This document shows, piece by piece, positions 1-64,000 of a stretch of DNA of 64,000 nucleotides (positions within the stretch are counted from its first letter, which is position 1; every line of letters starts with the position of its first letter). The translations under genes and the position numbers were made by a program. Origin of the DNA: an uncultured Actinomycetota bacterium. GTDB lineage: Bacteria > Actinomycetota > UBA4738 > HRBIN12. A model generated the notes under the pieces. It was not told the origin of the DNA. It ran no database searches and saw only the letters and a program-made list of their open reading frames with translations. The DNA lies in assembly GCA_963733635.1 (NCBI GenBank), contig CAVTEH010000009.1:64873-128872 (forward strand), in the 5' to 3' direction.

Positions 1-672
1 GCGAGCTGCGATCTCAGATCGGGCCGAACGGACACATCGGTACCGCCACGGTGTTCGACCACGCGTTGGGGGTGCTCGCATTGGAATCGGCGGGGCTGAA
101 GCCCGCCGCTCGCGTCACCCGCTGGCTGCGTCAACGGCCAGTGTCCCGACGGCGGGTGGGCGTTCGATGCTCGCTACGCGCCCGCCACCGACGACGATCA
201 CTGCGACGACGGCTCGGGGAACGACTTCTTCCCATCGGACTCGAACACCACGTCCTATGCGGTGCAGGCGCTGGAAGCGGCCGACCGCGGGACCTACCCG
301 AACGACCCCTTCGCGTTCTTCGACACCGTGCGTGACCCGGCTCACAGGGGCTGGGCGTACTCGGCGGCGTTCATCGCCACCGACGCCAACTCCACTGCCT
401 TGGTGCTGCAGGCCCATGCAGCGGCCGGCGAACCGGTGCCCGCCGGCGGCCGGAGGGCACTGCGCCAGCTGCAAGACACTTCGTGCGGGGCATGGTCGTT
501 CACGTGGGAAGCGGCCGCGCCGCGACTGACCGAATCGGATGCTCGTCGCGGCGACGTGCGGACCGCCCCGGACGTGGGTGCCACGATCGGAGCGGTGCCG
601 GGCATCCTACGTGCCGCGTTCCCGGTCGAGGGGCCGGTCAGCAAGCTCGTGCCACCGGCCGTCGCCTGCTGA
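1..672 (+). CDS. Prenyltransferase/squalene-oxidase-repeat (alpha/alpha barrel) secreted protein, 5'-truncated by the window edge, frameshift near 138
   Basis: Joined frames give WLRQRQCPDGGWAF...DSNTTSYAVQAL...GWAY...TDANSTALVLQA (QxxDGGW and D-x-NST-x-x-x-Q repeats). Lies directly upstream of an ECF operon. Confidence 0.65.
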
Positions 673-675
673 CGC

Positions 676-1627
676 ATGCGCGCCGTTCCTCCGCCTCACC
701 CTGGTCGCCATCCTCGGCGCGTCGGTGTTCGCACCGGCCGCCGCGGGGTCGGCGCCGGCGTGTGCAGCCGAGGGATCGGGCGCGCCGCCATGCCGCGTTG
801 GTCGTCGGACACCGGAGGCGCCACCACGACCTATTGCGTCGCGCTCGATGCCACGAGCGTCACCGGTATCCGCCTGATCCAGCTCGCCGGGAGCCAGTTC
901 GGGCTGCGGGTACCGGCTGGGGTTCGGCGGGCAGGCCGTGTGCCAGCTGTCGGGCGTCGGCCCCTCGGGCGGCGATTGCTTCGCCGACTACCCGGACTTC
1001 TGGGGGTACTGGCACGGTGACGGCCGAGGTGGTTGGAGCTGGGCGGGTTCCGGAGCGGCATCCGCGTCGGTCGGCGACGGTGACATGGAGGGCTGGGTGT
1101 GGGGCTCGGGTGACACGGCCTCCACGCACCAGGCACCCCCGGCGCTCGCGTTCGACGACGTGTGCGATGACCGCTCGACCCCGCCGACCCGCCACCCCCG
1201 CCCGGTGACGGCGGTGGTAGTGGGAACGGTGATGGCGATGGATCGGGCGGCGGCGGCCAAGGTGGTGCCGGACCGAACACCGGCGACGGTGGCACCGGCG
1301 GATCGCGAGACAACAGGAAGGAGAACGGAAGCAACGGTGGATCTCGAGGACCAGAGTGGCGCCGGCGCGGTTGATCCCCGGAGCGACGGTACGGATGATC
1401 GTGACGCCGGCGACCGGCAGGCTTCTCCGACGGTCGCCGCGACCCCCTCGATCACGTCGGCGACACCCATCACCGCCCTCGCAGGCGGCACCACGGGCGC
1501 CGGCGGTGGGGGCGGTCCGCCGGCCGGAGCGCTGCTCGCCGTGATCGGTGTGGCCGCTCTCGGCGCCGGCGGATGGTTCCTGCGTCGCCGGCAGATCACA
1601 CCCGCCAAGCACACCAGAGGCGACTGA
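676..1627 (+). CDS. SCO2322-like / DUF4430-like secreted protein with C-terminal membrane anchor (frameshifted)
   Basis: Signal peptide, then ALVVDTGG..TYCV..VCQLSG.GP..GDCF..YPDFWGYW..WSWAGSGA...DGDMEGWVWG, a Gly/Ser/Thr-rich linker and a C-terminal TM with basic tail. Confidence 0.6.
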
Positions 1628-1630
1628 GCC

Positions 1631-2430
1631 GTGCATCCGGCCGCGTGGCTCGTGTGGGCGACCTGTGCGGGCCTGGTCACGTTCACCACCACCGATCCGT
1701 TCTACCTGGCGATGGTGGTGGCTGCGTCGTGGTTCGTCTACGCCGCCCAGCGCATCCCGGGCGAGACGTCGCGTTCGTTCCGCATGTTCGCGATCGCGGG
1801 GGTGCTGACCATGGTGGTGCGCACGGCGTTGGTGTTCTTCGGAACGGTCGACGCCGGGAGCGTGGCGTTCGCGGCGCTCGAAGGAGCCCGGCTCGCGACG
1901 CTGCTTGGTCGTCTTCGGCACCTTCAACGCCGTGACGGACCCCTTCGGCGTCGTTCGACTCGCGCCGCGGCGCTTCCACGAGCCCGCGCTCGCCGCCGCG
2001 CTCGCGCTGTCGATCGCCCCACGAACCATCTCCATGGTCGGCCGCGTCCGCGAGGCCCAGCGCTTGCGCGGGTTCCAGACGTCCCGCTGGCGAACCCTGC
2101 CGGCCCTGGCCCTGCCGGTGCTCGAGACCGGCATGGACGAAGCCGTCACGCTGGCCGAGTCCATGGACGCACGCGGCCACGGACGGGGTCGCCGAACCCG
2201 ATACCGCCCTGCCCGATGGACGACGGGCGCGGTGGTCATGACCGTGTGCGCGTCGATCTCCGCGGCGCGTGTTCCTGGCAGCGGCGTTCAGCGGCCGAGG
2301 CGGGCTGCACCCGTCGACGTTCCCGCTGACCTGGCCCGAGGCCGATCCGCTGCTGATCGCCACGATCGCCCTGCTGGCGGTTCCGGGTCTGCTGCCGCAC
2401 CAACGTCCCTCCACCGAGGACCAGCGATGA
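1631..2430 (+). CDS. ECF transporter T component (CbiQ/EcfT family), frameshifted
   Basis: MHPAAWLVW start, hydrophobic helices, EAQRLRG and AESMDARG coupling motifs. ATGA overlap with the ATPase gene. Confidence 0.85.
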
Positions 2431-4004
2431 GCGAGGCCGTGCGCTTCGAGGGCGTCACGTTCCGATTTCCCGAGACCCGCCGGCCGGCGATCGAGGACGT
2501 CACCCTCTCGATCGACGACGGTACGTTCGTGCTGGCCGTGGGACCGACGGGCGCCGGCAAGTCGACGTTCCTGCGAGCGGTGAACGGGTTGGTGCCGCAC
2601 TTCACGGGCGGTGCGTTCCGCGGCCACGTCACCGTCGATTCGCGCGACACGCTCGACTTCCCGCCTCGCAAGCTCGCCGACGTCGTGGCCTACGTGCCGC
2701 AGGACCCCGGGGCGTCGTTCGTGCTGGATCGCGTGGAGGACGAGCTCGCATACGGCATGGAGAACCTGGGCGTCGACCCCGCGCACATGCGGCGCCGCGT
2801 GGAGGAGATGCTCGACCTGCTCGACATCGAACCCCTCCGCATGCGCAGCGTGCGAACGCTGTCGGGCGGCGAACGCCAGCGCGTCGCGATCGCGGCGGCG
2901 CTGGCGGCCGGACCGCGCATCCTGGTGCTCGACGAGCCCACGTCACAGCTGGACCCCCAGGCCGCCGAGCATGTCGTGGCGGCGCTGCAGCGCCTCGTGC
3001 ACGACCAGGGCATGACCGTCGTGCTGGCCGAGCACCGGCTCGAGCGGGTCGCGGGCTTCGTGGACCGCGCGATCGGGTTCGAGGCCGGTCGTGCGTTCGC
3101 GGGCGAACCGGCCGAAGTGATCCGGCGTCTCGCGCTGGGGCCGCCCGTGGCGCGATTGGGACGCCTGGCCGGCTGGGACCCGGTGCCCCTCACCGTTCGC
3201 GACGCCCGGCGGATGGGCGGCCCGCCGGCTCTCGCGTTACCAGTCTGTCGGAGACACGTGCGACGCCGACGCGACCCAACGATCGAGGTGCGCGGGGTCG
3301 AGGCGCGGCACGGCGACCACGTCGCGCTACGGGACATCGACCTCGACGATCGCGGCGGGAGAGATCGTCGCCGTCATGGGGCGCAACGGCGCGGGCAAGA
3401 CGACGCTGCTCCGAGCGATGGCCGGGGTGCACGCACCGCAGAAGGGCTCGGTCCGCATCGGTGGTCACGCGCCGGAGCCCGGCGTCGACGTCGGGCTGTG
3501 CCCGCAGGATCCGGACACGATCCTGTTCGCCGAGACCGTGGCGGGCGAGGTGCGCGCAACGCTCACGGCCCGCGGGCTCGGACAGGGCCCCGGGCCGGTC
3601 CTGGAGGCGCTCGGCATCGCGGACCTCGCGGACCGGCATCCCGCGTGACCTGAGCGCCGGGCCAACGATTGCTGGTCGCCACGGCGGCGGTCGCCGCCGG
3701 CATGGCGCCCGTGATCGCACTGGACGAGCCCACCCGCGGGCTCGACCCCGACGCGAAGGAACGGCTGATCCGGTTCCTGCGCGGCGTCGCGGCCGACGGC
3801 GGTGTCGCGATCGTCGCCACCCACGACGTGGAGCTCGCCGCCGCGTTGGCGACCCGGGTCGTGATGCTGGCGGGCGGCGAGGTCGTCGCAGACGGCGCCA
3901 CCGATGTGGTCCTGGGCGACTCCACGGTGTTCGCACCGCAGATGACCCGGGCGTTCGGACCCGGCTGGCTGACGCCCGAGCAGGTCGCGGAGGCGTTGGC
4001 GTGA
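2427..4004 (+). CDS. ECF transporter dual-domain ABC ATPase (frameshifted)
   Basis: Two Walker A motifs (GPTGAGKST, GRNGAGKTT), LSGGERQR signature, two LDEPT Walker B motifs. Confidence 0.9.
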
Positions 4005-4833
4005 TCCGCACCGCCACGGCAGCGCGATCCAGCCGTCGAAGCTCCCGGCCGGCCGGCGCGGTGCCTACCGCGAGCGCACCCGCATCCGGCTCGCGGTCCT
4101 GATCGGGGTCAACGTGCTGGGGCTGCTGGCGTTCCTGTGGCCCTTCGTGTTGCCGCTGGCGCCGGGCGTCAACGAGAACCACCGCGCCGATGGGCCACTG
4201 ATCTTGGTCGTCCTGCTGCTGTGCCTGGGGTCGGTGCTGTTCGTCGAGCTTGGCCGCGGCGGGCTTGGGGCCGAAAACGATCGCGCTGCTCGGTGTGCTG
4301 GGCGCCGCGATGGTGGCGCTCCGGCTTCCGGGGTTCGTGGCCGGATTCAGCGCGATGTTCATCGTGGTGCTGGTCGCGGGCAACTCGTTCGGGCCCGGGT
4401 TCGGGTTCCTGCTGGGCATGGTGGGCACGTTCGCGAGTGGGCTGTTCCTGGGCGGGCTGGGCCCATGGTTGCCGTTCCAGATGGTGGCGGTGGGCTGGGT
4501 GGGGCTGGGCGCGGGCCTGCTGCCCAGGGCGACCTGGCGCGTGCGGATCGGCTCGCTCGCCGCCTACGGGGTATCAGCGGCTACCTGTTCGGCGCGATCA
4601 TGAACCTGTGGTCGTGGCCGTTCCTGACGGCCGGCTCGGCGATCAGCTGGGATCCCGACGCCGGTGCAGCCACCAACCTTCGCCACTACGCCACGTTCTA
4701 CGCCGCGACCTCGTTCGCGTGGGACACGTTCCGTGCCGTCGGCAACGCCGTGCTGGTGCTGGTGCTGGGACGGCCGTTGCTGGGTGCGCTGGACCGCGCG
4801 GCGCGCCGCATGCGCCTCGACGTGGGTCCGTGA
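4001..4833 (+). CDS. ECF transporter S component (CbrT/HtsT-like), frameshifted
   Basis: KTIALLGVL, FGPGFGFLLG, GGLGPWLPFQM, IMNLWSWPF and TSFAWDTFRAVGN match actinobacterial SCO2325-type S components. Confidence 0.8.
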
Positions 4834-4881
4834 TACAACGGCCAGGTCACCCGGGCGAACGTCCCGCCGGAAGGAGCATCC

Positions 4882-5096
4882 ATGTCAGGGTTCCCTCCCT
4901 CGTTCTTCGAAGATCCCAAGGCCTTCGAGCCCAAGGAGGTCGAAGAGCTCGAGGAACACGAGCGCCACGAGGACCACACGATCACGAGCACGGTGACGAC
5001 TGCGGCCACGAAGCGCTGCCCCACGGTGACCACGTCGACTACGTGCACGACGGCCACCGCCACTTCTTCCACCACGACCACTGGGACGAGCACTGA
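4882..5096 (+). CDS. Small His-rich putative metal-binding protein (one frameshift near 4980)
   Basis: SD GAAGGAG. Joined frames give MSGFPPSFFEDPKAFEPKEVEELEEHERHEDH..HEHGDDCGHEALPHGDHVDYVHDGHRHFFHHDHWDEH. Confidence 0.7.
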
Positions 5097-5155
5097 CGAC
5101 GACACCCCAACCGCCGAGCCCTCGAACGAGGGTTCGCAGGCTGCCTGAGCTGGGC

Positions 5156-5776
5156 GTGTACGAGCGGCAACAGCTGCACGCCATCTTGGACGAGGCGCTG
5201 ATCTGCCACGTGGCCTACATCGCCGCGGACGGCGATCCGCGGGTGATCCCCACGATCCACGCCCGGATCGGCGACACCCTCTATCTGCACGGTTCACGGG
5301 CGTCCGGGACCCTGCGCGCGCTCCGCGACGGCGCGCACGTGGCGGTGGCGGTCACGCTGATCGACGGCATCCGGTTCGCCCGTTCGATGTTCGAGCACTC
5401 CATGAACTACCGCTCGGTCATCGTCTACGGCGAGGCGGTCGAGGTCACCGATACCGAAGAGCTGCGCACCGTGTTCGGCACGATCACCGATCACGTCGCC
5501 CAAGGGCGTGCCGCCGACGCACGCCGCCCGCACGATGACGAGCTGCGTCAGACCATGTTCCTGAAGATCCCGCTCGACGAGGCGTCCGCCAAGGTGAGCA
5601 CCGGCCAGGCCGAAGACGCCGAGCCCGACTACGAGCTGGATGTGTGGGCGGGCATCCTGCCCCTGCGCACGGTGCCGGGCGAGCCCATCCCCGATCCGCG
5701 CAACAAGGCCGACCTGGGGACCCCCTCGTACCTCACCGACTACGGCCGCCCGGGCGAAGCCCGCCCGGGTTCGTGA
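5156..5776 (+). CDS. Pyridoxamine 5'-phosphate oxidase-family (NimA-like) flavin-binding protein; true start probably slightly upstream
   Basis: ILDEALICHVA, LYLHGS, VTLIDG..ARSMFEHSMNYRSV, VWAGILP. Confidence 0.85.
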   Translation: MYERQQLHAILDEALICHVAYIAADGDPRVIPTIHARIGDTLYLHGSRASGTLRALRDGAHVAVAVTLIDGIRFARSMFEHSMNYRSVIVYGEAVEVTDTEELRTVFGTITDHVAQGRAADARRPHDDELRQTMFLKIPLDEASAKVSTGQAEDAEPDYELDVWAGILPLRTVPGEPIPDPRNKADLGTPSYLTDYGRPGEARPGS

Positions 5777-5779
5777 TCA

Positions 5780-6412
5780 TCAGCCCTGCGTCTGCTCGGA
5801 CACCAAGCGTTCGCTGAACCGTTCGATCACCGCGGCCACCTGCAGGACCGAGAGATCGCCGTTCGGACCCAGGGCGACCATCGCCAACAGATCGCCTTCC
5901 TCGACGATCAGGTCCTCACCGTTCAGGTTCAAGAACACCGCCGTCGACAGGAGCGCCATGCGCGCGTTGCCTCGCTCGAACGGGACCTTCCCGCATCATG
6001 GCCAACAGCAGCGCGGCAGCCTTCAGATGCAGGCCCGGGTAGACATCGCGTCCCTCGTCGGTGCGCAGCGGTTCCTCGACCACCACCTTGAGCCGGTCGA
6101 CGTCCACATCGACATCGTGGCCGAGCTCGGCATCGCCGATCGAAAGGATGTCGTCGGCGGAGAGAGCAGCGAACACGGCTACAGGATCCCCCAGCTCGTC
6201 CAGCGGGGCGCGGAGCCGTTCGTGGGCCCGCTCGGTGAAACCATCGACCAACGACCGCCGTCCCGCACCGTCCAGGTACTGCAGCAGACGCCCGCTGAAC
6301 GTGCAGGTCGGAAGGCTCACCACTGACGCGGGTGAGGGTGTCGAGGACGTCACCGACCTCGCGAGGGATCCGGACCGTGAGCTCTTGGATCGGGGGGCAC
6401 CTCCGAGTCCAT
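5780..6412 (-). CDS. Doc/Fic-fold protein with degenerate catalytic loop (frameshifted)
   Basis: Joined frames: YPGLHLKAAALLLAMMREGPFERGNARMALLSTAVFLNLNG..., aligning by eye with Doc (YP.L..KAAAL...HPFxDGNKR.A....FL.LNG). Confidence 0.6.
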
Positions 6413-6488
6413 GGTATGGCCGATGAGCGTCAGGGTCGAATCGGAGTCCTCCGATCGGCCGAGTTGACGGCGGGAGACATGTCGGGTA

Positions 6489-6509
6489 GATATATCGGCT
6501 CGATATATC
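6489..6509. promoter_or_regulatory. Perfect inverted repeat GATATATCG-N3-CGATATATC, likely PadR operator
   Basis: AT-rich 9-bp IR, ending 64 bp upstream of the padR start, in a GC-rich background. Confidence 0.7.
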
Positions 6510-6572
6510 GCGGGCCGCTCGATGGACCCGCGACGTCCACCCGAACGCCTCGCCGAAAGGATACCTGTCGCC

Positions 6573-7177
6573 ATGCTCGAGCTTGCGATCTTGGGATCGC
6601 TGAAGGATCAGCCGATGCACGGTTACCAGCTCTCGCGCGAGATGGGCGAGGCGCTGGGCGGCTTCTGGCGAGTGTCCTACGGCTCGCTCTACCCCACCCT
6701 GCGGCGCCTCGAGCGCGAGGGCGAGGTCGAGACCGTGCCGAACGAGTCCGCCGGGTCGGGACGCCGCAAGCACGTCTACCGCATCACCGAGAAAGGTGAG
6801 CGCGCGTTCCTGGAACTGCTCCAGGAAGCGCCCGGCGACACCAACTCCGAGGACACGCGGTTCCGGGTGCGGTTGGCGTTCTTCCGCTACCTGCCGCCGG
6901 AGACCCGCATCCGCTTGCTCGAACGCCGCCGCGCGGCGCTGCAGGAACGACTCAACACGATCGCCGACTCTCAGCGGACGGCGCGTCCGCGGGACGACGA
7001 CTACACCAAGGCGCTGATCGAACATGGTCGAAGCGCCACCCGGTCCGACATCGAATGGCTCGGCGGCCTCATCCAGGCCGAGCGGTCGAAGTCGGCGGAC
7101 CGGGATCTCGCCGCGACGTCCGGGCGAGGGGGTCAGGAGCGTCATTCCTCGACGCTCCACAGGAAGGAGCGCGCATC

Positions 7178-7181
<4 letters not shown>
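6573..7181 (+). CDS. PadR-family transcriptional regulator (Rv0047c-like)
   Basis: [17 protein letters not shown]...[25 protein letters not shown]; [12 protein letters not shown]-coupled to ino1. Confidence 0.93.
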
Positions 7182-8305
<1,124 letters not shown>

Positions 8306-8313
8306 CCGGTCTC

Positions 8314-8337
8314 GTAGGCCGGGGCTTGCCCCCGGGC
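8314..8337 (+). repeat. GTAG-type REP-like palindrome (family A)
   Basis: GTAG-GCCGGGG-CTTGC-CCCCGG; near-identical copy at 19707. Confidence 0.6.
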
Positions 8338-8355
8338 TCGCCCCGTCTCCCGACG

Positions 8356-9021
8356 TCAACCCACCCGGATCGTCGAGGGCTCCGACCACATGGATCGCCC
8401 GCCGGCCAGCCTGCGCATCCGTGCGCGGAACCGGTACGTGCCCTCGCCCGACGGGGGCACGAAGGCGCGCTTGCGTTCGGCCGTGCCTGAGCTCCAGCCC
8501 TTCCAGACCTTGCCGGGGCGCCGGATCTGCACGTCGTACACGAACCCGTCCGGCGCCGTCTGGCTCGCCCACGTCGCGGTGAACATGCGGTGCACGCCGC
8601 CGCGGGCCGGCGAGACGTGCATCGGAACCCGCACGCGCCCACCCATCTCGAGTGCGGAGTGCACACGAACCTGAAGGTGCCGGCGGCCTCGAACGTGAAC
8701 GAGCGCTGGCTCCGCCCGGACCAACCGAACCCGAGTCGTACAGTTCCATGCCGGTGTTGTCGGTCGCCGTGTGATGGTCGTCTGGGACCCACGAAGTCGA
8801 ACATCACCGTGTCACCGCGACCGATCGAAACATCCGAGGATCGAACCCGAGATCCTCGGACTTCAACATGGGTGACGTCCGGCGTGCTCGGCGCCCGCTG
8901 GACGCACGGGCACATGTGGCGCTTGGCCGACCGCGGCTGCGGGCACGCACGAACGACGCCATGGCAACGGTGGCACTGTTGCGACCGCACCGTCGTCGCG
9001 ATGAACCCCCTCATCTGCATG
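8356..9021 (-). CDS. Secreted cupredoxin (blue copper) domain plus beta-sandwich C-terminal domain (multiple frameshifts)
   Basis: GDTVMFDF..HHTATD..LYDSG..SFTFEAAGTFRFVCTPH(L)EMGGRV gives the His / Cys-x2-His-x2-Met type-1 Cu ligand set. Confidence 0.65.
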
Positions 9022-9086
9022 CCTCGCACAACCTGCGTATCGGCTTCGGCGCTGCGTTCCCGAAGCGCCACCCGTAGATTGCAACG

Positions 9087-10557
9087 GTGAGCGCCACCGG
9101 AGCCCGTCTGGGCAGCGTGCGAGACGCCCTGCGCCACAGCGATTTCCGCCGACTCTTGGCGATCCGACTGATCAGCCAGAGCGCGGACGGACTGATCCAG
9201 GCCGCGCTGGTCGCATCCCTGGTGTTCTCGCCCGAGGAACAGACGACCGCGGCTGGGTTCGCGCTGGCATCGGCGATCGTGATCGTGCCGTTCTCGCTGA
9301 TCGGTCCGTTCGCGGGCGTGTTCATCGACCGATGGTCGCGGCGGCGCATCCTGATCGTGGCGCCGCTGATACGAGCGGCGCCGGCGTTCCTGGTGCTGGC
9401 CGACCCGGTCCGACAGGCGGCGTGGTTCTACGCCGCGGCCCTCTTCGTCACGTCGGTGAACCGGTTCTTCCTGGCGACCGCGCAAGCGGTGGTTCCGCGG
9501 TTGGTGCCGACCGAGGATCTGTTGGTCGCCAACGGCGTCGCCACCGTGGGGGGCACCGTGGCGTTGCTGGTCGGCGTCTTCGCGGGCGGGCTCATCTCCG
9601 ACGCCTTCGGCAACACGTGGATCGTGACGGCTGCGGCCGTGATGTGGGTCACGACATCGGCGGTGGCTTCCCGCATCCGCAGCACCCTGGTCCCGCACCA
9701 GTTGCCTGAGGTCCCGAGCTGCTGCGCCATCAACTTCGCAGGGTCGGGGTGGAGTTCGTTGACGGGATCCGCTCGCTGGCGCGCACGCCTCGTGCGGTGG
9801 CTCCCATCACCTCGATCGCGCTGGATCAGCTGGGCCAGGGCTTGGTCCTGGTGCTGGCACTGGTGGTGTTCCGGGATCGATTCAGCCAGGGCGTGGGCTC
9901 GTTCTCGTGGCTGATCGGTGCGGGAGGCGTCGGCGTGATGCTGGGACTGGCCACGATCAACTCGTTGGACCGGCGGTTCCCACGGGCTCGCATCGTCGCC
10001 GCCTCGTTCGCGTTCGGCGGGGTGGCCGTCCTGTTCGTCGCCCTGGTGCTGAACCGGTACACGGTGTTGATCGCGAGCTTCGCGGTCGGGCTCTCGTTCG
10101 CATGGAAGAAGGTGCCGATCGACACGATGGTGCAGGAGGCGGTGCCCGACGGCCTGCGCGGCCGCGTCTTCGCGGTGTACGACGTCGTCTACAACCTGGC
10201 TCGGCTGCTGGCGGCGATGCTGGCGGTCGTGCTGCTGCCCACGGTGGGCGTGCGAGGCGCCGCCGCGCTGGTGGGAGTGGCGTTCCTGCTGTGGGTGCCC
10301 GTGCTGCCGCGATGGTTGCGGCGGGCGCCCGAGATCCGGTTGCTCATCGCCCGTGATGCGCCCGCCGGTGCCCGCCGAGCGCGGTGGTCTGGGGCGGCGT
10401 CGAGGAGCGGGTCACCGTGTTGGACGGTGGTCAGCGCCACACGGACGGCCGGCCGCGCGGCGGGTTCCGAGTTGTCATTGGCGGACGGAACGGAGCTGGA
10501 CGTCAGTCACGACGAACCCGACGGCCAGTGGCGATCGACCGCGAGAGGGCGGACTGA
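9087..10557 (+). CDS. MFS transporter (Rv0037c-like) with extra small C-terminal domain (frameshifts)
   Basis: DFRRLLAIRLISQSADG, PFSLIGPFAGVFIDRWSRR, DTMVQEAVPDGLRGRVFAVYDVVYN. Usual neighbour of ino1/cca in actinobacteria. Confidence 0.85.
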
Positions 10558-10737
10558 GCCGAGCGTCCGGCCCGGACAGCGCGCGCCGCGGGGGTACCCC
10601 GGATCCCGGACGGGGCGGTACGTAGTTCTCCTTACGCCCGGCACGGTAGCCGGGACCACCGTGATCGGGTATCGACCTGTGGACGCAACACCTGCCACCA
10701 TGTGCCCACGGCGCGACAGACGGAAAGGTCGACGGAG

Positions 10738-10815
10738 ATGGCGATGAAGGCACTGCTCGAGGAGCGGAACCTCGATCGCCTCATCCGCCCCGCCGCCCTG
10801 GTCGTGGCTCCGTAA
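10738..10815 (+). CDS. Small ORF, 25 aa (MAMKALLEERNLDRLIRPAALVVAP)
   Basis: GGAAAGG/GGAG SD, GC3-rich codons, followed by hairpins and a terminator. Not in the supplied ORF track because it is too short. Confidence 0.5.
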   Translation: MAMKALLEERNLDRLIRPAALVVAP

Positions 10816-10864
10816 GCGAACATCGGTTCCTCACCGACGTAGCCCGGGATCCCCCTCGCGGGCT

Positions 10865-10926
10865 CACGGAGGCCGGGGCGACCGGGAACGCGGCACGCGA
10901 TCCCGGGAGCTCCGGCCTCTTTCGTG
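10865..10926 (+). terminator. Long hairpin with U-tract
   Basis: GAGGCCGGGGC...GCTCCGGCCTC-TTT with inner stems CCGGGA/TCCCGG and CGCG/CGCG. Confidence 0.65.
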
Positions 10927-10953
10927 TCCGGCTCGGTCCGAGAGGTTCGGTGC

Positions 10954-12267
10954 CTACCGCGCCGCGCGCGGTGCTACCGGGCCGCGATCGGCGATCCGGC
11001 GCTCGGCCTCGAGCCCTTCGTTCTCCTGCGGCTGCGCTCGTTGCGCGCGCGCGCGGCCGATCGCGAGCAGCGCGAGCCCGAGCCCCGCCGCGACGAGCAC
11101 CGCTGAGGATGAACCCCACGCGGGCGCCCAGGTGGTCGCCGATCAGTCCTGCGATGGGCGCGCCGATCGGCGTGGAACCCAGGAACACGATGCCGTACAA
11201 GCGCCATCACGCGGCCACGGGCCTCGGGACGGGACGACAGCTGCAGCATCGTGTTGCCCGTGATCATGAAGGCCATCAGCGTGTACCCCATCGGGATCAT
11301 CGTGAGGGCCGCCACCGAGCAGGGTCGGCGAGAGCCCGGCAGGATCAGGGCCACGCCCGTGGCGAACGCCCACCAGGCCAGACCTCGGATGTGAGGCTGG
11401 GCCGAGCGGCTGGCCATGGTGATCGCCCCGAGGAAGGAGCCGACGCCCGCCAGCGCCGACAGCACGCCGAAGGTCCCCGCGTCGCCGCCGAACGTGTTCC
11501 TCGGCGAGCAGCGGCACGAAGATCGCGAAGTTGAACGCGAACGTGAACACGATGGCCATCGCGATCAACGGCCTGCGCAGGTCGTCGGTCCTCCACACGT
11601 ACTTCAGCCCGGCCACGAGGTGGCCGCGATCGCGTGTGGACCGCTTCTGCGGGTGGAGATCGGCGGTCCGCATCAGCGCCAACGCGATCAAGACCGCGAT
11701 GTAGCTGACCGCATCGATCAGGAAGCACATGGCCATGCCCACGGTCGTGATCAGCAGTCCCGCGATCGCCGGGCCGACCACGCGCGAGCCCGTGAACACC
11801 GCGCTGTTGAGGCTCACCGCGTTGCGCACATGTGCCTCGCCCACCATCTCCACGTAGAAGCTCTGCCGCGTGGGGTTGTCCAGCGCAGTGACCAGACCGG
11901 ACGCCACGGCGGCGACGTAGACCATCCAGAGCTCGACGACGTCGGCCGCCACCAGCACGAACAACACGGTCGCCACGGCGCCGTATCCACATTGCGTGAG
12001 CATGAGGATGCGCCGCTTGTCGAACCGGTCTGCCAGCACACCCCCGTAGGCGGCGAAGAGCAGGACCGGCAGGAAGTAGAGGGCCACGTGGGTGCCGAGC
12101 GCGGTGCCGCTGCCGGTCAGCTCCAGCACGAGCCACGCGGAGGCCGTGAAGTTCATCCACATGCCGATGGCCGAGATGGTCTGGCCGGTCAGGTACAAGC
12201 GGAAGTTGCGGGACTGACGGACCGACGAGAGGGTGCGCCCGACCGCGGCGCTGAAACGGGGACTCAC
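10954..12267 (-). CDS. MFS transporter (DHA3/H+ antiporter-like), frameshifted
   Basis: RNFRLYLTGQTISAIGMWM, GGVLADRFDKRR, DNPTRQSF, NAVSLNS, RGRVMALY..FLGSTPIGAP. Confidence 0.9.
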
Positions 12268-12300
12268 CCATCGATGGTACCCGGCCGGTATCGTGCAGCC

Positions 12301-12946
12301 ATGGCCAGCCGGAACGGACACGGGCGTCACGCGGCGGGCGGTGACGACGAACGGCGGCGGCGGCGCAACCTGCTGATCGCCGCTCTGGTGACCGCAGCGA
12401 TCCTCGCGTTCGGGGGTGGCATCCTGCTGGCGCAGAACAACGGCGACGACGGCCCGTCGCCCTCCCCGACGGCATCGCCCTCGCCGATCGCCACCGAGGA
12501 ACCGACCGTCAGCCCGACACCCAGCGCCTCGGCAACGGCGACTCCGCCGGCCAGCGAGTCGCCGAGCGCTCCTCTCGTCTTGGAGGACGGACGACATTTC
12601 GTGTATCCGAAGGACGCTGCTCGCTGAGGAGTCGTGGTCGCTCTCGTTCGACCTGGCGTACTTCTACATGGAGGAGGCCGCGATCGAAGAGTGCGGGCCC
12701 GATGTGCCGAACGGTTACTGCATCGTGAACGAGAATCCGAGGGTGCGGACCCTGCCCGTGGCCCGAACGGTGACGGTGCGCTACATCCCGGCGGGCGCGT
12801 GTTGCGACTTGGAGCCGGGGAGCTTCCCGCCGCTGGCGGAGGCCGTGAACGGGACCGCGCAGACCGACTATGACCCCGCCGCGCCCTACTGGATCACGGT
12901 GCAGGACGGGCAGATCATGCGGGTCACGCAGCAGTTCCTGCCCTGA
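12301..12946 (+). CDS. Membrane-anchored hypothetical protein with Pro/Ser/Thr linker and Cys-containing domain (frameshift near 12620)
   Basis: N-terminal TM, PSPSPT linker, DGRHF, PNGYCIVNENPRVRTLPV, YWITVQDGQI..VTQQFLP. Confidence 0.65.
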
Positions 12947-13692
12947 TGGCGCGGCGTGGGCCGCGGGACTGGGACGCGGTCGGCGTACGACCGGCTGCCG
13001 ATCCCCATGACCGCCTGGGGCGAGGTCGTGGTCGGCTGGCTCGACCTGCGAGGTGACGAGCGGGTGCTCGACGCCGGGTGCGGGACCGGCCGGGTGACGG
13101 CACTGCTCCGCGATCGGCTGCCCCGCGGCCGGGTGATCGCGGTCGATGGGTCGGCGTCGATGATCGAGCGGGCCCGGGAGCGGCTTGGGCGGGACCGGGT
13201 GGAGTATCTGGTCGCCGATCTGCAGGGCGCCGCTGCCGCTGGAGCCGCCGGTGGATGCGGTCCTGTCCACGGCGACGTTCCATTGGATCACGGACCACGA
13301 TGCGTTGTTCCGCGGACTGGCGGCGTGCTGGATCCGGCCGGGCAGCTGGCGGCGCAGTGCGGCGGAGCCGGCAACATCGCGTCGATCGAAGCCGCGTTGC
13401 GGGCGATGGGTGAGGACTTCCGCGGTCGCAAGCACTTCGCGACGCCGGAGGCGACCCGTGCGCGGCTGGAAGCGGCCGGCTTCATCGAGGTCGAGACTGC
13501 TGGCTCACGGACGCGCCGACGGAGCTGCCCCGAGATGACCTCGAGCCCTACTTGGAAACGATCTGCCTGGGCGATCACGTGCAGGGGATGGAAGCGGGCG
13601 AGCGGCGCGCTTTCGTTCTCGAGGTGGCGGGCAGGATGGTCGAGCCCGTGATCGACTACGTGCGTTTGAACATCCGAGCCCGCCGCGGCTGA
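12946..13692 (+). CDS. Class I SAM-dependent methyltransferase (trans-aconitate methyltransferase-like), frameshifted
   Basis: VLDAGCGTGRVT, DAVLSTATFHW, AQCGGAGNI, DYVRLNIRARRG. Confidence 0.85.
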
Positions 13693-13768
13693 CCCTCGGG
13701 TCGACCTGATGCTCGGCACGCACCGTCGGAAGACACCTGGCGGTGTTCCGCGGCGCCGCGCGGTCGCG

Positions 13769-15144
13769 CTACCGCCCCAGTAGTCCATACCAGACTAGAC
13801 CTGCCGCCGCGCTCGCCGCGATCACCGCCACGGGCTTCCAGCGCAGGCGCCAGAGCCCGACGAACGCCACCACCGCGACCACCACCGCGAAGACGTCGAC
13901 GCTGGACCAGATCGGCGACGGCACGTCGAACCGGCCGAGCACCCGGGCCACGCCCACCTGCGAGAACAGCGCCGCGATCGCGAACGTCACCGCCAGGTTC
14001 GCGATGACTCCCACCACGGCCGCCGTGACGGTCTGCAGCGCCGCGGCGAGCCGACGGTTCCCGCGCAGGCTCTCGATGTACGGAGCCCCCAAGAAGATCC
14101 ACAGGAAGCACGGCGCGAACGTCGCCCACACCGCCACGAACGCTCCCAGCGAGCCGGCGACCAGCGGCGTCAGTCCCCCAGGATTCTGATACGCGCCTAC
14201 GAACCCCACGAACTCCAGCACCATGATCAGCGGGCCCGGCGTGCTCTCCGCCAATCCCAACCCGACCACCATCTGCCCCGGCAGCAGCCACCCGTACGTC
14301 GAGACGGCCGCCACGTTCACGTACGCGAGCACGGCATACGCCCCGCCGAACGTCACCAGCGACGCCCGGGAGAAGAACCAGCCCATCTCGGTGAGCGTGT
14401 CCCCGCTCCCTCGCCACCAGGCGATCAACGCGATGGGCACGAGCCATACGAGCAGGCCCACCACCAGGGTTCGGGCGGCGCCGGCCTTCGATGGGATCGT
14501 GTGCGGCTGCCCGAGGCGCGTCGTCGCGCACCGCGATGCGCTGTTGTTCCTCGAGCTCGGGCGCGACACCCACGTCGAACAGGTCGGGCCGTACGGCGCC
14601 CCCCGCGAAGCCGATCAGCAGCGCCGTCACGACGATCAGCGGGAACGGCACATGGACCACGAAGATGCCCACGAACGCGGCGACCGCGACCGCCAGCATC
14701 AGCCCGTTCGCCAGCGCCTTCGTGCCGATACGGATCATCGCCGCCGCCACGATCGCGATCACCGCCGGCGCGAGGCCCGCGAAGATCGCGCTGACCCACT
14801 CGACGTCGCCCTTCGCCGCGAACAACCACGAAAGGCCGAACATCACGAACACGCTCGGCAGCACGAACATGACGCCGGCGACGAGCCCGCCCTTCACCCG
14901 ATGCAGCAACCATCCGAGATAGATCGCCAGCTGCTGTGCCTCGGGCCCGGGCAACAACATGCAGTAGTTCAACGCGTGCAGGAAGCGTCCGTCTGAGACC
15001 CATCGCCGCCGGTCGACGATCTCCTCGTGCATCAAGCGAGATCTGGCCGGCCGGTCCCCCGAAGTTGATGAAGCCCAGCTTCACCCAGAAGCGGGCAGCC
15101 TCACGGAACGTGACGTCGTGAGGAGACTGTGACGCGTCAGCCAC
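13769..15144 (-). CDS. chrA: Chromate efflux transporter (long-chain CHR), frameshifted
   Basis: FWVKLGFINFGGPAGQI, LNYCMLLPGPEAQQLA, TFGGAYAVL, GLGLAESTPGPLIMV. Confidence 0.92.
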
Positions 15145-15172
15145 GCGGCGCAGTCTAGGGGCAGGGACGACC

Positions 15173-15739
15173 TCAGATGAACAACGACACCGCGGCGTCG
15201 CGCATCTCGGCGATCGCGGTGGCGGCGCCGATCGGCTCTTCGAGCCCATCGAGCAGATCCTGCCGCTTCAGGCCTAGCAGGTCCATCGTCATCTGACATG
15301 GGATCAGCCGAACGCCCAGCTCCTGCGCGGTGGCGATCAGCTCCTCTGGCTTGGCAACCTGGTGATCGCCGGCGAGCTTCTTGAACATGGTGGGGCCGGC
15401 GCCGGCGAAGTGGTAGCGCGAGAGCTTGGCCTTCTGCGCCGAGCCGGGGTTCATGGCGCTCATCATCTTCTGCATCCAGTTGTCGCCGGTGATGCGCACG
15501 CCGGGCTTCACGATCGCGAACAGCCCCCAGAACGTGAAGAACACGCTGGACTCCATGCCGCTCGCCGCAGCGGTCGTCGCCAGGATCGTCGTGGGCCAGA
15601 TGCGATCGAGGTCGCCTCCCCACGCGATGATCGTCAGCTTGTTCTTCTTCTTGACGGCCCCGGCTGAGGCGGCTTCCAGGGCCTCGATGCGCCCCAGCAA
15701 TTCGGCGTACGTGGGTGCGTCGGTCGCGATGGTCTCCAC
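15173..15739 (-). CDS. DsrE/DsrF/DrsH-like (DsrE2-type) sulfur-relay protein
   Basis: SVFFTFWGL, GVRLIPCQMTMDLLG, C-terminal SLFI. Confidence 0.88.
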   Translation of the reverse strand: METIATDAPTYAELLGRIEALEAASAGAVKKKNKLTIIAWGGDLDRIWPTTILATTAAASGMESSVFFTFWGLFAIVKPGVRITGDNWMQKMMSAMNPGSAQKAKLSRYHFAGAGPTMFKKLAGDHQVAKPEELIATAQELGVRLIPCQMTMDLLGLKRQDLLDGLEEPIGAATAIAEMRDAAVSLFI

Positions 15740-15752
15740 GCTGCCATCTCGA

Positions 15753-16000
15753 TCAGGCCTTCCGGATCAGGTAGCGGAACTCGCCCGCGTCCTCGCCGGA
15801 TCCATCAGCTCGTTGCCGCTGATCTCGGCCCAGCTCGGGACATCGGACCGGGAGCCCGGGTCGGTTGCGAGCAGCTCGAACAGGTTCGCCGCTCTGCGGC
15901 GTCCTTCAGGGCTCGCGCGAGCTCGACGAGTGGCCCGGGGCACGACTGCCCTCGAGCGTCGACGATGATCGTAACGCCGGTGGAAGCGGTAAAGAGACAC
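15753..16000 (-). CDS. tusA: TusA-family sulfurtransferase (frameshifted)
   Basis: VDARGQSCPGPLVEL...ELLATDPGSRSDVPSWA..SGNEL...FRYLIRKA. Confidence 0.82.
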
Positions 16001-16126
16001 GGGTGCACCTCCGGTGCGGTGGTGGGACGAAGGAAGGTGGAGCGCTCGGCGCGAAGGCCGTCCCTGGTCAGCGCGGACAGCAGATGCGATCGGGGATCAT
16101 GGCCCCCACGATGCCGGCTTCGCGTG

Positions 16127-16141
16127 TGCAGATCATTTGCA
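16127..16141. promoter_or_regulatory. Near-perfect inverted repeat TGCAGAT-C-ATTTGCA, candidate repressor site for tusA-dsrE
   Basis: One-mismatch IR just downstream of a minus-strand TACGCT -10-like hexamer. Confidence 0.4.
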
Positions 16142-16305
16142 GGTGCAACAGCGTAGCCCACTGCGGTTGTTCCCAACAAGGGACCTTCGGCCTCCCCACC
16201 GGCCCGGCACCGGGTAAGATGACCCACATGTGACGAAGCGCTGACCCGACCAGGGACTCAGATCCCCGCGCGCAACGGCGCGCTCAGTCCTTCCGGAGTC
16301 AGCGC

Positions 16306-17956
16306 ATGACCTTCGCTCTCGTCCTGCTGACAGCTCTCCGCTCGATCGGTCTCGAAGTCTCACGGTGGAGCCGTCGTGCTGGAGGGCGTGAGCATGCTGG
16401 TCGCGCCACGATCCAGGATCGGCCTGCTTGGACCCAACGGCGTCGGCAAATCAAGCCTGTTGCGCGTATCTGGCGGGCCAGGGACGAACCCGACGCCGGG
16501 GTCGTCCGGCGATCGCCCGCGCTCCATGACGGTGGGGCTGCTCGACCAAGAGCCGGGCGCCGAGCCGGGCGAACGGTGCGATCGTTCCTGGCGAAGGCCA
16601 CTGGCATCGCGCGCGGCTGCGGACGAGCTGCAGCGGCCACGCGGCCATGACCGAGGACCTCGGCACGATCCAGCGCTACACGGAGTCCCTCGATCGATTC
16701 GACCGGCTCGGAGGTCACGACTTCGAGTGTCCGTGCGGCCACCATCGCCGCCGAGCTCGGGTTCCGCTCCTCTGGACGTTCGCGTGGATCAGCTCTCCGG
16801 AGGACAGCGGACCCGCGCGGCGCTCGCCGCGATCGAGCTCGCCGGTTCGACGTGCTGCTGCTGGACGAGCCCACGAACAACCTGGACGCCGAAGGGTTGG
16901 AGCGGCTGGAGTCCATGGTGCAGAGGGTTCGCCGGTGGCATCGTCGTCGTCTCGCACGATCGGGCGTTCCTGGATGCGTGCGTGGATCGGTTCCTGGAAC
17001 TGGATCCGTTCACCCGGCGAGCGAGCGAATTCGTCGGCGACTTGGAGCGACGTACGTGGCCGATCGTGAGCGAGACGGCGACAGGCACAGGGCGCTCACG
17101 ATGCGGCCGTCGCTGAACGCGCACGCCTCCAACGACGCGCGCATCAAGTCCGTCAGGAATCCGCCGAGGCGGTCGGTCGCGTGAAGCGCTCGGATGAAAA
17201 GGACAAGTTCGTGCGGTTCGCCAAGATCACCGGAGCCCAACGCCACGCGGCGGGTGCCGCGCGGCTGGAACGTCAGATCGAACGCATCGACGTGCCCGAC
17301 GCGCCGCGCGAGCGATGGGTGCTGCGGATGGATCTGGCGCCGGCCTCGCGCGGGCAGCGACGTGGTGGCCCGCCTCGTGGACGCCGAGGTGATCACGCGG
17401 GGCTAGTTCCGGCTGGGACCGATCGACCTGGACATCGTCAGGGGCGAGCGCATCGCGCTGGTCGGTCCCAACGGCACCGGCAAGTCCACGCTGCTCGGCG
17501 CGATCGCCGGTGACCTCCCGATGTCCGAACGGCACCAGAACGCTCGGGACCCAGCGTCGTGCCGGGGCTCTTGGCGCAGGAGCGTGACCTGCTCCGCCTC
17601 CGCAGGAAGATCTCCTCGCGATGATGGCACGAACCACGGGTTCCCCGGGGGCCGATGCGCGTTCACTGCTGGCGAAGTTCGAGCTGGGAGCCGACGACGT
17701 GCAGCGGCCCGCGACCGAGCTTTCTCCCGGCGAACGCACCCGGGCCGCCCTGGCGGTGCTCGCCGCGCGGCGAACCAACCTGCTGCTCCTGGACGAGCCC
17801 ACGAACCATCTGGATCTGGCCGCGATCGAGCAGCTCGAGCGCGCGTTGGCCGACTACGAAGGGCACGTTCGTGATCGCGACGCACGACCGGCGGCTGTTG
17901 GAGACGATCGGCATCACGCGCACGATCGAGCTTCGACGCTTCGCGGCGTCCGCTAG
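16306..17956 (+). CDS. ABC-F family ATPase (many frameshifts)
   Basis: GPNGVGKSS, LSGGQR, LLLDEPTNNLD, VSHDRAFL; second domain GPNGTGKST, LSPGERTR, LLLDEPTNHLD. No TM segments. Confidence 0.85.
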
Positions 17957-18771
17957 CCCGGTGTGTCGGCGGCGTGGTGAGGCAGCCGGCCGGCCGGCCG
18001 AGGCGTTCGAGCCCCGCCAGGTCGCCCGGGCCGAGGTCGGTGATCCCCGCCGCCGGACGACTCCATGAGCTGGCCGAAGTTCTCTCGCGTGATCGAGACC
18101 CACGATGTGGCCGAGCTCGTGCAGCACGACGGGGCCCTGCGCGCCGACCAGCTCGAACCCCGGGCGGGTTCGGGTCTTCCAGATTGATCGCGATCCAGCC
18201 GCTCACCAGCACGTCGCCGTCGGCGGACGCGGTCGAGGGTGCCGCGACTCCGGCCGCCGTGTGATCCGTCATGGGCGAACGAGATGTCACTGCTATCAGG
18301 GTCGACCCAAGCGATCAGGACCGGAGCCCATCGATCGCCGTAGCGCTCGGGCTGGTAGACGGGCCGGCGTCGCATGGGCGACTCGTTGCTGAGCCCGTCG
18401 TAGTCGAAGTCGATACCGGTGGCGACGGACATCCGGCGGACGGCTTCGTGTACGTCCTGCATCGAACCTTCGGGCGCCAGGCCCAGGTTCACGACGTAGT
18501 GGATCGGCTCGCAGGGATTCCAGCGGATCGGGTTGCCCCGGAAGTCCTGAGCCAGGAACTCGTACTCGTCGGCGTGCTCGGCCGGATCGTAGCGGGTGAC
18601 GAACGAGACCAGGCCGGCCACCGCCATGAAGAACAAGGTGAGCATCGCCGATCCCACTACCCACACGGGGAACCGGCGTGCTGGTGCAGGCTGGGGCGCA
18701 CCGGGAAGCCATGCCGGCGACCACTCACTCAGGTCGGGCCGGGGAGGGATCGGTGGGGGAAGCGGTGACAC
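17953..18771 (-). CDS. Matrixin/metzincin-family metalloprotease, membrane-anchored (frameshifted)
   Basis: PIRWNPCEPIHYVVN, HELGHIVGLDH (HExxHxxGxxH), QLM Met-turn, LGPGDLAGL. Confidence 0.85.
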   Translation of the reverse strand: MSPLPPPIPPRPDLSEWSPAWLPGAPQPAPARRFPVWVVGSAMLTLFFMAVAGLVSFVTRYDPAEHADEYEFLAQDFRGNPIRWNPCEPIHYVVNLGLAPEGSMQDVHEAVRRMSVATGIDFDYDGLSNESPMRRRPVYQPERYGDRWAPVLIAWVDPDSSDISFAHDGSHGGRSRGTLDRVRRRRRAGERLDRDQSGRPEPARGSSWSARRAPSCCTSSATSWVSITRENFGQLMESSGGGDHRPRPGRPGGARTPRPAGRLPHHAADTPG

Positions 18772-18797
18772 GTCGTGCGCTCCTTCGTCGGTGCGTC

Positions 18798-19229
18798 TCA
18801 GCGGATCCTTCGGCGGCGGTCCTTCGGCCAGTAGACCAGGACCACCTTCGCCTTCAGTGCATCGGCGGTGACGGGCCCGAACTGTCGGCTGTCCGTCGAT
18901 GCGGCGGCGAAGTCGCCCTCGACCCAGTATTCGTCGGCGGCCAGGATCCGGCTTGCCCGACGCCTCGGAGACGCGGTCACCGTCACGCCGTCGCCGGGCA
19001 GCGCCACCAGGCGCTTCACCATCTCGTATCCGGGCCGACCGGGGTGCTCCACCACGACGACGTCCCCTCGTTCGTACCTCGTCGGGCATGATCACCAACG
19101 CCTGATCGCCCGGGAGCGAGCAGCGGCGCCATCGAACCGCCTTCGATCGAGATACGCGAGGGTTTCCTGCGCATGACGGCCCACGCGAGACCGGCGGTCA
19201 CGACGGCAGCCGCGGCGACGCCGGACCAC
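18798..19229 (-). CDS. sodX: Nickel-SOD maturation protease (S26 family), frameshifted
   Basis: IEGGSMAP, GDVVVVEHP, MVKR, WVEGD..STDSRQFGPV. Divergent from sodN. Confidence 0.85.
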
Positions 19230-19307
19230 GGTTTCGCACTCCGACCGCGGTGGTAGGTTCCGGGTTCCGGGCCGTTCGGGCCGGGATCGGATGAAGGAGG
19301 GGATTCC

Positions 19308-19700
19308 ATGCTCGAAGCATTCCTCACGCCGCGACGGATCGTCCACGCCCACTGCGACCTTCCGTGCGGTGTGTACGACCCAGCGCAGGCGCGCATCGAA
19401 GCCGAGTCGGTGAAGGCGTGCCAGGAGAAGTACCAGGGCAGCGACGACGACATCTTCCGCGACCGTGCCGTCTCGATCAAAGAAGAGCGAGCGGACCTGG
19501 TCAAGGAACATCTGTGGATCCTGTGGACCGACTACTTCAAGCCAGAGCACGTGGAGAAGTTCCCGGACCTGCACGACAAGTTCTGGAAGGCCACCAAGCT
19601 CGCCGGCGAATCGAAGAAGTCCGTGGACCCGGCGCAGGGCCAGCAGCTCCTGGACGCCGTCGACGAGCTCGCCAAGATCTTCTGGGAGACCAAGTCATAG
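19308..19700 (+). CDS. sodN: Nickel superoxide dismutase
   Basis: Leader followed by the Ni-hook HCDLPCGVYDPAQA; LWTDYFKP; IFWETK. Confidence 0.97.
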   Translation: MLEAFLTPRRIVHAHCDLPCGVYDPAQARIEAESVKACQEKYQGSDDDIFRDRAVSIKEERADLVKEHLWILWTDYFKPEHVEKFPDLHDKFWKATKLAGESKKSVDPAQGQQLLDAVDELAKIFWETKS

Positions 19701-19706
19701 ACGGAC

Positions 19707-19736
19707 GTAGGCCGGGGCTTGCCCCCGGCCGGCTAC
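19707..19736 (+). repeat. GTAG-type REP-like palindrome (family A)
   Basis: GTAGGCCGGGGCTTGCCCCCGGCCGGCTAC, matching 8314. Confidence 0.6.
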
Positions 19737-19745
19737 CCACAGAGG

Positions 19746-19783
19746 CCCGGTGGGCGGGGCCGTCGGATCCCCCGCCCACCGGG
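19746..19783. terminator. GC-rich hairpin after sodN
   Basis: CCCGGTGGGCGGGG ... CCCCGCCCACCGGG. Confidence 0.55.
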
Positions 19784-20002
19784 ACGTACCATCGCCAGGC
19801 CAACTCGATCCATGCGGGCGTAAGACGGACCCGGCGGAATGGGGTGGGTCTGGCGGCACCCCACCCCGCCCGGTCTCCATGGCTACATCGGCAGCATCGC
19901 TGTCTCGGGCGCACCGGCCGAAGGACTGCTTGTGTGGGCCGAACGGTGGACCGGCTCCCGGTCGAACGGCCGCCGCAACCACCGCTGTTAGGCTCGCCGA
20001 CC

Positions 20003-20984
20003 GTGAAGGACGTGGGCTTGGTCGGTATGCCGTTCAGCGGGAAATCGACCCTGTTCACGGCGATGACGCGCGCCGGTTCGCCCGGAGGTCAGGCCAACCT
20101 CGCGGTCGTGCCGGTACCCGATCCTCGTCTGCAGGTGCTCACCGAGATGGAGTCTTCGGCCAAAACGGTCGCGGCCCAGGTTCGATTCGTGGACGTGCCG
20201 GGTGGGGTATCGAGTGCGCAAGGGCTGGCAAAGCTTCGTGAGGTCGACGCGCTCGCCGTGGTGCTCCGCTGCTTCGGTGCCGACGCTGTCCCAGCTGATG
20301 AGTTGGAGTCCGTCCGCGGCGAGCTGATGCTCGCCGATCTGGCGGTGATCGAGAGCGCGCTCGCGAAAGCCGAGAAGAAGGCGCGCGGCAAGCCCGGAGC
20401 CGAGGTTGACGCGCTCCGCCGCGCCAAGGAAGCGCTCGAGGCCGAGACGCCGCTGCGCGCCGCGGGCGTGTCCGCCGAGGATGCCGCGCATCTGCGTGGG
20501 ATCGCACCGCTCACGCTGAAGCCTGAGGCAGTCATCGCCAATCTGGAGGAAGGACTCGAGGTTCCCGAGGACCTCGACCCCGACAGGCGCGGCCGGCGTG
20601 TATGCCTCGATCGAAGCCGAGACCGCGGAGATGGAACCCGACGAAGCTCGCGCGCTGCTCGAGGAGTTCGGCGTCAGCGAACCGGGCCTGGAGACGGTCA
20701 TCGCGGCGAGCTACCGCGCGCTCGACCTGATCACGTTCCTGACGACAGGAGAAGACGAAACGCGCGCGTGGGAAGTTCGACGCGGCGCCAAAGCTCCTGA
20801 AGCGGCCGGCGTGATCCACACCGACCTCGAGCGCGGGTTCATCCGCGCCGAGGTGATCGGCTACGAGGACCTGGTGTCGGCCGGCTCGATGACCGCGGCG
20901 AAAGCCGCAGGTACCGTGCGCCAAGAAGGCAAGGACTATGAGGTGGCCGAAGGCGACATCCTCAACATCCGCTTCAACGTCTAG
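20003..20984 (+). CDS. YchF/OLA1-like ATPase (DUF933 C-terminus), shortened paralog; frameshift near 20585
   Basis: GLVGMPFSGKSTLF, VPVPDPRL, LITFLTTG..ETRAW, AAGVIHTDLERGFIRAEVI, EGKDY.V.EGDIL.IRFNV. Confidence 0.88.
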
Positions 20985-21051
20985 CCAGGATCTGTGACCT
21001 CGAACTCGACCCACGTGGGCGGTGCCTCGGCGGGAGTACCCTCGAACGACC

Positions 21052-21444
21052 ATGGGCGAGAGCTATCGGATCGGCGAGGCAGCGAAGACGCTCGGCGTGC
21101 GTGTGGAGACGCTGCGCCGCTGGGAACGCGACGGCAAGCTCCACGTCGATCGGACCCAAGGTGGCCAGCGAACGGTCCCAGCGGCCGAGGTGGCGAGGTT
21201 GCTTAGCGATCGCCGCCACGACGAGCCGATCGCGGCCGCCAGCGCACGCAACCGGTTCCCGGGCGTGATCACCGAGGTCAGACGAGACGGGCTGGCCGCC
21301 ACGGTCGAGATCCAGGCCGGGCCACACCGTGTCTTGGCGTTCATCACCCGCGAGGCGGCCGATCAACTCGATCTGCAGCCCGGAATGGAGGCGGTCGCCA
21401 CGGTCAAAGCGACAAGCGTGATGGTGAACCTACCCGAGGACTGA
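21052..21444 (+). CDS. MerR/excisionase-type HTH + TOBE domain molybdate regulator
   Basis: YRIGEAAKTLGVRVETLRRWE; SARNRFPG; ATVKATSV. Confidence 0.88.
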   Translation: MGESYRIGEAAKTLGVRVETLRRWERDGKLHVDRTQGGQRTVPAAEVARLLSDRRHDEPIAAASARNRFPGVITEVRRDGLAATVEIQAGPHRVLAFITREAADQLDLQPGMEAVATVKATSVMVNLPED

Positions 21445-21451
21445 CGAGACC

Positions 21452-21658
21452 TCAGTCGATGCCGATCATCACGTCGGTGGCCTTGATGATCGCGGTGACC
21501 TGACCACCTTCGGCCAGCCCCAGACGTTCGGCCGAATCCTTCGTGATGGCGGCCACGACCTGCTGGCCACCGACCTCGACCACGACCTCGGCCATCACCG
21601 CGCCGATCGTGACGCTCTTGACGGTACCGCTCAGTTGGTTCCTCGCGCTGGTCTTCAT
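21452..21658 (-). CDS. Molbindin (Mop/TOBE) protein
   Basis: MKTSARNQLSGTV...AITKDSAERLGL..G.QVTAIIKATDVMI. Confidence 0.93.
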   Translation of the reverse strand: MKTSARNQLSGTVKSVTIGAVMAEVVVEVGGQQVVAAITKDSAERLGLAEGGQVTAIIKATDVMIGID

Positions 21659-21705
21659 GGCCTCTCCTCAGCTTCCTACGGTCATACCGCTAGCTTTCCC
21701 TTGGC

Positions 21706-21729
21706 AGCGTAGTCCTCAAACACTACGCT
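21706..21729. promoter_or_regulatory. Inverted repeat AGCGTAGT-N8-ACTACGCT, candidate molybdate-regulator operator
   Basis: Perfect 8-bp IR between the divergent mop and modA genes. Confidence 0.6.
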
Positions 21730-21759
21730 CTGCATTTCGACCTCAGGGGGGTTCTTACC

Positions 21760-22557
21760 GTGAAACGGCTGCTCATCTCGCTCTGCGCTCTGTCCTTGGT
21801 GCTCGGGGCCTGTTCCTCCGACGACGAACCGCCCGGGTCCGGTGACGCGACGGAGCCAGCGGAGACCACCGAGCTTACCGTCTTCGCCGGCTCGTCCCTG
21901 ACCGACGTCTTCGAGAACGAGATCGGTCCGGCGTTCGAGGAAGCGAACACGGGCACGACCGTCGTCTTCAACTTCGGCGCCTCGGATTCGCTCGCGGGCC
22001 AGATCCAGAGCGAGGGGTCGGCCGACGTGTTCGCCAGCGCCAGCGACACGTGGATGGATGCGGTGGAGGAAGAGCCCGGCGTCAGCGACCGAACTGACTT
22101 CGTGAACAACGGGCTGGTCATCATCACACCGCCCGACAACCCGGCCGATATCGCCTCGATCGACGACCTCGCGACCCCGGGCATCCAGCTGGTGCTGGCC
22201 GCCGAGGGGGTGCCCGTGGGTGACTACGCCCGCGAATCGCTCGGCAACGCCGGCATCCTGAAGGAAGCCGAAGCCAACGTGGTTTCCAACGAGGAGGACA
22301 ACGCCAGCGTCGTGGCGAAGATCGTCGCGGGCGAGGCCGACGCCGCCATCGTGTACGAATCGGACGTCTCGTCGGCGGCCGGCAACGACGTGACCGCGGT
22401 CGAGATCCCCGAGGATGTGAACGTCATCGCCACATACCCGATCGCAGTGGTCACGGGAGCGCCCAACGCGGACCTGGCCGCCGACTTCGTGGCCTACGTT
22501 ACCGGCACGGACGGGCAGGCGGCCCTGACGGAGTACGGATTCGAAGCGCTCGCATGA
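21760..22557 (+). CDS. modA: Molybdate ABC transporter substrate-binding lipoprotein
   Basis: Lipobox LGAC; LTVFAGSSL, FNFGASDSLA.QI, ADVFASA, VPVGDYA, VYESD. Confidence 0.95.
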   Translation: MKRLLISLCALSLVLGACSSDDEPPGSGDATEPAETTELTVFAGSSLTDVFENEIGPAFEEANTGTTVVFNFGASDSLAGQIQSEGSADVFASASDTWMDAVEEEPGVSDRTDFVNNGLVIITPPDNPADIASIDDLATPGIQLVLAAEGVPVGDYARESLGNAGILKEAEANVVSNEEDNASVVAKIVAGEADAAIVYESDVSSAAGNDVTAVEIPEDVNVIATYPIAVVTGAPNADLAADFVAYVTGTDGQAALTEYGFEALA

Positions 22558-23354
22558 GGGCCGGCGACTCCATGCGGTCCCGGATCCCGCTCCCGCTGTG
22601 GATCCTGGCCGTCGTGGGCACGGTGTTCGTTGCCCTGCCCATGGTGGCGCTGCTCATCAGGGCACCTTGGGGGGACCTGAGCAATGCACTGAGCGGCGTC
22701 GGCGCGTCCTCCGCGCTTCGACTCTCGATCATCGTGTCGTTGGCATCGACCGCGCTCTCCATCGCGATGGGTGTCCCCATCGCCTGGGTGCTCGCGCGGT
22801 CGAGGTTCCCCGGGCGCTCCGTGCTGCGCGCGATCGTCGTGCTGCCCGTGGTGTTGCCGCCTGTCGTGGGCGGCATCGGGTTGCTCTCGGCGCTGGGTCG
22901 AGGCGGGGTCGTGGGTCGCTGGCTCTTCAACGGCCTGGGGATCCAGCTCACCTTCACCGTATGGGGTGCGATCGCAGCGACCACATTCGTGGCGATGCCG
23001 CTGATGGTGCTGGCCACGGAGTCGGGCCTGCGGTCTCTGGATCAGCGGTACGAAGGAGCGGCGGCGGCGTTGGGTGCGAGCCCCCGATACGCGATCCGCA
23101 GGATCGTGCTTCCGATGCTCGCCCCCCAGTTGGCGGCGGGCGCAGTGCTGGCATGGGCGCGTGCGCTGGGTGAGTTCGGAGCCACGATCACGTTCGCCGG
23201 CAACCTGGCGGGCCGGACCCAGACACTTCCGCTCGCGGTGTACGAAGCCCGGAACACCGACCCGGGCGGTGCGATCTTCCTCTCGCTGATCTTGGTCGTG
23301 CTGTCGGTCGGCGTGCTCGTTGCGATGGGTGGTCGCATCACGCAGGCACGCTGA
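22554..23354 (+). CDS. modB: Molybdate ABC transporter permease
   Basis: LPVVLPPVVGG, WARALGEFGATITFAGN, TQTLPLAVY. Confidence 0.95.
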   Translation: MRAGDSMRSRIPLPLWILAVVGTVFVALPMVALLIRAPWGDLSNALSGVGASSALRLSIIVSLASTALSIAMGVPIAWVLARSRFPGRSVLRAIVVLPVVLPPVVGGIGLLSALGRGGVVGRWLFNGLGIQLTFTVWGAIAATTFVAMPLMVLATESGLRSLDQRYEGAAAALGASPRYAIRRIVLPMLAPQLAAGAVLAWARALGEFGATITFAGNLAGRTQTLPLAVYEARNTDPGGAIFLSLILVVLSVGVLVAMGGRITQAR

Positions 23355-23373
23355 ACCCTGGCAGGATTCCCCT

Positions 23374-24474
23374 GTGAGCCTGCACGCTGACTTCACCGCC
23401 CGCCGTGGAACGTTCGAGGTCGTCATCGCCCTCGATGTTGCCGACGACGAGACCTTGGCCCTCCTGGGTCCCAACGGCGCCGGCAAGTCCACCGTCGTCG
23501 ACGCGCTGACCGGCACCCTGGAGATCACCCAGGGAACGATCGAGCTCGACGGGAAGCGGGTCGATGCCATGCCACCCGAGCTGCGTCCGATCGGCGTGTG
23601 CTTCCAAGACGATCTGCTGTTCCCGAAGCTCTCGGCGCTGGAGAACGTGGCCTTCCCGTTGCGGGCCCGGCACATGGCCAAGGACGCCGCTCGGACACGC
23701 GCCGTCGAGCTGCTCCAACGGCTCGCTCCCCAGGTCGATCCGAGAGCCGCCCCTGGCTCCCTGTCGGGCGGGCAGCGTCAACGGGTGGCGCTCGCCCGTG
23801 CGCTCGCGCCCGAACCGCGCCTGCTGCTGCTGGACGAGCCGTTCTCCAACGTGGATGTGTCCGCTCGGCCGGGCCTGCGTTCGCTGGTGGGAGAGGTGGC
23901 GAGGACCTTCGGCGGTGCAACGGTGCTGATCGCCCACGATCCCCTCGACGCGCTCACCCTGTCCGACCACGTCACGCTCATGGAAGACGGACGCCAGACG
24001 CAGACTGGAACGCCGGAGCAGATCCGTGCGACCCCGCGTTCGGCGTATGCGGCCGACCTGGTGGGAGTGAACCTGTTCGCGGGCGTGCTCGAACCGTTGC
24101 CGGACGGCGCAGCGACCCTGCACACCGAGAGCGGGGACATCACGGTGGCGCCGTCGGCGCCGGTGACCTCCGGCGCGCAGACGTTGGCCAGTCTGAGGCC
24201 CGTCGATGTCTCCCTCCATGCGCGGGAGCCCGAGGGGTCGGCACGGAACGCGTTCCAGGGCATGATCGGTGAGATCGCGCTGGACGGCGAACGCGCCAGG
24301 ATCAGGATCGCAACCCGGCCGCCACTGACCGCCGAGGTCACCGCGGGCTCGGTCGAGCGGCTGGGGTTGCGCCAGGGCGACCAGGTGTGGGCCAGCTTCA
24401 AGGCTGTGGAGGTGTCGTTGCAGGTCGAAGGGAGCGACGCTGCAGCCCCGGCAGCCGGTACCCTGGGCGGGTGA
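23374..24474 (+). CDS. modC: Molybdate ABC transporter ATPase with C-terminal TOBE
   Basis: GPNGAGKST, LSGGQRQR, LLLLDEP, SARN...ASFKAVEV. Confidence 0.92.
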   Translation: MSLHADFTARRGTFEVVIALDVADDETLALLGPNGAGKSTVVDALTGTLEITQGTIELDGKRVDAMPPELRPIGVCFQDDLLFPKLSALENVAFPLRARHMAKDAARTRAVELLQRLAPQVDPRAAPGSLSGGQRQRVALARALAPEPRLLLLDEPFSNVDVSARPGLRSLVGEVARTFGGATVLIAHDPLDALTLSDHVTLMEDGRQTQTGTPEQIRATPRSAYAADLVGVNLFAGVLEPLPDGAATLHTESGDITVAPSAPVTSGAQTLASLRPVDVSLHAREPEGSARNAFQGMIGEIALDGERARIRIATRPPLTAEVTAGSVERLGLRQGDQVWASFKAVEVSLQVEGSDAAAPAAGTLGG

Positions 24475-25130
24475 AGACGACCGAGCGGGAGTCGCTCGAG
24501 GCTCCCGAGCCCGGGACCTCGCCTCCCACACCCCACAAACACAAGAACCCGATCCTGCAGTTCCTGGGAGAGCTGCCGGGACTGATCATCATGGCCTTCG
24601 TCCTGGCGCTGCTGATCAAGACGTTCCTGGTGCAGGCGTTCTTCATCCCGTCGGGATCCATGGAGCCCACACTGCGGCCGGGAGATCGCGTGCTGGTCCT
24701 GAAGGTGCCCTACTACTTCCACGAGCCTCGGCGCGGCGACATCATCGTGTTCGAGGATCCCGATCCGGGGGCGGAGGCCGAGCGAGGCGTGGTGGGAGGC
24801 TTCTTCCACTGGATGTTCCAGGGATTGGGTGTGCAGCAGCCGGACAACGAGGACTTCATCAAGCGGGTGATCGGGCTGCCGGGCGATGTCGTCTCGGCGA
24901 AGAGCGGCACGGTGATCGTCAACGGCGAGAAGCTCAAGGAGCCTTACCTCACGCAATCGACCGCGGACTTCGAGAAGATGAGCGTGCCCGATGGCCAGCT
25001 GTTCGTCATGGGTGACAACCGCCCCAACTCACTGGACTCACGGTTCGGGCTTGGCTTCATCCCCATGGACAAGGTGATCGGCAAGGCAGAGCTCATCATC
25101 TGGCCGCCGGGCGACCTCGGGACCCTGTAG
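24471..25130 (+). CDS. lepB: Signal peptidase I
   Basis: FFIPSGSMEPTL, RGDIIVF, FIKRVIGLPGD, VMGDNRPNSLDSR. Confidence 0.95.
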   Translation: MKTTERESLEAPEPGTSPPTPHKHKNPILQFLGELPGLIIMAFVLALLIKTFLVQAFFIPSGSMEPTLRPGDRVLVLKVPYYFHEPRRGDIIVFEDPDPGAEAERGVVGGFFHWMFQGLGVQQPDNEDFIKRVIGLPGDVVSAKSGTVIVNGEKLKEPYLTQSTADFEKMSVPDGQLFVMGDNRPNSLDSRFGLGFIPMDKVIGKAELIIWPPGDLGTL

Positions 25131-25157
25131 GGCGGGGTCTAGTCTGGCTCAGACTAC
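25127..25157 (+). repeat. GTAG-led REP-like element (family B core TAGTCTG-N3-CAGACTA)
   Basis: Shares its palindromic core with 46052-46076; lies between convergent genes. Confidence 0.4.
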
Positions 25158-27544
25158 TTGCGTGGGACCGCACGGTTCCGTGGTCCCACCGGTTGTTCCC
25201 CGGGCACGAACAGCCGCGCGAACGACCACACGATCGCCGCGATGCCGAAACCGGCGAGCCATACCACCAAGGGCGGGTCGTCCAGCGCGAAGAACGCCTG
25301 GCTCGGTCCCCATGTCAGCGCGATCACGAACAACCCGGCCATGGACCAGATCAACATGAGACGCGCGCGCGTGAGGGGGGCCGCGATGATCGTGAGCACC
25401 AGGAACCCGATCCACGTCAGGACCATGACGGCGGTGGTCTGCGCTTGCTCGAGCGTGACACCGGGTTCGTTGATCGCGAGCCGGTACGCGAGCAACGTCG
25501 CGATGGCTGCCAGCGTGCCGGTCGGGATCGCGAACCGGAGCACACGGTTCACGAAGCCCGGCCGGAACCGTTCGGTGTTCGGTGCCAGGGCCAGGAAGAA
25601 CGAGGGGATGCCGATCGTGAGTGCTCCGATCAGCGTGAGGTGACGCGGCAGGAACGGGAACACGAAGCCGGCCACCCCGGTCGCCAGTGAGATCAGCATC
25701 GCGTACACGGTCTTGTTGAGGTACAAGCCGCTCGTGCGTTCGATGTTGCCGAGCACGCGTCGCCCCTCTGCCACGACCGGCGGCAACGCGTCGAAGTTGG
25801 AATCCAGCAGCACGAGTTGCGCGACCCCCCGCGTCGCATCGCTGCCCGAGCCCATCGCGACGCCGATGTCGGCATCCTTCAGGGCGAGCGCGTCGTTCAC
25901 ACCGTCGCCAGTCATCGCGACCGTGTGGCCGTGGGACTGGAGGGCCTGCACCATCGCTCGCTTCTGCTGAGGCGTAACACGACCGAACACGCCGTGTGTC
26001 TCGAGCATCCCTGCGAGCTCGTCCGCGTCGTCGGTGTCCAACTCCCGAGCGTCGACCGGCTCGTCGGCGTCGGGAAGGCCGAGCTCGCGGGCGATGGCAC
26101 CCACGGTCCGCGGGTCGTCGCCCGAGATGACCTTGACCGTCACGTCCTGCTCACGGAAGTAGCGAAGCGTGTCGGCTGCGTCGGGGCGAGGGCGGTCGGC
26201 GAGGATCACCAGCGCGGCCGGCTGCAGATCGGTCGGGAGCCCGTCGCCGTTGAGCGCGGTGCCCCGAGCCAGCAGGACGACACGCTTGCCTCGGTTCGAG
26301 AGCTCGTTCACGCGGGTGCTCAGATCGTTGTCACCGGCGAACGAACCGAGCACCACATCCGGCGCCCCCAGCACCCAGGCGCCGTCCTCGCCGAAATCGG
26401 CGCCGCTCCACTTGCGAGCGCTGGAGAACGGCACGGTGGAACGGGCCTCCCACGAAGGAGGCGAGTCGTATCGGTCCTCGATGGCCAGCGTAGTGGCGTT
26501 GGGCGAAGGGTCGGCGGCGGCCAACGCGGCGAGCGCGGTCTCCGCCGCTTCCGGGTCTGCTCCGGATGCGGGTTCCACGGCTTCAACCGAGAGCTTGCCC
26601 TGGGTGAGGGTCCCGGTCTTGTCGATGCACAGGACGTCGACGCGGGCAAGTCCTTCGACCGCCGGAAGTTCCTGCACCAGGACCCGTTGGTGGGCCAGCC
26701 GCACCACGGCAACGGCGAACGCGAGCGAGGTGAGCAACACGAGCCCCTCGGGCACCATCGCGACCGTGCCGGCCACAGCGCCGGAAACTGCCTCCCGCCA
26801 ATCGCCGTCGTTGACACGGATCTGCGAGATGAACAGCAACGCCGCGGTGGGCACGATGGCGAAGGTGACGTAAGTGAGGATGCGGTCGATGCCGCCGCGC
26901 AGCTCGGACTTCGTGAGCGTGAACCGGCGCGCGTCCTGCGCGAGCTGCACGGCGTAGGCCTCCTTGCCCACCTTGCTCGCCCGGTAGCGTCCGTATCCTG
27001 CTGCCACGAACGACCCGCTCATGACCTCGTCGCCTTGGACCTTCTCGACCGGATCCGATTCGCCGGTCAGGAGGGACTCGTCGACCTCCATGCCGTCCTC
27101 GTCGACCACGACACCGTCGACCACGATCTCGGCGCCCGCGGGCGCTTCGAGCACATCGTCGAGCACGACGTCGCCGACGGCCAACTCGAGCTGGGCGCCA
27201 TCGCGGATCACCCGTGCCTTCGGCGCCGTCAGCACGGTCAGCCGATCGAGGGTCCTCTTGGCCCGCAGCTCCTGCACGATGCCGATGGCCGCGTTCGCGA
27301 CGAGCACGAAGCCGAAGAGCGCATCCCGGAACTCGCTCGTCACCAAGATGATGGCCAGCATCGCGCCGAGGATCGCGTTGAAGCGCGTGAAGATGTTGGA
27401 GCGCACGATCTGCGCGACCGTCCGCGTCGGTGCCTCGGGGACGTCGTTGACGTCGCCGCGGGCAACCCGATCGGCAACCTGGGCCGCGGTGAGACCCCGT
27501 TCCGGGTCGACCTGAGATTCCTGGGTGATCGTCGTGCCGGCCAT
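25154..27544 (-). CDS. Cation-transporting P-type ATPase (CtpE-like)
   Basis: DESLLTGES, PEGL, DKTGTLT, VISGD, MTGDGVNDA. Confidence 0.93.
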   Translation of the reverse strand: MAGTTITQESQVDPERGLTAAQVADRVARGDVNDVPEAPTRTVAQIVRSNIFTRFNAILGAMLAIILVTSEFRDALFGFVLVANAAIGIVQELRAKRTLDRLTVLTAPKARVIRDGAQLELAVGDVVLDDVLEAPAGAEIVVDGVVVDEDGMEVDESLLTGESDPVEKVQGDEVMSGSFVAAGYGRYRASKVGKEAYAVQLAQDARRFTLTKSELRGGIDRILTYVTFAIVPTAALLFISQIRVNDGDWREAVSGAVAGTVAMVPEGLVLLTSLAFAVAVVRLAHQRVLVQELPAVEGLARVDVLCIDKTGTLTQGKLSVEAVEPASGADPEAAETALAALAAADPSPNATTLAIEDRYDSPPSWEARSTVPFSSARKWSGADFGEDGAWVLGAPDVVLGSFAGDNDLSTRVNELSNRGKRVVLLARGTALNGDGLPTDLQPAALVILADRPRPDAADTLRYFREQDVTVKVISGDDPRTVGAIARELGLPDADEPVDARELDTDDADELAGMLETHGVFGRVTPQQKRAMVQALQSHGHTVAMTGDGVNDALALKDADIGVAMGSGSDATRGVAQLVLLDSNFDALPPVVAEGRRVLGNIERTSGLYLNKTVYAMLISLATGVAGFVFPFLPRHLTLIGALTIGIPSFFLALAPNTERFRPGFVNRVLRFAIPTGTLAAIATLLAYRLAINEPGVTLEQAQTTAVMVLTWIGFLVLTIIAAPLTRARLMLIWSMAGLFVIALTWGPSQAFFALDDPPLVVWLAGFGIAAIVWSFARLFVPGEQPVGPRNRAVPRK

Positions 27545-27576
27545 GTCCGTCGAGGGTAGCGGGCTAGGCTTGAAGC

Positions 27577-27993
27577 ATGCGAGGGTTCCTGATCGCGCTC
27601 GGCATCGCCGCGGTCAGCTGGGTGATAGCGATCTGCGCCCTGTGGGTCTTCGGTCGGAAGTTCGCCGCCGTGCAGCTCGCCAGGGCGATCCCCGATCTAC
27701 TCGCGCTCTGCCGCGGACTGATGGCCGACCCTCGCGTGCCGCTCGGCTCGAAGGTGCTGCTCGGCGGCGCGATCGTGTGGGTGCTCTCCCCGATCGACCT
27801 GGTGCCCGAGTTCATCCCGGTGCTCGGGCCCCTGGACGACGTGATCGTCGTTGGGTTGGTGCTACGTCACCTCGTGAAACGTGCCGGGATCGACGTCGTT
27901 CAGGAACACTGGCGAGGCGATCCCAGGGTGTTGCACACGGCACTGAGGGTCGCCGGCCTGCGAACGCCGGAGGCTCCACCGTTCACAAGGTGA
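27577..27993 (+). CDS. YkvA/DUF1232-family membrane protein
   Basis: DPRVP..K...VLSPIDLVPEFIPVLGPLDD. Confidence 0.9.
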   Translation: MRGFLIALGIAAVSWVIAICALWVFGRKFAAVQLARAIPDLLALCRGLMADPRVPLGSKVLLGGAIVWVLSPIDLVPEFIPVLGPLDDVIVVGLVLRHLVKRAGIDVVQEHWRGDPRVLHTALRVAGLRTPEAPPFTR

Positions 27994-27998
27994 CGTAG

Positions 27999-29042
27999 TC
28001 ACATGCTCACCAGGATCCCATCGTGACCCCAGCTCGGCTGACCGTGGAAGACGTCCGTGAGGAGCGTTCGAACCTTTCCCGACTTCACGTGGATCACTTG
28101 AAGGTGGCCGTCCTCTTGGACGATGATCCAGCGCCCGTCCGGAGACCAGCTCGGGCTCAGCCTCCAGTGGTCGTTCTCCAGTTCCTCGAGTTGATGTTGC
28201 CCCGAACCGTCAGGCCGTATGGCCAGCAGCCCGGCCGGGTACTGCCCGATGAACTCCCGAGGTGCGAACCGGCTGAAGGCGATCCACCGTCCATCCGGGG
28301 ACCACGCGGGATCGCCACCGAATGGGAGGTAGCGAAGACGGAGCTGAGTAAGAGCGCCACCGGGAACCGATGCCAGCCATATCTGCGAGTAGTCGCCAGG
28401 CCCGTCCCAGGACTGGAAATTGGAGCCGCTCTGGAAGGCCACACGCGACCCGTCCGGAGACCAGTCGGGGTCCGCGTCGAGCTCGTGGGTTCCGGCGAGC
28501 CTTCGGATGTGGCCTCCGCGGGCGTTCATCACGAAGATGTCCGTGTCCATGTGATGACCCTCTCCTGGCCGAGTGCCGGCGAACGCGATCTGGGTCCCGT
28601 CGGGCGACCAGGTTGGGTCGGAAGCCCCTCGCCTCATGTTCGTCAGTTTCCGCGTCGCGCCATCCGAATCCATCACGAAGATCTGGGACGGGTCCCCAGG
28701 AGCACGGCTCTCGTAGACCACCCGTCTGCCGTCCGGTGAGAGCTCGGCGTTCGTCTGGGAGCCCCGAGCGGACAGGAACGCGGTCGCGTCCCCGGTCTTA
28801 GGGTTCACCACGTAGATGTCTCGGCCATCGGTCAGTTCAGGCTTCGACGGTTCTTGGGTGGGCGACGGCTGGTCGACCGAGGCGACTACGGACCCGCGGG
28901 CCGCGGGGGGAGGGTCCGGAGGCGAGACGCACCCGGAAGCGAACGCCAACAGAAGAACGACGCAGGCAGCGTGGTGAGCGCGAACGGTCCTGGCTCCCGC
29001 CCCCTGGACGAACTGCGAGGCGTTCCTACGTGTGGTGGGCAT
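27999..29042 (-). CDS. TolB-like PD40 beta-propeller lipoprotein (paralog 1)
   Basis: Lipobox AFASGC; repeated P.WSPDG..IAF motifs. Confidence 0.88.
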   Translation of the reverse strand: MPTTRRNASQFVQGAGARTVRAHHAACVVLLLAFASGCVSPPDPPPAARGSVVASVDQPSPTQEPSKPELTDGRDIYVVNPKTGDATAFLSARGSQTNAELSPDGRRVVYESRAPGDPSQIFVMDSDGATRKLTNMRRGASDPTWSPDGTQIAFAGTRPGEGHHMDTDIFVMNARGGHIRRLAGTHELDADPDWSPDGSRVAFQSGSNFQSWDGPGDYSQIWLASVPGGALTQLRLRYLPFGGDPAWSPDGRWIAFSRFAPREFIGQYPAGLLAIRPDGSGQHQLEELENDHWRLSPSWSPDGRWIIVQEDGHLQVIHVKSGKVRTLLTDVFHGQPSWGHDGILVSM

Positions 29043-29120
29043 GTGTCGATCCCCTTCGGCATGGGTGTCCTTCTTGGGAGATCCTCACCGGTGTGCCCAA
29101 ACGATTCCTGAACCGCGTCA

Positions 29121-29137
29121 TCAAGGATCCTTCAAGC
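29121..29137 (-). promoter_or_regulatory. TCAAG-N6-TCAAG direct-repeat box 1
   Basis: TCAAGG-ATCCT-TCAAGC, 79 bp upstream of the TolB-1 start. Confidence 0.75.
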
Positions 29138-29228
29138 CCTGACCTGGACGCTCGAGGCACGGACCTGCGCAGCCTCGCGGGGTGGTCCGAGCCACGAAGT
29201 AGCCACGCTTTGCTCGGGCGCTGCCCTG

Positions 29229-29719
29229 CTACAGGCCCACGTAATGGCCACGGTTCGGTGCGACGTCCCACGGACCTGCGCAGCACGCTATGGTCCTGAA
29301 TCGCACGACCTTGTGGATGTCGAACCACCTGCGCGGAAGACTGCACGCGATGCTCCGCTCGTTCGGTCGCCGCGCGTTCTGCCTGCCGATGACACGCTCG
29401 TCGCTCCTCGTCACGCGGCATCGGAACCCGTGGTCCGGGCCCCCGTTCGTGAAGAAGACCAACCGATCCGCCGCCCGCGTGCCATGAGTGTCCATGGACA
29501 CGACCTCGAAGGACGGCGAGTCACCATAGGAGTCCCATGTCCCGATCCACAGGACGACGCGGTTGCGGTTGATGCGAGTCACGACCGTCCGAATGTCGCG
29601 ATCGCCAGACCCGTCCTGCCCGTCGCGGCGCACTGCCAGGGTCGCGAGCCGAAGCGGTCTCCGCGAGCATCCCCCCGATCATTCCTACCGTCAAGCAGCA
29701 CGATCGAGGATCGCCGCAC
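29229..29719 (-). CDS. Secreted Cys-containing hypothetical protein (frameshifts in signal region)
   Basis: Signal-like MRRSSIVLL..; C-terminus IACSLPRRWF...DVAPNRGHYVGL. Confidence 0.6.
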
Positions 29720-29796
29720 GACTGCCCCCTTCGTTGTCATCCCCTTCTTCACCCGCTCTCTCCCTTCAATGCGGCCCGCCGCACGCGCGTAGGCGG

Positions 29797-30865
29797 TCAT
29801 CCGACGCTCGCTCGGGAGAGACTCACGAGGATCCCGTCCGGGCTCCAGCTCGGCTCGGCGTCCTCGGCGTTCCACAGCAGCGTTCGGTAGCGATCCGTCC
29901 GCACGTCGACGATGCCAAGGCGCCCGGGGGCTCCAAGGCCGTCCACGAAGACGACCGAGCGACCGTTGGGAGACCAGCTCGGGCCGTACCTCCACTGTCT
30001 GACCCACCGGCGCCCCTCGAGCGGATGCTCTTCAGTGCCGTCTGCTCGGACGAGCCACGTCCCTGCCCACGGCCATGAGCTACCGGTGGACCCCGGCGAG
30101 AACTCCGTGTAGGCGATCCACTGGCCATCCGGAGACCATGTGGGGTACGGGCCGCCCCCATACTTCAGGTCGAGCTCGACGAGGGGCCCGTCTGGGATCG
30201 ACGCGACCGCGACCCGGCCATGGCTCCGGCCCGGGATGGCACGGCCGCTCTGGAAGACGATGCGTGCGCCGTCCGGAGACCAGTCCGGGATGACCGTCGT
30301 GTCTCGCGGTCGAGGCGAGCCGTCGGATGCGACCGCCGCGAACGTCGATCACGAAGATGTCCGCGTCGGACGGTCCACCCTTGCCACCTGGGCGCGTACC
30401 GACGAACGCGATCCGGGTCCCGTCGGGCGACCACGTGGGAGCTGAGGCAGGGCGCTTCATATGCGTCAGCTGCCGCGCCGTCCCGTCGGCCTTCAGCAGG
30501 AAGATCTGGGACGGCACTCCGGGAGCGCCGCTCTGTAAGACGACCTGCTTTCCGTTCGGTGAGAACTCGGCGTTCGTCTGGGACCCACGGCCAGCCACGA
30601 GCAGGGTCAGTCGTCCCGTCCGGGGCTCCATCAGGTAGATGTCCGATCCCTTCTTGGTCTCATCACTTCCCGTGGATGACAGCGTGGTCGACGAAGCGTC
30701 GACGGGGGACTCGGCGGAGCCGCTCTTCTCGGGAAGCGAGTCTTGAGAAGGTCTGCACGAGGCCACAAGCACCGCTCCGATGAGCACGCGCGAGAACGTT
30801 GAGCGGACAGTCCTGGCTCCCGCCCTCTGCACCAGCAACGAGGCGGTCCTGCGTGTGTTGGGCAT
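29797..30865 (-). CDS. TolB-like PD40 beta-propeller lipoprotein (paralog 2, frameshift near 30290)
   Basis: Lipobox LVASC; GSQTNAEFSPNG, PTWSPDG, PSWSPNG, PSWSPDGILVS. Confidence 0.85.
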
Positions 30866-30894
30866 GTGCCGACCCCCATGTGGTAAGGCGGCGG

Positions 30895-30924
30895 TGGGCT
30901 CCGGGAACCGCGTCCCGGAGCCCA
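30895..30924 (-). terminator. Conserved hairpin 3' of dirigent-like gene 1
   Basis: TGGGCTCCGGGA-ACCGCG-TCCCGGAGCCCA. Confidence 0.65.
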
Positions 30925-30932
30925 GCCGCCCG

Positions 30933-31427
30933 TTACGGGATCAGGTGGAGGGTGTAGGCGTCCTCCGTGCGCGTGGCGTGTCCGCGAACGTTCACGTAGG
31001 CCCCGGTGCCGCCGGTGACCGCCCAGTTGCGGGTGCCGGGGCCGAACAGCTGATACCCCGTAGTCACCACCGTCCCGCGCTGGGTGTTCGGGCCGGCCTT
31101 GAGCTTGTGGACGAAGGTGCAGATCTCACTGGTGGCACCCTCCGGTCCGTGGGATGGGCCAAGGCAGGTCTCGTTCATATGCCCGACTTTGTTGCCGTCC
31201 ACGTCGAAGAGCGGCCACTTGCCCAACAGGATCTGCCCTCCTCGGCGCCCGTCGTGCTCGCGCAGCTCGTAGAACCGAAAGACAGCGGGCTTGTGGAAGA
31301 CGTCGAATTCCAGCTTGACCTCCTCAGGTTGGGTGATGCCACCCCCTCCCCCGAACGAGACGCCGACGAGCGCTCCCGACATCAGGAGCGAGGCCGCGAT
31401 CGCCCCGACGATCAGCTTCCTCGTCAT
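30933..31427 (-). CDS. Secreted dirigent/allene-oxide-cyclase-like beta-barrel protein (paralog 1)
   Basis: Signal peptide; LFDVDGNKVG..C..C; WAVTGGTGAYVNVRG is the dirigent/AOC-fold GGTG motif. Confidence 0.7.
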   Translation of the reverse strand: MTRKLIVGAIAASLLMSGALVGVSFGGGGGITQPEEVKLEFDVFHKPAVFRFYELREHDGRRGGQILLGKWPLFDVDGNKVGHMNETCLGPSHGPEGATSEICTFVHKLKAGPNTQRGTVVTTGYQLFGPGTRNWAVTGGTGAYVNVRGHATRTEDAYTLHLIP

Positions 31428-31514
31428 GTGCTGCTCCTTCCTCTCGGCCAGCTACCTCCGCCTACCTGAACGAGATCGTCGCCGGTGGGCCCAAGCGGTT
31501 CCTGAATCGCGTTA

Positions 31515-31531
31515 TCAAGGATCTGTCAAGC
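31515..31531 (-). promoter_or_regulatory. TCAAG-N6-TCAAG direct-repeat box 2
   Basis: TCAAGG-ATCTG-TCAAGC; flanks nearly identical to box 1. Confidence 0.75.
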
Positions 31532-31626
31532 CCTGAGTTGGAGGCTGCCGGTGTGTTGACTCCGGTGCGCCCCGGGACGGATCGGCTCTCTGGCGCTCTT
31601 GAGGGCGAAGTTCGATACTCGGTCGG

Positions 31627-34600
31627 ATGAGGGAGACGAAGCACGCTCCCGTGGAGGTCGATCAGCCGCCGAACGGTCACAGCCACGAGCTCACTCGAAG
31701 GGCGCGCCCGCTGGGAGGATGCGGTTCCGGATCCTCGGGTCGCTGGAGGTCGAACTCGCTGGGCAACCGATCCAGCTCGGGCGGACCACAGCAGCGGGCG
31801 GTCCTCGCGCATCTGATCATCCGAGCCAACGAACTGGTTGCGGCCGATGTCTTGGTGAGCGAGATCTGGGGAGACGAAGCGCCGGAGGCGGCGCGGAACA
31901 CGATCTACACGTATGTCTCCCACCTGCGGAAGATGCTCGGCGCAGACCGCATCGAGAGTCAAACCCCCGGCTACCGTTTGCGGCTCGATCCGTCAGAGCT
32001 GGATGCCACCCGCTTCGACAAGCTCGTCAACGACGCGAGGAAGGCCGGGGTCATCGACCCGGGCATCGCCCTGACCGTGCTCGACGAAGCACTCGGGCTC
32101 TGGCGCGGCCTGCTCTCGCCGATGTCGCCGACGACGGCGCGCTGCTCGCGGAGGCGACGCGCCTCGATGAGCTCAGGCTGGTGGCCGGTGAGGAGCGCAT
32201 CGACGCCATGCTGGCGATCGGGGAGCCCGCCCGAGTCATCGGCGAGGCCGAGATCCTGGTCGGACAGCACCCGCTCAGGGAACGCATCTGGCGACAGCTC
32301 ATGCTGGCCCTCTACCGCGAGGGGCGACAGGCTGATGCCCTCACCGCGTATCAGCGCGTCAGGGAGATCCTCGCCGACGAGCTCGGGATCGATCCTTCGC
32401 CGGAGCTCGCCAGGCTGCACGAGCGGATCCTGAAGCAGGACCCCGGGCTCGAGCTCCGAGGTGAGCCTCTCCGCGGTTACCGGCTCTTGGAGAAGATCGA
32501 CGACGGACCCACCGGGGTCGTCTTCAGAGCGATCCAGCCCCGTGTGGGCCGCGACGTCGCGGTCAAGATCTTCCACGAACAGGTCGCTTCGGACCCTGCG
32601 TTCGTGCGGCGATTCGAGCAGGAGGCTCAGGCGGCTGCGGCCCTCGAGCATCCCCACATCGTTCCGGTCTACGACTACTGGAGGGAGCCCGGCCGCGCGT
32701 ACATCGTCTCGCGGTACCTGAAGGGAGGAAGCCTCGCGGCCCTGGAGAGCAGGGGCGATCGGCTCGCGCAAGGAAGTGGATCGCTCGTCGTGGAACAGGT
32801 GGCCTCTGCGCTCGGGTACGCACACCGACAGCACGTCGCACACGGGAGGGTATGCGCCTCCAACGTGTTGTTCGATGGGGAACGGAACGCCTACCTCGGG
32901 GACTTCCAGGTCGGCGTCGGGACGACTCCGGATCCGGCCGATGACGTCCGCGAGTTCGCCTCCCTCGCGCGAGGCGTTCTCGACGACGACGCACCGCCTC
33001 GCCTCAGGGAACTCATCGAACGAACGAACCTCGGAGCCGAAACGCCCGGCGCGGAGGCGTTCGCTGACGCCGCACGCGCGTCCTTCGAGCAGGAGACGGT
33101 TCCGACCGTCCGAACGGACGACGTCCGCAACCCGTACAAGGGCCTCAGGCCGTTCAGCGAGGCCGACGCCCACGACTTCTTCGGACGGACCGAGCTCACC
33201 GCGCGTCTGATCGGCCGGCTCGGCGAGACCGGGCGGGGGTCGAGGTTCCTCGCCGTGGTCGGGCCGAGTGGTGCAGGGAAGTCCTCCGTGGTCAGAGCCG
33301 GGATGGTTCCAGCGATCCGGCAGGGCGCCCTCGGGGACCCGCAGGCGTGCTTCGTCGCCGAGATGTTCCCTGGAGTGCACCCGATCGAGGAGCTGGAGCA
33401 GGCGCTCCTTCGCATCGGGACGCACCCGGCCTCACAGCTGCATGACCTGCTGGATCGGGACTCGAGAGGGCTCCTCGAAGCGTTGGTTCTCGTGCTCCCT
33501 GAACCCGCGACGCTCGTGCTGGTCGTGGATCAGTTCGAGGAGGTCTTCACGCTCACGGCCGACGAGCACGAGCGTGAGCTGTTCCTCGAGTCCTTACGCG
33601 TGGCGGCATCCGATCCTGAGAGCAGGCTTCGCGTCATCGTCACGCTCCGTGCCGACTTCTACGATCGCCCGCTCATGTACCCACGCCTGGGCGAGCTGCT
33701 CGCGGCGAGAACGGAGGCGGTGCCACCGCTCACGCCCGACGAGCTCGAGCAGGCCATCAGACGGCCGGCCGAAGAGGTCGGCATCACGGCCGAACCCGGC
33801 CTCGTTGCGGAGGTCATCGCCGATCTCGCGCACCAACCCGGCTCGCTTCCGCTGCTGCAGTACGCCCTCACCGAGCTGTTCGAGCGACGCGAAGGCGATC
33901 GGCTCACCCTCTCGGCCTTCGAGGAGATCGGGGGCGTCGGAGGGGCCTTGTCCGCTCGAGCGGACCGCATCTTCGCGACGACCGGGCCCGACGGTCAGCG
34001 GGCCATCCGACAGGTGTTCCTGCGGCTCGTCACGATCGGGGAAGGCCGGCAGGACACGCGGCGTCGGGTCACACGGAGCGAGCTCGACGCGCTCGACGTG
34101 GATCCGGAGCTCATCGAGATGACGATGGACACGTACGGACGTCACCGCTTGCTGACGTTCGATCGAGAACCGGCAACTCGGGAGCCGACCGTCGAGATCG
34201 CGCACGAGGCCCTGCTCGTCGCGTGGACCCGGCTCCGCGTCTGGATCGACGACGCGAGGGAGGACCTCCGCCAGGATAGGCGCCTCTCCCGGGCCGCCGG
34301 GGAATGGCGGGGGTCCGACCGCGATCCGAGCTTCGTGCTTCGCGGCGCACGGCTGGAGCAGGTCGAGACGTGGGCCGCAGCGACCGACCTCGCGATCGGC
34401 CGCCCCGAGCGCGAGTACATGAAGGCGAGCGTCGACGTGCGTGATCGGGAGATGGAGGAGGAGCGGGCCAGACGCGCGCGCGAGGAGAGGACGGAGCGTC
34501 GATCCCGTTCCCGGCTGCGGGCTCTGGTCGCGGTGCTCGCCGTCGCCGCTGTGGTCGCCGCGACCCTCACCGTCCTCGCCACGGGCCAGCGCGGAAGAGC

Positions 34601-36692
34601 CGACCGTGAGGCCACGAAGGCTCAGGACGAAGCGCGGGTCGCGACAGCGAGGGAGCTGGCGAACGCCGCCGTCTCCAACCTGGAGGCCGACCCCGAGCTC
34701 AGCATCCTGCTCGCCATGGAGTCGATCGATCGGACCCGCTCGGTCGACGGCACCGTGCTTCCCGAGGCTAAGGATGCCCTCCATCAGGCTGTCGTGGCGT
34801 CACGGATCGAGGTGACGATGCCCGGCGTCGGGGGGGAAGTCGCCTGGAGCCAACAAGGGATGCTCGCCGCTGCGAGCGCCGAAGGCGAAGGGATCGTCGA
34901 GATCAGGGATGCCGAGACCGGTGCGCGAGTGCGCTCGCTCCAGGCCCACGACGGCGCGATCACCGGCCTCGCCTTCAGCAGGACCGGGGCCATGCTGGCA
35001 ACGACCGGGGGCGACGGGATGCTGAAGGTGTGGGATTCCTCAAGCGGCGAGCTCCTCTCCAGGGTCCGAGGGGCCGGCGAAGCGCGTGCTCCGGCTTTCG
35101 ATGTTCATGGCGTTCGCGTAGGGGCCGACTGGGTCGGCATCGACACGGTCCGGATCGCGAACCCGATCACCGGCCACGTGAAGACCTCCGTCGCCGTTCC
35201 CCCTGGGGTCGTAGCATTCGATCCCGACCTTCGCCGGATCGTCGTGGTGAGCAGACGGGCCGCCGTTGTGCTCGACCTCGAGACCGGTCGTGGCATCGAG
35301 CTCAGAGGATCCGTCGATCTCCTTGAGGACTACGGCGGCTCACTGGCGTGGAGCCCCGACGGCCGCTGGATCGCGGTGGGCTCGACGGGCTGGGCGAACA
35401 TCTTCGATGCGCGAACGGGACGGTCCCCATTCAGCCTGCCTCACAATGAATTCGTGTCGAGCCTAGCGTGGAGTCGCAACTCCACCCGAGTGGTGACCGG
35501 TGGGTCGGAAACCGCGAAGGTGTGGGAGATCGAGAAAAGCGGGCCGGAACAGCTCATCTCGCTACCGCCGGCGATCGCACCCAGCGTGATCGCGAGCGTT
35601 GCGTTCTCGCCGGATGGAACGCGGATCCTTACTTCCGACGCCGACGGCACGGTCGCGAAGATCTTCGACATCGACATCTCGGGGGACGCGGAGGTGGCGA
35701 ACCTGCCCGCCACTCCGAACTTCGGCGATGTGGAGTTCATGCCCGATGGGGTACACGTCGCGAGGCAAGTCAGCGAGGACCGCTTCATCGCGATCTGGGA
35801 TCTGGAAACCGGACGGACCGTTCGAAGGATCGGGCCTCCGGGGTCATGGTCCTACGGGTTCACGCAAGCGCAGTTCGAGGTGAGTCCGGACGGAGCATCG
35901 ATCGCCGCGATGTCGGGGGATGGGGAGGCCGGCGTCTGGGACATCGCGTCGGGGGATCGGCTCTTCGCCATCCCGGAGGACGAGCTGGTCTCGCTCGTGG
36001 ATTGGAGTCCGGACGGCAAGCACGTGATCATGGCGAGCCTGCACGGATGGGCGAGGATCCTCGATCGAACCGGTCGCACGATCCAGGTCCTGCGCGAGGA
36101 CGACGGGTACGAAGCGGTGGGCGCGACGTTCAGCTCCGACGGCCGCTTCGTGGCGCTCAGCGCGAGTCCCGACGGGGAGGTTCCGAACCTCGAGCCACGA
36201 ACGAAGATCTGGGACGTGGAGCGAGGGCAAGTAGTGAGCACCATCGTGGGGAACACCAGCGGCTGGTCCGCGTTCAGTCTGGACGGCTCTCGCATCGTCA
36301 CGACGACCGACCCAGCGGGACCGGCAACTGTGTGGGACGTGATGACCGGTACCCTTCTCGCAGTGCTGGATGGCGTGGTGACCAACGTCGACTACAGCCC
36401 CGACGGCTCCCGGATCGCGGCGGCGATGAGGGACGATACGGTCCGCCTGTTCGACGCGAGCTCAGGCGAACAGTTGCTCGTCCTGCGAGGCCACGACAAC
36501 CCAGTCGCGTTCGTGGACTTCAGCCCGGACGGAACGATGCTGGTGTCGGGCGCGGCTGACACAGTCGTTCGGGTCTGGGCTCTCCATCTCGACCATCTCC
36601 TCGAGATCGCCCGGCGAGAGCTCACGAGATCACTCACCGACGAAGAGTGCCGGCAGTACCTGCACCTGGAGCGTTGCCCGGCGGGCCAGTGA
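31627..36692 (+). CDS. SARP (wHTH-BTAD)-pseudokinase-nSTAND1 NTPase-TM-WD40 regulator (paralog 1; compensating indels near 31780 and 32110; alternative start 31719)
   Basis: FRILGSLEV, YVSHLRK, ALGLWRG, HPLRER, ELGIDPSPEL; VAVK; NPYKGL, GPSGAGKSS, VDQFEE, RADFY, LPLLQYAL, EIAHEAL; hydrophobic helix; many WD/SPDG repeats. Confidence 0.92.
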
Positions 36693-37284
36693 GCTGGGCA
36701 GCGATGGTTCGGTCGACTGGGTCAACCGCGTACGCGTCCAGCAGCGCCGCGATGACTTCCGAAGGGGCTAGGACCCCACGGATCGGATACCCCGTATCCC
36801 GCGCGGTCGCGAGGTGGCGATCGCACATGGGGACGAGCCGATGCCGAGGGACCCGGGCAACATGCTCGACGGCCGAGTCCGGGCGCTGCTGCCAGAAGCA
36901 GAACGGACAGATCAGTCCGAGCCTCTGCGGGTACGCGAACCGACCTCGGTAGGCGTACTCGTGCTCGATGATCGTCCCCCACAGGGCCACCGTTCCGAGC
37001 ACGGCGGGGTCACGGGTGCGCCACAACAGCCGACGATCCTTGGCGCCATAGATCCCGCACGAGCATCGTACGAACGGAGCAGCGTGGACTCGCCCGCGGC
37101 TGCACCGAGCCTGCTCACGAACTCGTGGCTGCCAAGCGCGGCGGGCACCGACGGTGGGACGCAAGAGGGGCGTCCCGGCCCTCGCATCCATCCCCAGGGT
37201 CCACGTGCGCCAGACCTCCACCGCCTCCGGCACCACATCCACGGTCGATGAACTCGGCAACGAGGTCTGGTCGAGCGCGCTCAT
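36634..37284 (-). CDS. Cys/His-rich hypothetical protein (WRxW...CxCGIY...VLGTVALWG..IEHE..YR family)
   Basis: Intact 216-aa ORF, ATGA-coupled to an upstream small ORF; additional CPFC and C-x2-H motifs. Confidence 0.7.
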   Translation of the reverse strand: MSALDQTSLPSSSTVDVVPEAVEVWRTWTLGMDARAGTPLLRPTVGARRAWQPRVREQARCSRGRVHAAPFVRCSCGIYGAKDRRLLWRTRDPAVLGTVALWGTIIEHEYAYRGRFAYPQRLGLICPFCFWQQRPDSAVEHVARVPRHRLVPMCDRHLATARDTGYPIRGVLAPSEVIAALLDAYAVDPVDRTIAAQLTGPPGNAPGAGTAGTLRR

Positions 37285-37421
37285 CGTTCCGCAGGTACGG
37301 CGACTTCCTCGTCGACCGAGGTGCTGACGACCGGCACCCTGACGTCGAGCGTCTCAGGGACCGGGGCGCTGACGGGTTCCGCCTCGAGAACGCGGATCAC
37401 GGCTCCGATGTTCATCGTCAT
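37281..37421 (-). CDS. Small acidic, Val/Pro-rich protein, 46 aa (MTMNIGAVIRVLEAEPVSAPVPETLDVRVPVVSTSVDEEVAVPAER)
   Basis: Strong SD AAGGAGG; stop overlaps the next start (ATGA). Confidence 0.7.
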   Translation of the reverse strand: MTMNIGAVIRVLEAEPVSAPVPETLDVRVPVVSTSVDEEVAVPAER

Positions 37422-37502
37422 TTCCTCCTTCCGGCCATGCTCCAGCGAGCATCGTGAGAACCAGACTCGACGATCCCGCTTGGAAGGTGCTGGACGAACT
37501 CA

Positions 37503-37519
37503 TCAAGGAATCGTCAAGG
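37503..37519 (-). promoter_or_regulatory. TCAAG-N6-TCAAG direct-repeat box 3
   Basis: TCAAGG-AATCG-TCAAGG, 82 bp upstream of the small ORF. Confidence 0.75.
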
Positions 37520-37522
37520 ACT

Positions 37523-37548
37523 TGGGCTCCGGGCCGACCCGGAGCCCA
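37523..37548 (-). terminator. Conserved hairpin 3' of dirigent-like remnant
   Basis: TGGGCTCCGGG-CCGA-CCCGGAGCCCA. Confidence 0.65.
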
Positions 37549-37556
37549 TCGCACTG

Positions 37557-38230
37557 TTACGGGGCCAGGTAGATGGTGAAGGTGGCCTTGTTGCCGTCTT
37601 CCACCTCCACCGCGCGGCCGCCCGCGTTCTCGTAGGCGCCTGTTCCTCCCACGACGGCGAGATTGTGGAACCCGCGAGGGCCTTTTACACCGGTGGCGAC
37701 CACCTGTCCTTGGTCGGTGTTCGGACCATGCTTGATCCCTTCTCCCCTGGGAGAGTGCCGACGAACGCGATCTGGGTCCCGTCGGGCGACCAGGTGGGGT
37801 CGGAAGCCCCACCTTTCATGTGCGTCAGCTTCGGCGCCATCGGCCCCTCCGCACGAAGATCTGGGAGGGGACGCCGGGAACGTTGCTCTGGTTACACGAT
37901 GCTCTCACCGTCGGTGAGAGCTCAGTGTTCGTCTAGGAGCCTCGTGCGGACACGAGCGGAGTCGCTTCCCCGGTCCTCGGATCCGACAGGGGATCCACCA
38001 TGAAGATGTCTCGCCCGTCGGCCCGTTCAGCCGACGCTACTAGGGTGGGCGACAGCTCGTCGACGGAGACGACTGCGGATCCGCCGACCGCGGGGGGAGG
38101 GTCCGGCGAAGATTCGCATCCAGATGCGAAGGCAAGTAGAAGAACGACGAATGCGACCTGGTGGCCGCGGACCGTCCTGGCTCCTGCCCTCTGAACGAAC
38201 AAGCGAGGCGTTCTCCTGTGTGTCCTGCAT
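37557..38230 (-). pseudogene. Chimeric pseudogene: TolB-like N-terminus joined to dirigent-like C-terminus
   Basis: 5' part matches TolB-1 (AFASGC, DGRDI, PTWSPDGTQIAF) with a TAG at 37933 where paralogs read GSQTN. 3' part from about 37738 reads KHGPNTDQGQVVATG...VVGGTGAYENAGG. Confidence 0.75.
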
Positions 38231-38253
38231 GTGTCGACCGCCTTTGGCTGGTG

Positions 38254-38289
38254 CGGGTGGGCCGCTGGAGGCGGCCCACCCGGAGCCCA
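38254..38289 (-). terminator. Hairpin 3' of dirigent-like gene 2
   Basis: CGGGTGGGCCGC-TGGAG-GCGGCCCACCCG, retaining the CCCGGAGCCCA arm. Confidence 0.55.
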
Positions 38290-38298
38290 ACGCGCGCG

Positions 38299-38790
38299 TT
38301 ACGGTGTCAGTTGCAGGATGAAGGGGTCACGCCCTGGTCCGTCCTCGAACGTGGCGAAACCACGGACGTTCTCGTAGGCTTCGGTTCCGCCCGTCACCGC
38401 GAACACATCCGGGTTCGCCGGACTGGCGTAGATGCCCGTGGTGACGACCGTCCCTCGCTCGGTGTGCTGGCCGGTCTTGAGCGTCAGGACATAGGTGCAG
38501 ACCCAGTTGACCCCGGTCGCGACCGTGCAGGAGGCGTTCAGACGCCCGACCTTGTCGCCGTTCACATCGAAGAGCGGGTTCTTGCTCAAGCTGACCTGCC
38601 CTGTTCGGTGTCCGCCTAGCTCCCGCAGTGGGTAGAACCGACACTGACCCTTGTTCCCGCAGATGTCCACCGACAGCTCGATCACCTCGGGTTGGTTGAT
38701 ACCACCCCCTCCTCCGAACGAGACGCCGACCAGCGCCCCCGACGTCAGGAGCACTGCTGCGAGCGCCCCGACGATCAGCTTCCTTGTCAT
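38299..38790 (-). CDS. Secreted dirigent/AOC-like beta-barrel protein (paralog 2)
   Basis: MTRKLIVGALAAVLLTSGALVGVSFGGGGGI.QPE as in paralog 1; FAVTGGTEAYENVRG. Confidence 0.72.
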   Translation of the reverse strand: MTRKLIVGALAAVLLTSGALVGVSFGGGGGINQPEVIELSVDICGNKGQCRFYPLRELGGHRTGQVSLSKNPLFDVNGDKVGRLNASCTVATGVNWVCTYVLTLKTGQHTERGTVVTTGIYASPANPDVFAVTGGTEAYENVRGFATFEDGPGRDPFILQLTP

Positions 38791-38848
38791 GTGCTGCTCC
38801 TTCCTCGTTCTCATTCCTGGGTTGCTCCATCGTGGTCGCTCCATGGCA

Positions 38849-40803
38849 TCAACCTCTCCGTTCCACCAGGAGCGTCTCGTCGTTGAGCCAGTCGTAGCCG
38901 CACCCTTCCGACAGCAAGGTCGAGCGGCCCATCGACATGTCTCGGATGTACAACCCGCCCCGCCGGTAGGTCTGCGGATCGCCGTCGGTCGAGTAGAAGA
39001 TCCATCGACCGTCGGGCGACCACCTACCCTGACCGGTGTCGCCGGACCAACCACCTCCGGAGCGGACCAGGATCCGCTCCTTCCTCCCGTCGGCTTCGGA
39101 GACCCAGACCTGCGCGTAGGTGCCCATCCCGTTCCCTTCCTGCCAGGTGGCGAGCCGAGGGAACACGATCGTTCGCCCGTTCGGAGAGAAGGAGCCATAC
39201 CCTCGGTCTTGGAGCAGGAGCCTGGGCCGTCCTCCATCGAGGGGCATCGTCCAGAGGTCGCTGGGCCATTTGCCGGCCGGAGCGTTCCCGGGTCGCGTGA
39301 AGAGGACCTCGTTCCCGTCAGCACTGAACGTCGGGGTCTGGAAGGCTCTCGCTATGCCATGTGCCAGGCGCGTCGTCGTACCAGTCGAGACATCCACGAC
39401 TGTGAGGTCGGCTGGCGTGAGCCAGCAACAGAGCCGCGCCCAGCCGCCGAGGTAGACGACCTTCGTCCCGTCGGGGGACCAGCTTCCCTGTGAAGCTCCG
39501 GCCGGATCGTCCGTGAGCTGGCGCAGCCGGCTTCCATCGATGTTCGCGACCCAGATCTGGTGGTGCCCTGGTCGGATCGGCTTGTCTGAGGGAGTGAACC
39601 ACCTCGCGTTGTCGAACAGGATCTTCGTGCCGTCGGGCGAGATGTCGTAGTCGCCGGCACCAGGGATGGACATGATGCTGCGTGGCACGGGAACCGCCAC
39701 TCCCGTCCGGACGTTCACGAAGTAGGTGCCGGCCTCCAGGTGGACGAGGGGCAAACGCTTCCACCGGAACTTCCGCACGGGGACGGCGTCCGAGGCGGTG
39801 CTCGCCCGGCTCATCAGGATCCCGCTAGGACTCCAGCTCGGACCGACGTCAGCCTCGGTGCCGGGGAACGTGCGGACCCGTTTCGACCCAAGATCGACGA
39901 CGACGACGACGCCGTCTGCGGAGAATACGATCGAGCCCCCATCCGGAGACCAGCTCGGCACCTGCCTGAAGCTGTATTCGCCACCAGGGCGCGTGCCGAC
40001 GCGCCTCTGGTGTGTACCGTCCGGTTGCATGATCCACAACTCCGAACTGACGGGCTTCCCGTTGATGCCGGTCAAACTGCTGAACCGGCTGAATGCGATC
40101 CATCGCCCATCCGGCGACCAAGCAGGTTCGACCTCGTTGAGCCCGTCTTGATCTGCGGTGAGCTTGGTGATCGTGCGACCCCGCACCGATGCCACCCAGA
40201 TCTGAGCGGCAGTGATGGGGTAGGGGTAGTTGTCTTGGTCGTTGTAGAAGCGGCTGTGGAACGCGATCCGCGAGCCGTCCGGTGACCAGTCTGGGTAGGC
40301 ATCGGGTCGAGGCGTCCCGCCACCGATGGAGACGGTTTCCGTCCGCGTCCACCACGAAGATGTCGGAGTCGTAGCGAGCACCTTCGCTCTCCAAGCGGAT
40401 GCCGGCGAACGCGATCCGTTCTCCGTCGGGCGACCAGGTCGGCTCGGAGGCTCCGCGCTCCATGTGCGTCAGTTGGCGCGTCGTCCCATCCGCGCTCAGC
40501 GTGAAGATCTGCGGCGGGGACCCGGGGACATAGCTCTCGTACACGACCCGCATGCCGTCCGGTGAGAGCTCGGCGTTCGCCTGAACTCCAGGCGCACGGA
40601 GCAGCACGCTCAGATGCCTCGTCTCAGGATCGATGAGGTAGATATCGGGCCCCGGTGCAGCGTCGACGGTGGCCGCAGGCGATGGAGATGTCGTTTCGGA
40701 CGAGGCGACCAGGGTCGACGATCCGGTGCACGCCGCCGACGATGAATACGAGCACTGCGCCAAGGGTCACAACAACGTGATTCCGGGTTCCTTCTCTGGT
40801 CAT
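38849..40803 (-). CDS. Double TolB-like PD40 beta-propeller lipoprotein (paralog 3, frameshifted)
   Basis: SD GAGGAGG, lipobox-like GG(A)C, about 10 WSPDG/FSADG/ISPDG repeats in two blocks. Confidence 0.85.
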
Positions 40804-40863
40804 CGGATTCCTCCTCGCGACGGAACTTCGCAGGGGAGGCTGAACGATCGCTGGACCGTGACG

Positions 40864-40880
40864 TCAAGGATGTTGCAAGG
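40864..40880 (-). promoter_or_regulatory. TCAAG-N6-(G)CAAG direct-repeat box 4
   Basis: TCAAGG-ATGTT-GCAAGG, 61 bp upstream of the TolB-3 start. Confidence 0.7.
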
Positions 40881-40986
40881 CCCGACGATCAGGATGGCCG
40901 GGTGACGACACGCGTCCATCATCTCGGGACGGAACGGCTGGCTGGCGCTCTCAGGGCCGAAGTTCGATACTCGGGCCGGTGATCAG

Positions 40987-43900
40987 ATGGCCGATACCGC
41001 CACCTCGAAGGATCGACCTCGACACACAGGTGGGCCCAGGATGCAGTTCCGGATCCTCGGCTCCCTGGAGGTCGAGCGCGCGAACCAACCGCTCACCCTC
41101 GGCGGACCCCGACCGCGTGCGCTGCTGGCGCATCTGATCGTTCGAGCCAACGAGCTGGTCCCGACCGATGTCCTCGTGAGCGAGGTCTGGGAGGACGACG
41201 CGCCGGCATCCGCGCGAGGCACGATCCACTCGTACGTCTCCCGGCTCCGGAAGGAGCTCGGCGCCGATCGCATCGAGGGGCAGAGTCCCGGCTACCGCCT
41301 GCGGCTCGATCCGTCGGAGCTGGACGCGGCGCGGTTCGACAGGCTCGTCAACGACGCCAAGAAGGTCGGGGCGCTCGACCCCGGCATCGCTGCGTCCATG
41401 CTCGAAGAGGCGCTCGGCCTTTGGCGCGGTCCCGCGCTCGCCGACGTCGCCGAAGACGGCGCCCTGCGTGCCGAGGCGACGCGTCTGGACGAGCTGAGGC
41501 TGGTCGCCGCGGAGGAGCGCATCGAGGCCGTGATGGCGGTCGGCGAGCACGCCCGGGTCATCGGTGAGGCCGAGCTATTGGTGGCGCAGCACCCGCTCCG
41601 GGAACGCCTGTGGAGCCAGCTCATGCTGGCCCTCTATCGCGACGGACGCCAGGCCGACGCGCTCGGCGCGTACCAGCGACTGCGGGAGATCCTGGCCGAC
41701 GAGCTGGGGGTCGATCCGTCACCCGAGCTCGCGCGGCTCCACGAGCGGATCCTGAGGCAGGATCCGGACCTGGAGCTCCGCGGCGATCCGCTGCGCGGCT
41801 ACCGCCTGTTGGAGAAGATCGGCGAAGGACCGACCGGGGTCGTCTTCCGGGGGCTCCAGCCCCGCGTGGGGCGGGACGTCGCGGTCAAGATCTTCCACGA
41901 ACAGGTCGCGTCGGACCCCTCGTTCGTGCGGCGGTTCGAACGGGAAGCGCAGGCGACCACGGCGCTGGAACATCCCCATATCGCCCCGGTCTACGACTAC
42001 TGGCGCGAGCCCGGCGGCGCGTACGTCGTCTCGAGGTACCTCAAGGGAGGAAGCCTCGCGGCCCTCGAGGCCCGGGGTGGTGGGCTCGAGGCGGATCGTG
42101 CGTCGCTGGTCGTCGAGCAGATCGCGTCGGCGCTGGCGTTCGCACACCGACAGCACGTCGCGCACGGCGGGCTGCGCCGCCTCCAACTGCTGTTCGACGG
42201 GGAGAACAACGCCTACCTCGGGGACTTCCGTGTCGGCGTCGGGCCGGAACCGGAGCCGGCCGATGACATCCGCGAGCTGGCACGGCTCGCCAAGAGCCTC
42301 TTCGATGGACGAGATGCCGCATCGACTCCGTGCGCTCGTCGAGACCACATCGCTTTCGGATGAGGTCCCCGGCGCGGAGGCGTTCGTCGAGGCCGCCCGG
42401 GCTGCCGCCGACCCCGAGACGGCTCCTAGCACTCGACCGGCCGACATCCGCAACCCCTACAAGGGTCTGAGGCCGTTCACCGAGGCAGACGCCCACGACT
42501 TCTTCGGGCGGAGCGAGCTCACCGCGCGGCTGCTGGGTCGGCTCGCCGAGACCGGGCGGGATGCCCGGTTCCTCGGCGTCGTGGGCCCAAGTGGCGCGGG
42601 CAAATCCTCGGTGGTCAGGGCCGGGATGGTGCCGGCGATCCGGCAGGGCGCCCTCGGGGATCCACAGGAGTGCTTCGTTGCCGAGATGTTCCCAGGGACC
42701 CACCCGATCGACGAGCTCGAGCAGGCGCTCGTCCGGGTCGGCACGCACCCGGCGTCACGCCTGCACGACGTGCTCGATCGAAGCTCGAGAGGGCTGCTGG
42801 ACGCCCTGGACCTCGTGCTGCCCGCACCGGCGATCCTCGTCCTGGTCGTCGACCAGTTCGAGGAGGTCTTCACCCTCACCGCGTGACGAGCACGAGCGGG
42901 AGCTGTTCCTCGAGTCCTTGCGCGTGGCGGCACTCGATCCCGAGAGCAGGATCCGAGTCATCGTGACGCTTCGCGCCGACTTCTACGACCGCCCTCTGAC
43001 GTACCCGCGGTTCGGCGAGCTGCTCGCGGCACGGACCGAGGCGGTGCCTCCGCTCACGCCCGACGAGATCGAGCAGGCGATCCGACGGCCGGTCGAAGGG
43101 GTCGGCATCGCCGTCGAGCCCGGCCTCGAGGCCGAGATCATCGCCGACGTCGCCCACCAGCCCGGCGCGCTTCCGCTGCTCCAGTACGCGCTCACGGAGC
43201 TGTTCGAGCGACGGGACGGCGACCGGCTCACCCTCGCGGCATTCGAGGAGATCGGCGGCGTGGCGGGAGCCCTGTCGGCGCGGGCCGATCGCATCTTCGC
43301 GACCGCCGAGCCGGACGGGCAGCGGGCGATCCGACAGGTGTTCCTGCGGCTCGTCACGATCGGCGAAGGACGGCAGGACACGCGGCGTCGCGTCACGCGG
43401 AGCGAGCTCGATGCGCTCGACGTCGAACCCGAGCTCGTCGAGACGGCGCTGGACACCTACGGACGCCACCGGTTGCTGACGTTCGATCGGGAGCCGTCGA
43501 CCCGGGAGCCGACGGTCGAGATCGCCCACGAGGCCCTGCTCACCGCGTGGGCACGGCTCCGCACGTGGATCGACGATGCGCGCGAGGACCTGCGTCAGGA
43601 CCGGCGCCTGGTTCGCGCGGCCGGGGAGTGGCGCGGTTCCGATCGCGACCCCAGCTTCCTGCTCCGGGGCGCACAGCTGGAGCAGGTCGCGGCGTGGGCC
43701 GCATCGACCGATCTCGCGATCGGCCGGCCCGAGCGCGAGTACGTCAAGGCGAGCGTCGACAAGCGTGACCGGGAGCGTGCCGAGGAGCAGGCCCGGCGCG
43801 AGCGCGAGGAGCGGACGGAACGCCGATCCCGTTCGCCGGTTGCGCGCCCTCGTTGCGGTGCTCAGCGTCGCTGCCCTCGTGGCCGGAACGCTCACGGTCA

Positions 43901-46055
43901 TCGCGACCCGCCAGAGCGAGCGCGCGGAGACCGAGGCGAGGGTCGCGAGCGCGAGGGAGCTCGCGGCCGCCGCGGTGGCAAACCTCGAGAACGACCAGCA
44001 GCTGAGCGTCTTGCTCGCCATGGAGGCGGTGGACCGGACCCGCTCGGTCGACGGCTCCGTCCTGCAGGAAGCCGAGGAGGCGCTCCATCAGCGCGGTGAC
44101 GGCGTCGCGGATCGTGACGTCGATCCCGGGCTCGGGCGACGCTGGAACCCAGCGACGAGGCACTGGGGGGCCATCGACTGGGGTCCGGCGGGGCTCGTCG
44201 TGATGGACGGGGTCTTCGCGTCCGAGGGGCGCCGCCCGTCGGGATCATCGACCTCAGGGACCAGGAGACGGGGGAGATCGTGCGATCGCTCCCCGGACAC
44301 GACGGGAAGCTCACCGGGGCCGAAATTCAGCCCCGACGGCTCGACGCTCGCCACGACCGGCGAGGACGGTCGGCTCAAGATCTGGGATCTGCCGAGCGGC
44401 GACGTGATCGAGAACGTCAAGGGCCCCGGCGTGGCGCGGGGCCCGTCCTTCAGCGCGGACGGGTCGCGGGTCGCAGCGGCATTCGGCGAGTTTCGGACGG
44501 GGTGGATCGGTGCGAGTCGTGGATCTGAACACGGGCGGGGTTCAGACGTTCCCAGCGGCGCCATGGACGAACGACGTCGCGCTCAGCCCGGACGGGAGGC
44601 GGGTCGTCGCCGTCGGCGGCTCCTGGGTCAGAGGTCTTCCATCTGATCGATGTCGAGACCGCGGAGGTCCATCGGATCGCGGGAAGCCCGGCCGGCAACG
44701 GATTCCTCTCGGTCGCATGGAGCCCGGACGGGCGGCACATCGCTGCGGGTGGTTGGGACTCCCAGGTCCCGGTGATGGACGCGAACGGACGACCTCGAGT
44801 TCCTGCTCCGGGGCCACAGCTCGGCGCCCACTGGGTCGACTGGAGTCCCGACGCGACCCGCCTGGTCACCGGAAGCGACGATGGGACGGCCAAGATCTGG
44901 GAGATCACCGGCTCAGGGTGCGACGGAGGTGCAGACCCTCTCGGCGCGTGCCGGGGAGATGACCGGCGTCGCCTTCTCGCCCGACGGCACCCGCGTGATG
45001 ACCCGCTCGGAGACGAGGGTGATGGACGTCTGGGACGTCGGTCCGACGGGCGGCGCCGAGGTCGCGAACGTCGCCGGCGCGACGGAGCTCGTGAGCTTCT
45101 TGTCGGATGGGCGTCACGTAACGACCAGCGGCAGGGATGGCTCGCTGAGTATCCTCGATCTCGAGACCGGAGAGCAGGTTCACCGTCCGAACCGATGGTT
45201 CGAACTGCCGCGGGGGCCTTACTCGGGCTATGAGTTCAGCTATGACTTCAGCCCGGACGGCAGATCCGTCGCCATCTACAGCTACACCCGCGGGAAGCAC
45301 ACCCTTCGAGACGTCGAGACCGGAGCCGAGCTCCTGACGTGGCGAACAGCCCACACGGTTTCGACTGGAGCCCGGATGGCCGGTTCGCGGCCGTGAACGG
45401 GGGACGGATCGATCACGATCTTGGACGCCTCCGGACGAAGGGTGGGCGTTCTAGAGGCGGACGGGTTCACGATCCTGGAGGGTCTCAGGTTCGGTCCGGG
45501 TGGCCTCGTCGCGATCCGGCGACCGGAACAAGGAGCGGGGCGACGCACGATTTGAAGATCTGGGACTGGACGCGTGACGAGGTCGTCGCGGAACTGCCGG
45601 TCTCGAGAATTCATGAGTTCATGGCAGTTCGACGCCGATGGGAGCACGGATCGCGATCGGGGACGCCGAAACCACGATCTGGGATGTGCAGTCCGAGCGA
45701 CTCCTCGTGACCTTGCCCTCGAGCCAGGTTTGCCCACCGACATCGCGTTCAGCCCGGACGGCTCCCGGGTCGCCGAAGGGCGACCCCGATGGAACCGTGC
45801 GGGTGTTCGACACGAGCTCGGGCGAGGAGGTGCTCGCCCTTGGAGGGCACGACGTTGCTGACCAGGTGGCCTTCAGCCCGGACGGCTCGATGCTCGCGAC
45901 GGTGGGCGACGGGATCCTGCGGATCTGGGCGCTCGACATCGACGACCTGCTCGAGATCGCCCGACGAGAGCGTCACCAGATCGCTCACCGACGAGGAATG
46001 CCGGCAGTATCTCCACGTCGAGTCCTGCGCCGTTCGCATGATGCGCGTAGCGTAG
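40987..46055 (+). CDS. SARP-pseudokinase-nSTAND1-TM-WD40 regulator (paralog 2; many frameshifts; alternative start 41041)
   Basis: Same domain order and motifs as paralog 1; ends LEIAR..TRSLTDEECRQYLHVESC. Confidence 0.9.
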
Positions 46056-46076
46056 GGTAGTCTGTCTCAGACTACC
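46052..46076 (+). repeat. GTAG-type REP-like palindrome (family B)
   Basis: GTAG-GGTAGTCTG-TCT-CAGACTACC between convergent genes. Confidence 0.55.
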
Positions 46077-46092
46077 TTGAGCTCCGGGACGG

Positions 46093-47601
46093 TCACGGTC
46101 GGGTGGCCACGGCACAACCGCCGGAGTACGTGGGAGGAGCTGATCGGAGGACGTGTACGGACCCCGGATCATCGACGGCGTTCTCCATCTCCCAGGGGTC
46201 CTCGACCAAGTCGAGCAGCTCCATGGCCCCTGACTCGTACACGACCAGCTTCCAGCGGTCTTCCCGGATCCCACAGTAGTCGAGCCGCGCTCCGGGACCG
46301 TCGGCGTACTCGATCACGCTCCGATTCCTCCAGGCGATGTCTCGTCCGGCGAGCAGTGGTAGGAGGCTGTCGCCATCGACCGGCGCGGATGGCTCGATCC
46401 CGGCGACATCTGCGATGGTCGGCGCTAGGTCGATGTTCAGCACCGGCGTGGCGTCGCTTCGAGCCAGCCCATGGGTCAGGGGGTCGAAGCGAATCACCAT
46501 CGGCACTCGGATCGATTCCTCGTAGGGCCAGATCTTGCCCTCGAGGCCGTGTTCGCCCCACATGTAGCCGTTGTCAGAAGTCAGGATGAACATGGTGTTG
46601 TCCATCTCACCGATGCGGTCGAGCCACTCCACCATGCGTCCAACCTCACGATCGACCCCCGCCAGCGCGCGGTACTGCTGAAGGCGGACGCGATCGATCC
46701 CCGCGATCCGCTCCCGATCGAGGAGCCCGTCCTTCGGGAAGGGGCGTGAATCGTCGGTGCGATCCACCACACCGAACGAGGGTGGTCGCCACAGGGCCAG
46801 CTCGGAGAACGCCTTCGCGTCGCGCCTGAGGGGGATGAAGGGCTCATGAGGGGCTGGGAGTCCCAGCATCGCGAAGAACGGCTCGTCTGGGTATCGTGCG
46901 ATCGACCCCCGGATGAAACCGCGCATCAGCCTAGGAAACGCCACGGTGGAGTGGTCACGTTGCCGCGTGCCGTACCGGCGTCGTTCGCCGTCGATCGCCA
47001 GCACATAGTCGAGATAGCCCGCGAACTTCGTTCGATCCACGATCGGAGCGAATCGATCCCAGCCGGGTGGCCGACCGCGAGCACCGGGGTTCCCGTATCC
47101 GTTCAGGTACTTACCCACGAACAGCGTGTGGTACTGGACGTCGTGGAGCCAGGTCGCGATCGTCGACGAAGGGTCGAAGGCCTCGGCGCCACCCATGGGC
47201 GGGTGATTGGTCCAGACGCCCGTGTTGTGCGAGTACTGCCCCGTGAGCATGCTGGCCCGACTCGGACAGCAGAGCGGGTTGACCACGGAGGCGTTCGTGA
47301 ACGTGACGCCCTCGTGCATCAGGTACCGCCGCACGTTGGGCATCGCGCCCAGGGTGTCGAACCGTTGATCGTCCGTGAACAGGAGGAACACGTTGGGACG
47401 GTCCGGCTCACGATCTTCCGTCATCCGCGCCGCGCCATGTCGTTCGAGCTCGGCTTTCGGAGTCCCCGACGTGCCGGGCAGCGCCGCGCACGCCATCGGT
47501 ACCGCGAGCGCGATGACCACCATGATCGAAACGATCCATCGCAGTTGGATGATCCCTCCGGCCTCGTTTCGCCGGCGCCTGTTGGATCCGAACTCGGCCA
47601 T
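46093..47601 (-). CDS. Formylglycine-dependent sulfatase (S1; N-acetylglucosamine-6-sulfatase-like), exported or lipoprotein
   Basis: PNVFLLFTDDQ, LCCPSRASMLTGQY (CxPxR), GKYLN, TSDNGY.WGEH, YEESIRVP. Confidence 0.92.
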   Translation of the reverse strand: MAEFGSNRRRRNEAGGIIQLRWIVSIMVVIALAVPMACAALPGTSGTPKAELERHGAARMTEDREPDRPNVFLLFTDDQRFDTLGAMPNVRRYLMHEGVTFTNASVVNPLCCPSRASMLTGQYSHNTGVWTNHPPMGGAEAFDPSSTIATWLHDVQYHTLFVGKYLNGYGNPGARGRPPGWDRFAPIVDRTKFAGYLDYVLAIDGERRRYGTRQRDHSTVAFPRLMRGFIRGSIARYPDEPFFAMLGLPAPHEPFIPLRRDAKAFSELALWRPPSFGVVDRTDDSRPFPKDGLLDRERIAGIDRVRLQQYRALAGVDREVGRMVEWLDRIGEMDNTMFILTSDNGYMWGEHGLEGKIWPYEESIRVPMVIRFDPLTHGLARSDATPVLNIDLAPTIADVAGIEPSAPVDGDSLLPLLAGRDIAWRNRSVIEYADGPGARLDYCGIREDRWKLVVYESGAMELLDLVEDPWEMENAVDDPGSVHVLRSAPPTYSGGCAVATRP

Positions 47602-47688
47602 CGATGGCTCCCCTCGTGTCCCTGCCCTCGCTCCGGGCGGTCACTCGGACCCTCCAGCAAGCCCCTTGACGGACGCCGAACCCTGCTC

Positions 47689-47705
47689 TCAAGGTTTCTT
47701 CAAGC
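47689..47705 (-). promoter_or_regulatory. TCAAG-N6-TCAAG direct-repeat box 5
   Basis: TCAAGG-TTTCT-TCAAGC, 88 bp upstream of the sulfatase start. Confidence 0.72.
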
Positions 47706-47800
47706 GCCCACGCGAAGCTGCAATGGCGATGGCTGCGCCGAACAGGTCCCCCGGGGAGCGGCTCCTGGTGCCAGGTACCGCGAGGTTCGATCTCGGTCCG

Positions 47801-47938
47801 ATGAGTGAAATGAGGCAGGCTCCCGGACCGGCCGAGCAGATTGCCAAGCACGCGCCGCGGTCACCCACGTGACCGGCCTCGGCTGGACAGTTGCAGTTCC
47901 GGATCCTAGGACCGGTCGTGATGGGCCAAGGTGAGTGA
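47801..47938 (+). pseudogene. 5' stump of a third SARP-type regulator
   Basis: Upstream GAGGTTCGAT-CTCGGTCCG-ATG resembles the promoter of paralogs 1 and 2. TTGCAGTTCCGGATCCTAGGACCG encodes LQFRILGP, then the frame ends. Confidence 0.65.
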
Positions 47939-47956
47939 TGTATGATACGTACATCA
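47936..47956. promoter_or_regulatory. vapBC operator/promoter: TGATGTA-N7-TACATCA overlapping -10 TATGAT
   Basis: Perfect 7-bp IR immediately before the antitoxin start. Confidence 0.75.
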
Positions 47957-48237
47957 TGAAGCGAACGCAGATCTACCTTGAGGAAGCGCAGCACGACACC
48001 CTGTCGAGGAGGGCGGCCGTCGTCGGAACGACCAAGTCCGATCTCATCCGCGAAGCCGTCGACGCCTATCTGGCCGGGCCGCGGGCCGAGCGGGGGCAGC
48101 TCCTCGCCTTCCGCGACGCGGTCCGCGCTGCGGCCGGCTCGGTGCCGAGGCTTCCGGAGGGCAGCCGCTATGTGGAGGAGCTCCGCGCGATCGATGCCGA
48201 TCGCGAGCGAGCGCTCGAGCATCGCCGACACGCGTGA
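47956..48237 (+). CDS. vapB: Ribbon-helix-helix (CopG-like) antitoxin
   Basis: MKRTQIYL...L..RA...GTTKSDLIREAVDAYL; GTGA overlap with the PIN gene. Confidence 0.85.
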   Translation: MKRTQIYLEEAQHDTLSRRAAVVGTTKSDLIREAVDAYLAGPRAERGQLLAFRDAVRAAAGSVPRLPEGSRYVEELRAIDADRERALEHRRHA

Positions 48238-48604
48238 GCGTTGTACTCGATACGACTGTGTTGATCGACGTGCTGCGGGGCGATTCCGACGCTGCGGACT
48301 ACGTGCTATCCCTTGACGAGGTTCCAACCTGCTCGGAGGTGACCGCGTCGAGATACTCCGCGGACTGAGGAGCGAGGAGCGGCGCTCCGCTGAGCAGCTG
48401 TTCATGAGGCTGTGGTGGATCCCGATCGATGAATCGGTCGCGCGACAAGCAGGAGAGATGGGGCGGAGGCATCGGCGGAGTCATACCGGCATCGGCGTCG
48501 CTGACCTGATCATCGCGGCCACCGCCCGGCAATCGGGCCTGAAGCTGGCGACGACGAACGTGCGGCATTTCCCGATGTTCCGAGGGCTGAAGCCACCGTC
48601 TTAG
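48234..48604 (+). CDS. vapC: PIN-domain toxin (frameshift near 48345)
   Basis: VLDTTVLID, SEVT.VEIL.G, ADLIIAATA, LATTNVRHFPM. Confidence 0.9.
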
Positions 48605-48806
48605 GCAGTTGCCTTGGTCTGATCGGAAGCGTTGCCCGGAACTCGTGCCGGCAAGGAGAGCCTCGTGCTTCCCCCGCGAATGCGAACGCGGAGACCTTCA
48701 CCCTGCATCTGTCGGGCCGCCCGTACGCCATCCCGATACGCCGCGTAAACGGCGTCTTCTCAGCGAAGTTAACTCGCCTGCGCTCGTGCCCAGACCACTT
48801 CGACAA

Positions 48807-50202
48807 CTACCCTCCGAGATCCTGCTCGGCCGCCCAAGCGTCGAGCAGCTCGAGGGCCACTTCCTCGGGGATCGGACCGCGTTCCATGCGCAGCTCCATG
48901 AGATAGGCCAGCGCCCGACCCACCGCCGGCCCCGGTTCGATCCCGAGGTGCTGCATCACCTGGGAACCATCCAGCGGCGGGCGAATCGACTCCAGGTTCT
49001 CCTGCTCGGCGAGGCGGGCGATGCGTTCCTCCAGCTCGTCCTGGAGCTGTGCGTAGCGTGCCGCCTTCTTCTCGTTCCGCGTGGTGCAATCGGCCCGCGT
49101 CAGCTGGTTCAGGCGATCGAGCAAGGGCCCTGCGTCTCGCACGTACCGGCGAACGGCCGAATCGGTCCACCCATCGCCGTCGCCGTACCCATGGAACCGC
49201 AGATGGAGCCCGATCAGTGTGCGAACGTCGTCGATCACGGCGTTGGGATAGCGGAGCTCGCGCATGCGGGCTTCGGCCATGCGTGCGCCGACGACCTCGT
49301 GGTGATGGAATTGCACCCCGTCCGGGGTGATCTGCCGCGTCGACGGCTTGCCGATGTCGTGCAGCAGCGCGGCGATCCGCAGCGTGGCATCGGGCTCGGT
49401 GCGCTCGACCACCGCATACGTGTGATGCAGGACATCCTTATGGCGATGCACCGGGTCCTGTTCCAGTTGCAGGGCCGCCAGCTCGGGAAGGAACAGGTCG
49501 GCGACCTGTGTCTCGACGAGCAACTGCAGACCCGCGGCCGGGATGTTCGCTCACTAACAACTTGTCGAGCTCGTCCCGGATGCGCTCGGGCGAGACGATC
49601 CGCAGTCGCTCCCGCATCTCGCCCATGGCCTGGACGACACGGGCCGCCGGGCACGACGTCGAGCTGGGCGACGAACCGTGCGGCGCGCACCATGCGCAGC
49701 GGATCGTCGGAGAAGGAGGTCTCGGGGTCCAGCGGCGTGTCCAGCGCGCGCGCGGCCAGGTGCCGGACCCCGCCGTACGGGTCCACGAAGACACCGTCGG
49801 GCAGCGAGATCGCCATGGCGTTGATCGTGAAGTCACGACGCGACAGGTCGGTCTGCAGATCGTCGCCGAACGTCACCGACGGCTTGCGGTGCTCCTCGGC
49901 GTAGACCTCCTGACGGAAGGTCGTGATCTCGAGGCGCTGGCCGTCCTTCTGTGCGCCGACCGTGCCGAAGCGGCACGCCGACCAGGTACTGGCGCTCGGC
50001 CCACCCACGGAGGAGCTGGGTGGTCTGGGTGGGGTGGGCGTTGGTGGTGAGGTCCAGGTCCGGCGAGTCGCGGCCCAGCACCATGTCGCGCACGGATGCC
50101 GCCGACCAGGTACAGCTCGTGGCCGGCTGACGGTGAACCGTTCGCCCAGCTCCTTGGCGACGGCGGGAACATCGAGCGTGGCGGTGGGTTCGATTCGGCC
50201 AT
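48807..50202 (-). CDS. cca: CCA tRNA nucleotidyltransferase with HD domain (frameshifted)
   Basis: LYLVGG.VRD, DLDLTT, EITTFR, DLSRRDFTINAMA, DDPLRMVRAARF, ALLHDIGKP. Confidence 0.95.
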
Positions 50203-50258
50203 GTCGCGACGAGGATAGTCGGAAGGGCCCGGCCCTCGAGAGCCGCTAACGTCAGGCC

Positions 50259-50652
50259 GTGCCCACCTGGCTCGGATTCATCTGGACGTCGCCGAACACG
50301 CTGATCGGCCTGATCCTGGGCCTGCTCACGTTCCGTGTGCCGCGTCGGTCCGACGGCGCCCTGATCTTCGACGCGTCAGCCGCCTCGAGGGCTCGCCGCC
50401 CTGATGCCGCACATCAACCGGGCCGCGATGACCGTGGGGTTCGTGATCATCTCGGCAGCGCCGGTGACGGGCCGACTGCTCAGCCACGAGCAGCACCACA
50501 TCCGTCAGTTCTGCGCGTGGGGACCCGCTGTTCATCCCCGTCTACTTCCTGCTGGCGATCCCCTTCGGCTACCGGCGCCATCCCATGGAGATCCGCGCGC
50601 AGATCGCAGCGGGCGAACGGGCGCCGAAGCGCCCGGACCAAGCGGCTCCTAG
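50259..50652 (+). CDS. Small HExxH (DUF4157/zincin-like) membrane protein, frameshifted
   Basis: AAMTVGFVI...LLSHEQHHIRQF..WG.LFIPVY...YRRHPMEIRA. Confidence 0.6.
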
Positions 50653-51765
50653 AAGGGCAAGCTCCGGCCTCGGCGTCCGCCCGGACATCGACGAGAGCCG
50701 GTCCAGCACCCCTCGCAGCTGCAGGTCGAAGTCATGCGGGTTGGTGGCGGCGCGTCGAGCGTCGTCCTCGGTGACGAGCCCTTCGTTCACGAGCTTCACC
50801 AGGGACTGATCGAAGGTCTGCATGCCGTAGAACTCGCCCCCCGAGATCACATCCACGATCTGGTCGGTGATGTTGCATCGACGATCCGGTCGAACACTCG
50901 CCCGGTGTTCACCAGCACCTCCACGGTCGGCACACGGCCCTTGCCGTCCGCCTTGGCGACCAGGCGCTGCGACACGATGCCGCGCAACGACCCGGCGAAC
51001 GAGGTGCGCACCTCCTTCTGCTGGGTGGGCGGGAACAGGTCCAGGATCCGGTTGATGGTCTCCATGCAGTCGATCGTGTGCAGCGTGGAGATGACCAGGT
51101 GCCCGGTCTCGGCCGCCTGGATCGCGCTCAGGGCGGAGTCGCCGTCACGGATCTCACCGACGAAGATCACATCGGGGTCTTGGCGGATCACGTGCTTCAG
51201 CGCGTTGGCGTAGCTGTCGGTGTCGATCCCGATCTCGCGCTGCTGCACGATCGAGAGCACGTCGTCGTGCACGACCTCGATCGGATCCTCGATCGTGACG
51301 ATGTGCGCTCGGCGCGACCGGTTGATGTGTCCGATCATCGAGGCGATCGTCGTGGTCTTGCCGGTCCCGGTCGGGCCGGTGATCAGTACCAGACCGCGCG
51401 GCGAGTCGGCCAGCGTCTCCATGACCGAGGGCAGCCGCAGCTCGTCGAACGTCGGCACCTCGCTGCGCACCCGACGGATCGCGAGCCCCACGACACCGCG
51501 CTGGCGGAACACGTTGACGCGGAAGCGCCCGACGCCGGTCAAGCGTCGTTCCCAGGTCGGACTCGCTGGTCTCCTCGAACTCCCGCTTCTTGTGCTCGGA
51601 CATCAGCGCGTAGGCGAATGTCTCGGTGTCCGCTGGGGTGAGCACGTCGAACTCCGTGGGCGCCAGCGCCCCGTCGACGCGGATGAACGGCACGTTCCCG
51701 ACCTTCAGATGTAGGTCGCTGGACCCGCGTTCCACGGCGAACCGGAGGAGCTCGTCGATCTCCAT
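50649..51765 (-). CDS. pilT: PilT/PilU-family type IV pilus retraction ATPase (frameshifted)
   Basis: SDLHLKVG..P, RFRVNVFRQRG, GPTGTGKTT, TIEDPIE, RQDPDVIFVGEIRD, AAETGHLV.STLHT, GMQTFDQSL. Confidence 0.9.
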
Positions 51766-51835
51766 GTCCTGACCATCGGTTCCCGCACGGACCCGACCTG
51801 AGCTCTGCGACCCCCCTGCCCATAGAATCCCCGCG

Positions 51836-52371
51836 ATGGGCGACGAACTAGCCACCCCCCGACCAGGTTCCGCCGCCTCGTCCGCGTCGCCGGCGGCGGC
51901 GCGCGCAAGCCCAGCGAAGACCGATCAAGCCGCGCGCAGCCCCCCCGTCGCAGAAGGAGGTGTCGGCGGGCGGAGTCGGTGTACCGCCGCAAGGCGATCT
52001 GATCGAGGTCGTGCTGGCGTCGCGCCGGACGCGCCGTGGCCAGCTGGCGTGGGGCCTGGCCAAGGGCGGCATCGAGGAAGGCGAGAGCCACGAACAGGCC
52101 GCCGTCCGCGAGGTCCAGCGAGGAGACCGGCTACGTCGCCGAGATCGAGGCTTCGCTCGGGCGAGACCAAGTACTTCTACGTCTGGGAAGACACGCGGAT
52201 CCGCAAGACGGTGCATTTCTTCCTGATGCGATGCACCGGCGGAGATCCAGGTGAACGCGACGACGAGATGGAAGAGATCCGCTGGTTCCCGATCGATCGT
52301 GCGTTGAAGCGCGCCGCCTATCGCGGTGAGCGCGACGTGCTCGCAGCGGGCCGCCGACATGCTCGCGATGA
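51836..52371 (+). CDS. NUDIX hydrolase (Rv3908/MutT4-like), frameshifted
   Basis: SAGGV, WGLAKGGIEEGES..QAAVREV.EETG, IRKTVHFFLMR. Confidence 0.88.
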
Positions 52372-53150
52372 CGCTGTTCGAGGCCGCGATCGGTGTCGTG
52401 GTGGGGTTCGCGTCAGGCGTCCTCAGCGGGCTGTTCGGCGTGGGGGGTGGCATCGTGATGACGCCCGGCATCCAGGTGCTGCTGGGTGCCAGGCCGATCG
52501 TGGCATTGGCCACTCCGCTGCCGGCCATCCTTCCCACCGCACTCACGGGTGCCTTCACCTACCACCGTGCGGGACAGGTGGACGTGCGCGCCGCCGCGTG
52601 GATGGTGGGCCCCGGGATCCTCGCCGCGGTGGCGGGCGCAGCGCTTACCGACGTGGTCGACACCCACGTCCTGCTGGTGGTCACCGCGGTGCTCCTCGCC
52701 TGGCAAGCGGTGGGCATCCTGCGAGGCGCTCGCGTCCGCTCGGAAGCCGACCAGGACCAGGACGCTCCAGGGAGCATCCCGTGGAAGCTGCTGCTGATCG
52801 GGCTCGCGGCGGGGTTCGTCAGCGGCCTGCTGGGCATCGGCGGGGGCTTGATCATGGTGCCGCTGATGGTGGGGTGGCTCGGCATGCCGTTGAAGCGGGC
52901 GCTCGGCACCTCCCTGCTCGCGATCGTCGCGCTAGTGATCCCTGGCACCCTGGTGCATCTGGCGCTCGGACACATCGACTGGACGATCTTCCTGGTGGTC
53001 ACGCTCGGCGCAGTGCCCGGCGCCAGGGTTGGGGCTTCCCTGGCGCTCGGCACGCGCGAACGTACGCTCCGGCTGATGGTGGGCTCGTTCCTGCTGGTGG
53101 TGGCGCTGCTGTACGGCGGCACCGAGCTCGCCGCGCTCCTTCGGGGCTGA
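52368..53150 (+). CDS. Sulfite exporter TauE/SafE family protein
   Basis: Duplicated SGLFGVGGG / SGLLGIGGG motifs; ALGTSL. Confidence 0.9.
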   Translation: MTLFEAAIGVVVGFASGVLSGLFGVGGGIVMTPGIQVLLGARPIVALATPLPAILPTALTGAFTYHRAGQVDVRAAAWMVGPGILAAVAGAALTDVVDTHVLLVVTAVLLAWQAVGILRGARVRSEADQDQDAPGSIPWKLLLIGLAAGFVSGLLGIGGGLIMVPLMVGWLGMPLKRALGTSLLAIVALVIPGTLVHLALGHIDWTIFLVVTLGAVPGARVGASLALGTRERTLRLMVGSFLLVVALLYGGTELAALLRG

Positions 53151-53180
53151 AGTCCCGGTCGCTACGATGGGGCTGCTGGC

Positions 53181-55262
53181 ATGAGCATCCACCGAGCCGT
53201 CCGCGCACTCCTGGCATCGCTGATCGTGATGGGGGCATGCACCGTGTCGTGGCTCGGCGCTCCGGCGCTGGCCCAGGGAACCATCGTGCAGCTCATCCTC
53301 GTCTCCCAGACCGCGATCACCACGCACGACGAACCGCTCTTGACGATGACGGTGCAGGCAACCAACGCCGGCGAAACCACGATCGATGACCTCTCGCTGG
53401 GGATCTCGATCGGCGAGAAGATCTCGTCGCGTTTCGTGTACGAGCAGTCCCTGGTGGAGGGGCCGGGGACGGCGATCTTCGTCACGACCGAGCCACAAGC
53501 GGAGTCCCTCGAACCAGGCCAGCAGCGCCTGATCGATGTCGAGCTCAACATGCTCGAACAGGTGCCCGAGATCACCAACGAGCTCGACTCGGCGGTCTAC
53601 CCCGCGCAGATCGACATCCGCGCGGACGGGGTCGTGCAGGCTGCGCTGAACACGCCGCTGATCCACTTGGTGCGCACCCCCGATCGACCGATGCGGTTGT
53701 CGTGGTGGACCGAGATCACCGGCCCGATCGCGTTCGATCCCGAGGGCAGACTCGAACGACCGCTCGATCGAGGCATCGGTCGCGCCCGAAGGCACCCTGG
53801 GCGCCCAGGCCGCCGCGCTCCAACGCCTCGTCGAAGACCCAGACCTACAAGGCCCGATGGACATCTCCGTGCGAACCCGCCCTCCTGGACCAGCTCCGAC
53901 GCATGGCCGGTGGCTATGAGCGGGCCGACGGCTCGGTCGGTGGAAGAGGACCAGCGGCCGGCAACCGACGCCGCCACCGTGCTCGAGATCCTCAGCGGCG
54001 TCGCGGCCGATCCTGACGTCCAGATCGCCGCCATGCCGTTCGCTGCCCCCCTGATGCCGGCGATGTTGGCGGGCGGTCTTTCCGGCGACCTCGACGAGCA
54101 ACGAGCGCTGGGCGACGAAACGGTTGAGGAGCTGCTCGGGCGCCAACCGGTGACATCGTTCGAGCGACCGCCCTCGGGCGCGATCGATGACGCCACCCTG
54201 GACGATCTCGCGATCCGCGGCGTCGGTGCGGTCTTGGCCAACGCTGATGCGGTGGACCGAACCGCCCAGCTCAACGACTTCTCCCCGTTGCCGGTCGCCA
54301 GCTTCACGCTGCCGTCGGGCTCGTCTTTGGACATGGTGCTGCCCGACCCCGAAGTGCAGGCGCTGCTGGCCGATCCGGTCTTGCTGGGCGACCCGGTGCG
54401 TGGGGCCCAGGCGGTGTTGGGAGAGCTCGCGACGATCTGGCGGGAGCAGCCGGTGCCGGCCGAACAGCCTGACGGGACCGAGACCGTCCGCGGCGTGGCC
54501 GTGGCGCTGGCGGCCTCCTTGCCCCCCGGCATGTGGGGTCCCATGACGCGCCGGCTCGCCGACGCTCCGTTCCTGGTGCCGACGCACGCCCAGGATTTCG
54601 TCGAAACGGTGAACCCGGTGCAGCCGGCGGATGTGCTCGCGACGCCGTCGCCGGCGCGGTTCGACCGAGACGTTCGTCGGGCAGATCCGCGACGAACGCC
54701 GGGACGTCGAGGCCTATCGTTCGATGCTCCCCGAAGGATCCGACGCTCCCCGACCCGCTCCGCCGTGATCTGCTGTACGCCGAAGCCGGCGACTACCTGG
54801 ACGATGTGGACGACGTGATCGCCGGCCCGTCGCTGGATCGACCACGTGAACCTGGTCACGGACGAGGTGTTCACGCGCGCGCTGCCGGCGGAGGCACAGG
54901 CGTTCACGCTCACGTCCGGTCGGGGCCAGGTGCCGCTGCGGATGGGCGACCCCGGCGAAACACCCCTGACGGTCTTGATCCAGCTGCGATCGTCCCAGTT
55001 CGAGTTCCCTGACGGGAACGAACAGACGGTGACCTTGCGAGAGCCCGACCAGATCGTCACGTTCACCGTGCAGGCCAAGACCTCGGGCACGCAGACGATC
55101 CGCATGAGGACGAGGGCACCGTCAGGGCGCCCGCTCGATGAACGGAACCTGGCTGTGCGCACCACCGCGGTCAACTCGATCGCGCTCGTGATCACCGGCG
55201 CAGCGGGGCTGCTGCTCGTCGTCCTGTGGTCCAGGAGGTACATCCGACGCCCGAGATCGTGA
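53181..55262 (+). CDS. DUF6049-like (Rv3909-like) secreted protein with C-terminal TM, frameshifted
   Basis: Signal peptide, VYP..I, FTLTSGRGQVP, C-terminal TM. Conserved position between NUDIX and murJ. Confidence 0.7.
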
Positions 55263-56908
55263 CGCCGCCACCGGCCGAGCTGCCGGAACAAGACTCGCGC
55301 GCCGCCTACGCGCGCAACACCGCGGTGATGACTGTCGGCACGACGCTGTCCCGCATCACGGGCTACCTCAGGATCGCGGCTCAGACGGCGGCGCTCGGGG
55401 TCACCGTCAGCTCGCTCGGCGACACCTACCTGCGCGCCAACATCACGCCGAACATCGTCTACGAGCTGATCCTGGGCGGGATCTTGACCTCGGTCTTCGT
55501 GCCCGTGTTCGTGGAGTGGCGGCATGCGCACGGGGCGGATGCGGCATGGGACGTGGGACGCCGAGTCATGACGCTGGCCCTGGTCGTGCTCGGGCTCGTG
55601 ACCGCCATCGGCATTATCTTCGCGCCGCAGATCATGGGCCTGTACCTGGCGTTCTCGACGGCGCCCGACCGTCAGGAACAGATCGAGCTGGGGGCATACC
55701 TGCTGCGATGGTTCATGCCCCAGATCGTCTTCTACGGGATCGGGGCCATCGCCGGCGGACTGCTGACCGCCGAGCGCCGGTTCGCCCCGCCGATGTTCAC
55801 CCCCATCCTGAACAACCTGGTCGCGATCGCGGCGTTCCTGGGATACGCCGCCGTCCTGAGCGGTTCGGATCCGTCGGTCAACGGCATCACATCCACCGAG
55901 AAGCTGATCCTGGGCGCGGGCACCACGCTCGGCGTCGTGGCGATGACGGTGGCGCTCTGGCCGTCGCTTCGCTCGCTGGGCTTCCGGTGGCGGCTCACCT
56001 TCGGGTGGGCACACCCTGCGGTGCGGCGGCTGATCAGGTTGTCCGCGTGGGTCATCATCTACGTGGCCGCGAACCAGGTCGCGTTCCTGGTGGTGAACCT
56101 GCTGGCCGGAGACATCGGCAGGGCTCGGTTCCAGATCTACGCGACCGCGTTCATCATCTTCTCCTTGCCGTACGCGATCTTCGGCGTCTCGATCTTCACG
56201 GCGCTGCTCCCCGGCATGTCGGGGCAGTGGACCGGTGGGCACCGCGACGGCGTGGTGACGCTGCTCTCCCGCGGCCTGCGCGACACGATCGTCGCGATCG
56301 TGCCCGCGGCCGTGGCGTACCTGCTGATCGCGGGCCCCATCGTCGCGCTCTTGTTGGAGTACGGGTACGCCGACCAAACCGACGTCGAGCTGATCGCTCG
56401 CACCCTGCAGGGATTCGCGGTCGGGCTCCCGTTCTTCGCGGTCTTCCAACTGGTGACACGAACCTTCTATGCCACCCAGGACAGCCGCACGCCTGCGCTC
56501 ATCAACGTCGGCGCTGCGGTGGTGACGATCTCGGTCGATGTCGTCCTGGTAGGGGCGGTGGGCTGGGACGTGCCGGCGTTGGCGCTGGGCCATGCTGCCT
56601 CCTACCTGTTCGCCACCGCGCTCGGTCTCGCGATGCTGCGACCTCGCCTCGGATCCTTGGACGGAGCCCGCATCTGGGGCACGATCGGACGGGTGATCCC
56701 CGCGTCGATCGTGATGGGTGGCGCCGCGTGGCTCGTCGCGACCGGTATCGACCAGGTCGTCGACACCCAGGCCGTGCTCGGCCGCGCACTCCAGGTCGGT
56801 ATGGCAACGGCCGCGGGGCTCGGGATCTACCTGGGTGCGGCGCTCATGTTGCGTATCCAAGAGGTCGAAGAGGTCAAGAGCGCGATCCGAAGGAGGTTCC
56901 GCTCGTGA
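55259..56908 (+). CDS. murJ: Lipid II flippase
   Basis: GTTLSRITGYLR, AN..PNIVYELILGGILTSVFVP, FMPQIVFYG, RTFYATQDSRTP. Confidence 0.95.
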   Translation: MTPPPAELPEQDSRAAYARNTAVMTVGTTLSRITGYLRIAAQTAALGVTVSSLGDTYLRANITPNIVYELILGGILTSVFVPVFVEWRHAHGADAAWDVGRRVMTLALVVLGLVTAIGIIFAPQIMGLYLAFSTAPDRQEQIELGAYLLRWFMPQIVFYGIGAIAGGLLTAERRFAPPMFTPILNNLVAIAAFLGYAAVLSGSDPSVNGITSTEKLILGAGTTLGVVAMTVALWPSLRSLGFRWRLTFGWAHPAVRRLIRLSAWVIIYVAANQVAFLVVNLLAGDIGRARFQIYATAFIIFSLPYAIFGVSIFTALLPGMSGQWTGGHRDGVVTLLSRGLRDTIVAIVPAAVAYLLIAGPIVALLLEYGYADQTDVELIARTLQGFAVGLPFFAVFQLVTRTFYATQDSRTPALINVGAAVVTISVDVVLVGAVGWDVPALALGHAASYLFATALGLAMLRPRLGSLDGARIWGTIGRVIPASIVMGGAAWLVATGIDQVVDTQAVLGRALQVGMATAAGLGIYLGAALMLRIQEVEEVKSAIRRRFRS

Positions 56909-57322
56909 AGCGGACGTTGGAGCTCCATCGAGACCAGCGTGGTCTGGTCGGCAAGGTCATGATCGTCTGGCTGCTCCTGGTGGCCGTGCTCGCGGTGGGC
57001 GCGGTCGACGCAGGCTCCATCGCCTTCACGACCTTCAAGCTCTCGAGCGTGGCGACGGAAGCCGCCATCGACGGCGCCGCCGAGCTCCGGCAGGGCGGCG
57101 TCGGCGCAGATGAGGCGTGCGAGGTGGCCCGCGCCACCGTGGAAGCGATGCAGGCCGACCTGAAGATGGGGAAGAAGTTCTGTGAGGTGGACCTGACCAC
57201 CGGTCGAGCTCTCGGTGACGTTGCGGTCGACGGCCGGTACCGTGCTCATCGGAAGGCTGTCGTTCACGAAGCACTACGCGATCGTCGTCGAATCCCAGAC
57301 CCACGGCCCTCCCGACGTATAG
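56905..57322 (+). CDS. Pilin-like (class III signal peptide; TadE/TadG-like) protein, frameshift near 57210
   Basis: HRDQRG|LVGKVMIVWLLLVAVLAVGAVDAG..; A.EAA..GA; two Cys. Confidence 0.55.
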
Positions 57323-57331
57323 CGTCACCTC

Positions 57332-57952
57332 GTGAGCCTGTCTGAACCCGACGAGGAACTGGTTCGACGAGCCGCCGGAGGCGACCAGACGGCGTTCGCG
57401 GATCTCGTGCGGCGCCATCAGGACCGTGTGTACAGGTTGTGCCTGCGCATCATGGGCGATCCCGACGACGCCCACGACGCCGCGCAGGACACCTTCGTGT
57501 CGCTGTTCCGCAAGCTGGACCAGTTCCGCGGCGAGGCGGCGTTCACCACGTGGCTGCATCGCGTCGGCGTGAACGCCTGTTACGACATCCTGCGCCGCAA
57601 GAAGCGTCAACCTCTGCTGCATGCGGTCAGTGATCGGGACGGGGCACCCCCCGAGCCGGGCCCGCCCGCCGCCGATCACGCCGACGAGGTCGTCGGCACG
57701 CGGGACGCGGCGAAGGCCCTGGCGCAGATCCCGGAGGAATTCCGCATGGTGTTGGTCCTGGCCGACGTGCAGGACCTGCCCTACGAGGAGATCGCGAAGG
57801 TCCTCGACATCCCGGTCGGCACCGTGAAATCGCGGGTGCATCGCGGCAGGCTCGCGCTCGCGAAGGCGATGGGGCTCGCACCGGCCGCCCCCACAGCATC
57901 CGGTGCGAGGGAACCCGCCGGCACGGTAGAGGCGTCGGAGGAGTCACCGTGA
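57332..57952 (+). CDS. sigM: ECF RNA polymerase sigma factor (SigM-like)
   Basis: [49 protein letters not shown]. Syntenic with murJ-trxB. Confidence 0.85.
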
Positions 57953-58723
57953 CCCATCCCACCGAACAGCTCGCTGCCTTCGTGTCCGGCGCCCTCGCGC
58001 CGGACGAACGCGGTGACATCGAGGCGCACCTTGCGGGCTGTGCTGCATGCAGCGGTGAAGTGGCAGCGTCGGTGGCCGCACGCGAGGCGCATCCGGTCGA
58101 TGGCGATGGACACCGCGGCCACACCAGGCGACCTCGGAGCGCCGGCCATGGCCGAGATGCGCAGGGCCACCACGTCCGGCCCGCCCGCGTGGGTCCGATA
58201 CACCCCGTGGCTCGCCGCCGCCGCGGTGGTCGTGGGGCTGCTCGCGGTCACGCTCCCGAACATCGGCTCCAGCAGCAACGACTCCGGTGGCATCGCCGCC
58301 CAAGACTCGGCACCGTCGGAGACTGTGGCGCCCCAGGACCTCCGCCTGGAGATCGTGGACCAGGATCTCGACACCGCCTCATTGGAAGCCGCAGCGGACG
58401 CGTTCGCCAGGGGGGAAAGGACCGCGGACCCGAACGCGACCGCTGGCGCCGTCGAAGCTGCAACGCCCGTGGGCTCACAGCCGCCGTTCGCTCTGGCGAG
58501 CAGGTCTCGTTCGAACCGCGCGCTCGAGTGCTTGCGGACCGCGTTCCCTGGCTTCCCGGGCACGCCGGTTCGCTTGGTGAGCGCATCCTTCCAGGGACAG
58601 CAGGCTTTCTTCGCGTATGTGGTGGAGGGACCCGGTGCGGACCAGCCTGCAGATCGGGTGAGCATCTGGGTCGCCTCGGCGAGCGGCTGCTCGAGCCTGG
58701 CGCTCACGTCGGCTGCGCTGTAG
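57949..58723 (+). CDS. Zinc-finger (HxxxCxxC) anti-sigma factor, single TM (frameshift near 58085)
   Basis: [26 protein letters not shown]. Follows the sigma gene. Confidence 0.85.
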
Positions 58724-58836
58724 CAGGGTTCGTGCTCGTCGCTTCCGGGAACAACGCGGAAGGCCTGCAACGTTCACATGCTCGACGGAGACCCACTCTG
58801 AGAGGATTCCTGCGAACAGCACCGAGGAAGAGAGAC

Positions 58837-59778
58837 ATGACCGACGTCCGCAACGTGATCGTGATCGGATCAGGCCCTGCCGGCTACACCGCCGCGTTGT
58901 ACGCCGCCCGGGCCAACCTGGAACCGCTGGTCCTGAAGGGCATGGAAGCGGGCGGCCAGCTGATGCTCACGACCGACGTCGAGAACTACCCGGGCTACGT
59001 CGACGGCATCATGGGCCCGGAGATGATGGAAGCCTTCGAGAAGCAGGCGGCGCGGTTCGGCGCCGAGATCCTGCCCGTGCACGTGACCTCGGTGGACCTG
59101 TCCTCGCGACCGTTCACCGTCCAGGCGGGTGACCAAACGTGGCAGGCGAAGACCCTGATCGTCGCCACCGGCGCCAGCGCCAAGTGGCTCGGCATCCCGG
59201 GTGAGGAACAGCTCCGCGGGCGTGGGGTCAGTGCATGCGCCACCTGTGACGGATTCTTCTTCCGCGATCGCGAGCTGGTGGTCGTGGGGGGCGGTGACTC
59301 CGCCATGGAAGAGGCCACGTTCCTGACGAAGTTCGCGTCGAAGGTGACGATCGTTCATCGGCGAGATGAGTTCCGAGCGTCCAAGATCATGCAGGATCGT
59401 GCGCTCGCCAACCCCAAGATCGAGGTCATCTGGAACGCGGTCCCTGTGGAGATCCTGGGCGAGGACGCGGTGACCGGCGTGCGCTTGCGCGACACGGTCA
59501 CGGACGAAGAGCGAGACCTCCGGACCGATGGCGTGTTCATGGCGATCGGGCACACGCCTAACACCGCGTTGTTCGCCGATGCGCTCGACGTCGACGAAGG
59601 TGGCTACATCCTGGTGAACGAGCCGCGCACCGCCACCAGCCTGGAAGGCATCTTCGCGGCGGGCGACGTGACCGACACGATCTACAAACAGGCCGTGACC
59701 GCGGCCGGACAAGGGTGCAAGGCAGCGATCGACGCCGAACGGTTCCTGGAGGAAGAGCGGCACGCGACCGCTTCCTGA
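58837..59778 (+). CDS. trxB: Thioredoxin-disulfide reductase
   Basis: [32 protein letters not shown]. Confidence 0.97.
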
Positions 59779-59850
59779 GAGGGAATCAACGCGACGACGC
59801 GGAACGTTGTAGAAGCAGACGATCATGCTCGACGCAAGGAGCGCAACGAG

Positions 59851-60177
59851 ATGAGCAACCTCGGAGATGTGAACGACCAGGAGTTCCAGACGTCGGTGCT
59901 GGATTCCGAGACGCCCGTGCTGGTGGATTTCTGGGCCGAGTGGTGCGTGCCGTGCCACATGGTCTCGCCGGCCGTGGAAGAGATCGGACAGGAGAAGGGC
60001 GAGGACCTCAAGGTGGTCAAGCTCAACATCGACGACAACCCGCAGGCCACCCGGACCTACGGGGTCATGAGCATCCCGTCGCTGATCCTGTTCAAGGGCG
60101 GACAGGAAGTGACGCGTGTCATCGGGGCCAAGCCGAAGGATGCGATCCTCCGCGACCTCGAACCGCACCTGAGCTGA
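59851..60177 (+). CDS. trxA: Thioredoxin
   Basis: VDFWAEWCVPCH, GVMSIPSL. Confidence 0.95.
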   Translation: MSNLGDVNDQEFQTSVLDSETPVLVDFWAEWCVPCHMVSPAVEEIGQEKGEDLKVVKLNIDDNPQATRTYGVMSIPSLILFKGGQEVTRVIGAKPKDAILRDLEPHLS

Positions 60178-60270
60178 TCCATCTGATCGAGTTGGCCGAT
60201 CGCGCGGGCCGCGCCCCGCGGCCGCGCACGACGGTTGCCGCTCTTCCCACCGGCACCGCACACTGGCCCG

Positions 60271-61308
60271 GTGCGTATCTTCCGACTCGGAGACGCCGGA
60301 CCCGAGGTCGGCGATATCCAGGACCGTCTCTGCGCGCTCGGCGCCTCGATCGATGACGCCGAACGCGGTGGAACCTTCGGGACTTCCACCGACGCCGCCG
60401 TTCGTGCATTCCAAGGTGACCGGCTCCTCCGCGTGGATGGGCTCGTGGGTCCGGACACATGGGGACAGCTGGTCGAGGCCGGGTACCGCCTGGGCGATCG
60501 AACCCTCTACCTCCACTCCCCGCTTCATCGCGGGGACGACGTTCGAACGCTCCAGCGCAAGCTGAACGTCCTCGGGTTCGACGCCGGCCGGGAGGACGGT
60601 CTGCTCGGACGGAACACCGACCGTGCGGTCAGGGAGTTCCAGCGGAACGTCGGCCAGGAACCTGACGGGATCGTCGGGCTCCACACGATCTCCACCCTGG
60701 AACGCATGCGTCCGGACGAGCGAGGGCCGAGCCGTGCCGTGGTCCGGGAGGCGGAGGAGCTGAGCCAGAGGCCGGCATCCGGACGCGGACAGATCGTGGC
60801 GATCGACGGCGGTGCGGCGGACGCACTCGAAGCGGGTGACGTGGTGGTGAGAGACATCGCGCTCGCTATCGCCGACCACCTGGCGATGGTGGGCTGCAAG
60901 CCGGCGACCCTGGGAGGTGAGCCCGGTGCGCAGTCCCAGGCTTCGGACCGAGCCAGGGAAGCCAACTCGCTCGGAGCCACCATGTGCATCTCCCTGCACC
61001 TCGCGAGTGGATCGCCGGATGCCTCCGGCCCCACATGCTCCTACTTCGGGAGCGCCACCACGCACTCCCCCGCCGGCATGTTGCTGGCTCAGCTGATCTT
61101 GGACGAGCTCGAAGGCCAGCTGGGCGTCCACGGACGGTTGCAGCGTTTGACCGGGGCCATGCTGCGGGAAACACGCATGCCGGCGGTGCAGATCGAGCCG
61201 GCGTTCATCACGAACGAGTCGGAGGCCGCTCGGCTGGCCGACCCGGCCCACCGGCGACGGATCGCACGGGCGATCGCGTCCGGGGTGCAGCGCTTCTTCA
61301 GCGAGTAG
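60271..61308 (+). CDS. CwlM-like peptidoglycan-binding + Amidase_3 domain protein
   Basis: AVRAFQ..R.L.VDG.VGP.TW..L.EAGY.LGDRTLY; RAREAN; ISLH; LRETRMPAVQIEP. Confidence 0.88.
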   Translation: MRIFRLGDAGPEVGDIQDRLCALGASIDDAERGGTFGTSTDAAVRAFQGDRLLRVDGLVGPDTWGQLVEAGYRLGDRTLYLHSPLHRGDDVRTLQRKLNVLGFDAGREDGLLGRNTDRAVREFQRNVGQEPDGIVGLHTISTLERMRPDERGPSRAVVREAEELSQRPASGRGQIVAIDGGAADALEAGDVVVRDIALAIADHLAMVGCKPATLGGEPGAQSQASDRAREANSLGATMCISLHLASGSPDASGPTCSYFGSATTHSPAGMLLAQLILDELEGQLGVHGRLQRLTGAMLRETRMPAVQIEPAFITNESEAARLADPAHRRRIARAIASGVQRFFSE

Positions 61309-61433
61309 CTCGGGCCAGCAGTCGAAGCACAACTCCCAACACGATGCCGAGACGGATGGCCCGGATCGCGCGTTGAGGCTCGCTGGGAGGGGCCGGGACG
61401 GATCGGTTCAACACGGGGCCTATGCTACGCGCG

Positions 61434-62192
61434 ATGTCAGGAAGGGTCGTCTTGATCACCGGTGGGGCCGGCGGTATGGGACGTGCGATCGCGTCTCGGT
61501 TCCTCGCCTTGGGCGATGTCGTGATGCTGGCCGACCACGATGAGGTCGCTCTCACCGACGCCGCCCGCGCGTTGCCCGATGTCGACACCGTGCACACCGA
61601 CGTCACGCGGCTCGAGGACTGCGAACGGATGGTGTCGACCACAGCTGCGCGCCACGGAGGTCTGGATGTGCTGGTGTGCGCAGCGGGCGTATGGGTCGAG
61701 GGTCCCACGGTGGAGATGACCGAGGATCAGTGGGATCACACGATCGACGTCAACCTGAAAGGCACGTTCTTCTCATGCAGGTTCGCGATCCCGGAGCTGA
61801 TCGGTCGTGAGGGTGTCATCGTCGTCATCGCCAGTGACTACGGGTTGGTCGGAGGTCCCGGCGCCGCGATCTACAACGCGTCCAAGTTCGGTGTGAACGG
61901 CATCGTGCGGTCCCTGGCGCTGGAGCTCGCTCCGCACGGCATGCGCGTGAACAGCCTGTGCCCAGCCGACGTCGACACGCCGATGTTGGCCGGTCAGGCG
62001 CGCGAGTACGGAGGAGGCGACGAGCAGCGCTACCTCGACGGGTTGCGGTCCACGCTCCCTCAGGGGGAACGGGCACGGTTCATCCGCCCGGACGAGATCG
62101 CCTCGGCGGTCGCGTTCCTCGTCTCCGACGATGCAGCCTCCATCAACGGTGCCTGCCTGCCGATGGAATGGGGCGTCACCGCGGGGTACTGA
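61434..62192 (+). CDS. SDR-family oxidoreductase
   Basis: TGGAGGMG, YNASK, RVNSLCP. Confidence 0.92.
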   Translation: MSGRVVLITGGAGGMGRAIASRFLALGDVVMLADHDEVALTDAARALPDVDTVHTDVTRLEDCERMVSTTAARHGGLDVLVCAAGVWVEGPTVEMTEDQWDHTIDVNLKGTFFSCRFAIPELIGREGVIVVIASDYGLVGGPGAAIYNASKFGVNGIVRSLALELAPHGMRVNSLCPADVDTPMLAGQAREYGGGDEQRYLDGLRSTLPQGERARFIRPDEIASAVAFLVSDDAASINGACLPMEWGVTAGY

Positions 62193-62241
62193 AGGGCAGC
62201 AGGCCGGTCGATGAAGGCGCTGCTACCCTGAGCCTCTTCCC

Positions 62242-63468
62242 ATGGCCGAGCTCTCCATCGATCGCTTCGTCGACCTATACGCACGGCGCACCTCCGGCAT
62301 GTCGGCTTCGGAGGTGCGCGCCTTGTTCGCGGTGGCTTCCCGGCCCGAGGTCGTCTCGCTGGCCGGAGGCATGCCGTTCGTGCATGCGATCCCGGAAGCC
62401 GACGTGTTGGAAGTCGTCCGGCAGGTTCTCGACGAACACGGCACGGCGTCGTTGCAGTACGGCGGGGGCCAGGGTGACGCGGCGCTCCGGGATCGGCTGA
62501 TCGAGCTGATGCGGGCGGAGAGCGTGACGGCTGAGGCCGACGACCTCGTGGTCACCACCGGGGCTCAGCAGGCGCTGGACCTAGTCGGCAAGATCTTCGT
62601 GAACCCCGGTGACCTCATCGCCGTGGAAGCTCCCGCCTACGTGGGCGCGCTCACCGCGTTCAGCGCATATGAACCGCGCTATCTGCAGATCGACCTGGAC
62701 GAAGACGGGATGATCGTCGATCAGCTCGAGGATGCCCTGGTGCGCGGCGAACGGCCCAAGTTCGTATACACCTGCCCCAACTTCGGGAATCCTGCCGGTG
62801 TGACTTTGTCATACGCCCGCCGGGAACAGCTCGTCTCCCTGTGCCGCGAGGCCTCTATCCCGATCATCGAGGACAACCCGTACGGCATGCTGCGGTTCGA
62901 GGGCCCGCCATCGCCATGCTTGCGAACCCTCGACCCCGAGAACGTGATCTACCTGGGCACGGTCTCGAAGGTCTTCTCCCCCGGCGTCCGGGTGGGATGG
63001 GCGCTCGCCGAGCAATCGGTGGTGCAGCGGCTGATCCTGGCGAAGGAGGCGGCCGACCTGTGTGGCTCCTCGTTCACGATGATGATGACCGAGCGATACT
63101 TCGCAGGCGATCGTTGGAGGGTGAACCTCACCACGTTGGTCGACACCTACCGTGCCCGCCGCGACACGATGCTGGAAGCGATCGAGGAGTGCTTCCCCGA
63201 ACACGCGCAGTGGACCAACCCCGCCGGCGGGTTCTACGTGTGGGTGACGCTGCCCGAGTGGTTCGATACTCGGGCGATGCTGGCCGCAGCCGTGGAGCGC
63301 CGTGTGGCGTACGTGCCCGGCACCGCCTTCTACCCTGACGGTCGCGGCAAGAACCAGATGCGACTAGCCTTCTGTTACCCCACCCAGGATCGGATCCGGG
63401 AGGGGATCGCCCGGCTCGGGTCGCTGTTGGAAGACGAAGAGCAGCTCTACCGGAGTCTTCACCTTTGA
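62242..63468 (+). CDS. PLP-dependent aminotransferase (class I/II, LysN-like)
   Basis: SLAGGMP, PNFGNPAG, EDNPYG, SKVFSPG.RVGW, VAYVPG. Confidence 0.93.
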   Translation: MAELSIDRFVDLYARRTSGMSASEVRALFAVASRPEVVSLAGGMPFVHAIPEADVLEVVRQVLDEHGTASLQYGGGQGDAALRDRLIELMRAESVTAEADDLVVTTGAQQALDLVGKIFVNPGDLIAVEAPAYVGALTAFSAYEPRYLQIDLDEDGMIVDQLEDALVRGERPKFVYTCPNFGNPAGVTLSYARREQLVSLCREASIPIIEDNPYGMLRFEGPPSPCLRTLDPENVIYLGTVSKVFSPGVRVGWALAEQSVVQRLILAKEAADLCGSSFTMMMTERYFAGDRWRVNLTTLVDTYRARRDTMLEAIEECFPEHAQWTNPAGGFYVWVTLPEWFDTRAMLAAAVERRVAYVPGTAFYPDGRGKNQMRLAFCYPTQDRIREGIARLGSLLEDEEQLYRSLHL

Positions 63469-64000
63469 AGATCGCGGTCCTCGCCGGGGGCCGCACGCCC
63501 GAACGCGACGTCTCTTCGCGGAGCGGGCACCGCGTCAAGGGCGCGCTGGAAGAGCTCGACCACGATGCGTTCGTGATCGATCCGGCCGAGTCACCGCTCG
63601 TGGAGGCGCTGGGCAAGACCCGCCCCGACCTGTGCTTCATGGCGCTCCATGGCAAGGAAGGCGAGGACGGGACGGTCCAGCGCCTGCTTGACCTGCTGGC
63701 CATCCCTTACACCGGAACCGCAGCATTCGCGTGTGAGCTGGCCTTCGACAAGGTCTTGGCCAAAGACGTGCTTGCCGACGCCGGGGTCCGAACCCCCGAC
63801 TGGGTCACGATCGAGGGGTGGGCCTTGAGGGACCTGGGAGCCGGAGCGGCGCTCGGGACGGCTGCGGAGAGGGTTGGTCTGCCGTGCGTCGTCAAACCCT
63901 CGAGGAGCGGTTCGGCGCTGGGTGTCGGCTTCGTCGAACGGGAGGCCGACCTGGCGGCCGCCGTGATGGCCGCACTGTCGTTCAGCGGTGCGGTCGTGGT
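63465..64000 (+). CDS. ddl: D-alanine--D-alanine ligase family protein (3'-truncated by the window edge)
   Basis: KIAVLAGG.TPERDVS..SG, ALHGKEGEDG.VQ, PYTG, FDK, VVKP.RSGSALG. Confidence 0.88.
   Translation, partial: MKIAVLAGGRTPERDVSSRSGHRVKGALEELDHDAFVIDPAESPLVEALGKTRPDLCFMALHGKEGEDGTVQRLLDLLAIPYTGTAAFACELAFDKVLAKDVLADAGVRTPDWVTIEGWALRDLGAGAALGTAAERVGLPCVVKPSRSGSALGVGFVEREADLAAAVMAALSFSGAVV

What the first reader, a model, noticed from the sequence alone, without database searches (positions are those of the whole stretch)
27999..47938. Repeated NLR-like one-component signalling system: SARP-pseudokinase-nSTAND1-TM-WD40 regulators divergent from secreted propeller, barrel and enzyme operons
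Seen: three times, a plus-strand regulator (31627, 40987, stump at 47801) sits back-to-back with a minus-strand unit of exported proteins. These units are dirigent-like + TolB-like + secreted protein; double TolB-like + dirigent-like + chimera; and a sulfatase. Two more minus-strand units (TolB-1; small peptide + Cys/His protein) share the same promoter box. Known: SARP wHTH-BTAD domains are transcription activators, and STAND NTPases oligomerise when their repeat domain binds ligand (AfsR, MalT, NLRs). Inference: these are membrane-anchored receptors whose WD40 domain senses an external or envelope cue and directly activates a secretome, with no biosynthetic cluster involved. The PD40 lipoproteins may be co-receptors, decoys or inhibitors of the WD40 sensor. 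I know of no description of this regulator-plus-regulon module.
Basis: partly seen in the sequence, partly recalled or inferred. Interest (0 to 1): 0.88.

Follow-up and report, generated by a model that had tools for sequence, protein, structure and literature searches.

The report
Membrane-anchored SARP–STAND–WD40 regulator cassettes
An uncultured soil actinobacterium carries repeated cassettes in which a giant, probably membrane-spanning DNA-binding receptor sits back-to-back with genes for exported proteins that share one promoter motif, which suggests an undescribed way for bacteria to turn an outside signal directly into gene activation.

Summary
The region has two paralogous regulators plus a truncated third. 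Their architecture is wHTH-BTAD, pseudokinase, nSTAND1, one hydrophobic helix, then a double WD40 propeller. Each sits divergent from minus-strand genes for PD40 lipoproteins, small barrels or a sulfatase. Five minus-strand promoters share an 11-bp-phased direct repeat, CTTGA-N6-CTTGA. Its exact pattern has 6 hits in the 3.05-Mb genome, 5 of them here. This geometry is typical of SARP sites.

Relatives are all soil MAGs. In them the helix is present in 31 of 31 full-length homologues, with a positively charged N-flank. A relaxed box is about 50-fold enriched in the 1 kb upstream of regulators. All 3 barrel loci in this genome, and 10 of 11 strong homologues in sister genomes, lie beside a regulator. 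The "dirigent-like" barrel is closest to the pyocyanin demethylase PodA.

Caveats:
- The assembly is full of frameshifts (13 of 40 control genes), and regulator 2 may be a real pseudogene.
- 18 of 32 regulators have other neighbours.
- No DNA binding, topology or ligand has been shown.
- Not all box-linked genes are exported.

Verdict: a real, undescribed variant of large SARP/STAND regulators. The mechanism is inferred.

The parts
27999..29042 (-). PD40 (TolB-like) beta-propeller lipoprotein, intact, 347 aa
   Evidence: Pfam PD40 E 2.6e-28. The N-terminus ends in an ASGC lipobox-like motif, read from the translation. TIGR02800 TolB scores 110.8 bits, far under its cut-off of 343.
29121..29136 (-). 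Box 1 (CTTGA-N6-CTTGA direct repeat), about 80 nt upstream of the PD40 start
29232..29678 (-).
   Evidence: No Pfam or NCBIfam family. One paralogue at C7:247-615. I saw no export signal.
29800..30865 (-). PD40 lipoprotein 2, split over two frames by a frameshift
   Evidence: Pfam PD40 on both pieces, E 1.3e-11 and 2.5e-17. Paralogous to 27999..29042 (D1/D7).
30933..31427 (-). PodA-like / AOC-dirigent-fold barrel 1, 164 aa, with a conserved N-terminal hydrophobic helix and Gly linker
   Evidence: Pfam Dirigent E 3.9e-5, below cut-off. AlphaFold2 model pLDDT 84.4. Foldseek top hit is 5k21 pyocyanin demethylase, E 1.8e-6. The family profile hits 5k21 at E 4.2e-6.
31515..31530 (-). Box 2, about 88 nt upstream of barrel 1
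31580..31626 (+). Regulator 1 promoter-like motif (CTGGCGC-N17-GATACT), 7 nt before the ATG at 31627
   Evidence: Conserved before regulator 1, regulator 2, the stump and two relatives. A leaderless start is my inference.
31627..36692 (+). Regulator 1: wHTH-BTAD, pseudokinase, nSTAND1, TM helix, double WD40 propeller. About 3 frameshifts in the first 500 nt.
36634..37284 (-). Cys/His-rich protein, 216 aa, no known family, no export signal seen
   Evidence: No Pfam, NCBIfam or PADLOC family. The Atlas returns only 'hypothetical protein' clusters of Actinomycetota. The same position downstream of a regulator occurs in L020 and L061.
37281..37421 (-). 46-aa acidic, Pro-rich peptide whose stop overlaps the Cys/His start (ATGA)
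   Evidence: Conserved, with the same overlap, in L061.
37503..37518 (-). Box 3, upstream of the peptide and Cys/His unit
37557..38298 (-). Chimera: 5' third of a PD40 lipoprotein gene joined to the 3' half of a barrel gene (deletion remnant)
   Evidence: Translations. DNA repeats D2/D7/D9/D10 match PD40 genes at 79-96%. tblastn groups.
38299..38790 (-). PodA-like barrel 2, 163 aa
   Evidence: Pfam Dirigent E 6e-4. Member of alignment A2 as P0135.
38849..40766 (-). Double PD40 propeller protein, frameshifted, including inside its signal region
   Evidence: Pfam PD40 E 5.8e-28 and 2.6e-9 on the two frames. Translations.
40864..40879 (-). Box 4, upstream of the double PD40 gene
   Evidence: The identical 16-mer occurs beside a regulator in G014.
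40987..46055 (+). Regulator 2: same architecture, wHTH intact, at least 7 frame changes. Possibly a decaying copy.
46093..47601 (-). Exported Cys-type sulfatase, 502 aa, intact
   Evidence: Pfam Sulfatase E 1e-41 and SGSH_C E 5.4e-24. A CxPxR-type motif and an N-terminal hydrophobic segment were read from the translation.
47689..47704 (-). Box 5, about 88 nt upstream of the sulfatase
47785..47938 (+). Regulator stump: promoter motif, ATG at 47801 and the first strand of the wHTH, then truncation
47956..48368 (+). vapB-like (RHH) antitoxin and the start of a PIN (vapC-like) gene, where the third regulator's body would be
   Evidence: Translations. Family names come from my reading of the motifs, not from a family search.

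Best explanation
These are cassettes of a one-component transmembrane receptor and its target promoters.

**Proposed protein layout**
- The cytoplasmic part runs from the N-terminus: an OmpR-type wHTH plus BTAD (a SARP module), a nucleotide-binding but catalytically dead kinase fold, then an nSTAND1 NTPase with intact Walker motifs.
- A single conserved transmembrane helix then places the roughly 650-residue double WD40 propeller outside the cell.

**Proposed mechanism (inferred)**
1. A ligand binds, or clusters, the external propellers.
2. This promotes NTP-dependent oligomerisation of the STAND modules at the membrane.
3. Side-by-side SARP domains then bind the 11-bp-phased CTTGA direct repeats.
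4. They recruit RNA polymerase to the divergent promoter and to orphan promoters in trans.

**Induced genes**
- Mostly envelope proteins: PD40 lipoproteins, membrane-tethered PodA-like barrels and a sulfatase.
- Also one small-peptide plus Cys/His pair.

**Shown versus inferred**
- Shown: the domain order, the conserved helix, the motif and its enrichment, and the conserved gene pairing.
- Inferred: topology, DNA binding, activation, the ligand and the physiological role.

**State of this locus**
- In this genome the locus is partly eroded: a stump, a chimera and a heavily frameshifted regulator 2.
- Regulator 1's breaks are no more frequent than the assembly's background error.
For: **Architecture**
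- The family consensus keeps K323, the Walker A motif and the DQFEE Walker B, but lacks the catalytic Asp.

**Helix**
- Present in 31 of 31 homologues, with a positive N-flank.
- Its sequence conservation is 0.85, equal to the enzymatic domains (0.86-0.87) and above the WD40 domain (0.65).

**Swappable output domains**
- The N-terminal outputs on one nSTAND1-TM-WD40 chassis vary: SARP plus pseudokinase, class III cyclase plus SARP plus pseudokinase, or cyclase alone. This fits a signalling receptor.
- The sensor diverges faster than the rest: WD40 32-55% identity, against 55-73% for nSTAND1 over the 10 unsplit full-length matches among the same loci; two broken copies are matched in pieces of 63-88% and 41-70%.

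**Box**
- 5 matches in the window against 0.02 expected.
- 5 of the 6 genome-wide matches lie in this 20 kb.
- The relaxed box gives 0.56 per kb in the 1 kb upstream of 37 regulators, against 0.011 per kb elsewhere in the same loci and 0.005 per kb in the whole genome.
- 19 of 37 regulators have at least one box within 2 kb upstream: 13 on the target strand, and 8 on the regulator strand of which 2 have both.
- The sulfatase and Cys/His promoters share little with the others except the box (alignment A1).
- SARP sites are direct repeats spaced 11 or 22 bp apart (PMC10936776, passages).

**Pairing**
- All 3 barrel loci in this genome abut the 3 regulators.
- Of 11 strong barrel genes (E <= 1e-20) in 23 sister genomes, 10 lie within about 3 kb of a regulator match.
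- 13 of 32 regulators with at least 2.5 kb of flank have PD40 and/or a barrel divergent within 2.6 kb.
- By a crude test, the nearest divergent ORF has a signal-like N-terminus in 18 of 31 cases, against 43 of 242 other ORFs in the same loci.
Against: - No experiment of any kind exists. All relatives are uncultured MAGs.
- No -10 element or transcription start could be assigned downstream of the box.
- In five sister genomes the exact box pattern is no more frequent than its reversed control (14 matches against 14), and only 3 of the 14 lie by a regulator. A wider regulon is therefore not visible.
- In one paralogue group (C3 of this genome, L015, L020, L055, L066) the box points towards the regulator, not the barrel gene.
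- 18 of 32 regulators have other neighbours.
- Three of the five window boxes sit in promoter regions that are paralogous to one another (75-nt repeat family D15, 84% and 63% identity). Part of the sharing is therefore common descent.
- Orthologous loci inflate every count.
- A STAND sensor separated from its NTPase by a membrane has no known precedent, so the activation step is conjecture.
- The Cys/His protein and the peptide do not look exported.
- Both regulators are out of frame in this assembly.
Confidence: 0.6

Rival explanations
1. Release by proteolysis. The protein is membrane-tethered only while inactive. A signal at the WD40 domain triggers cleavage in or near the helix, and the freed soluble SARP-pseudokinase-STAND part oligomerises and activates the boxes away from the membrane.
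For: The same anatomy as the main model. It removes the problem of a roughly 1000-residue cytoplasmic module reaching DNA while anchored. The helix is as conserved as the catalytic domains (0.85), which would suit a recognition site.
Against: No site-2-protease-type or other protease gene was seen in the cassettes. Neighbours are PD40, barrel, sulfatase and unknowns. Membrane-bound wHTH regulators that bind DNA without release are known (ToxR/CadC, from my own knowledge).
Confidence: 0.15
2. Ordinary cytoplasmic large-SARP/STAND regulator. The hydrophobic stretch is a buried or dimerising helix, the WD40 domain is an intracellular sensor as in other STAND proteins, and the exported neighbours are simply its targets.
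For: All characterised STAND sensors contact their NTPase directly (established knowledge; AfsR in PMC10936776, abstract and passages). WD40 domains are mostly cytoplasmic. No topology predictor or experiment was available here.
Against: A charge-free stretch of 19 or more residues with Kyte-Doolittle 2.0-3.0 occurs at a fixed position in 31 of 31 homologues. It is flanked by an Arg-rich N-side, which is the classical signature of a signal-anchor helix.
Confidence: 0.12
3. NLR-like conflict or immunity module. nSTAND1 proteins were defined in counter-invader systems. Here the SARP would be an effector that switches on a defensive envelope programme on sensing a phage or competitor. Tandem, fast-diverging cassettes would reflect an arms race.
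For: nSTAND1 was named in the context of conflict systems (PMC8195603, passage read). The cassettes are multi-copy and clustered in sister genomes. The WD40 domains diverge fastest. PodA, the nearest solved relative of the barrel, degrades a competitor's toxin (entry title; its biology is from my own knowledge).
Against: PADLOC models hit only the kinase fold, and no defence-system STAND model matched. No nuclease, TIR, protease or other death effector is fused or adjacent. An external sensor would not meet phage proteins inside the cell.
Confidence: 0.1
4. The box is unrelated to the SARP domain. It would be the -35 region, or the site of another regulator or sigma factor, copied along with duplicated cassettes.
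For: Three boxes lie in paralogous promoter DNA (D15). The second repeat contains a TTGA that could serve as a -35. In sister genomes the exact pattern is at background frequency.
Against: The box persists where the flanking sequence has diverged. It recurs in variant form before non-homologous targets across MAGs and is about 50-fold enriched upstream of the regulators. The SARP is the only DNA-binding domain encoded in the cassettes.
Confidence: 0.1

Closest known systems
AfsR and other 'large' SARPs (SARP-NOD-TPR), Streptomyces
   Same: An N-terminal OmpR-type wHTH plus BTAD, followed by a STAND-class NTPase and a repeat sensor. The target sites are two direct repeats phased at 11 bp that overlap the -35 region (PMC10936776, abstract and passages).
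   Different: - The NTPase is nSTAND1, not NB-ARC, and the sensor is a WD40 double propeller, not TPR.
- A pseudokinase is inserted between BTAD and the NTPase, and a hydrophobic helix separates the NTPase from the sensor.
- The targets are envelope proteins rather than an antibiotic pathway.
- The NCBIfam AfsR model scores 90 bits against a cut-off of 1430.
ToxR / CadC-type membrane-bound wHTH one-component regulators (from my own knowledge)
   Same: A cytoplasmic OmpR-family wHTH at the N-terminus, one transmembrane helix and an extracytoplasmic C-terminal sensor. Transcription is activated directly, without a phosphorelay.
   Different: Those proteins are small (about 300-500 aa) with no NTPase. 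Here about 950 residues of BTAD, pseudokinase and STAND lie between the wHTH and the membrane, and the sensor is a 14-blade-scale WD40 region.
Mycobacterial class III cyclase-STAND-HTH proteins (Rv0386 type) and kinase-beta-propeller receptors (PknD, PkwA); recalled, not tested here
   Same: The cyclase-STAND fusions seen here in sister genomes echo the first group. Kinase fold, transmembrane helix and external propeller echo the second.
   Different: Neither combines a DNA-binding SARP, a STAND NTPase and an external propeller in one chain. The kinase fold here lacks the catalytic Asp and the C-lobe.
PodA, pyocyanin demethylase of Mycobacterium fortuitum (PDB 5k21)
   Same: It is the best structural and sequence match of the small barrel: Foldseek E 1.8e-6, TM 0.51-0.69, and profile E 4.2e-6 over 128 residues. 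The size is similar, and PodA also has an N-terminal hydrophobic helix (recalled).
   Different: Identity is only about 20%. Catalytic residues were not compared, and the substrate is unknown. In the family here the N-terminal helix is more conserved (0.83) than the barrel (0.58).

Membership tests
SARP (Streptomyces antibiotic regulatory protein) family | OmpR-type winged helix (Trans_reg_C) followed by BTAD | tested here: met
   Regulator 1: Trans_reg_C E 1.8e-9 (alternative frame) and BTAD E 1.1e-33. Regulator 2: BTAD E 2.8e-47, with the wHTH reading through.
SARP (Streptomyces antibiotic regulatory protein) family | Binds direct repeats spaced 11 or 22 bp apart next to the -10 element and activates transcription | tested here: inconclusive
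   Candidate repeats with 11-bp phasing were found and are enriched. No -10 element was assigned. Binding and activation are not testable with these tools.
AfsR-type large SARP | NB-ARC-type NOD plus TPR sensor, cytoplasmic | tested here: not met
   The NTPase is nSTAND1 and the sensor is WD40, with a hydrophobic helix between them. The NCBIfam AfsR model scores 90 bits against a cut-off of 1430.
nSTAND1 STAND NTPases (PF20703) | Full-length match to the family model with Walker A and B | tested here: met
   E 1.2e-117, profile positions 1-378 of 379. The GPSGxGKSS and DQFEE motifs are invariant in 36 aligned sequences.
nSTAND1 STAND NTPases (PF20703) | Association with conflict or defence effectors | tested here: not met
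   PADLOC hits only the kinase fold. The N-terminal modules are SARP and/or cyclase.
Hanks-type Ser/Thr protein kinases | Catalytic loop HRDxKxxN with Asp, DFG, and a complete C-lobe | tested here: not met
   The loop reads HGRVCASN here and HGNvxSSN in the consensus. DF is followed by a non-Gly residue. The Pfam match stops at profile position 144 of 263. The VAVK lysine is kept. It is therefore a pseudokinase.
Membrane-bound one-component wHTH regulators (ToxR-like) | One transmembrane helix between a cytoplasmic wHTH and an external sensor | tested here: inconclusive
   Hydropathy and the positive-inside rule fit in 31 of 31 homologues. No topology predictor or experiment was available.
AOC / dirigent / PodA beta-barrel fold | Eight-stranded barrel with a GGTG.Y-type motif, plus a match to family models | tested here: met
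   Model pLDDT 84.4. 42 PDB chains match at E <= 0.001, all of those listed having this fold. The TGGTGAY motif is nearly invariant. The Pfam Dirigent score of 23.8 is below its cut-off of 29.1, so this is membership of the fold, not of the Pfam family.
PodA pyocyanin demethylase | Catalytic residues and phenazine substrate | not tested
   Only overall similarity was measured. I had no verified list of the active-site residues.
TolB of the Tol-Pal system | Equivalog-level match and tol-pal gene context | tested here: not met
   TIGR02800 scores 110.8 bits against a cut-off of 343. The neighbours are regulators and barrels, not tol/pal genes.
Sulfatase (PF00884) | Family match and a C/S-x-P-x-R maturation motif | tested here: met
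   E 1e-41 over profile positions 1-301 of 301. The motif was read in the translation.

The most novel reading that the evidence does not exclude
This would be a transmembrane NLR-like transcription factor. A STAND NTPase would have its WD40 sensor outside the cell, read ligand-induced clustering across the membrane, and switch on promoters directly through its own SARP domain.

The membrane-tethered PodA-like barrels (and the PD40 lipoproteins in other cassettes) would not be mere outputs. They would be co-receptors that present a small-molecule ligand.

The basis for the co-receptor idea is the barrel's N-terminal helix. It carries an invariant G-x-x-x-G and is more conserved than the barrel itself (0.83 against 0.58). 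It could pack against the equally conserved, small-residue-rich helix of the regulator (0.85).
Probability: 0.15. Interest if true: 0.85.

Novelty: new variant of a known kind. Interest (0 to 1): 0.62.

Why it matters
Large SARP/STAND regulators are known as cytoplasmic switches for antibiotic pathways. NLR-type STAND proteins are known as intracellular sensors.

If the model holds, this family puts the sensor of a STAND protein on the far side of the membrane. It also joins that sensor to a DNA-binding output in one polypeptide, which is a third way, beside two-component systems and ECF/anti-sigma pairs, to couple an outside cue to transcription.

The family is abundant in soil metagenomes. 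At least 5297 proteins matched at E <= 0.001 among the 8000 candidates scored, and the 120 listed are all from metagenomes or MAGs. It appears with swappable outputs (SARP, cyclase, or both).

It would also give a first functional context to a small, lineage-restricted family of PodA-like tethered barrels. That family has 50 proteins at E <= 1e-5, none with a functional name (where a source gives any name it is 'hypothetical protein').

The predicted binding site and the compact cassettes make the idea directly testable by heterologous expression.

Tried and rejected
**Steps that led nowhere**
- Rfam at gathering threshold on the whole window gave 0 matches, so the shared leader is not a known RNA family.
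- Complex prediction with the regulator's TM+WD40 part (residues 1000-1697, alignment A3) against the barrel (alignment A2) returned 'no answer' with score 0.00. It counts neither for nor against binding.
- The look-up of sequencing runs found one soil run holding 0.05 of the sampled words. Laying it gave only short, low-depth contigs, mostly 90-95% alike. One 1-nt insertion appeared at 44233 in a single divergent contig. This could not settle whether the frameshifts are assembly errors.
- The frameshift sites are not at long homopolymers, so sequence context did not settle it either.
- The comparison with orthologues did help. 13 of 40 unrelated genes are broken, at 0.39 frameshifts per kb (a sub-sample gave 0.19 per kb). 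That matches regulator 1 (about 0.6 per kb) but not regulator 2 (at least 1.4 per kb).
- My first box searches used the wrong spacing and found nothing. I corrected them.
- GC3 frame plots were too noisy to call genes.
- Several long flanking ORFs chosen for Pfam were probably wrong frames, since 5 of 10 had no family. The 5 with hits are a P-type ATPase, an ABC ATPase, a chromate transporter, an MFS transporter and an HD-domain protein. I therefore saw no biosynthetic enzyme nearby, but this was not an exhaustive scan.
- I considered a mirror-tree test of co-evolution between barrel and WD40 and dropped it, because cassettes duplicated as units would give the same signal.

**Literature**
- No paper in the held library contains SARP + BTAD + WD40 or BTAD + WD40 + NTPase + Actinobacteria.
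- The searches returned nothing that describes this architecture.
- I read passages only in PMC13581612, PMC10907252, PMC5587647, PMC8195603 and PMC10936776.
- Supplementary tables, for example the STAND clade lists of PMC13581612, were closed and might list this clade.

**Unpublished genomes**
- G019, G029 and G037 are flagged unpublished. They enter only the tallies, and G019 also the survey as locus L017.
- No claim in this report rests on them, and I left G019 out.

Full report
**Source and quality of the sequence**

The window is G000:C9:64873-128872 of a 3.05-Mb, 10-contig genome with about 68% G+C. Its marker completeness is only 55.5%. Its relatives are all metagenome-assembled genomes from soil, labelled uncultured Actinomycetes or Actinomycetota, with one labelled Gaiellaceae.

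I compared 40 unrelated genes with intact orthologues in related loci. 13 of the 40 are frameshifted here, with 21 frame changes in 53.3 kb, or 0.39 per kb. A third of all genes being broken is not credible biology, so most frameshifts are consensus errors of the assembly. Every 'broken' gene below has to be read with that in mind.

**The regulators**

Regulator 1 (31627..36692, +) has a 1697-aa open frame. Pfam finds these domains on it:
- BTAD at 143-278, E 1.1e-33.
- A protein-kinase match at 294-438, covering only profile positions 1-144 of 263.
- nSTAND1 at 512-910, E 1.2e-117, essentially full length.
- WD40 repeats from about 1080 to 1670.

The OmpR-type winged helix (Trans_reg_C, E 1.8e-9) is in the neighbouring frame. 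Relatives match regulator 1 only from residue 170 onwards. Its first 500 nt therefore carry about three frame changes, a rate close to the assembly's background.

Regulator 2 (40987..46055, +) has an intact wHTH and BTAD (E 2.8e-47; translation). It changes frame at least 7 times. That is about 1.4 per kb, roughly four times the background, so it may be a genuinely decaying copy. I could not settle this.

The third copy is a stump. It keeps the conserved regulator promoter motif at 47785, an ATG at 47801 and the first strand of the wHTH (47891-47938). A vapB/vapC-like pair follows. A fourth regulator, also broken, lies on contig C3.

**Pseudokinase, NTPase and helix**

In an alignment of 36 family members the VAVK lysine is invariant. 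The catalytic loop reads HGN/R-x-x-S/A-S-N instead of HRD-x-K-x-x-N, and the C-lobe is absent. The module is therefore a conserved pseudokinase. Walker A (GPSGxGKSS) and Walker B (DQFEE) of the NTPase are invariant.

Between the NTPase and the propellers lies a charge-free hydrophobic stretch:
- In 31 of 31 full-length homologues taken from related loci, the best 19-residue window has a Kyte-Doolittle mean of 2.0-3.0.
- It sits 416-424 residues after Walker A.
- The 20 residues before it hold 6-10 Lys or Arg, and the 20 after it hold 2-7.

This is the classical signature of an N-in/C-out signal-anchor helix, which would put the WD40 region outside the cell. The helix is as conserved (0.85) as the enzymatic domains (0.86-0.87). 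The WD40 region is the least conserved part (0.65). I had no topology predictor and no experiment, so this step remains an inference.

**Variants of the chassis**

Sister genomes and metagenomes carry the same nSTAND1-helix-WD40 body with different N-terminal outputs:
- SARP plus pseudokinase.
- Class III cyclase plus SARP plus pseudokinase (1934 aa in a near-complete relative).
- Cyclase alone.

Swappable outputs on one sensor body fit a signalling receptor. The family is large: 5297 proteins matched at E <= 0.001 among the 8000 candidates scored. The 120 listed all come from metagenomes or MAGs. Their names are automatic, such as 'BTAD domain-containing putative transcriptional regulator' or 'WD40 repeat protein/DNA-binding SARP family transcriptional activator/class 3 adenylate cyclase'.

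**The minus-strand genes**

- 27999..29042 is an intact PD40 propeller lipoprotein.
- 29800..30865 is a frameshifted paralogue of it.
- 38849..40766 is a frameshifted double PD40 protein.
- 46093..47601 is an intact sulfatase with an N-terminal hydrophobic segment and the Cys-type maturation motif.
- 30933..31427 and 38299..38790 are small barrels.
- 37557..38298 joins the 5' third of a PD40 gene to the 3' half of a barrel gene. This is what a deletion within a PD40-barrel operon, like those in relatives, would leave.
- 36634..37284 is a Cys/His-rich protein with no family and no visible export signal. A 46-aa acidic peptide (37281..37421) precedes it, and the peptide's stop overlaps the start of the Cys/His gene. 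The same pair, with the same overlap, occurs in a relative.

**What the barrel is**

Pfam's Dirigent model hits below its cut-off (23.8 bits against 29.1).

An AlphaFold2 model built from 41 homologues has pLDDT 84.4. It shows an N-terminal helix, a low-confidence Gly linker and a beta-barrel. Foldseek against the PDB puts pyocyanin demethylase PodA (5k21) first, at E 1.8e-6. Diels-Alderases, allene oxide cyclases and dirigent proteins follow. A profile of the family also finds 5k21 by sequence, at E 4.2e-6.

The family is small and lineage-restricted: 50 proteins at E <= 1e-5, none with a functional name (13 of the 50 carry the label 'hypothetical protein', the rest no name).

Its N-terminal 33 residues are more conserved than the barrel (0.83 against 0.58). 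They include an invariant G-x-x-x-G inside the hydrophobic helix. That is unusual for a cleaved signal peptide and suggests a retained membrane anchor.

**The promoter box**

Aligning the five upstream regions shows one shared block, a direct repeat CTTGA-N6-CTTGA with 11-bp phasing.

| Test | Result |
|---|---|
| Exact pattern CTTGMNNNNNCCTTGA in the window | 5 matches, all minus strand, all 65-100 nt before a start codon; 0.02 expected |
| Exact pattern in the whole genome | 6 matches, against 1 for the reversed control |
| Relaxed pattern in the 1 kb upstream of 37 regulators | 22 hits in 39.2 kb |
| Relaxed pattern elsewhere in the same loci | 6 hits in 555.7 kb |
| Relaxed pattern in this whole genome | 16 hits |
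| Regulators with at least one relaxed box within 2 kb upstream | 19 of 37 (13 on the target strand; 8 on the regulator strand, 2 of them with both) |

The exact pattern was derived from these five sites, so only its rarity elsewhere counts as evidence.

By the passages I read in PMC10936776, SARP sites are direct repeats spaced 11 or 22 bp apart. [quoted passage not shown]

**Evidence against the box model**

- I could not assign a -10 element.
- Three of the five window boxes lie in promoter DNA that is itself paralogous (75-nt family D15).
- In five sister genomes the exact pattern is no more frequent than its reversed control (14 against 14), and only 3 of the 14 lie by a regulator.
- In one paralogue group the box points at the regulator rather than at the barrel gene. 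That could mean autoregulation.

**The regulators' own promoter**

A second conserved block lies just upstream of each regulator: CTGGCGC-N17-GATACT, followed 7 nt later by an ATG. It occurs before regulator 1, regulator 2, the stump and two relatives. The N-terminal peptide that starts at this ATG is conserved. A leaderless transcript is my inference.

**Conservation of the pairing**

- In this genome barrel homologues occur at three loci, and all three abut the three regulators. PD40 homologues occur at 11 loci, four of them in this cluster.
- In 23 sister genomes, 12 rows (11 genes) match the barrel profile at E <= 1e-20. Ten of the 11 genes lie within about 3 kb of a regulator match. The eleventh is on a contig for which no regulator row was listed. 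Weaker, more distant barrel paralogues are scattered and unlinked.
- Across 51 public loci, 32 regulators have at least 2.5 kb of upstream sequence:
  - 13 have PD40 and/or a barrel on the opposite strand within 2.6 kb (9 PD40 only, 3 both, 1 barrel only).
  - 18 have something else.
  - 1 follows another regulator.
- The 'something else' includes further signal-bearing families.
- By a crude hydrophobic-N-terminus test, the nearest divergent ORF looks exported in 18 of 31 cases, against 43 of 242 other ORFs in the same loci.
- Orthologous loci inflate all these counts.

**Context**

PADLOC models hit only the kinase fold. NCBIfam hits are all far below their cut-offs. Rfam finds nothing. Among ten flanking ORFs, the five with Pfam hits are transporters and an HD-domain protein. 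I therefore saw no biosynthetic enzyme next to the cassettes, but this was not an exhaustive scan.

**Reading**

The best-supported model is a one-component transmembrane receptor. Its external, fast-evolving WD40 domain controls oligomerisation of a cytoplasmic STAND module, and so controls the binding of its SARP domains to phased CTTGA repeats. These repeats sit in front of genes for envelope proteins.

The anatomy, the motif and the gene pairing are shown. Topology, DNA binding, the ligand and the physiological purpose are inferred.

The similarity to PodA gives one concrete lead: modification of an external aromatic compound. The conserved helices of the barrel and the regulator give a bolder one: a co-receptor pair.

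The locus in this genome is partly eroded, with a stump, a chimera and perhaps regulator 2. Intact copies in sister genomes are the better objects for experiments.

**Novelty**

I found no description of this architecture or module in the held literature. Public annotation gives only automatic names. All the modules are known, and large SARP/STAND regulators are a known kind. I therefore rate it a new variant of a known kind, of moderate to high interest.

Noticed in passing
window 47956-48368 and onward to about 48620: A vapB-like (ribbon-helix-helix) and PIN (vapC-like) toxin-antitoxin pair sits exactly where the body of the third regulator should be, as if it had replaced it. The PIN gene also looks frameshifted.
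   Followed up: partly
window 37281-37421 and 36634-37284: A conserved 46-aa acidic, Pro-rich peptide is translationally coupled (ATGA overlap) to a Cys/His-rich protein of no known family. The pair recurs downstream of regulators in two relatives, and this genome has 5 more paralogues. The function is unknown; a peptide plus a modifying or binding partner is possible.
   Followed up: partly
whole genome G000: The assembly has about 0.39 frameshifts per kb in conserved genes (13 of 40 broken). This explains its 55% marker completeness at a normal genome size. Any gene-level claim from this genome needs an intact relative as a check.
   Followed up: yes
G000:C3:425456-431099: A fourth cassette: a broken SARP-nSTAND1-WD40 regulator divergent from a barrel gene. 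Here the CTTG-N7-CTTGA-type repeat points towards the regulator rather than the barrel gene. The same arrangement occurs in loci L015, L020, L055 and L066.
   Followed up: partly
loci L025, L047, L057, L060, L069 (upstream of regulators): A further family of roughly 200-250-aa signal-bearing proteins shares a conserved '...FH.D...CGGH' stretch. It takes the divergent position in several cassettes. In L057, L060 and L069 it sits next to a Tat-signal lipoprotein of about 500 aa.
   Followed up: no
loci L028 and L050: Two contigs labelled Gemmatimonadota or Gemmatimonas carry regulators 70-72% identical to the actinobacterial ones, with the same box and neighbours. These are probably binning errors rather than gene transfer.
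   Followed up: no
sister genomes G016:C4 90-115 kb, G009:C6 0-24 kb, G014:C14 96-120 kb: Three or more regulator cassettes stand in tandem, each with its own barrel and/or PD40 partner. This resembles NLR gene clusters.
   Followed up: partly

Follow-up and report, generated by a model that had tools for sequence, protein, structure and literature searches.

The window, a stretch of 64,000 nucleotides from an uncultured Actinomycetota bacterium, holds two giant regulator genes on the plus strand and five predicted target units on the minus strand, each unit preceded by one copy of a repeated box (Table 1). The genes downstream of the boxes are of the kinds named in an earlier interpretation made from the letters of the window (hereafter, the sequence-only reading): PD40/TolB-like, dirigent-like, a small ORF and a sulfatase. 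An RHH/CopG gene (47935–48237) adjoins box 5, and no sigma gene was found among the annotated genes and domains of the cluster. The assembly is 55% complete, and further regulon members may lie outside it.

Table 1 Features of the locus (window positions; sequences in gene orientation)
Feature	Position	Strand	Remarks
Regulator 1	31719–36692	+	SARP (wHTH-BTAD), half protein-kinase domain, nSTAND1 NTPase, WD40 repeats (Pfam)
Regulator 2	41041–46060	+	Same architecture as regulator 1; frames 40987–42363, 42561–44099, 43576–44646, 44881–45396, 45638–46060
Predicted target unit 1	27999–29042	−	PD40 beta-propeller, lipoprotein-type signal
Predicted target unit 2	29229–31427	−	Dirigent-like protein (30933–31427), then PD40 protein (30080–30865, probably running on in other frames)
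Predicted target unit 3	36634–37421	−	46-aa ORF and conserved Cys-rich 216-aa protein without Pfam family
Predicted target unit 4	38299–40803	−	PD40 protein in three frames (40803–38849), then second dirigent-like protein (38299–38850)
Predicted target unit 5	46093–47601	−	Sulfatase, N-terminal membrane/signal segment
Box 1, strong pair	29121–29137	−	GCTTGAAGGATCCTTGA; upstream of PD40 lipoprotein gene 27999–29042
Site 1, proximal pair and −10-like hexamer	29081–29114	−	Pair 29093–29114 (GGTTCAGGAAT CGTTTGGGCAC); GAGGAT 29081–29086
Box 2, strong pair	31515–31531	−	Between dirigent-like/PD40 operon (30933–31427 and downstream) and regulator 1
Site 2, proximal pair and −10-like hexamer	31475–31508	−	Pair 31487–31508; GACGAT 31475–31480
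−10-like GAGGCT	31541–31546	+	8 bp past 3′ heptamer of box 2; candidate regulator 1 promoter
Box 3, strong pair	37503–37519	−	Upstream of 46-aa ORF (37281–37421) and 216-aa protein gene (36634–37284)
Site 3, proximal pair and −10-like hexamer	37463–37496	−	Pair 37475–37496 (inverted box copy, 9/10 core positions); GAGTCT 37463–37468
Box 4, strong pair	40864–40880	−	Between PD40/dirigent-like operon (start 40803) and regulator 2
Site 4, proximal pair and −10-like hexamer	40824–40857	−	Pair 40836–40857 (GGTCCAGCGAT CGTTCAGCCTC); GAAGTT 40824–40829
−10-like CAGGAT	40890–40895	+	At SARP distance from box 4; candidate regulator 2 promoter; flank identical in G014 orthologue
Box 5, strong pair	47689–47705	−	Upstream of sulfatase gene 46093–47601
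Site 5, proximal pair and −10-like hexamer	47649–47682	−	Pair 47661–47682 (inverted box copy, 8/10); GAGGGT 47649–47654

The SARP domain of regulator 2 (residues 2–244) matches EmbR (E 1.3e-47) and AfsR (E 2e-41). Pfam recognizes BTAD in regulator 1 (E 1.1e-33) and both Trans_reg_C (E 1.8e-8) and BTAD (E 1.5e-46) in regulator 2, together with a partial Pkinase domain inserted after BTAD, nSTAND1 (E 1.2e-117) and a WD40 sensor. Judged by these matches, the N-termini are true SARP domains; catalytic activity of the half-kinase domain appears doubtful. The SARP-NOD-TPR architecture of AfsR was not found, nSTAND1 taking the place of its NTPase and WD40 that of its sensor, and the regulator would work like a large SARP but is not one of AfsR architecture. 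The recognition helix is nearly invariant across 10 regulators, and therefore covariation between helix and box is uninformative. The wHTH of regulator 1 (31774–32112) is unbroken, although two frame changes flank it and put it in a different frame. Frame breaks affect both regulators and several targets in the assembly; should they be real, the system may be in decay. The passages that our literature search covered contain no account of SARP-nSTAND1-WD40 regulators or of this box, and supplementary tables of the papers concerned may list such architectures.

Clustering of the boxes and their recurrence beside regulators

The pattern TCAAGGNNNNNKCAAGS has five exact matches in the window, at 29121, 31515, 37503, 40864 and 47689, all on the plus strand and lying 79, 88, 82, 61 and 88 bp, respectively, from the minus-strand start codons at 29042, 31427, 37421, 40803 and 47601. 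The copies, coordinates, single orientation and start distances given by the sequence-only reading were all reproduced, and its remark that the box was not noticed elsewhere in the window agrees with the exact matches being those five only. Shuffled versions of the window contained 0.02 matches on average, and none of 100 shuffles had at least five. Because TCAAGGNNNNNKCAAGS was drawn up from the known sites, looser, independent patterns were counted as well, across the whole assembly (3,047,072 bases, 3.05 Mb) on both strands. CTTG-N7-CTTGA has 11 matches, five of which are the boxes, all within one 18.6 kb stretch; CTTGA-N6-CTTGA has five, four of them in the cluster. When up to one mismatch is allowed, 42 matches are obtained, six of which fall between 27 and 49 kb of the window (the five boxes and a coding-region match at 40136). 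Elsewhere in the assembly, the box is no more frequent than expected by chance, and one exact match (C8:7253), which has no correctly oriented gene downstream, was treated as a chance occurrence. The clustering of the boxes is far beyond chance.

The claim that the boxes are unlikely to be carried over by duplication needs one qualification. Sites 3 and 5 share only the repeats and hexamers with the others. With some 75 nt of promoter homologous between sites 1 and 2, and with an orthologue of site 4 in another genome (G014), the five sites amount to about four independent ones.

Within the genus, 14 other genomes encode homologues of the regulators (E < 1e-100), and at the homologue loci analysed the box (at most one mismatch) lies near the 5′ end of the regulator gene. 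A de novo dyad count found CTTG-N8-TTGA in 8 of 13 upstream regions and in none of 13 coding controls. In an unbiased search for the pattern across the whole genus (37 genomes), eight matches were obtained (reversed control: 0), and all five matches outside the present genome are situated within 1.1 kb upstream of a regulator homologue, in divergent orientation. Around the regulators of the 14 other genomes there are 23 matches in 359 kb, against a background of about 11 per Mb, and the regions flanking the regulators of 80 public loci contain 29 matches in 186 kb upstream versus 1 in 259 kb downstream. Among these loci the box is present in 18 of 23 with a regulator identity of at least 57% and in 3 of 57 with more distant regulators.

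The exact pattern recurs among 60 relatives only in G010 and G014, apart from a chance match inside a group II intron reverse-transcriptase gene of G041, so the full five-site regulon is specific to this genome. In G016, G009 and G014, conservation extends over the whole of the orthologous promoters; at box 4, the regulator-side flank has the identical sequence in G014, unlike the other side. Target types of the cluster also occur beside regulator homologues elsewhere (PD40 at 21, dirigent-like at 9, the 216-aa protein at 2 and sulfatase at 1 of 100 loci). At the sole sulfatase locus, the sulfatase and regulator genes are divergently oriented and a palindromic array of boxes separates them.

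Anatomy of the arrays

Numbered in gene orientation from the first C of CTTGA, the sites have CTTGA at positions 1 and 12 in four of five cases, site 4 having CTTGC and CTTGA. This strong pair, the box of the sequence-only reading, is followed after an 8-bp gap by T-Y-C-R-G at position 25, a weaker pentamer at position 36 and GANNNT at positions 51–56. The full array of about 44 bp comprises four helically phased repeats in a roughly dyad-symmetric arrangement, of which the original box is the strong half only. Often, the proximal pair repeats the strong pair in inverted orientation, so that two direct-repeat pairs form a dyad; conservation of the fourth repeat is weak. The additional element noted earlier beside each box is real and stricter than claimed, as T-Y-C-R-G lies exactly 8 bp past the box at all five window sites and at none of the 37 other one-mismatch matches in the genome. 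GANNNT is likewise present at its position at all five sites; the 37 background matches have the right-hand hexamer once and the left-hand hexamer never. In a wider set of 26 sites, including those of other genomes, the spacing between the strong and proximal pairs is 8 bp in 23, the exceptions having 9 bp (G012) or 12 bp (L074 and L075).

If GANNNT is taken as the predicted −10 element, the 3′ heptamer of the proximal pair lies 8 bp from it at each of the five sites, the pair spans −40 to −19, which is the canonical SARP position, and TYCRGS would occupy −38 to −33 with a 20-bp spacer to the −10-like hexamer. The strong box would then lie at about −62 to −47 from the predicted transcript start, and its 3′ repeat would be 32 bp away from the −10-like hexamer instead of 8 bp. 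Read as SARP heptamers, with T-C-A-A-G on the plus strand, the strong box points to that strand, and at boxes 2 and 4 toward the regulator genes; the 8-bp distance to a −10-like hexamer is found there at boxes 1, 2 and 4 only. The 11-bp SARP-type phasing proposed by the sequence-only reading is present in this locus-specific element, but for the minus-strand genes the strong box would lie off the canonical position, which would be held instead by the weaker pair starting with the C(T/C)G(A/G)A-like element.

An offset scan of the 26 sites placed the two top hexamer peaks at the two SARP-rule positions flanking the dyad (14/26 and 22/26; background 0.035 per position), counts that overstate independence, given the paralogy of sites 1 and 2 and the orthology of many of the sites in other genomes. 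After our own grouping into 10 classes, the peaks comprise 5/10 and 7/10. Because ANNNT, the core of the −10-like hexamers, reads the same on both strands, it does not show on which strand they lie. A second type of box shares the strand of the regulator, precedes its start by about 75 bp (L015–L019, L021 and C3:430532 in this genome) and departs from the 8-bp rule; the promoters of 'AREGG-repeat' genes lack the right-hand hexamer.

Other assignments of these elements were considered. TYCRG was rejected as a −10 element, as it lacks the conserved A and T and at 8 bp past the box is too near to pair with the second repeat, and as a third in-phase direct repeat, as it follows the second CTTGA by 13 bp and not 11 bp. 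An ECF-type GGAAC/CGTC reading of sites 1 and 2 fails at sites 3–5, where these motifs are absent. The sigma-70 consensus (TTGACA-like and TATAAT-like elements 16–18 bp apart) has no match in 28900–47900 (shuffle mean 1.0), and no Rfam family reaches its gathering score in 27000–49000.

The operator reading and its alternatives

The anatomy and statistics of the arrays, their co-occurrence with one regulator family and the domain content of its members point to a common explanation: each box is probably the high-affinity half of a composite operator array of SARP type, and the five promoters concerned would depend on an activator and form a cluster-situated regulon of exported proteins, namely PD40 propellers, dirigent-like proteins, a sulfatase and the conserved 216-aa protein. 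They most likely serve as docking sites of the two giant SARP-type sensor-regulators encoded in the cluster. We hypothesize that the WD40/nSTAND1 part of these adjacent regulators senses a signal and oligomerizes in response, whereupon the SARP domains would fill the strong pair and, cooperatively, the weak proximal pair. The proximal dimer would bring RNA polymerase to promoters without a usable −35 element. On the plus strand of boxes 2 and 4, the strong pair lies at SARP distance from a regulator-facing −10-like hexamer, an arrangement that would allow positive autoregulation; the strong pair probably drives the regulator genes there as well. Counting against the operator reading, the best-conserved pair is off the canonical SARP position for the minus-strand genes, and the plus strand of boxes 1 and 3 has no plausible gene. 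The weak fourth repeat, the second type of box and the 'AREGG-repeat' promoters without a right-hand hexamer weigh in the same direction. As for the SARP regulon claimed by the sequence-only reading, the locus-specific box indeed adjoins two SARP regulators and recurs upstream of their homologues, while membership of the regulon is a prediction from sequence.

A more tentative extension is that a SARP-armed, NLR-like STAND sensor (nSTAND1, WD40, pseudokinase) binds the dyad as a dimer of dimers and fires two back-to-back promoters, one for its own gene and the other for the exported propeller, dirigent-like and sulfatase genes. This STAND clade is otherwise discussed mainly in conflict systems; if the extension holds, the clade would have a transcriptional branch, and the operator grammar (four repeats, inverted pairs, a fixed 8-bp centre) would be new relative to Streptomyces SARPs.

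Alternatively, the strong boxes could be plain two-repeat SARP boxes of plus-strand promoters only, chiefly those at boxes 2 and 4, where regulators 1 and 2 would regulate their own genes, with the copies at boxes 1, 3 and 5 being duplicated or relic promoter halves. Any drive of the minus-strand genes would then come from the weak proximal pairs alone, and their regulon would not be defined by the box. The heptamers do have SARP orientation on the plus strand, with NANNNT 8 bp past the 3′ heptamer at boxes 1, 2 and 4, but boxes 3 and 5 are perfect strong pairs and lack a plus-strand hexamer at that register, and no credible plus-strand gene lies downstream of boxes 1 and 3. Across sites, the regulator-side hexamer is the more consistent one (the 22/26 peak of the offset scan); in G030, G015, G035, G023 and G010, the box lies 70–90 bp before the regulator start with a hexamer on that side only, and it is the regulator-side flank of box 4, not the opposite one, that is identical in G014. 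Against this, the near-constant 8-bp spacing suggests one coupled operator and not two independent boxes, and the full proximal geometry is present at 5/5 minus-strand promoters, which makes the plus-strand account an unlikely one.

It is quite improbable that the arrays are bound by another transcription factor, such as an OmpR-family or dimeric regulator encoded elsewhere, the proximity of the SARP-STAND genes then reflecting co-regulation. Partial dyad symmetry is atypical, the SARP sites described so far being direct repeats, and the RHH/CopG gene beside box 5 might supply such a factor. However, the regulator family is the only consistently adjacent gene across genomes, an adjacency that was not selected for, the box tracks regulator similarity, and it is not distributed genome-wide as the site of a global regulator would be.

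Finally, an origin without a dedicated factor, as alternative-sigma promoter elements or by inheritance with duplicated promoter segments, would accommodate the homology of sites 1 and 2, the throughout-conserved orthologous promoters and the overlap of the first CTTGA with a TTGAC-like hexamer 17 bp upstream of TYCRGS, but is very improbable given that sites 3 and 5 share only fixed-register repeats and hexamers with the other sites, that TYCRGS has neither the A nor the T characteristic of a −10 element, that the second CTTGA, the best-conserved part, would sit in the promoter spacer, that the cluster has no sigma gene, and that away from regulators the motif occurs at about the chance rate (composition and reversed-pattern controls).

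Comparison with known systems

Overall, the data support a real, cluster-situated set of SARP-type operators, a switch of known type with an unusual regulator and site layout. To our knowledge, almost all known SARP activators come from the antibiotic clusters of cultivated Streptomyces; here, SARP promoter logic appears in an uncultured, small-genome lineage of Actinomycetota, with predicted control of exported beta-propeller, dirigent-like and sulfatase proteins by a regulator that fuses the SARP domain to an NLR-like nSTAND1-WD40 sensor. The locus offers a testable regulon of five promoters, one 44-bp array and two candidate binders, and a natural case of how an oligomerizing STAND protein might read four phased repeats and drive divergent promoters. 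The array may also be used in annotation to find targets of this regulator family in metagenome-assembled genomes.

A functional parallel is MalT of E. coli, a STAND activator that needs a proximal site near −38 and two distal direct-repeat sites, and whose multimerization results in cooperative occupancy. In MalT the HTH is of the LuxR type, there is no SARP domain, and the box sequences are unrelated; the resemblance to the present arrays is functional only.

Among the small pathway-specific SARPs, ActII-ORF4 and DnrI are cited by the sequence-only reading as having sites with a TCGAG core, whereas the core here is TCAAG/TYCAG, the pairs are two and inverted, and there is no biosynthetic gene cluster. 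Common to both are heptameric direct repeats with 11-bp periodicity, overlap with the −35 region (here a predicted one) and a cluster-situated activator gene (PMC10972967, PMC10936776). PimR (SARP-LAL) is, like the present regulators, a large SARP, and its sites provide a precedent for upstream positions such as that of the strong pair, since they may lie off the −35 and vary in repeat number and spacing; the excerpt on PimR mentions three direct heptamers and an LAL-type C-terminus, and describes no inverted pair (PMC10972967).

The closest counterpart is the AfsR-dependent afsS promoter (afs box) of Streptomyces coelicolor. SARP sites have repeats spaced by 11 or 22 bp with the 3′ repeat 8 bp from the −10; at afsS the two repeats cover −40 to −30 and −29 to −19, the −35 hexamer (TTCAGC) covers −38 to −33 (PMC10936776), and the spacer is 20 bp (PMC11301090). 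With GANNNT as the predicted −10, the arrays would resemble it in having two 11-bp direct repeats at −40 to −19, with the 3′ repeat 8 bp from the −10, a poor −35 (TYCRGS) at the same position, a 20-bp spacer and a suboptimal −10, and in the candidate activator being a large SARP with a STAND NTPase. They differ in that a second, better-conserved inverted pair lies 8 bp upstream and completes a four-repeat dyad, that the regulator has a half-kinase domain, nSTAND1 for the NOD of AfsR and WD40 for its TPR, and that the predicted targets are exported proteins and not a small pleiotropic regulator. The likeness extends to the repeat itself, as CGTTCAGCCTC, the fourth unit of site 4, is similar to CGTT(T/C)ATCGNN, the repeat given for AfsR in a source that puts the number of heptamers at two to three (PMC10972967).

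A five-box cluster around two SARP-type regulators

The sequence-only reading had reported a repeat pair, here called the box or strong pair, at five places ahead of minus-strand genes. Its pattern indeed has exactly five matches in the window, all in a single orientation, and their distances from the start codons of the minus-strand genes are as that reading gave them (see table). Dinucleotide-preserving shuffles contained a mean of 0.02 matches, and none of 100 reached five. Because the pattern was derived from the same sites that it counts, looser forms were also counted across the source assembly (3,047,072 bases in 10 contigs, 55% complete). In gene orientation, CTTG-N7-CTTGA has 11 matches over both strands, five of which are the window sites. 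With up to one mismatch allowed, CTTGA-N6-CTTGA has 42, including six within window 27–49 kb, namely the five sites plus a match in a coding region. A homologous promoter stretch of ~75 nt is common to sites 1 and 2, so the set represents about four independent sites rather than five.

Coordinates and sequence elements of the sites and neighboring features (window positions unless contig C3 of the source assembly is named; score, core positions of the inverted copy matched)
Feature	Position	Strand	Box to start (bp)	Pentamer at 36	Hexamer at 51–56	Opposite-strand hexamer	Score	Content
Box 1, unit 1	29121	-	79	TTTGG	GAGGAT	GACGCT		PD40/TolB-like propeller with lipoprotein signal
Box 2, unit 2	31515	-	88	CTTGG	GACGAT	GAGGCT		Dirigent-like protein, then PD40 protein
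Box 3, unit 3	37503	-	82	CCAAG	GAGTCT	none	9/10	46-aa ORF, then 216-aa Cys-rich protein (36634–37284)
Box 4, unit 4	40864	-	61	TTCAG	GAAGTT	CAGGAT	8/10	Second PD40 protein, then second dirigent-like protein
Box 5, unit 5	47689	-	88	TCAAG	GAGGGT	none	8/10	Sulfatase
Regulator 1	~31719–36692	+						SARP regulator
Regulator 2	~41041–~46060	+						SARP regulator
Regulator leader blocks	31600–31620; 40960–40980	+						~50-nt conserved block
Gene remnants	37557–38202	-						Dirigent-like C-terminus, PD40 repeat, PD40 lipoprotein N-terminus
P-type ATPase	25154–27544							796 aa, outside the cluster
Third regulator (L140)	C3:425000–430600							Fragmented
Second box type	C3:430532							Beside third regulator
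One-mismatch boxes (L140)	C3:425296; C3:424191

The region at 28–47.7 kb contains five minus-strand transcription units with one box ahead of each. The only plus-strand genes of the cluster encode two paralogous giant regulators, and boxes 2 and 4 are located in the divergent intergenic regions adjoining them. Both proteins consist, in order, of a winged helix, a BTAD, the first half of a protein-kinase domain, an nSTAND1 NTPase and WD40 repeats. In a comparison with the Protein Data Bank, the first 244 residues of regulator 2 align with EmbR (E 1.3e-47) and AfsR (E 2e-41), which, together with the domain order, indicates genuine SARP domains joined to an unusual STAND framework; by domain content, both regulators are members of the SARP family. 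The kinase-like domain of each (residues ~290–440) aligns with no more than the first 144 of the 263 positions in the Pfam model, and in the translations, read by eye, HG(R/G) occupies the HRD-motif position and the usual catalytic Asp is absent. This half-domain is probably a pseudokinase module. The block conserved in both regulator leaders (…GGACGGAnCGGCT…CTGGCGCTCT…GAAGTTCGATACTCGG…) may be a second promoter, with GATACT as the -10 element, or a leader element. The same genome encodes a third, fragmented SARP-kinase-STAND-WD40 regulator, with a related box, CTTGTGCCGTTCTTGAC, preceding its start by ~75 bp; two further one-mismatch boxes are on the same contig (see table).

Frame changes are concentrated in the cluster (window 31599–46060 and 29229–40803). 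Two of them flank the intact but shifted winged helix of regulator 1 (31774–32112), regulator 2 is split into five or more pieces, and two PD40 genes occupy three frames each; the longer genes checked outside the cluster, such as that of the P-type ATPase, are unbroken. Either the assembly was mis-polished at paralogous repeats or the genes are truly decaying. Short remnants of target genes, located between box 3 and the gene for the second dirigent-like protein, are signs of tandem duplication and decay of target modules.

The 216-aa Cys-rich protein belongs to no Pfam family and has 151 protein matches with E no higher than 0.001; identity within the best 120 runs from 93% down to ~41%, and among the matches listed, those with a name are from Actinomycetota metagenome-assembled genomes (MAGs). 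It is also encoded near regulator homologues in two genomes of the comparison, G017 (locus L043) and G014 (L044), and in G017 a box-like site is located ~280 bp upstream of its gene.

Anatomy of the array and two-way reading

Numbering each array in gene orientation from the first C of CTTGA, the window sites carry CTTGA at positions 1 and 12, an 8-bp gap and TYCRG at position 25. The sequence-only reading had noted a loosely defined element ~9 bp from the box; the element is real, but its form and spacing are stricter, as TYCRG starts exactly 8 bp after the box at all five sites and at none of the 37 other one-mismatch matches in the assembly. A weaker pentamer follows at position 36, six bases come next, and the heptamer at positions 36–42 is 8 bp from a -10-like hexamer at positions 51–56. 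This hexamer has A in second and T in sixth place at 5/5 window sites and in 1/37 background matches.

If the hexamer is a -10 element, transcription would start near position 63, leaving leaders of 32, 41, 35, 14 and 41 nt, each ending in a ribosome-binding site, and the four 11-bp units would be placed at -62 to -52, -51 to -41, -40 to -30 and -29 to -19 (unit 4 of site 4 reads CGTTCAGCCTC). TYCRGS falls at the inferred -38 to -33, with a 20-bp spacer to the -10-like hexamer. A scan of the cluster for canonical sigma-70 promoters returned none, and an Rfam search of the cluster found no family.

At window sites 3–5 (scores in the table), the 16 bases of the proximal, weak pair are an inverted copy of the box. 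The copy matches 10/10 core positions in G020 and 9/10, with a 9-bp gap, in G012, and recurs in several public loci (e.g., L060, L062, L063, L065 and L095). The 8-bp gap between strong and proximal pairs is kept at 23/26 sites, the exceptions being G012 (9 bp) and public loci L074 and L075 (12 bp).

On the opposite strand, the strong box is oriented like SARP heptamers (TCAAG), and a NANNNT hexamer is located 8 bp past its 3' heptamer at 22/26 sites, compared with 14/26 for the gene-side hexamer. In an offset scan from -90 to +134, these two hexamer positions are the two highest peaks over a background of 0.035 per position; counted by 10 homology classes of our own grouping, the regulator-side peak occurs in 7/10 and the gene-side peak in 5/10. 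The two positions mirror each other around the center of the 8-bp gap. Since the ANNNT core reads identically on both strands, each hexamer has been assigned its strand by geometry and not by sequence.

The simplest reading of these patterns is that each array is a single composite operator common to two back-to-back SARP-type promoters. With the strong side turned towards the regulator genes at boxes 2 and 4, autoregulation would result there. In G014, the flank of box 4 on the regulator side is unchanged and the other side is different, as if the halves were modular. Boxes 3 and 5 have a perfect strong pair despite the absence of a plus-strand hexamer, and boxes 1 and 3 have no credible plus-strand gene. 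The perfect strong pair at boxes 1, 3 and 5, together with the retained 8-bp gap, argues for a role of the strong pair in the minus-strand promoters as well. The strong pair could act as an upstream anchor from which oligomerized regulator would cooperatively occupy the weak pair.

Association of the box with regulator homologues

Of the 36 other species of the genus, 14 have regulator homologues with E below 1e-100, frequently more than one, and the homologue loci retrieved for comparison contain a box with at most one mismatch near the regulator 5' end. When gapped tetramer pairs were counted de novo, CTTG-N8-TTGA emerged in 8/13 upstream regions and 0/13 coding controls. One of the 13 regions (L012) is from an unpublished genome, G019; no conclusion rests on it or on a single match in another unpublished genome, G041. 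The cleanest, unbiased test was a scan of all 37 genomes of the genus for CTTGA-N6-STKGA-N8-TYCA, which gave eight matches (reversed control, 0): three window sites and five in G030, G020, G014, G015 and G035. Each of these five precedes a divergent regulator homologue by 70–1040 bp.

Near BTAD-STAND genes, where the sequence-only reading had proposed testing for enrichment, there are 23 one-mismatch boxes in 359 kb of regulator surroundings from 14 other genomes (~64 per Mb) against a source-assembly background of ~11 per Mb. In 80 public loci, by title from uncultured Actinomycetota MAGs, 29 boxes are located in 186 kb upstream of the regulator and one in 259 kb downstream. Boxes are present at 18/23 loci with a regulator at least 57% identical and at 3/57 more distant ones. 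Thus, the box tracks regulator phylogeny, as would be expected if the SARP domain reads it. In L074 and L075, public MAG contigs whose regulators form a class further removed (57% identity), the array lies 86–130 bp upstream of the regulator and comprises four CTTGAAG/CTTCAAG heptamers in two inverted pairs with a 12-bp center instead of 8 bp; in L074, this palindromic array separates the regulator from a divergent sulfatase gene.

By tblastn over 100 loci, the target types around regulators are PD40 (21), dirigent-like (9), the 216-aa protein (2) and sulfatase (1). Loci L014, L020, L022 and L024 (G010, G030, G015 and G035, respectively) encode ~150-aa membrane-anchored proteins of MTGAREGGPY-type repeats; such genes, divergent from regulator homologues, are the target next to the box in several members of the genus.

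Some sites fit less well. The promoters of the MTGAREGGPY-type genes in these four genomes are without the gene-side hexamer. A second box type, CTTGnGCGGTTCTTGAC, occurs on the regulator's own strand ~75 bp before a GTG start in L015–L019 and L021, and also beside the third regulator of the source assembly. Its distance from a good extended -10 (TGTGTACGGT) is greater by one helical turn, and the 8-bp rule does not hold for it.

It is unlikely that the motif is an alternative-sigma promoter or was purely carried over by duplication. The sequence-only reading had judged simple duplication unlikely, which holds for sites 3 and 5, where only phased elements are shared with the others, and needs qualifying for the homologous sites 1 and 2; moreover, the best-conserved pentamer would land in the promoter spacer, and the motif is not enriched away from regulators. 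Binding of the array by an unrelated factor is a less likely reading, given that the regulator is the sole gene always adjacent to the box and that box presence follows regulator similarity.

Comparison with known SARP sites

In the accessible portions of the published descriptions, SARP sites are direct repeats with 11- or 22-bp spacing whose 3' repeat is 8 bp from the -10 element (PMC10936776). At afsS, the AfsR-dependent promoter of Streptomyces coelicolor, the repeats span -40 to -30 and -29 to -19, a poor -35 element, TTCAGC, is at -38 to -33 (PMC10936776), and the spacer between -35 and -10 is an unusual 20 bp (PMC11301090); the AfsR repeat is CGTT(T/C)ATCGNN (PMC10972967). Judged by these portions, and if the hexamers at 51–56 are -10 elements, the window proximal pairs would reproduce the repeat positions, the place of the poor -35, the 20-bp spacer and the 8-bp rule, and unit 4 of site 4 resembles the AfsR repeat. 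Thus, the weak pair, and not the originally reported box, would hold the canonical SARP position.

The four-repeat layout of inverted pairs and the control of exported non-biosynthetic targets are both absent from the accessible text of these three papers, and we found no description of a SARP-nSTAND1-WD40 architecture in the accessible main-text literature. The result is a solid, testable candidate regulon from an uncultured lineage and introduces no new principle. The element is predicted to work like an afsS-type SARP operator. The regulators differ from AfsR, which has a NOD-TPR organization, in combining nSTAND1, WD40 and half-kinase domains, and hence do not have the AfsR architecture.
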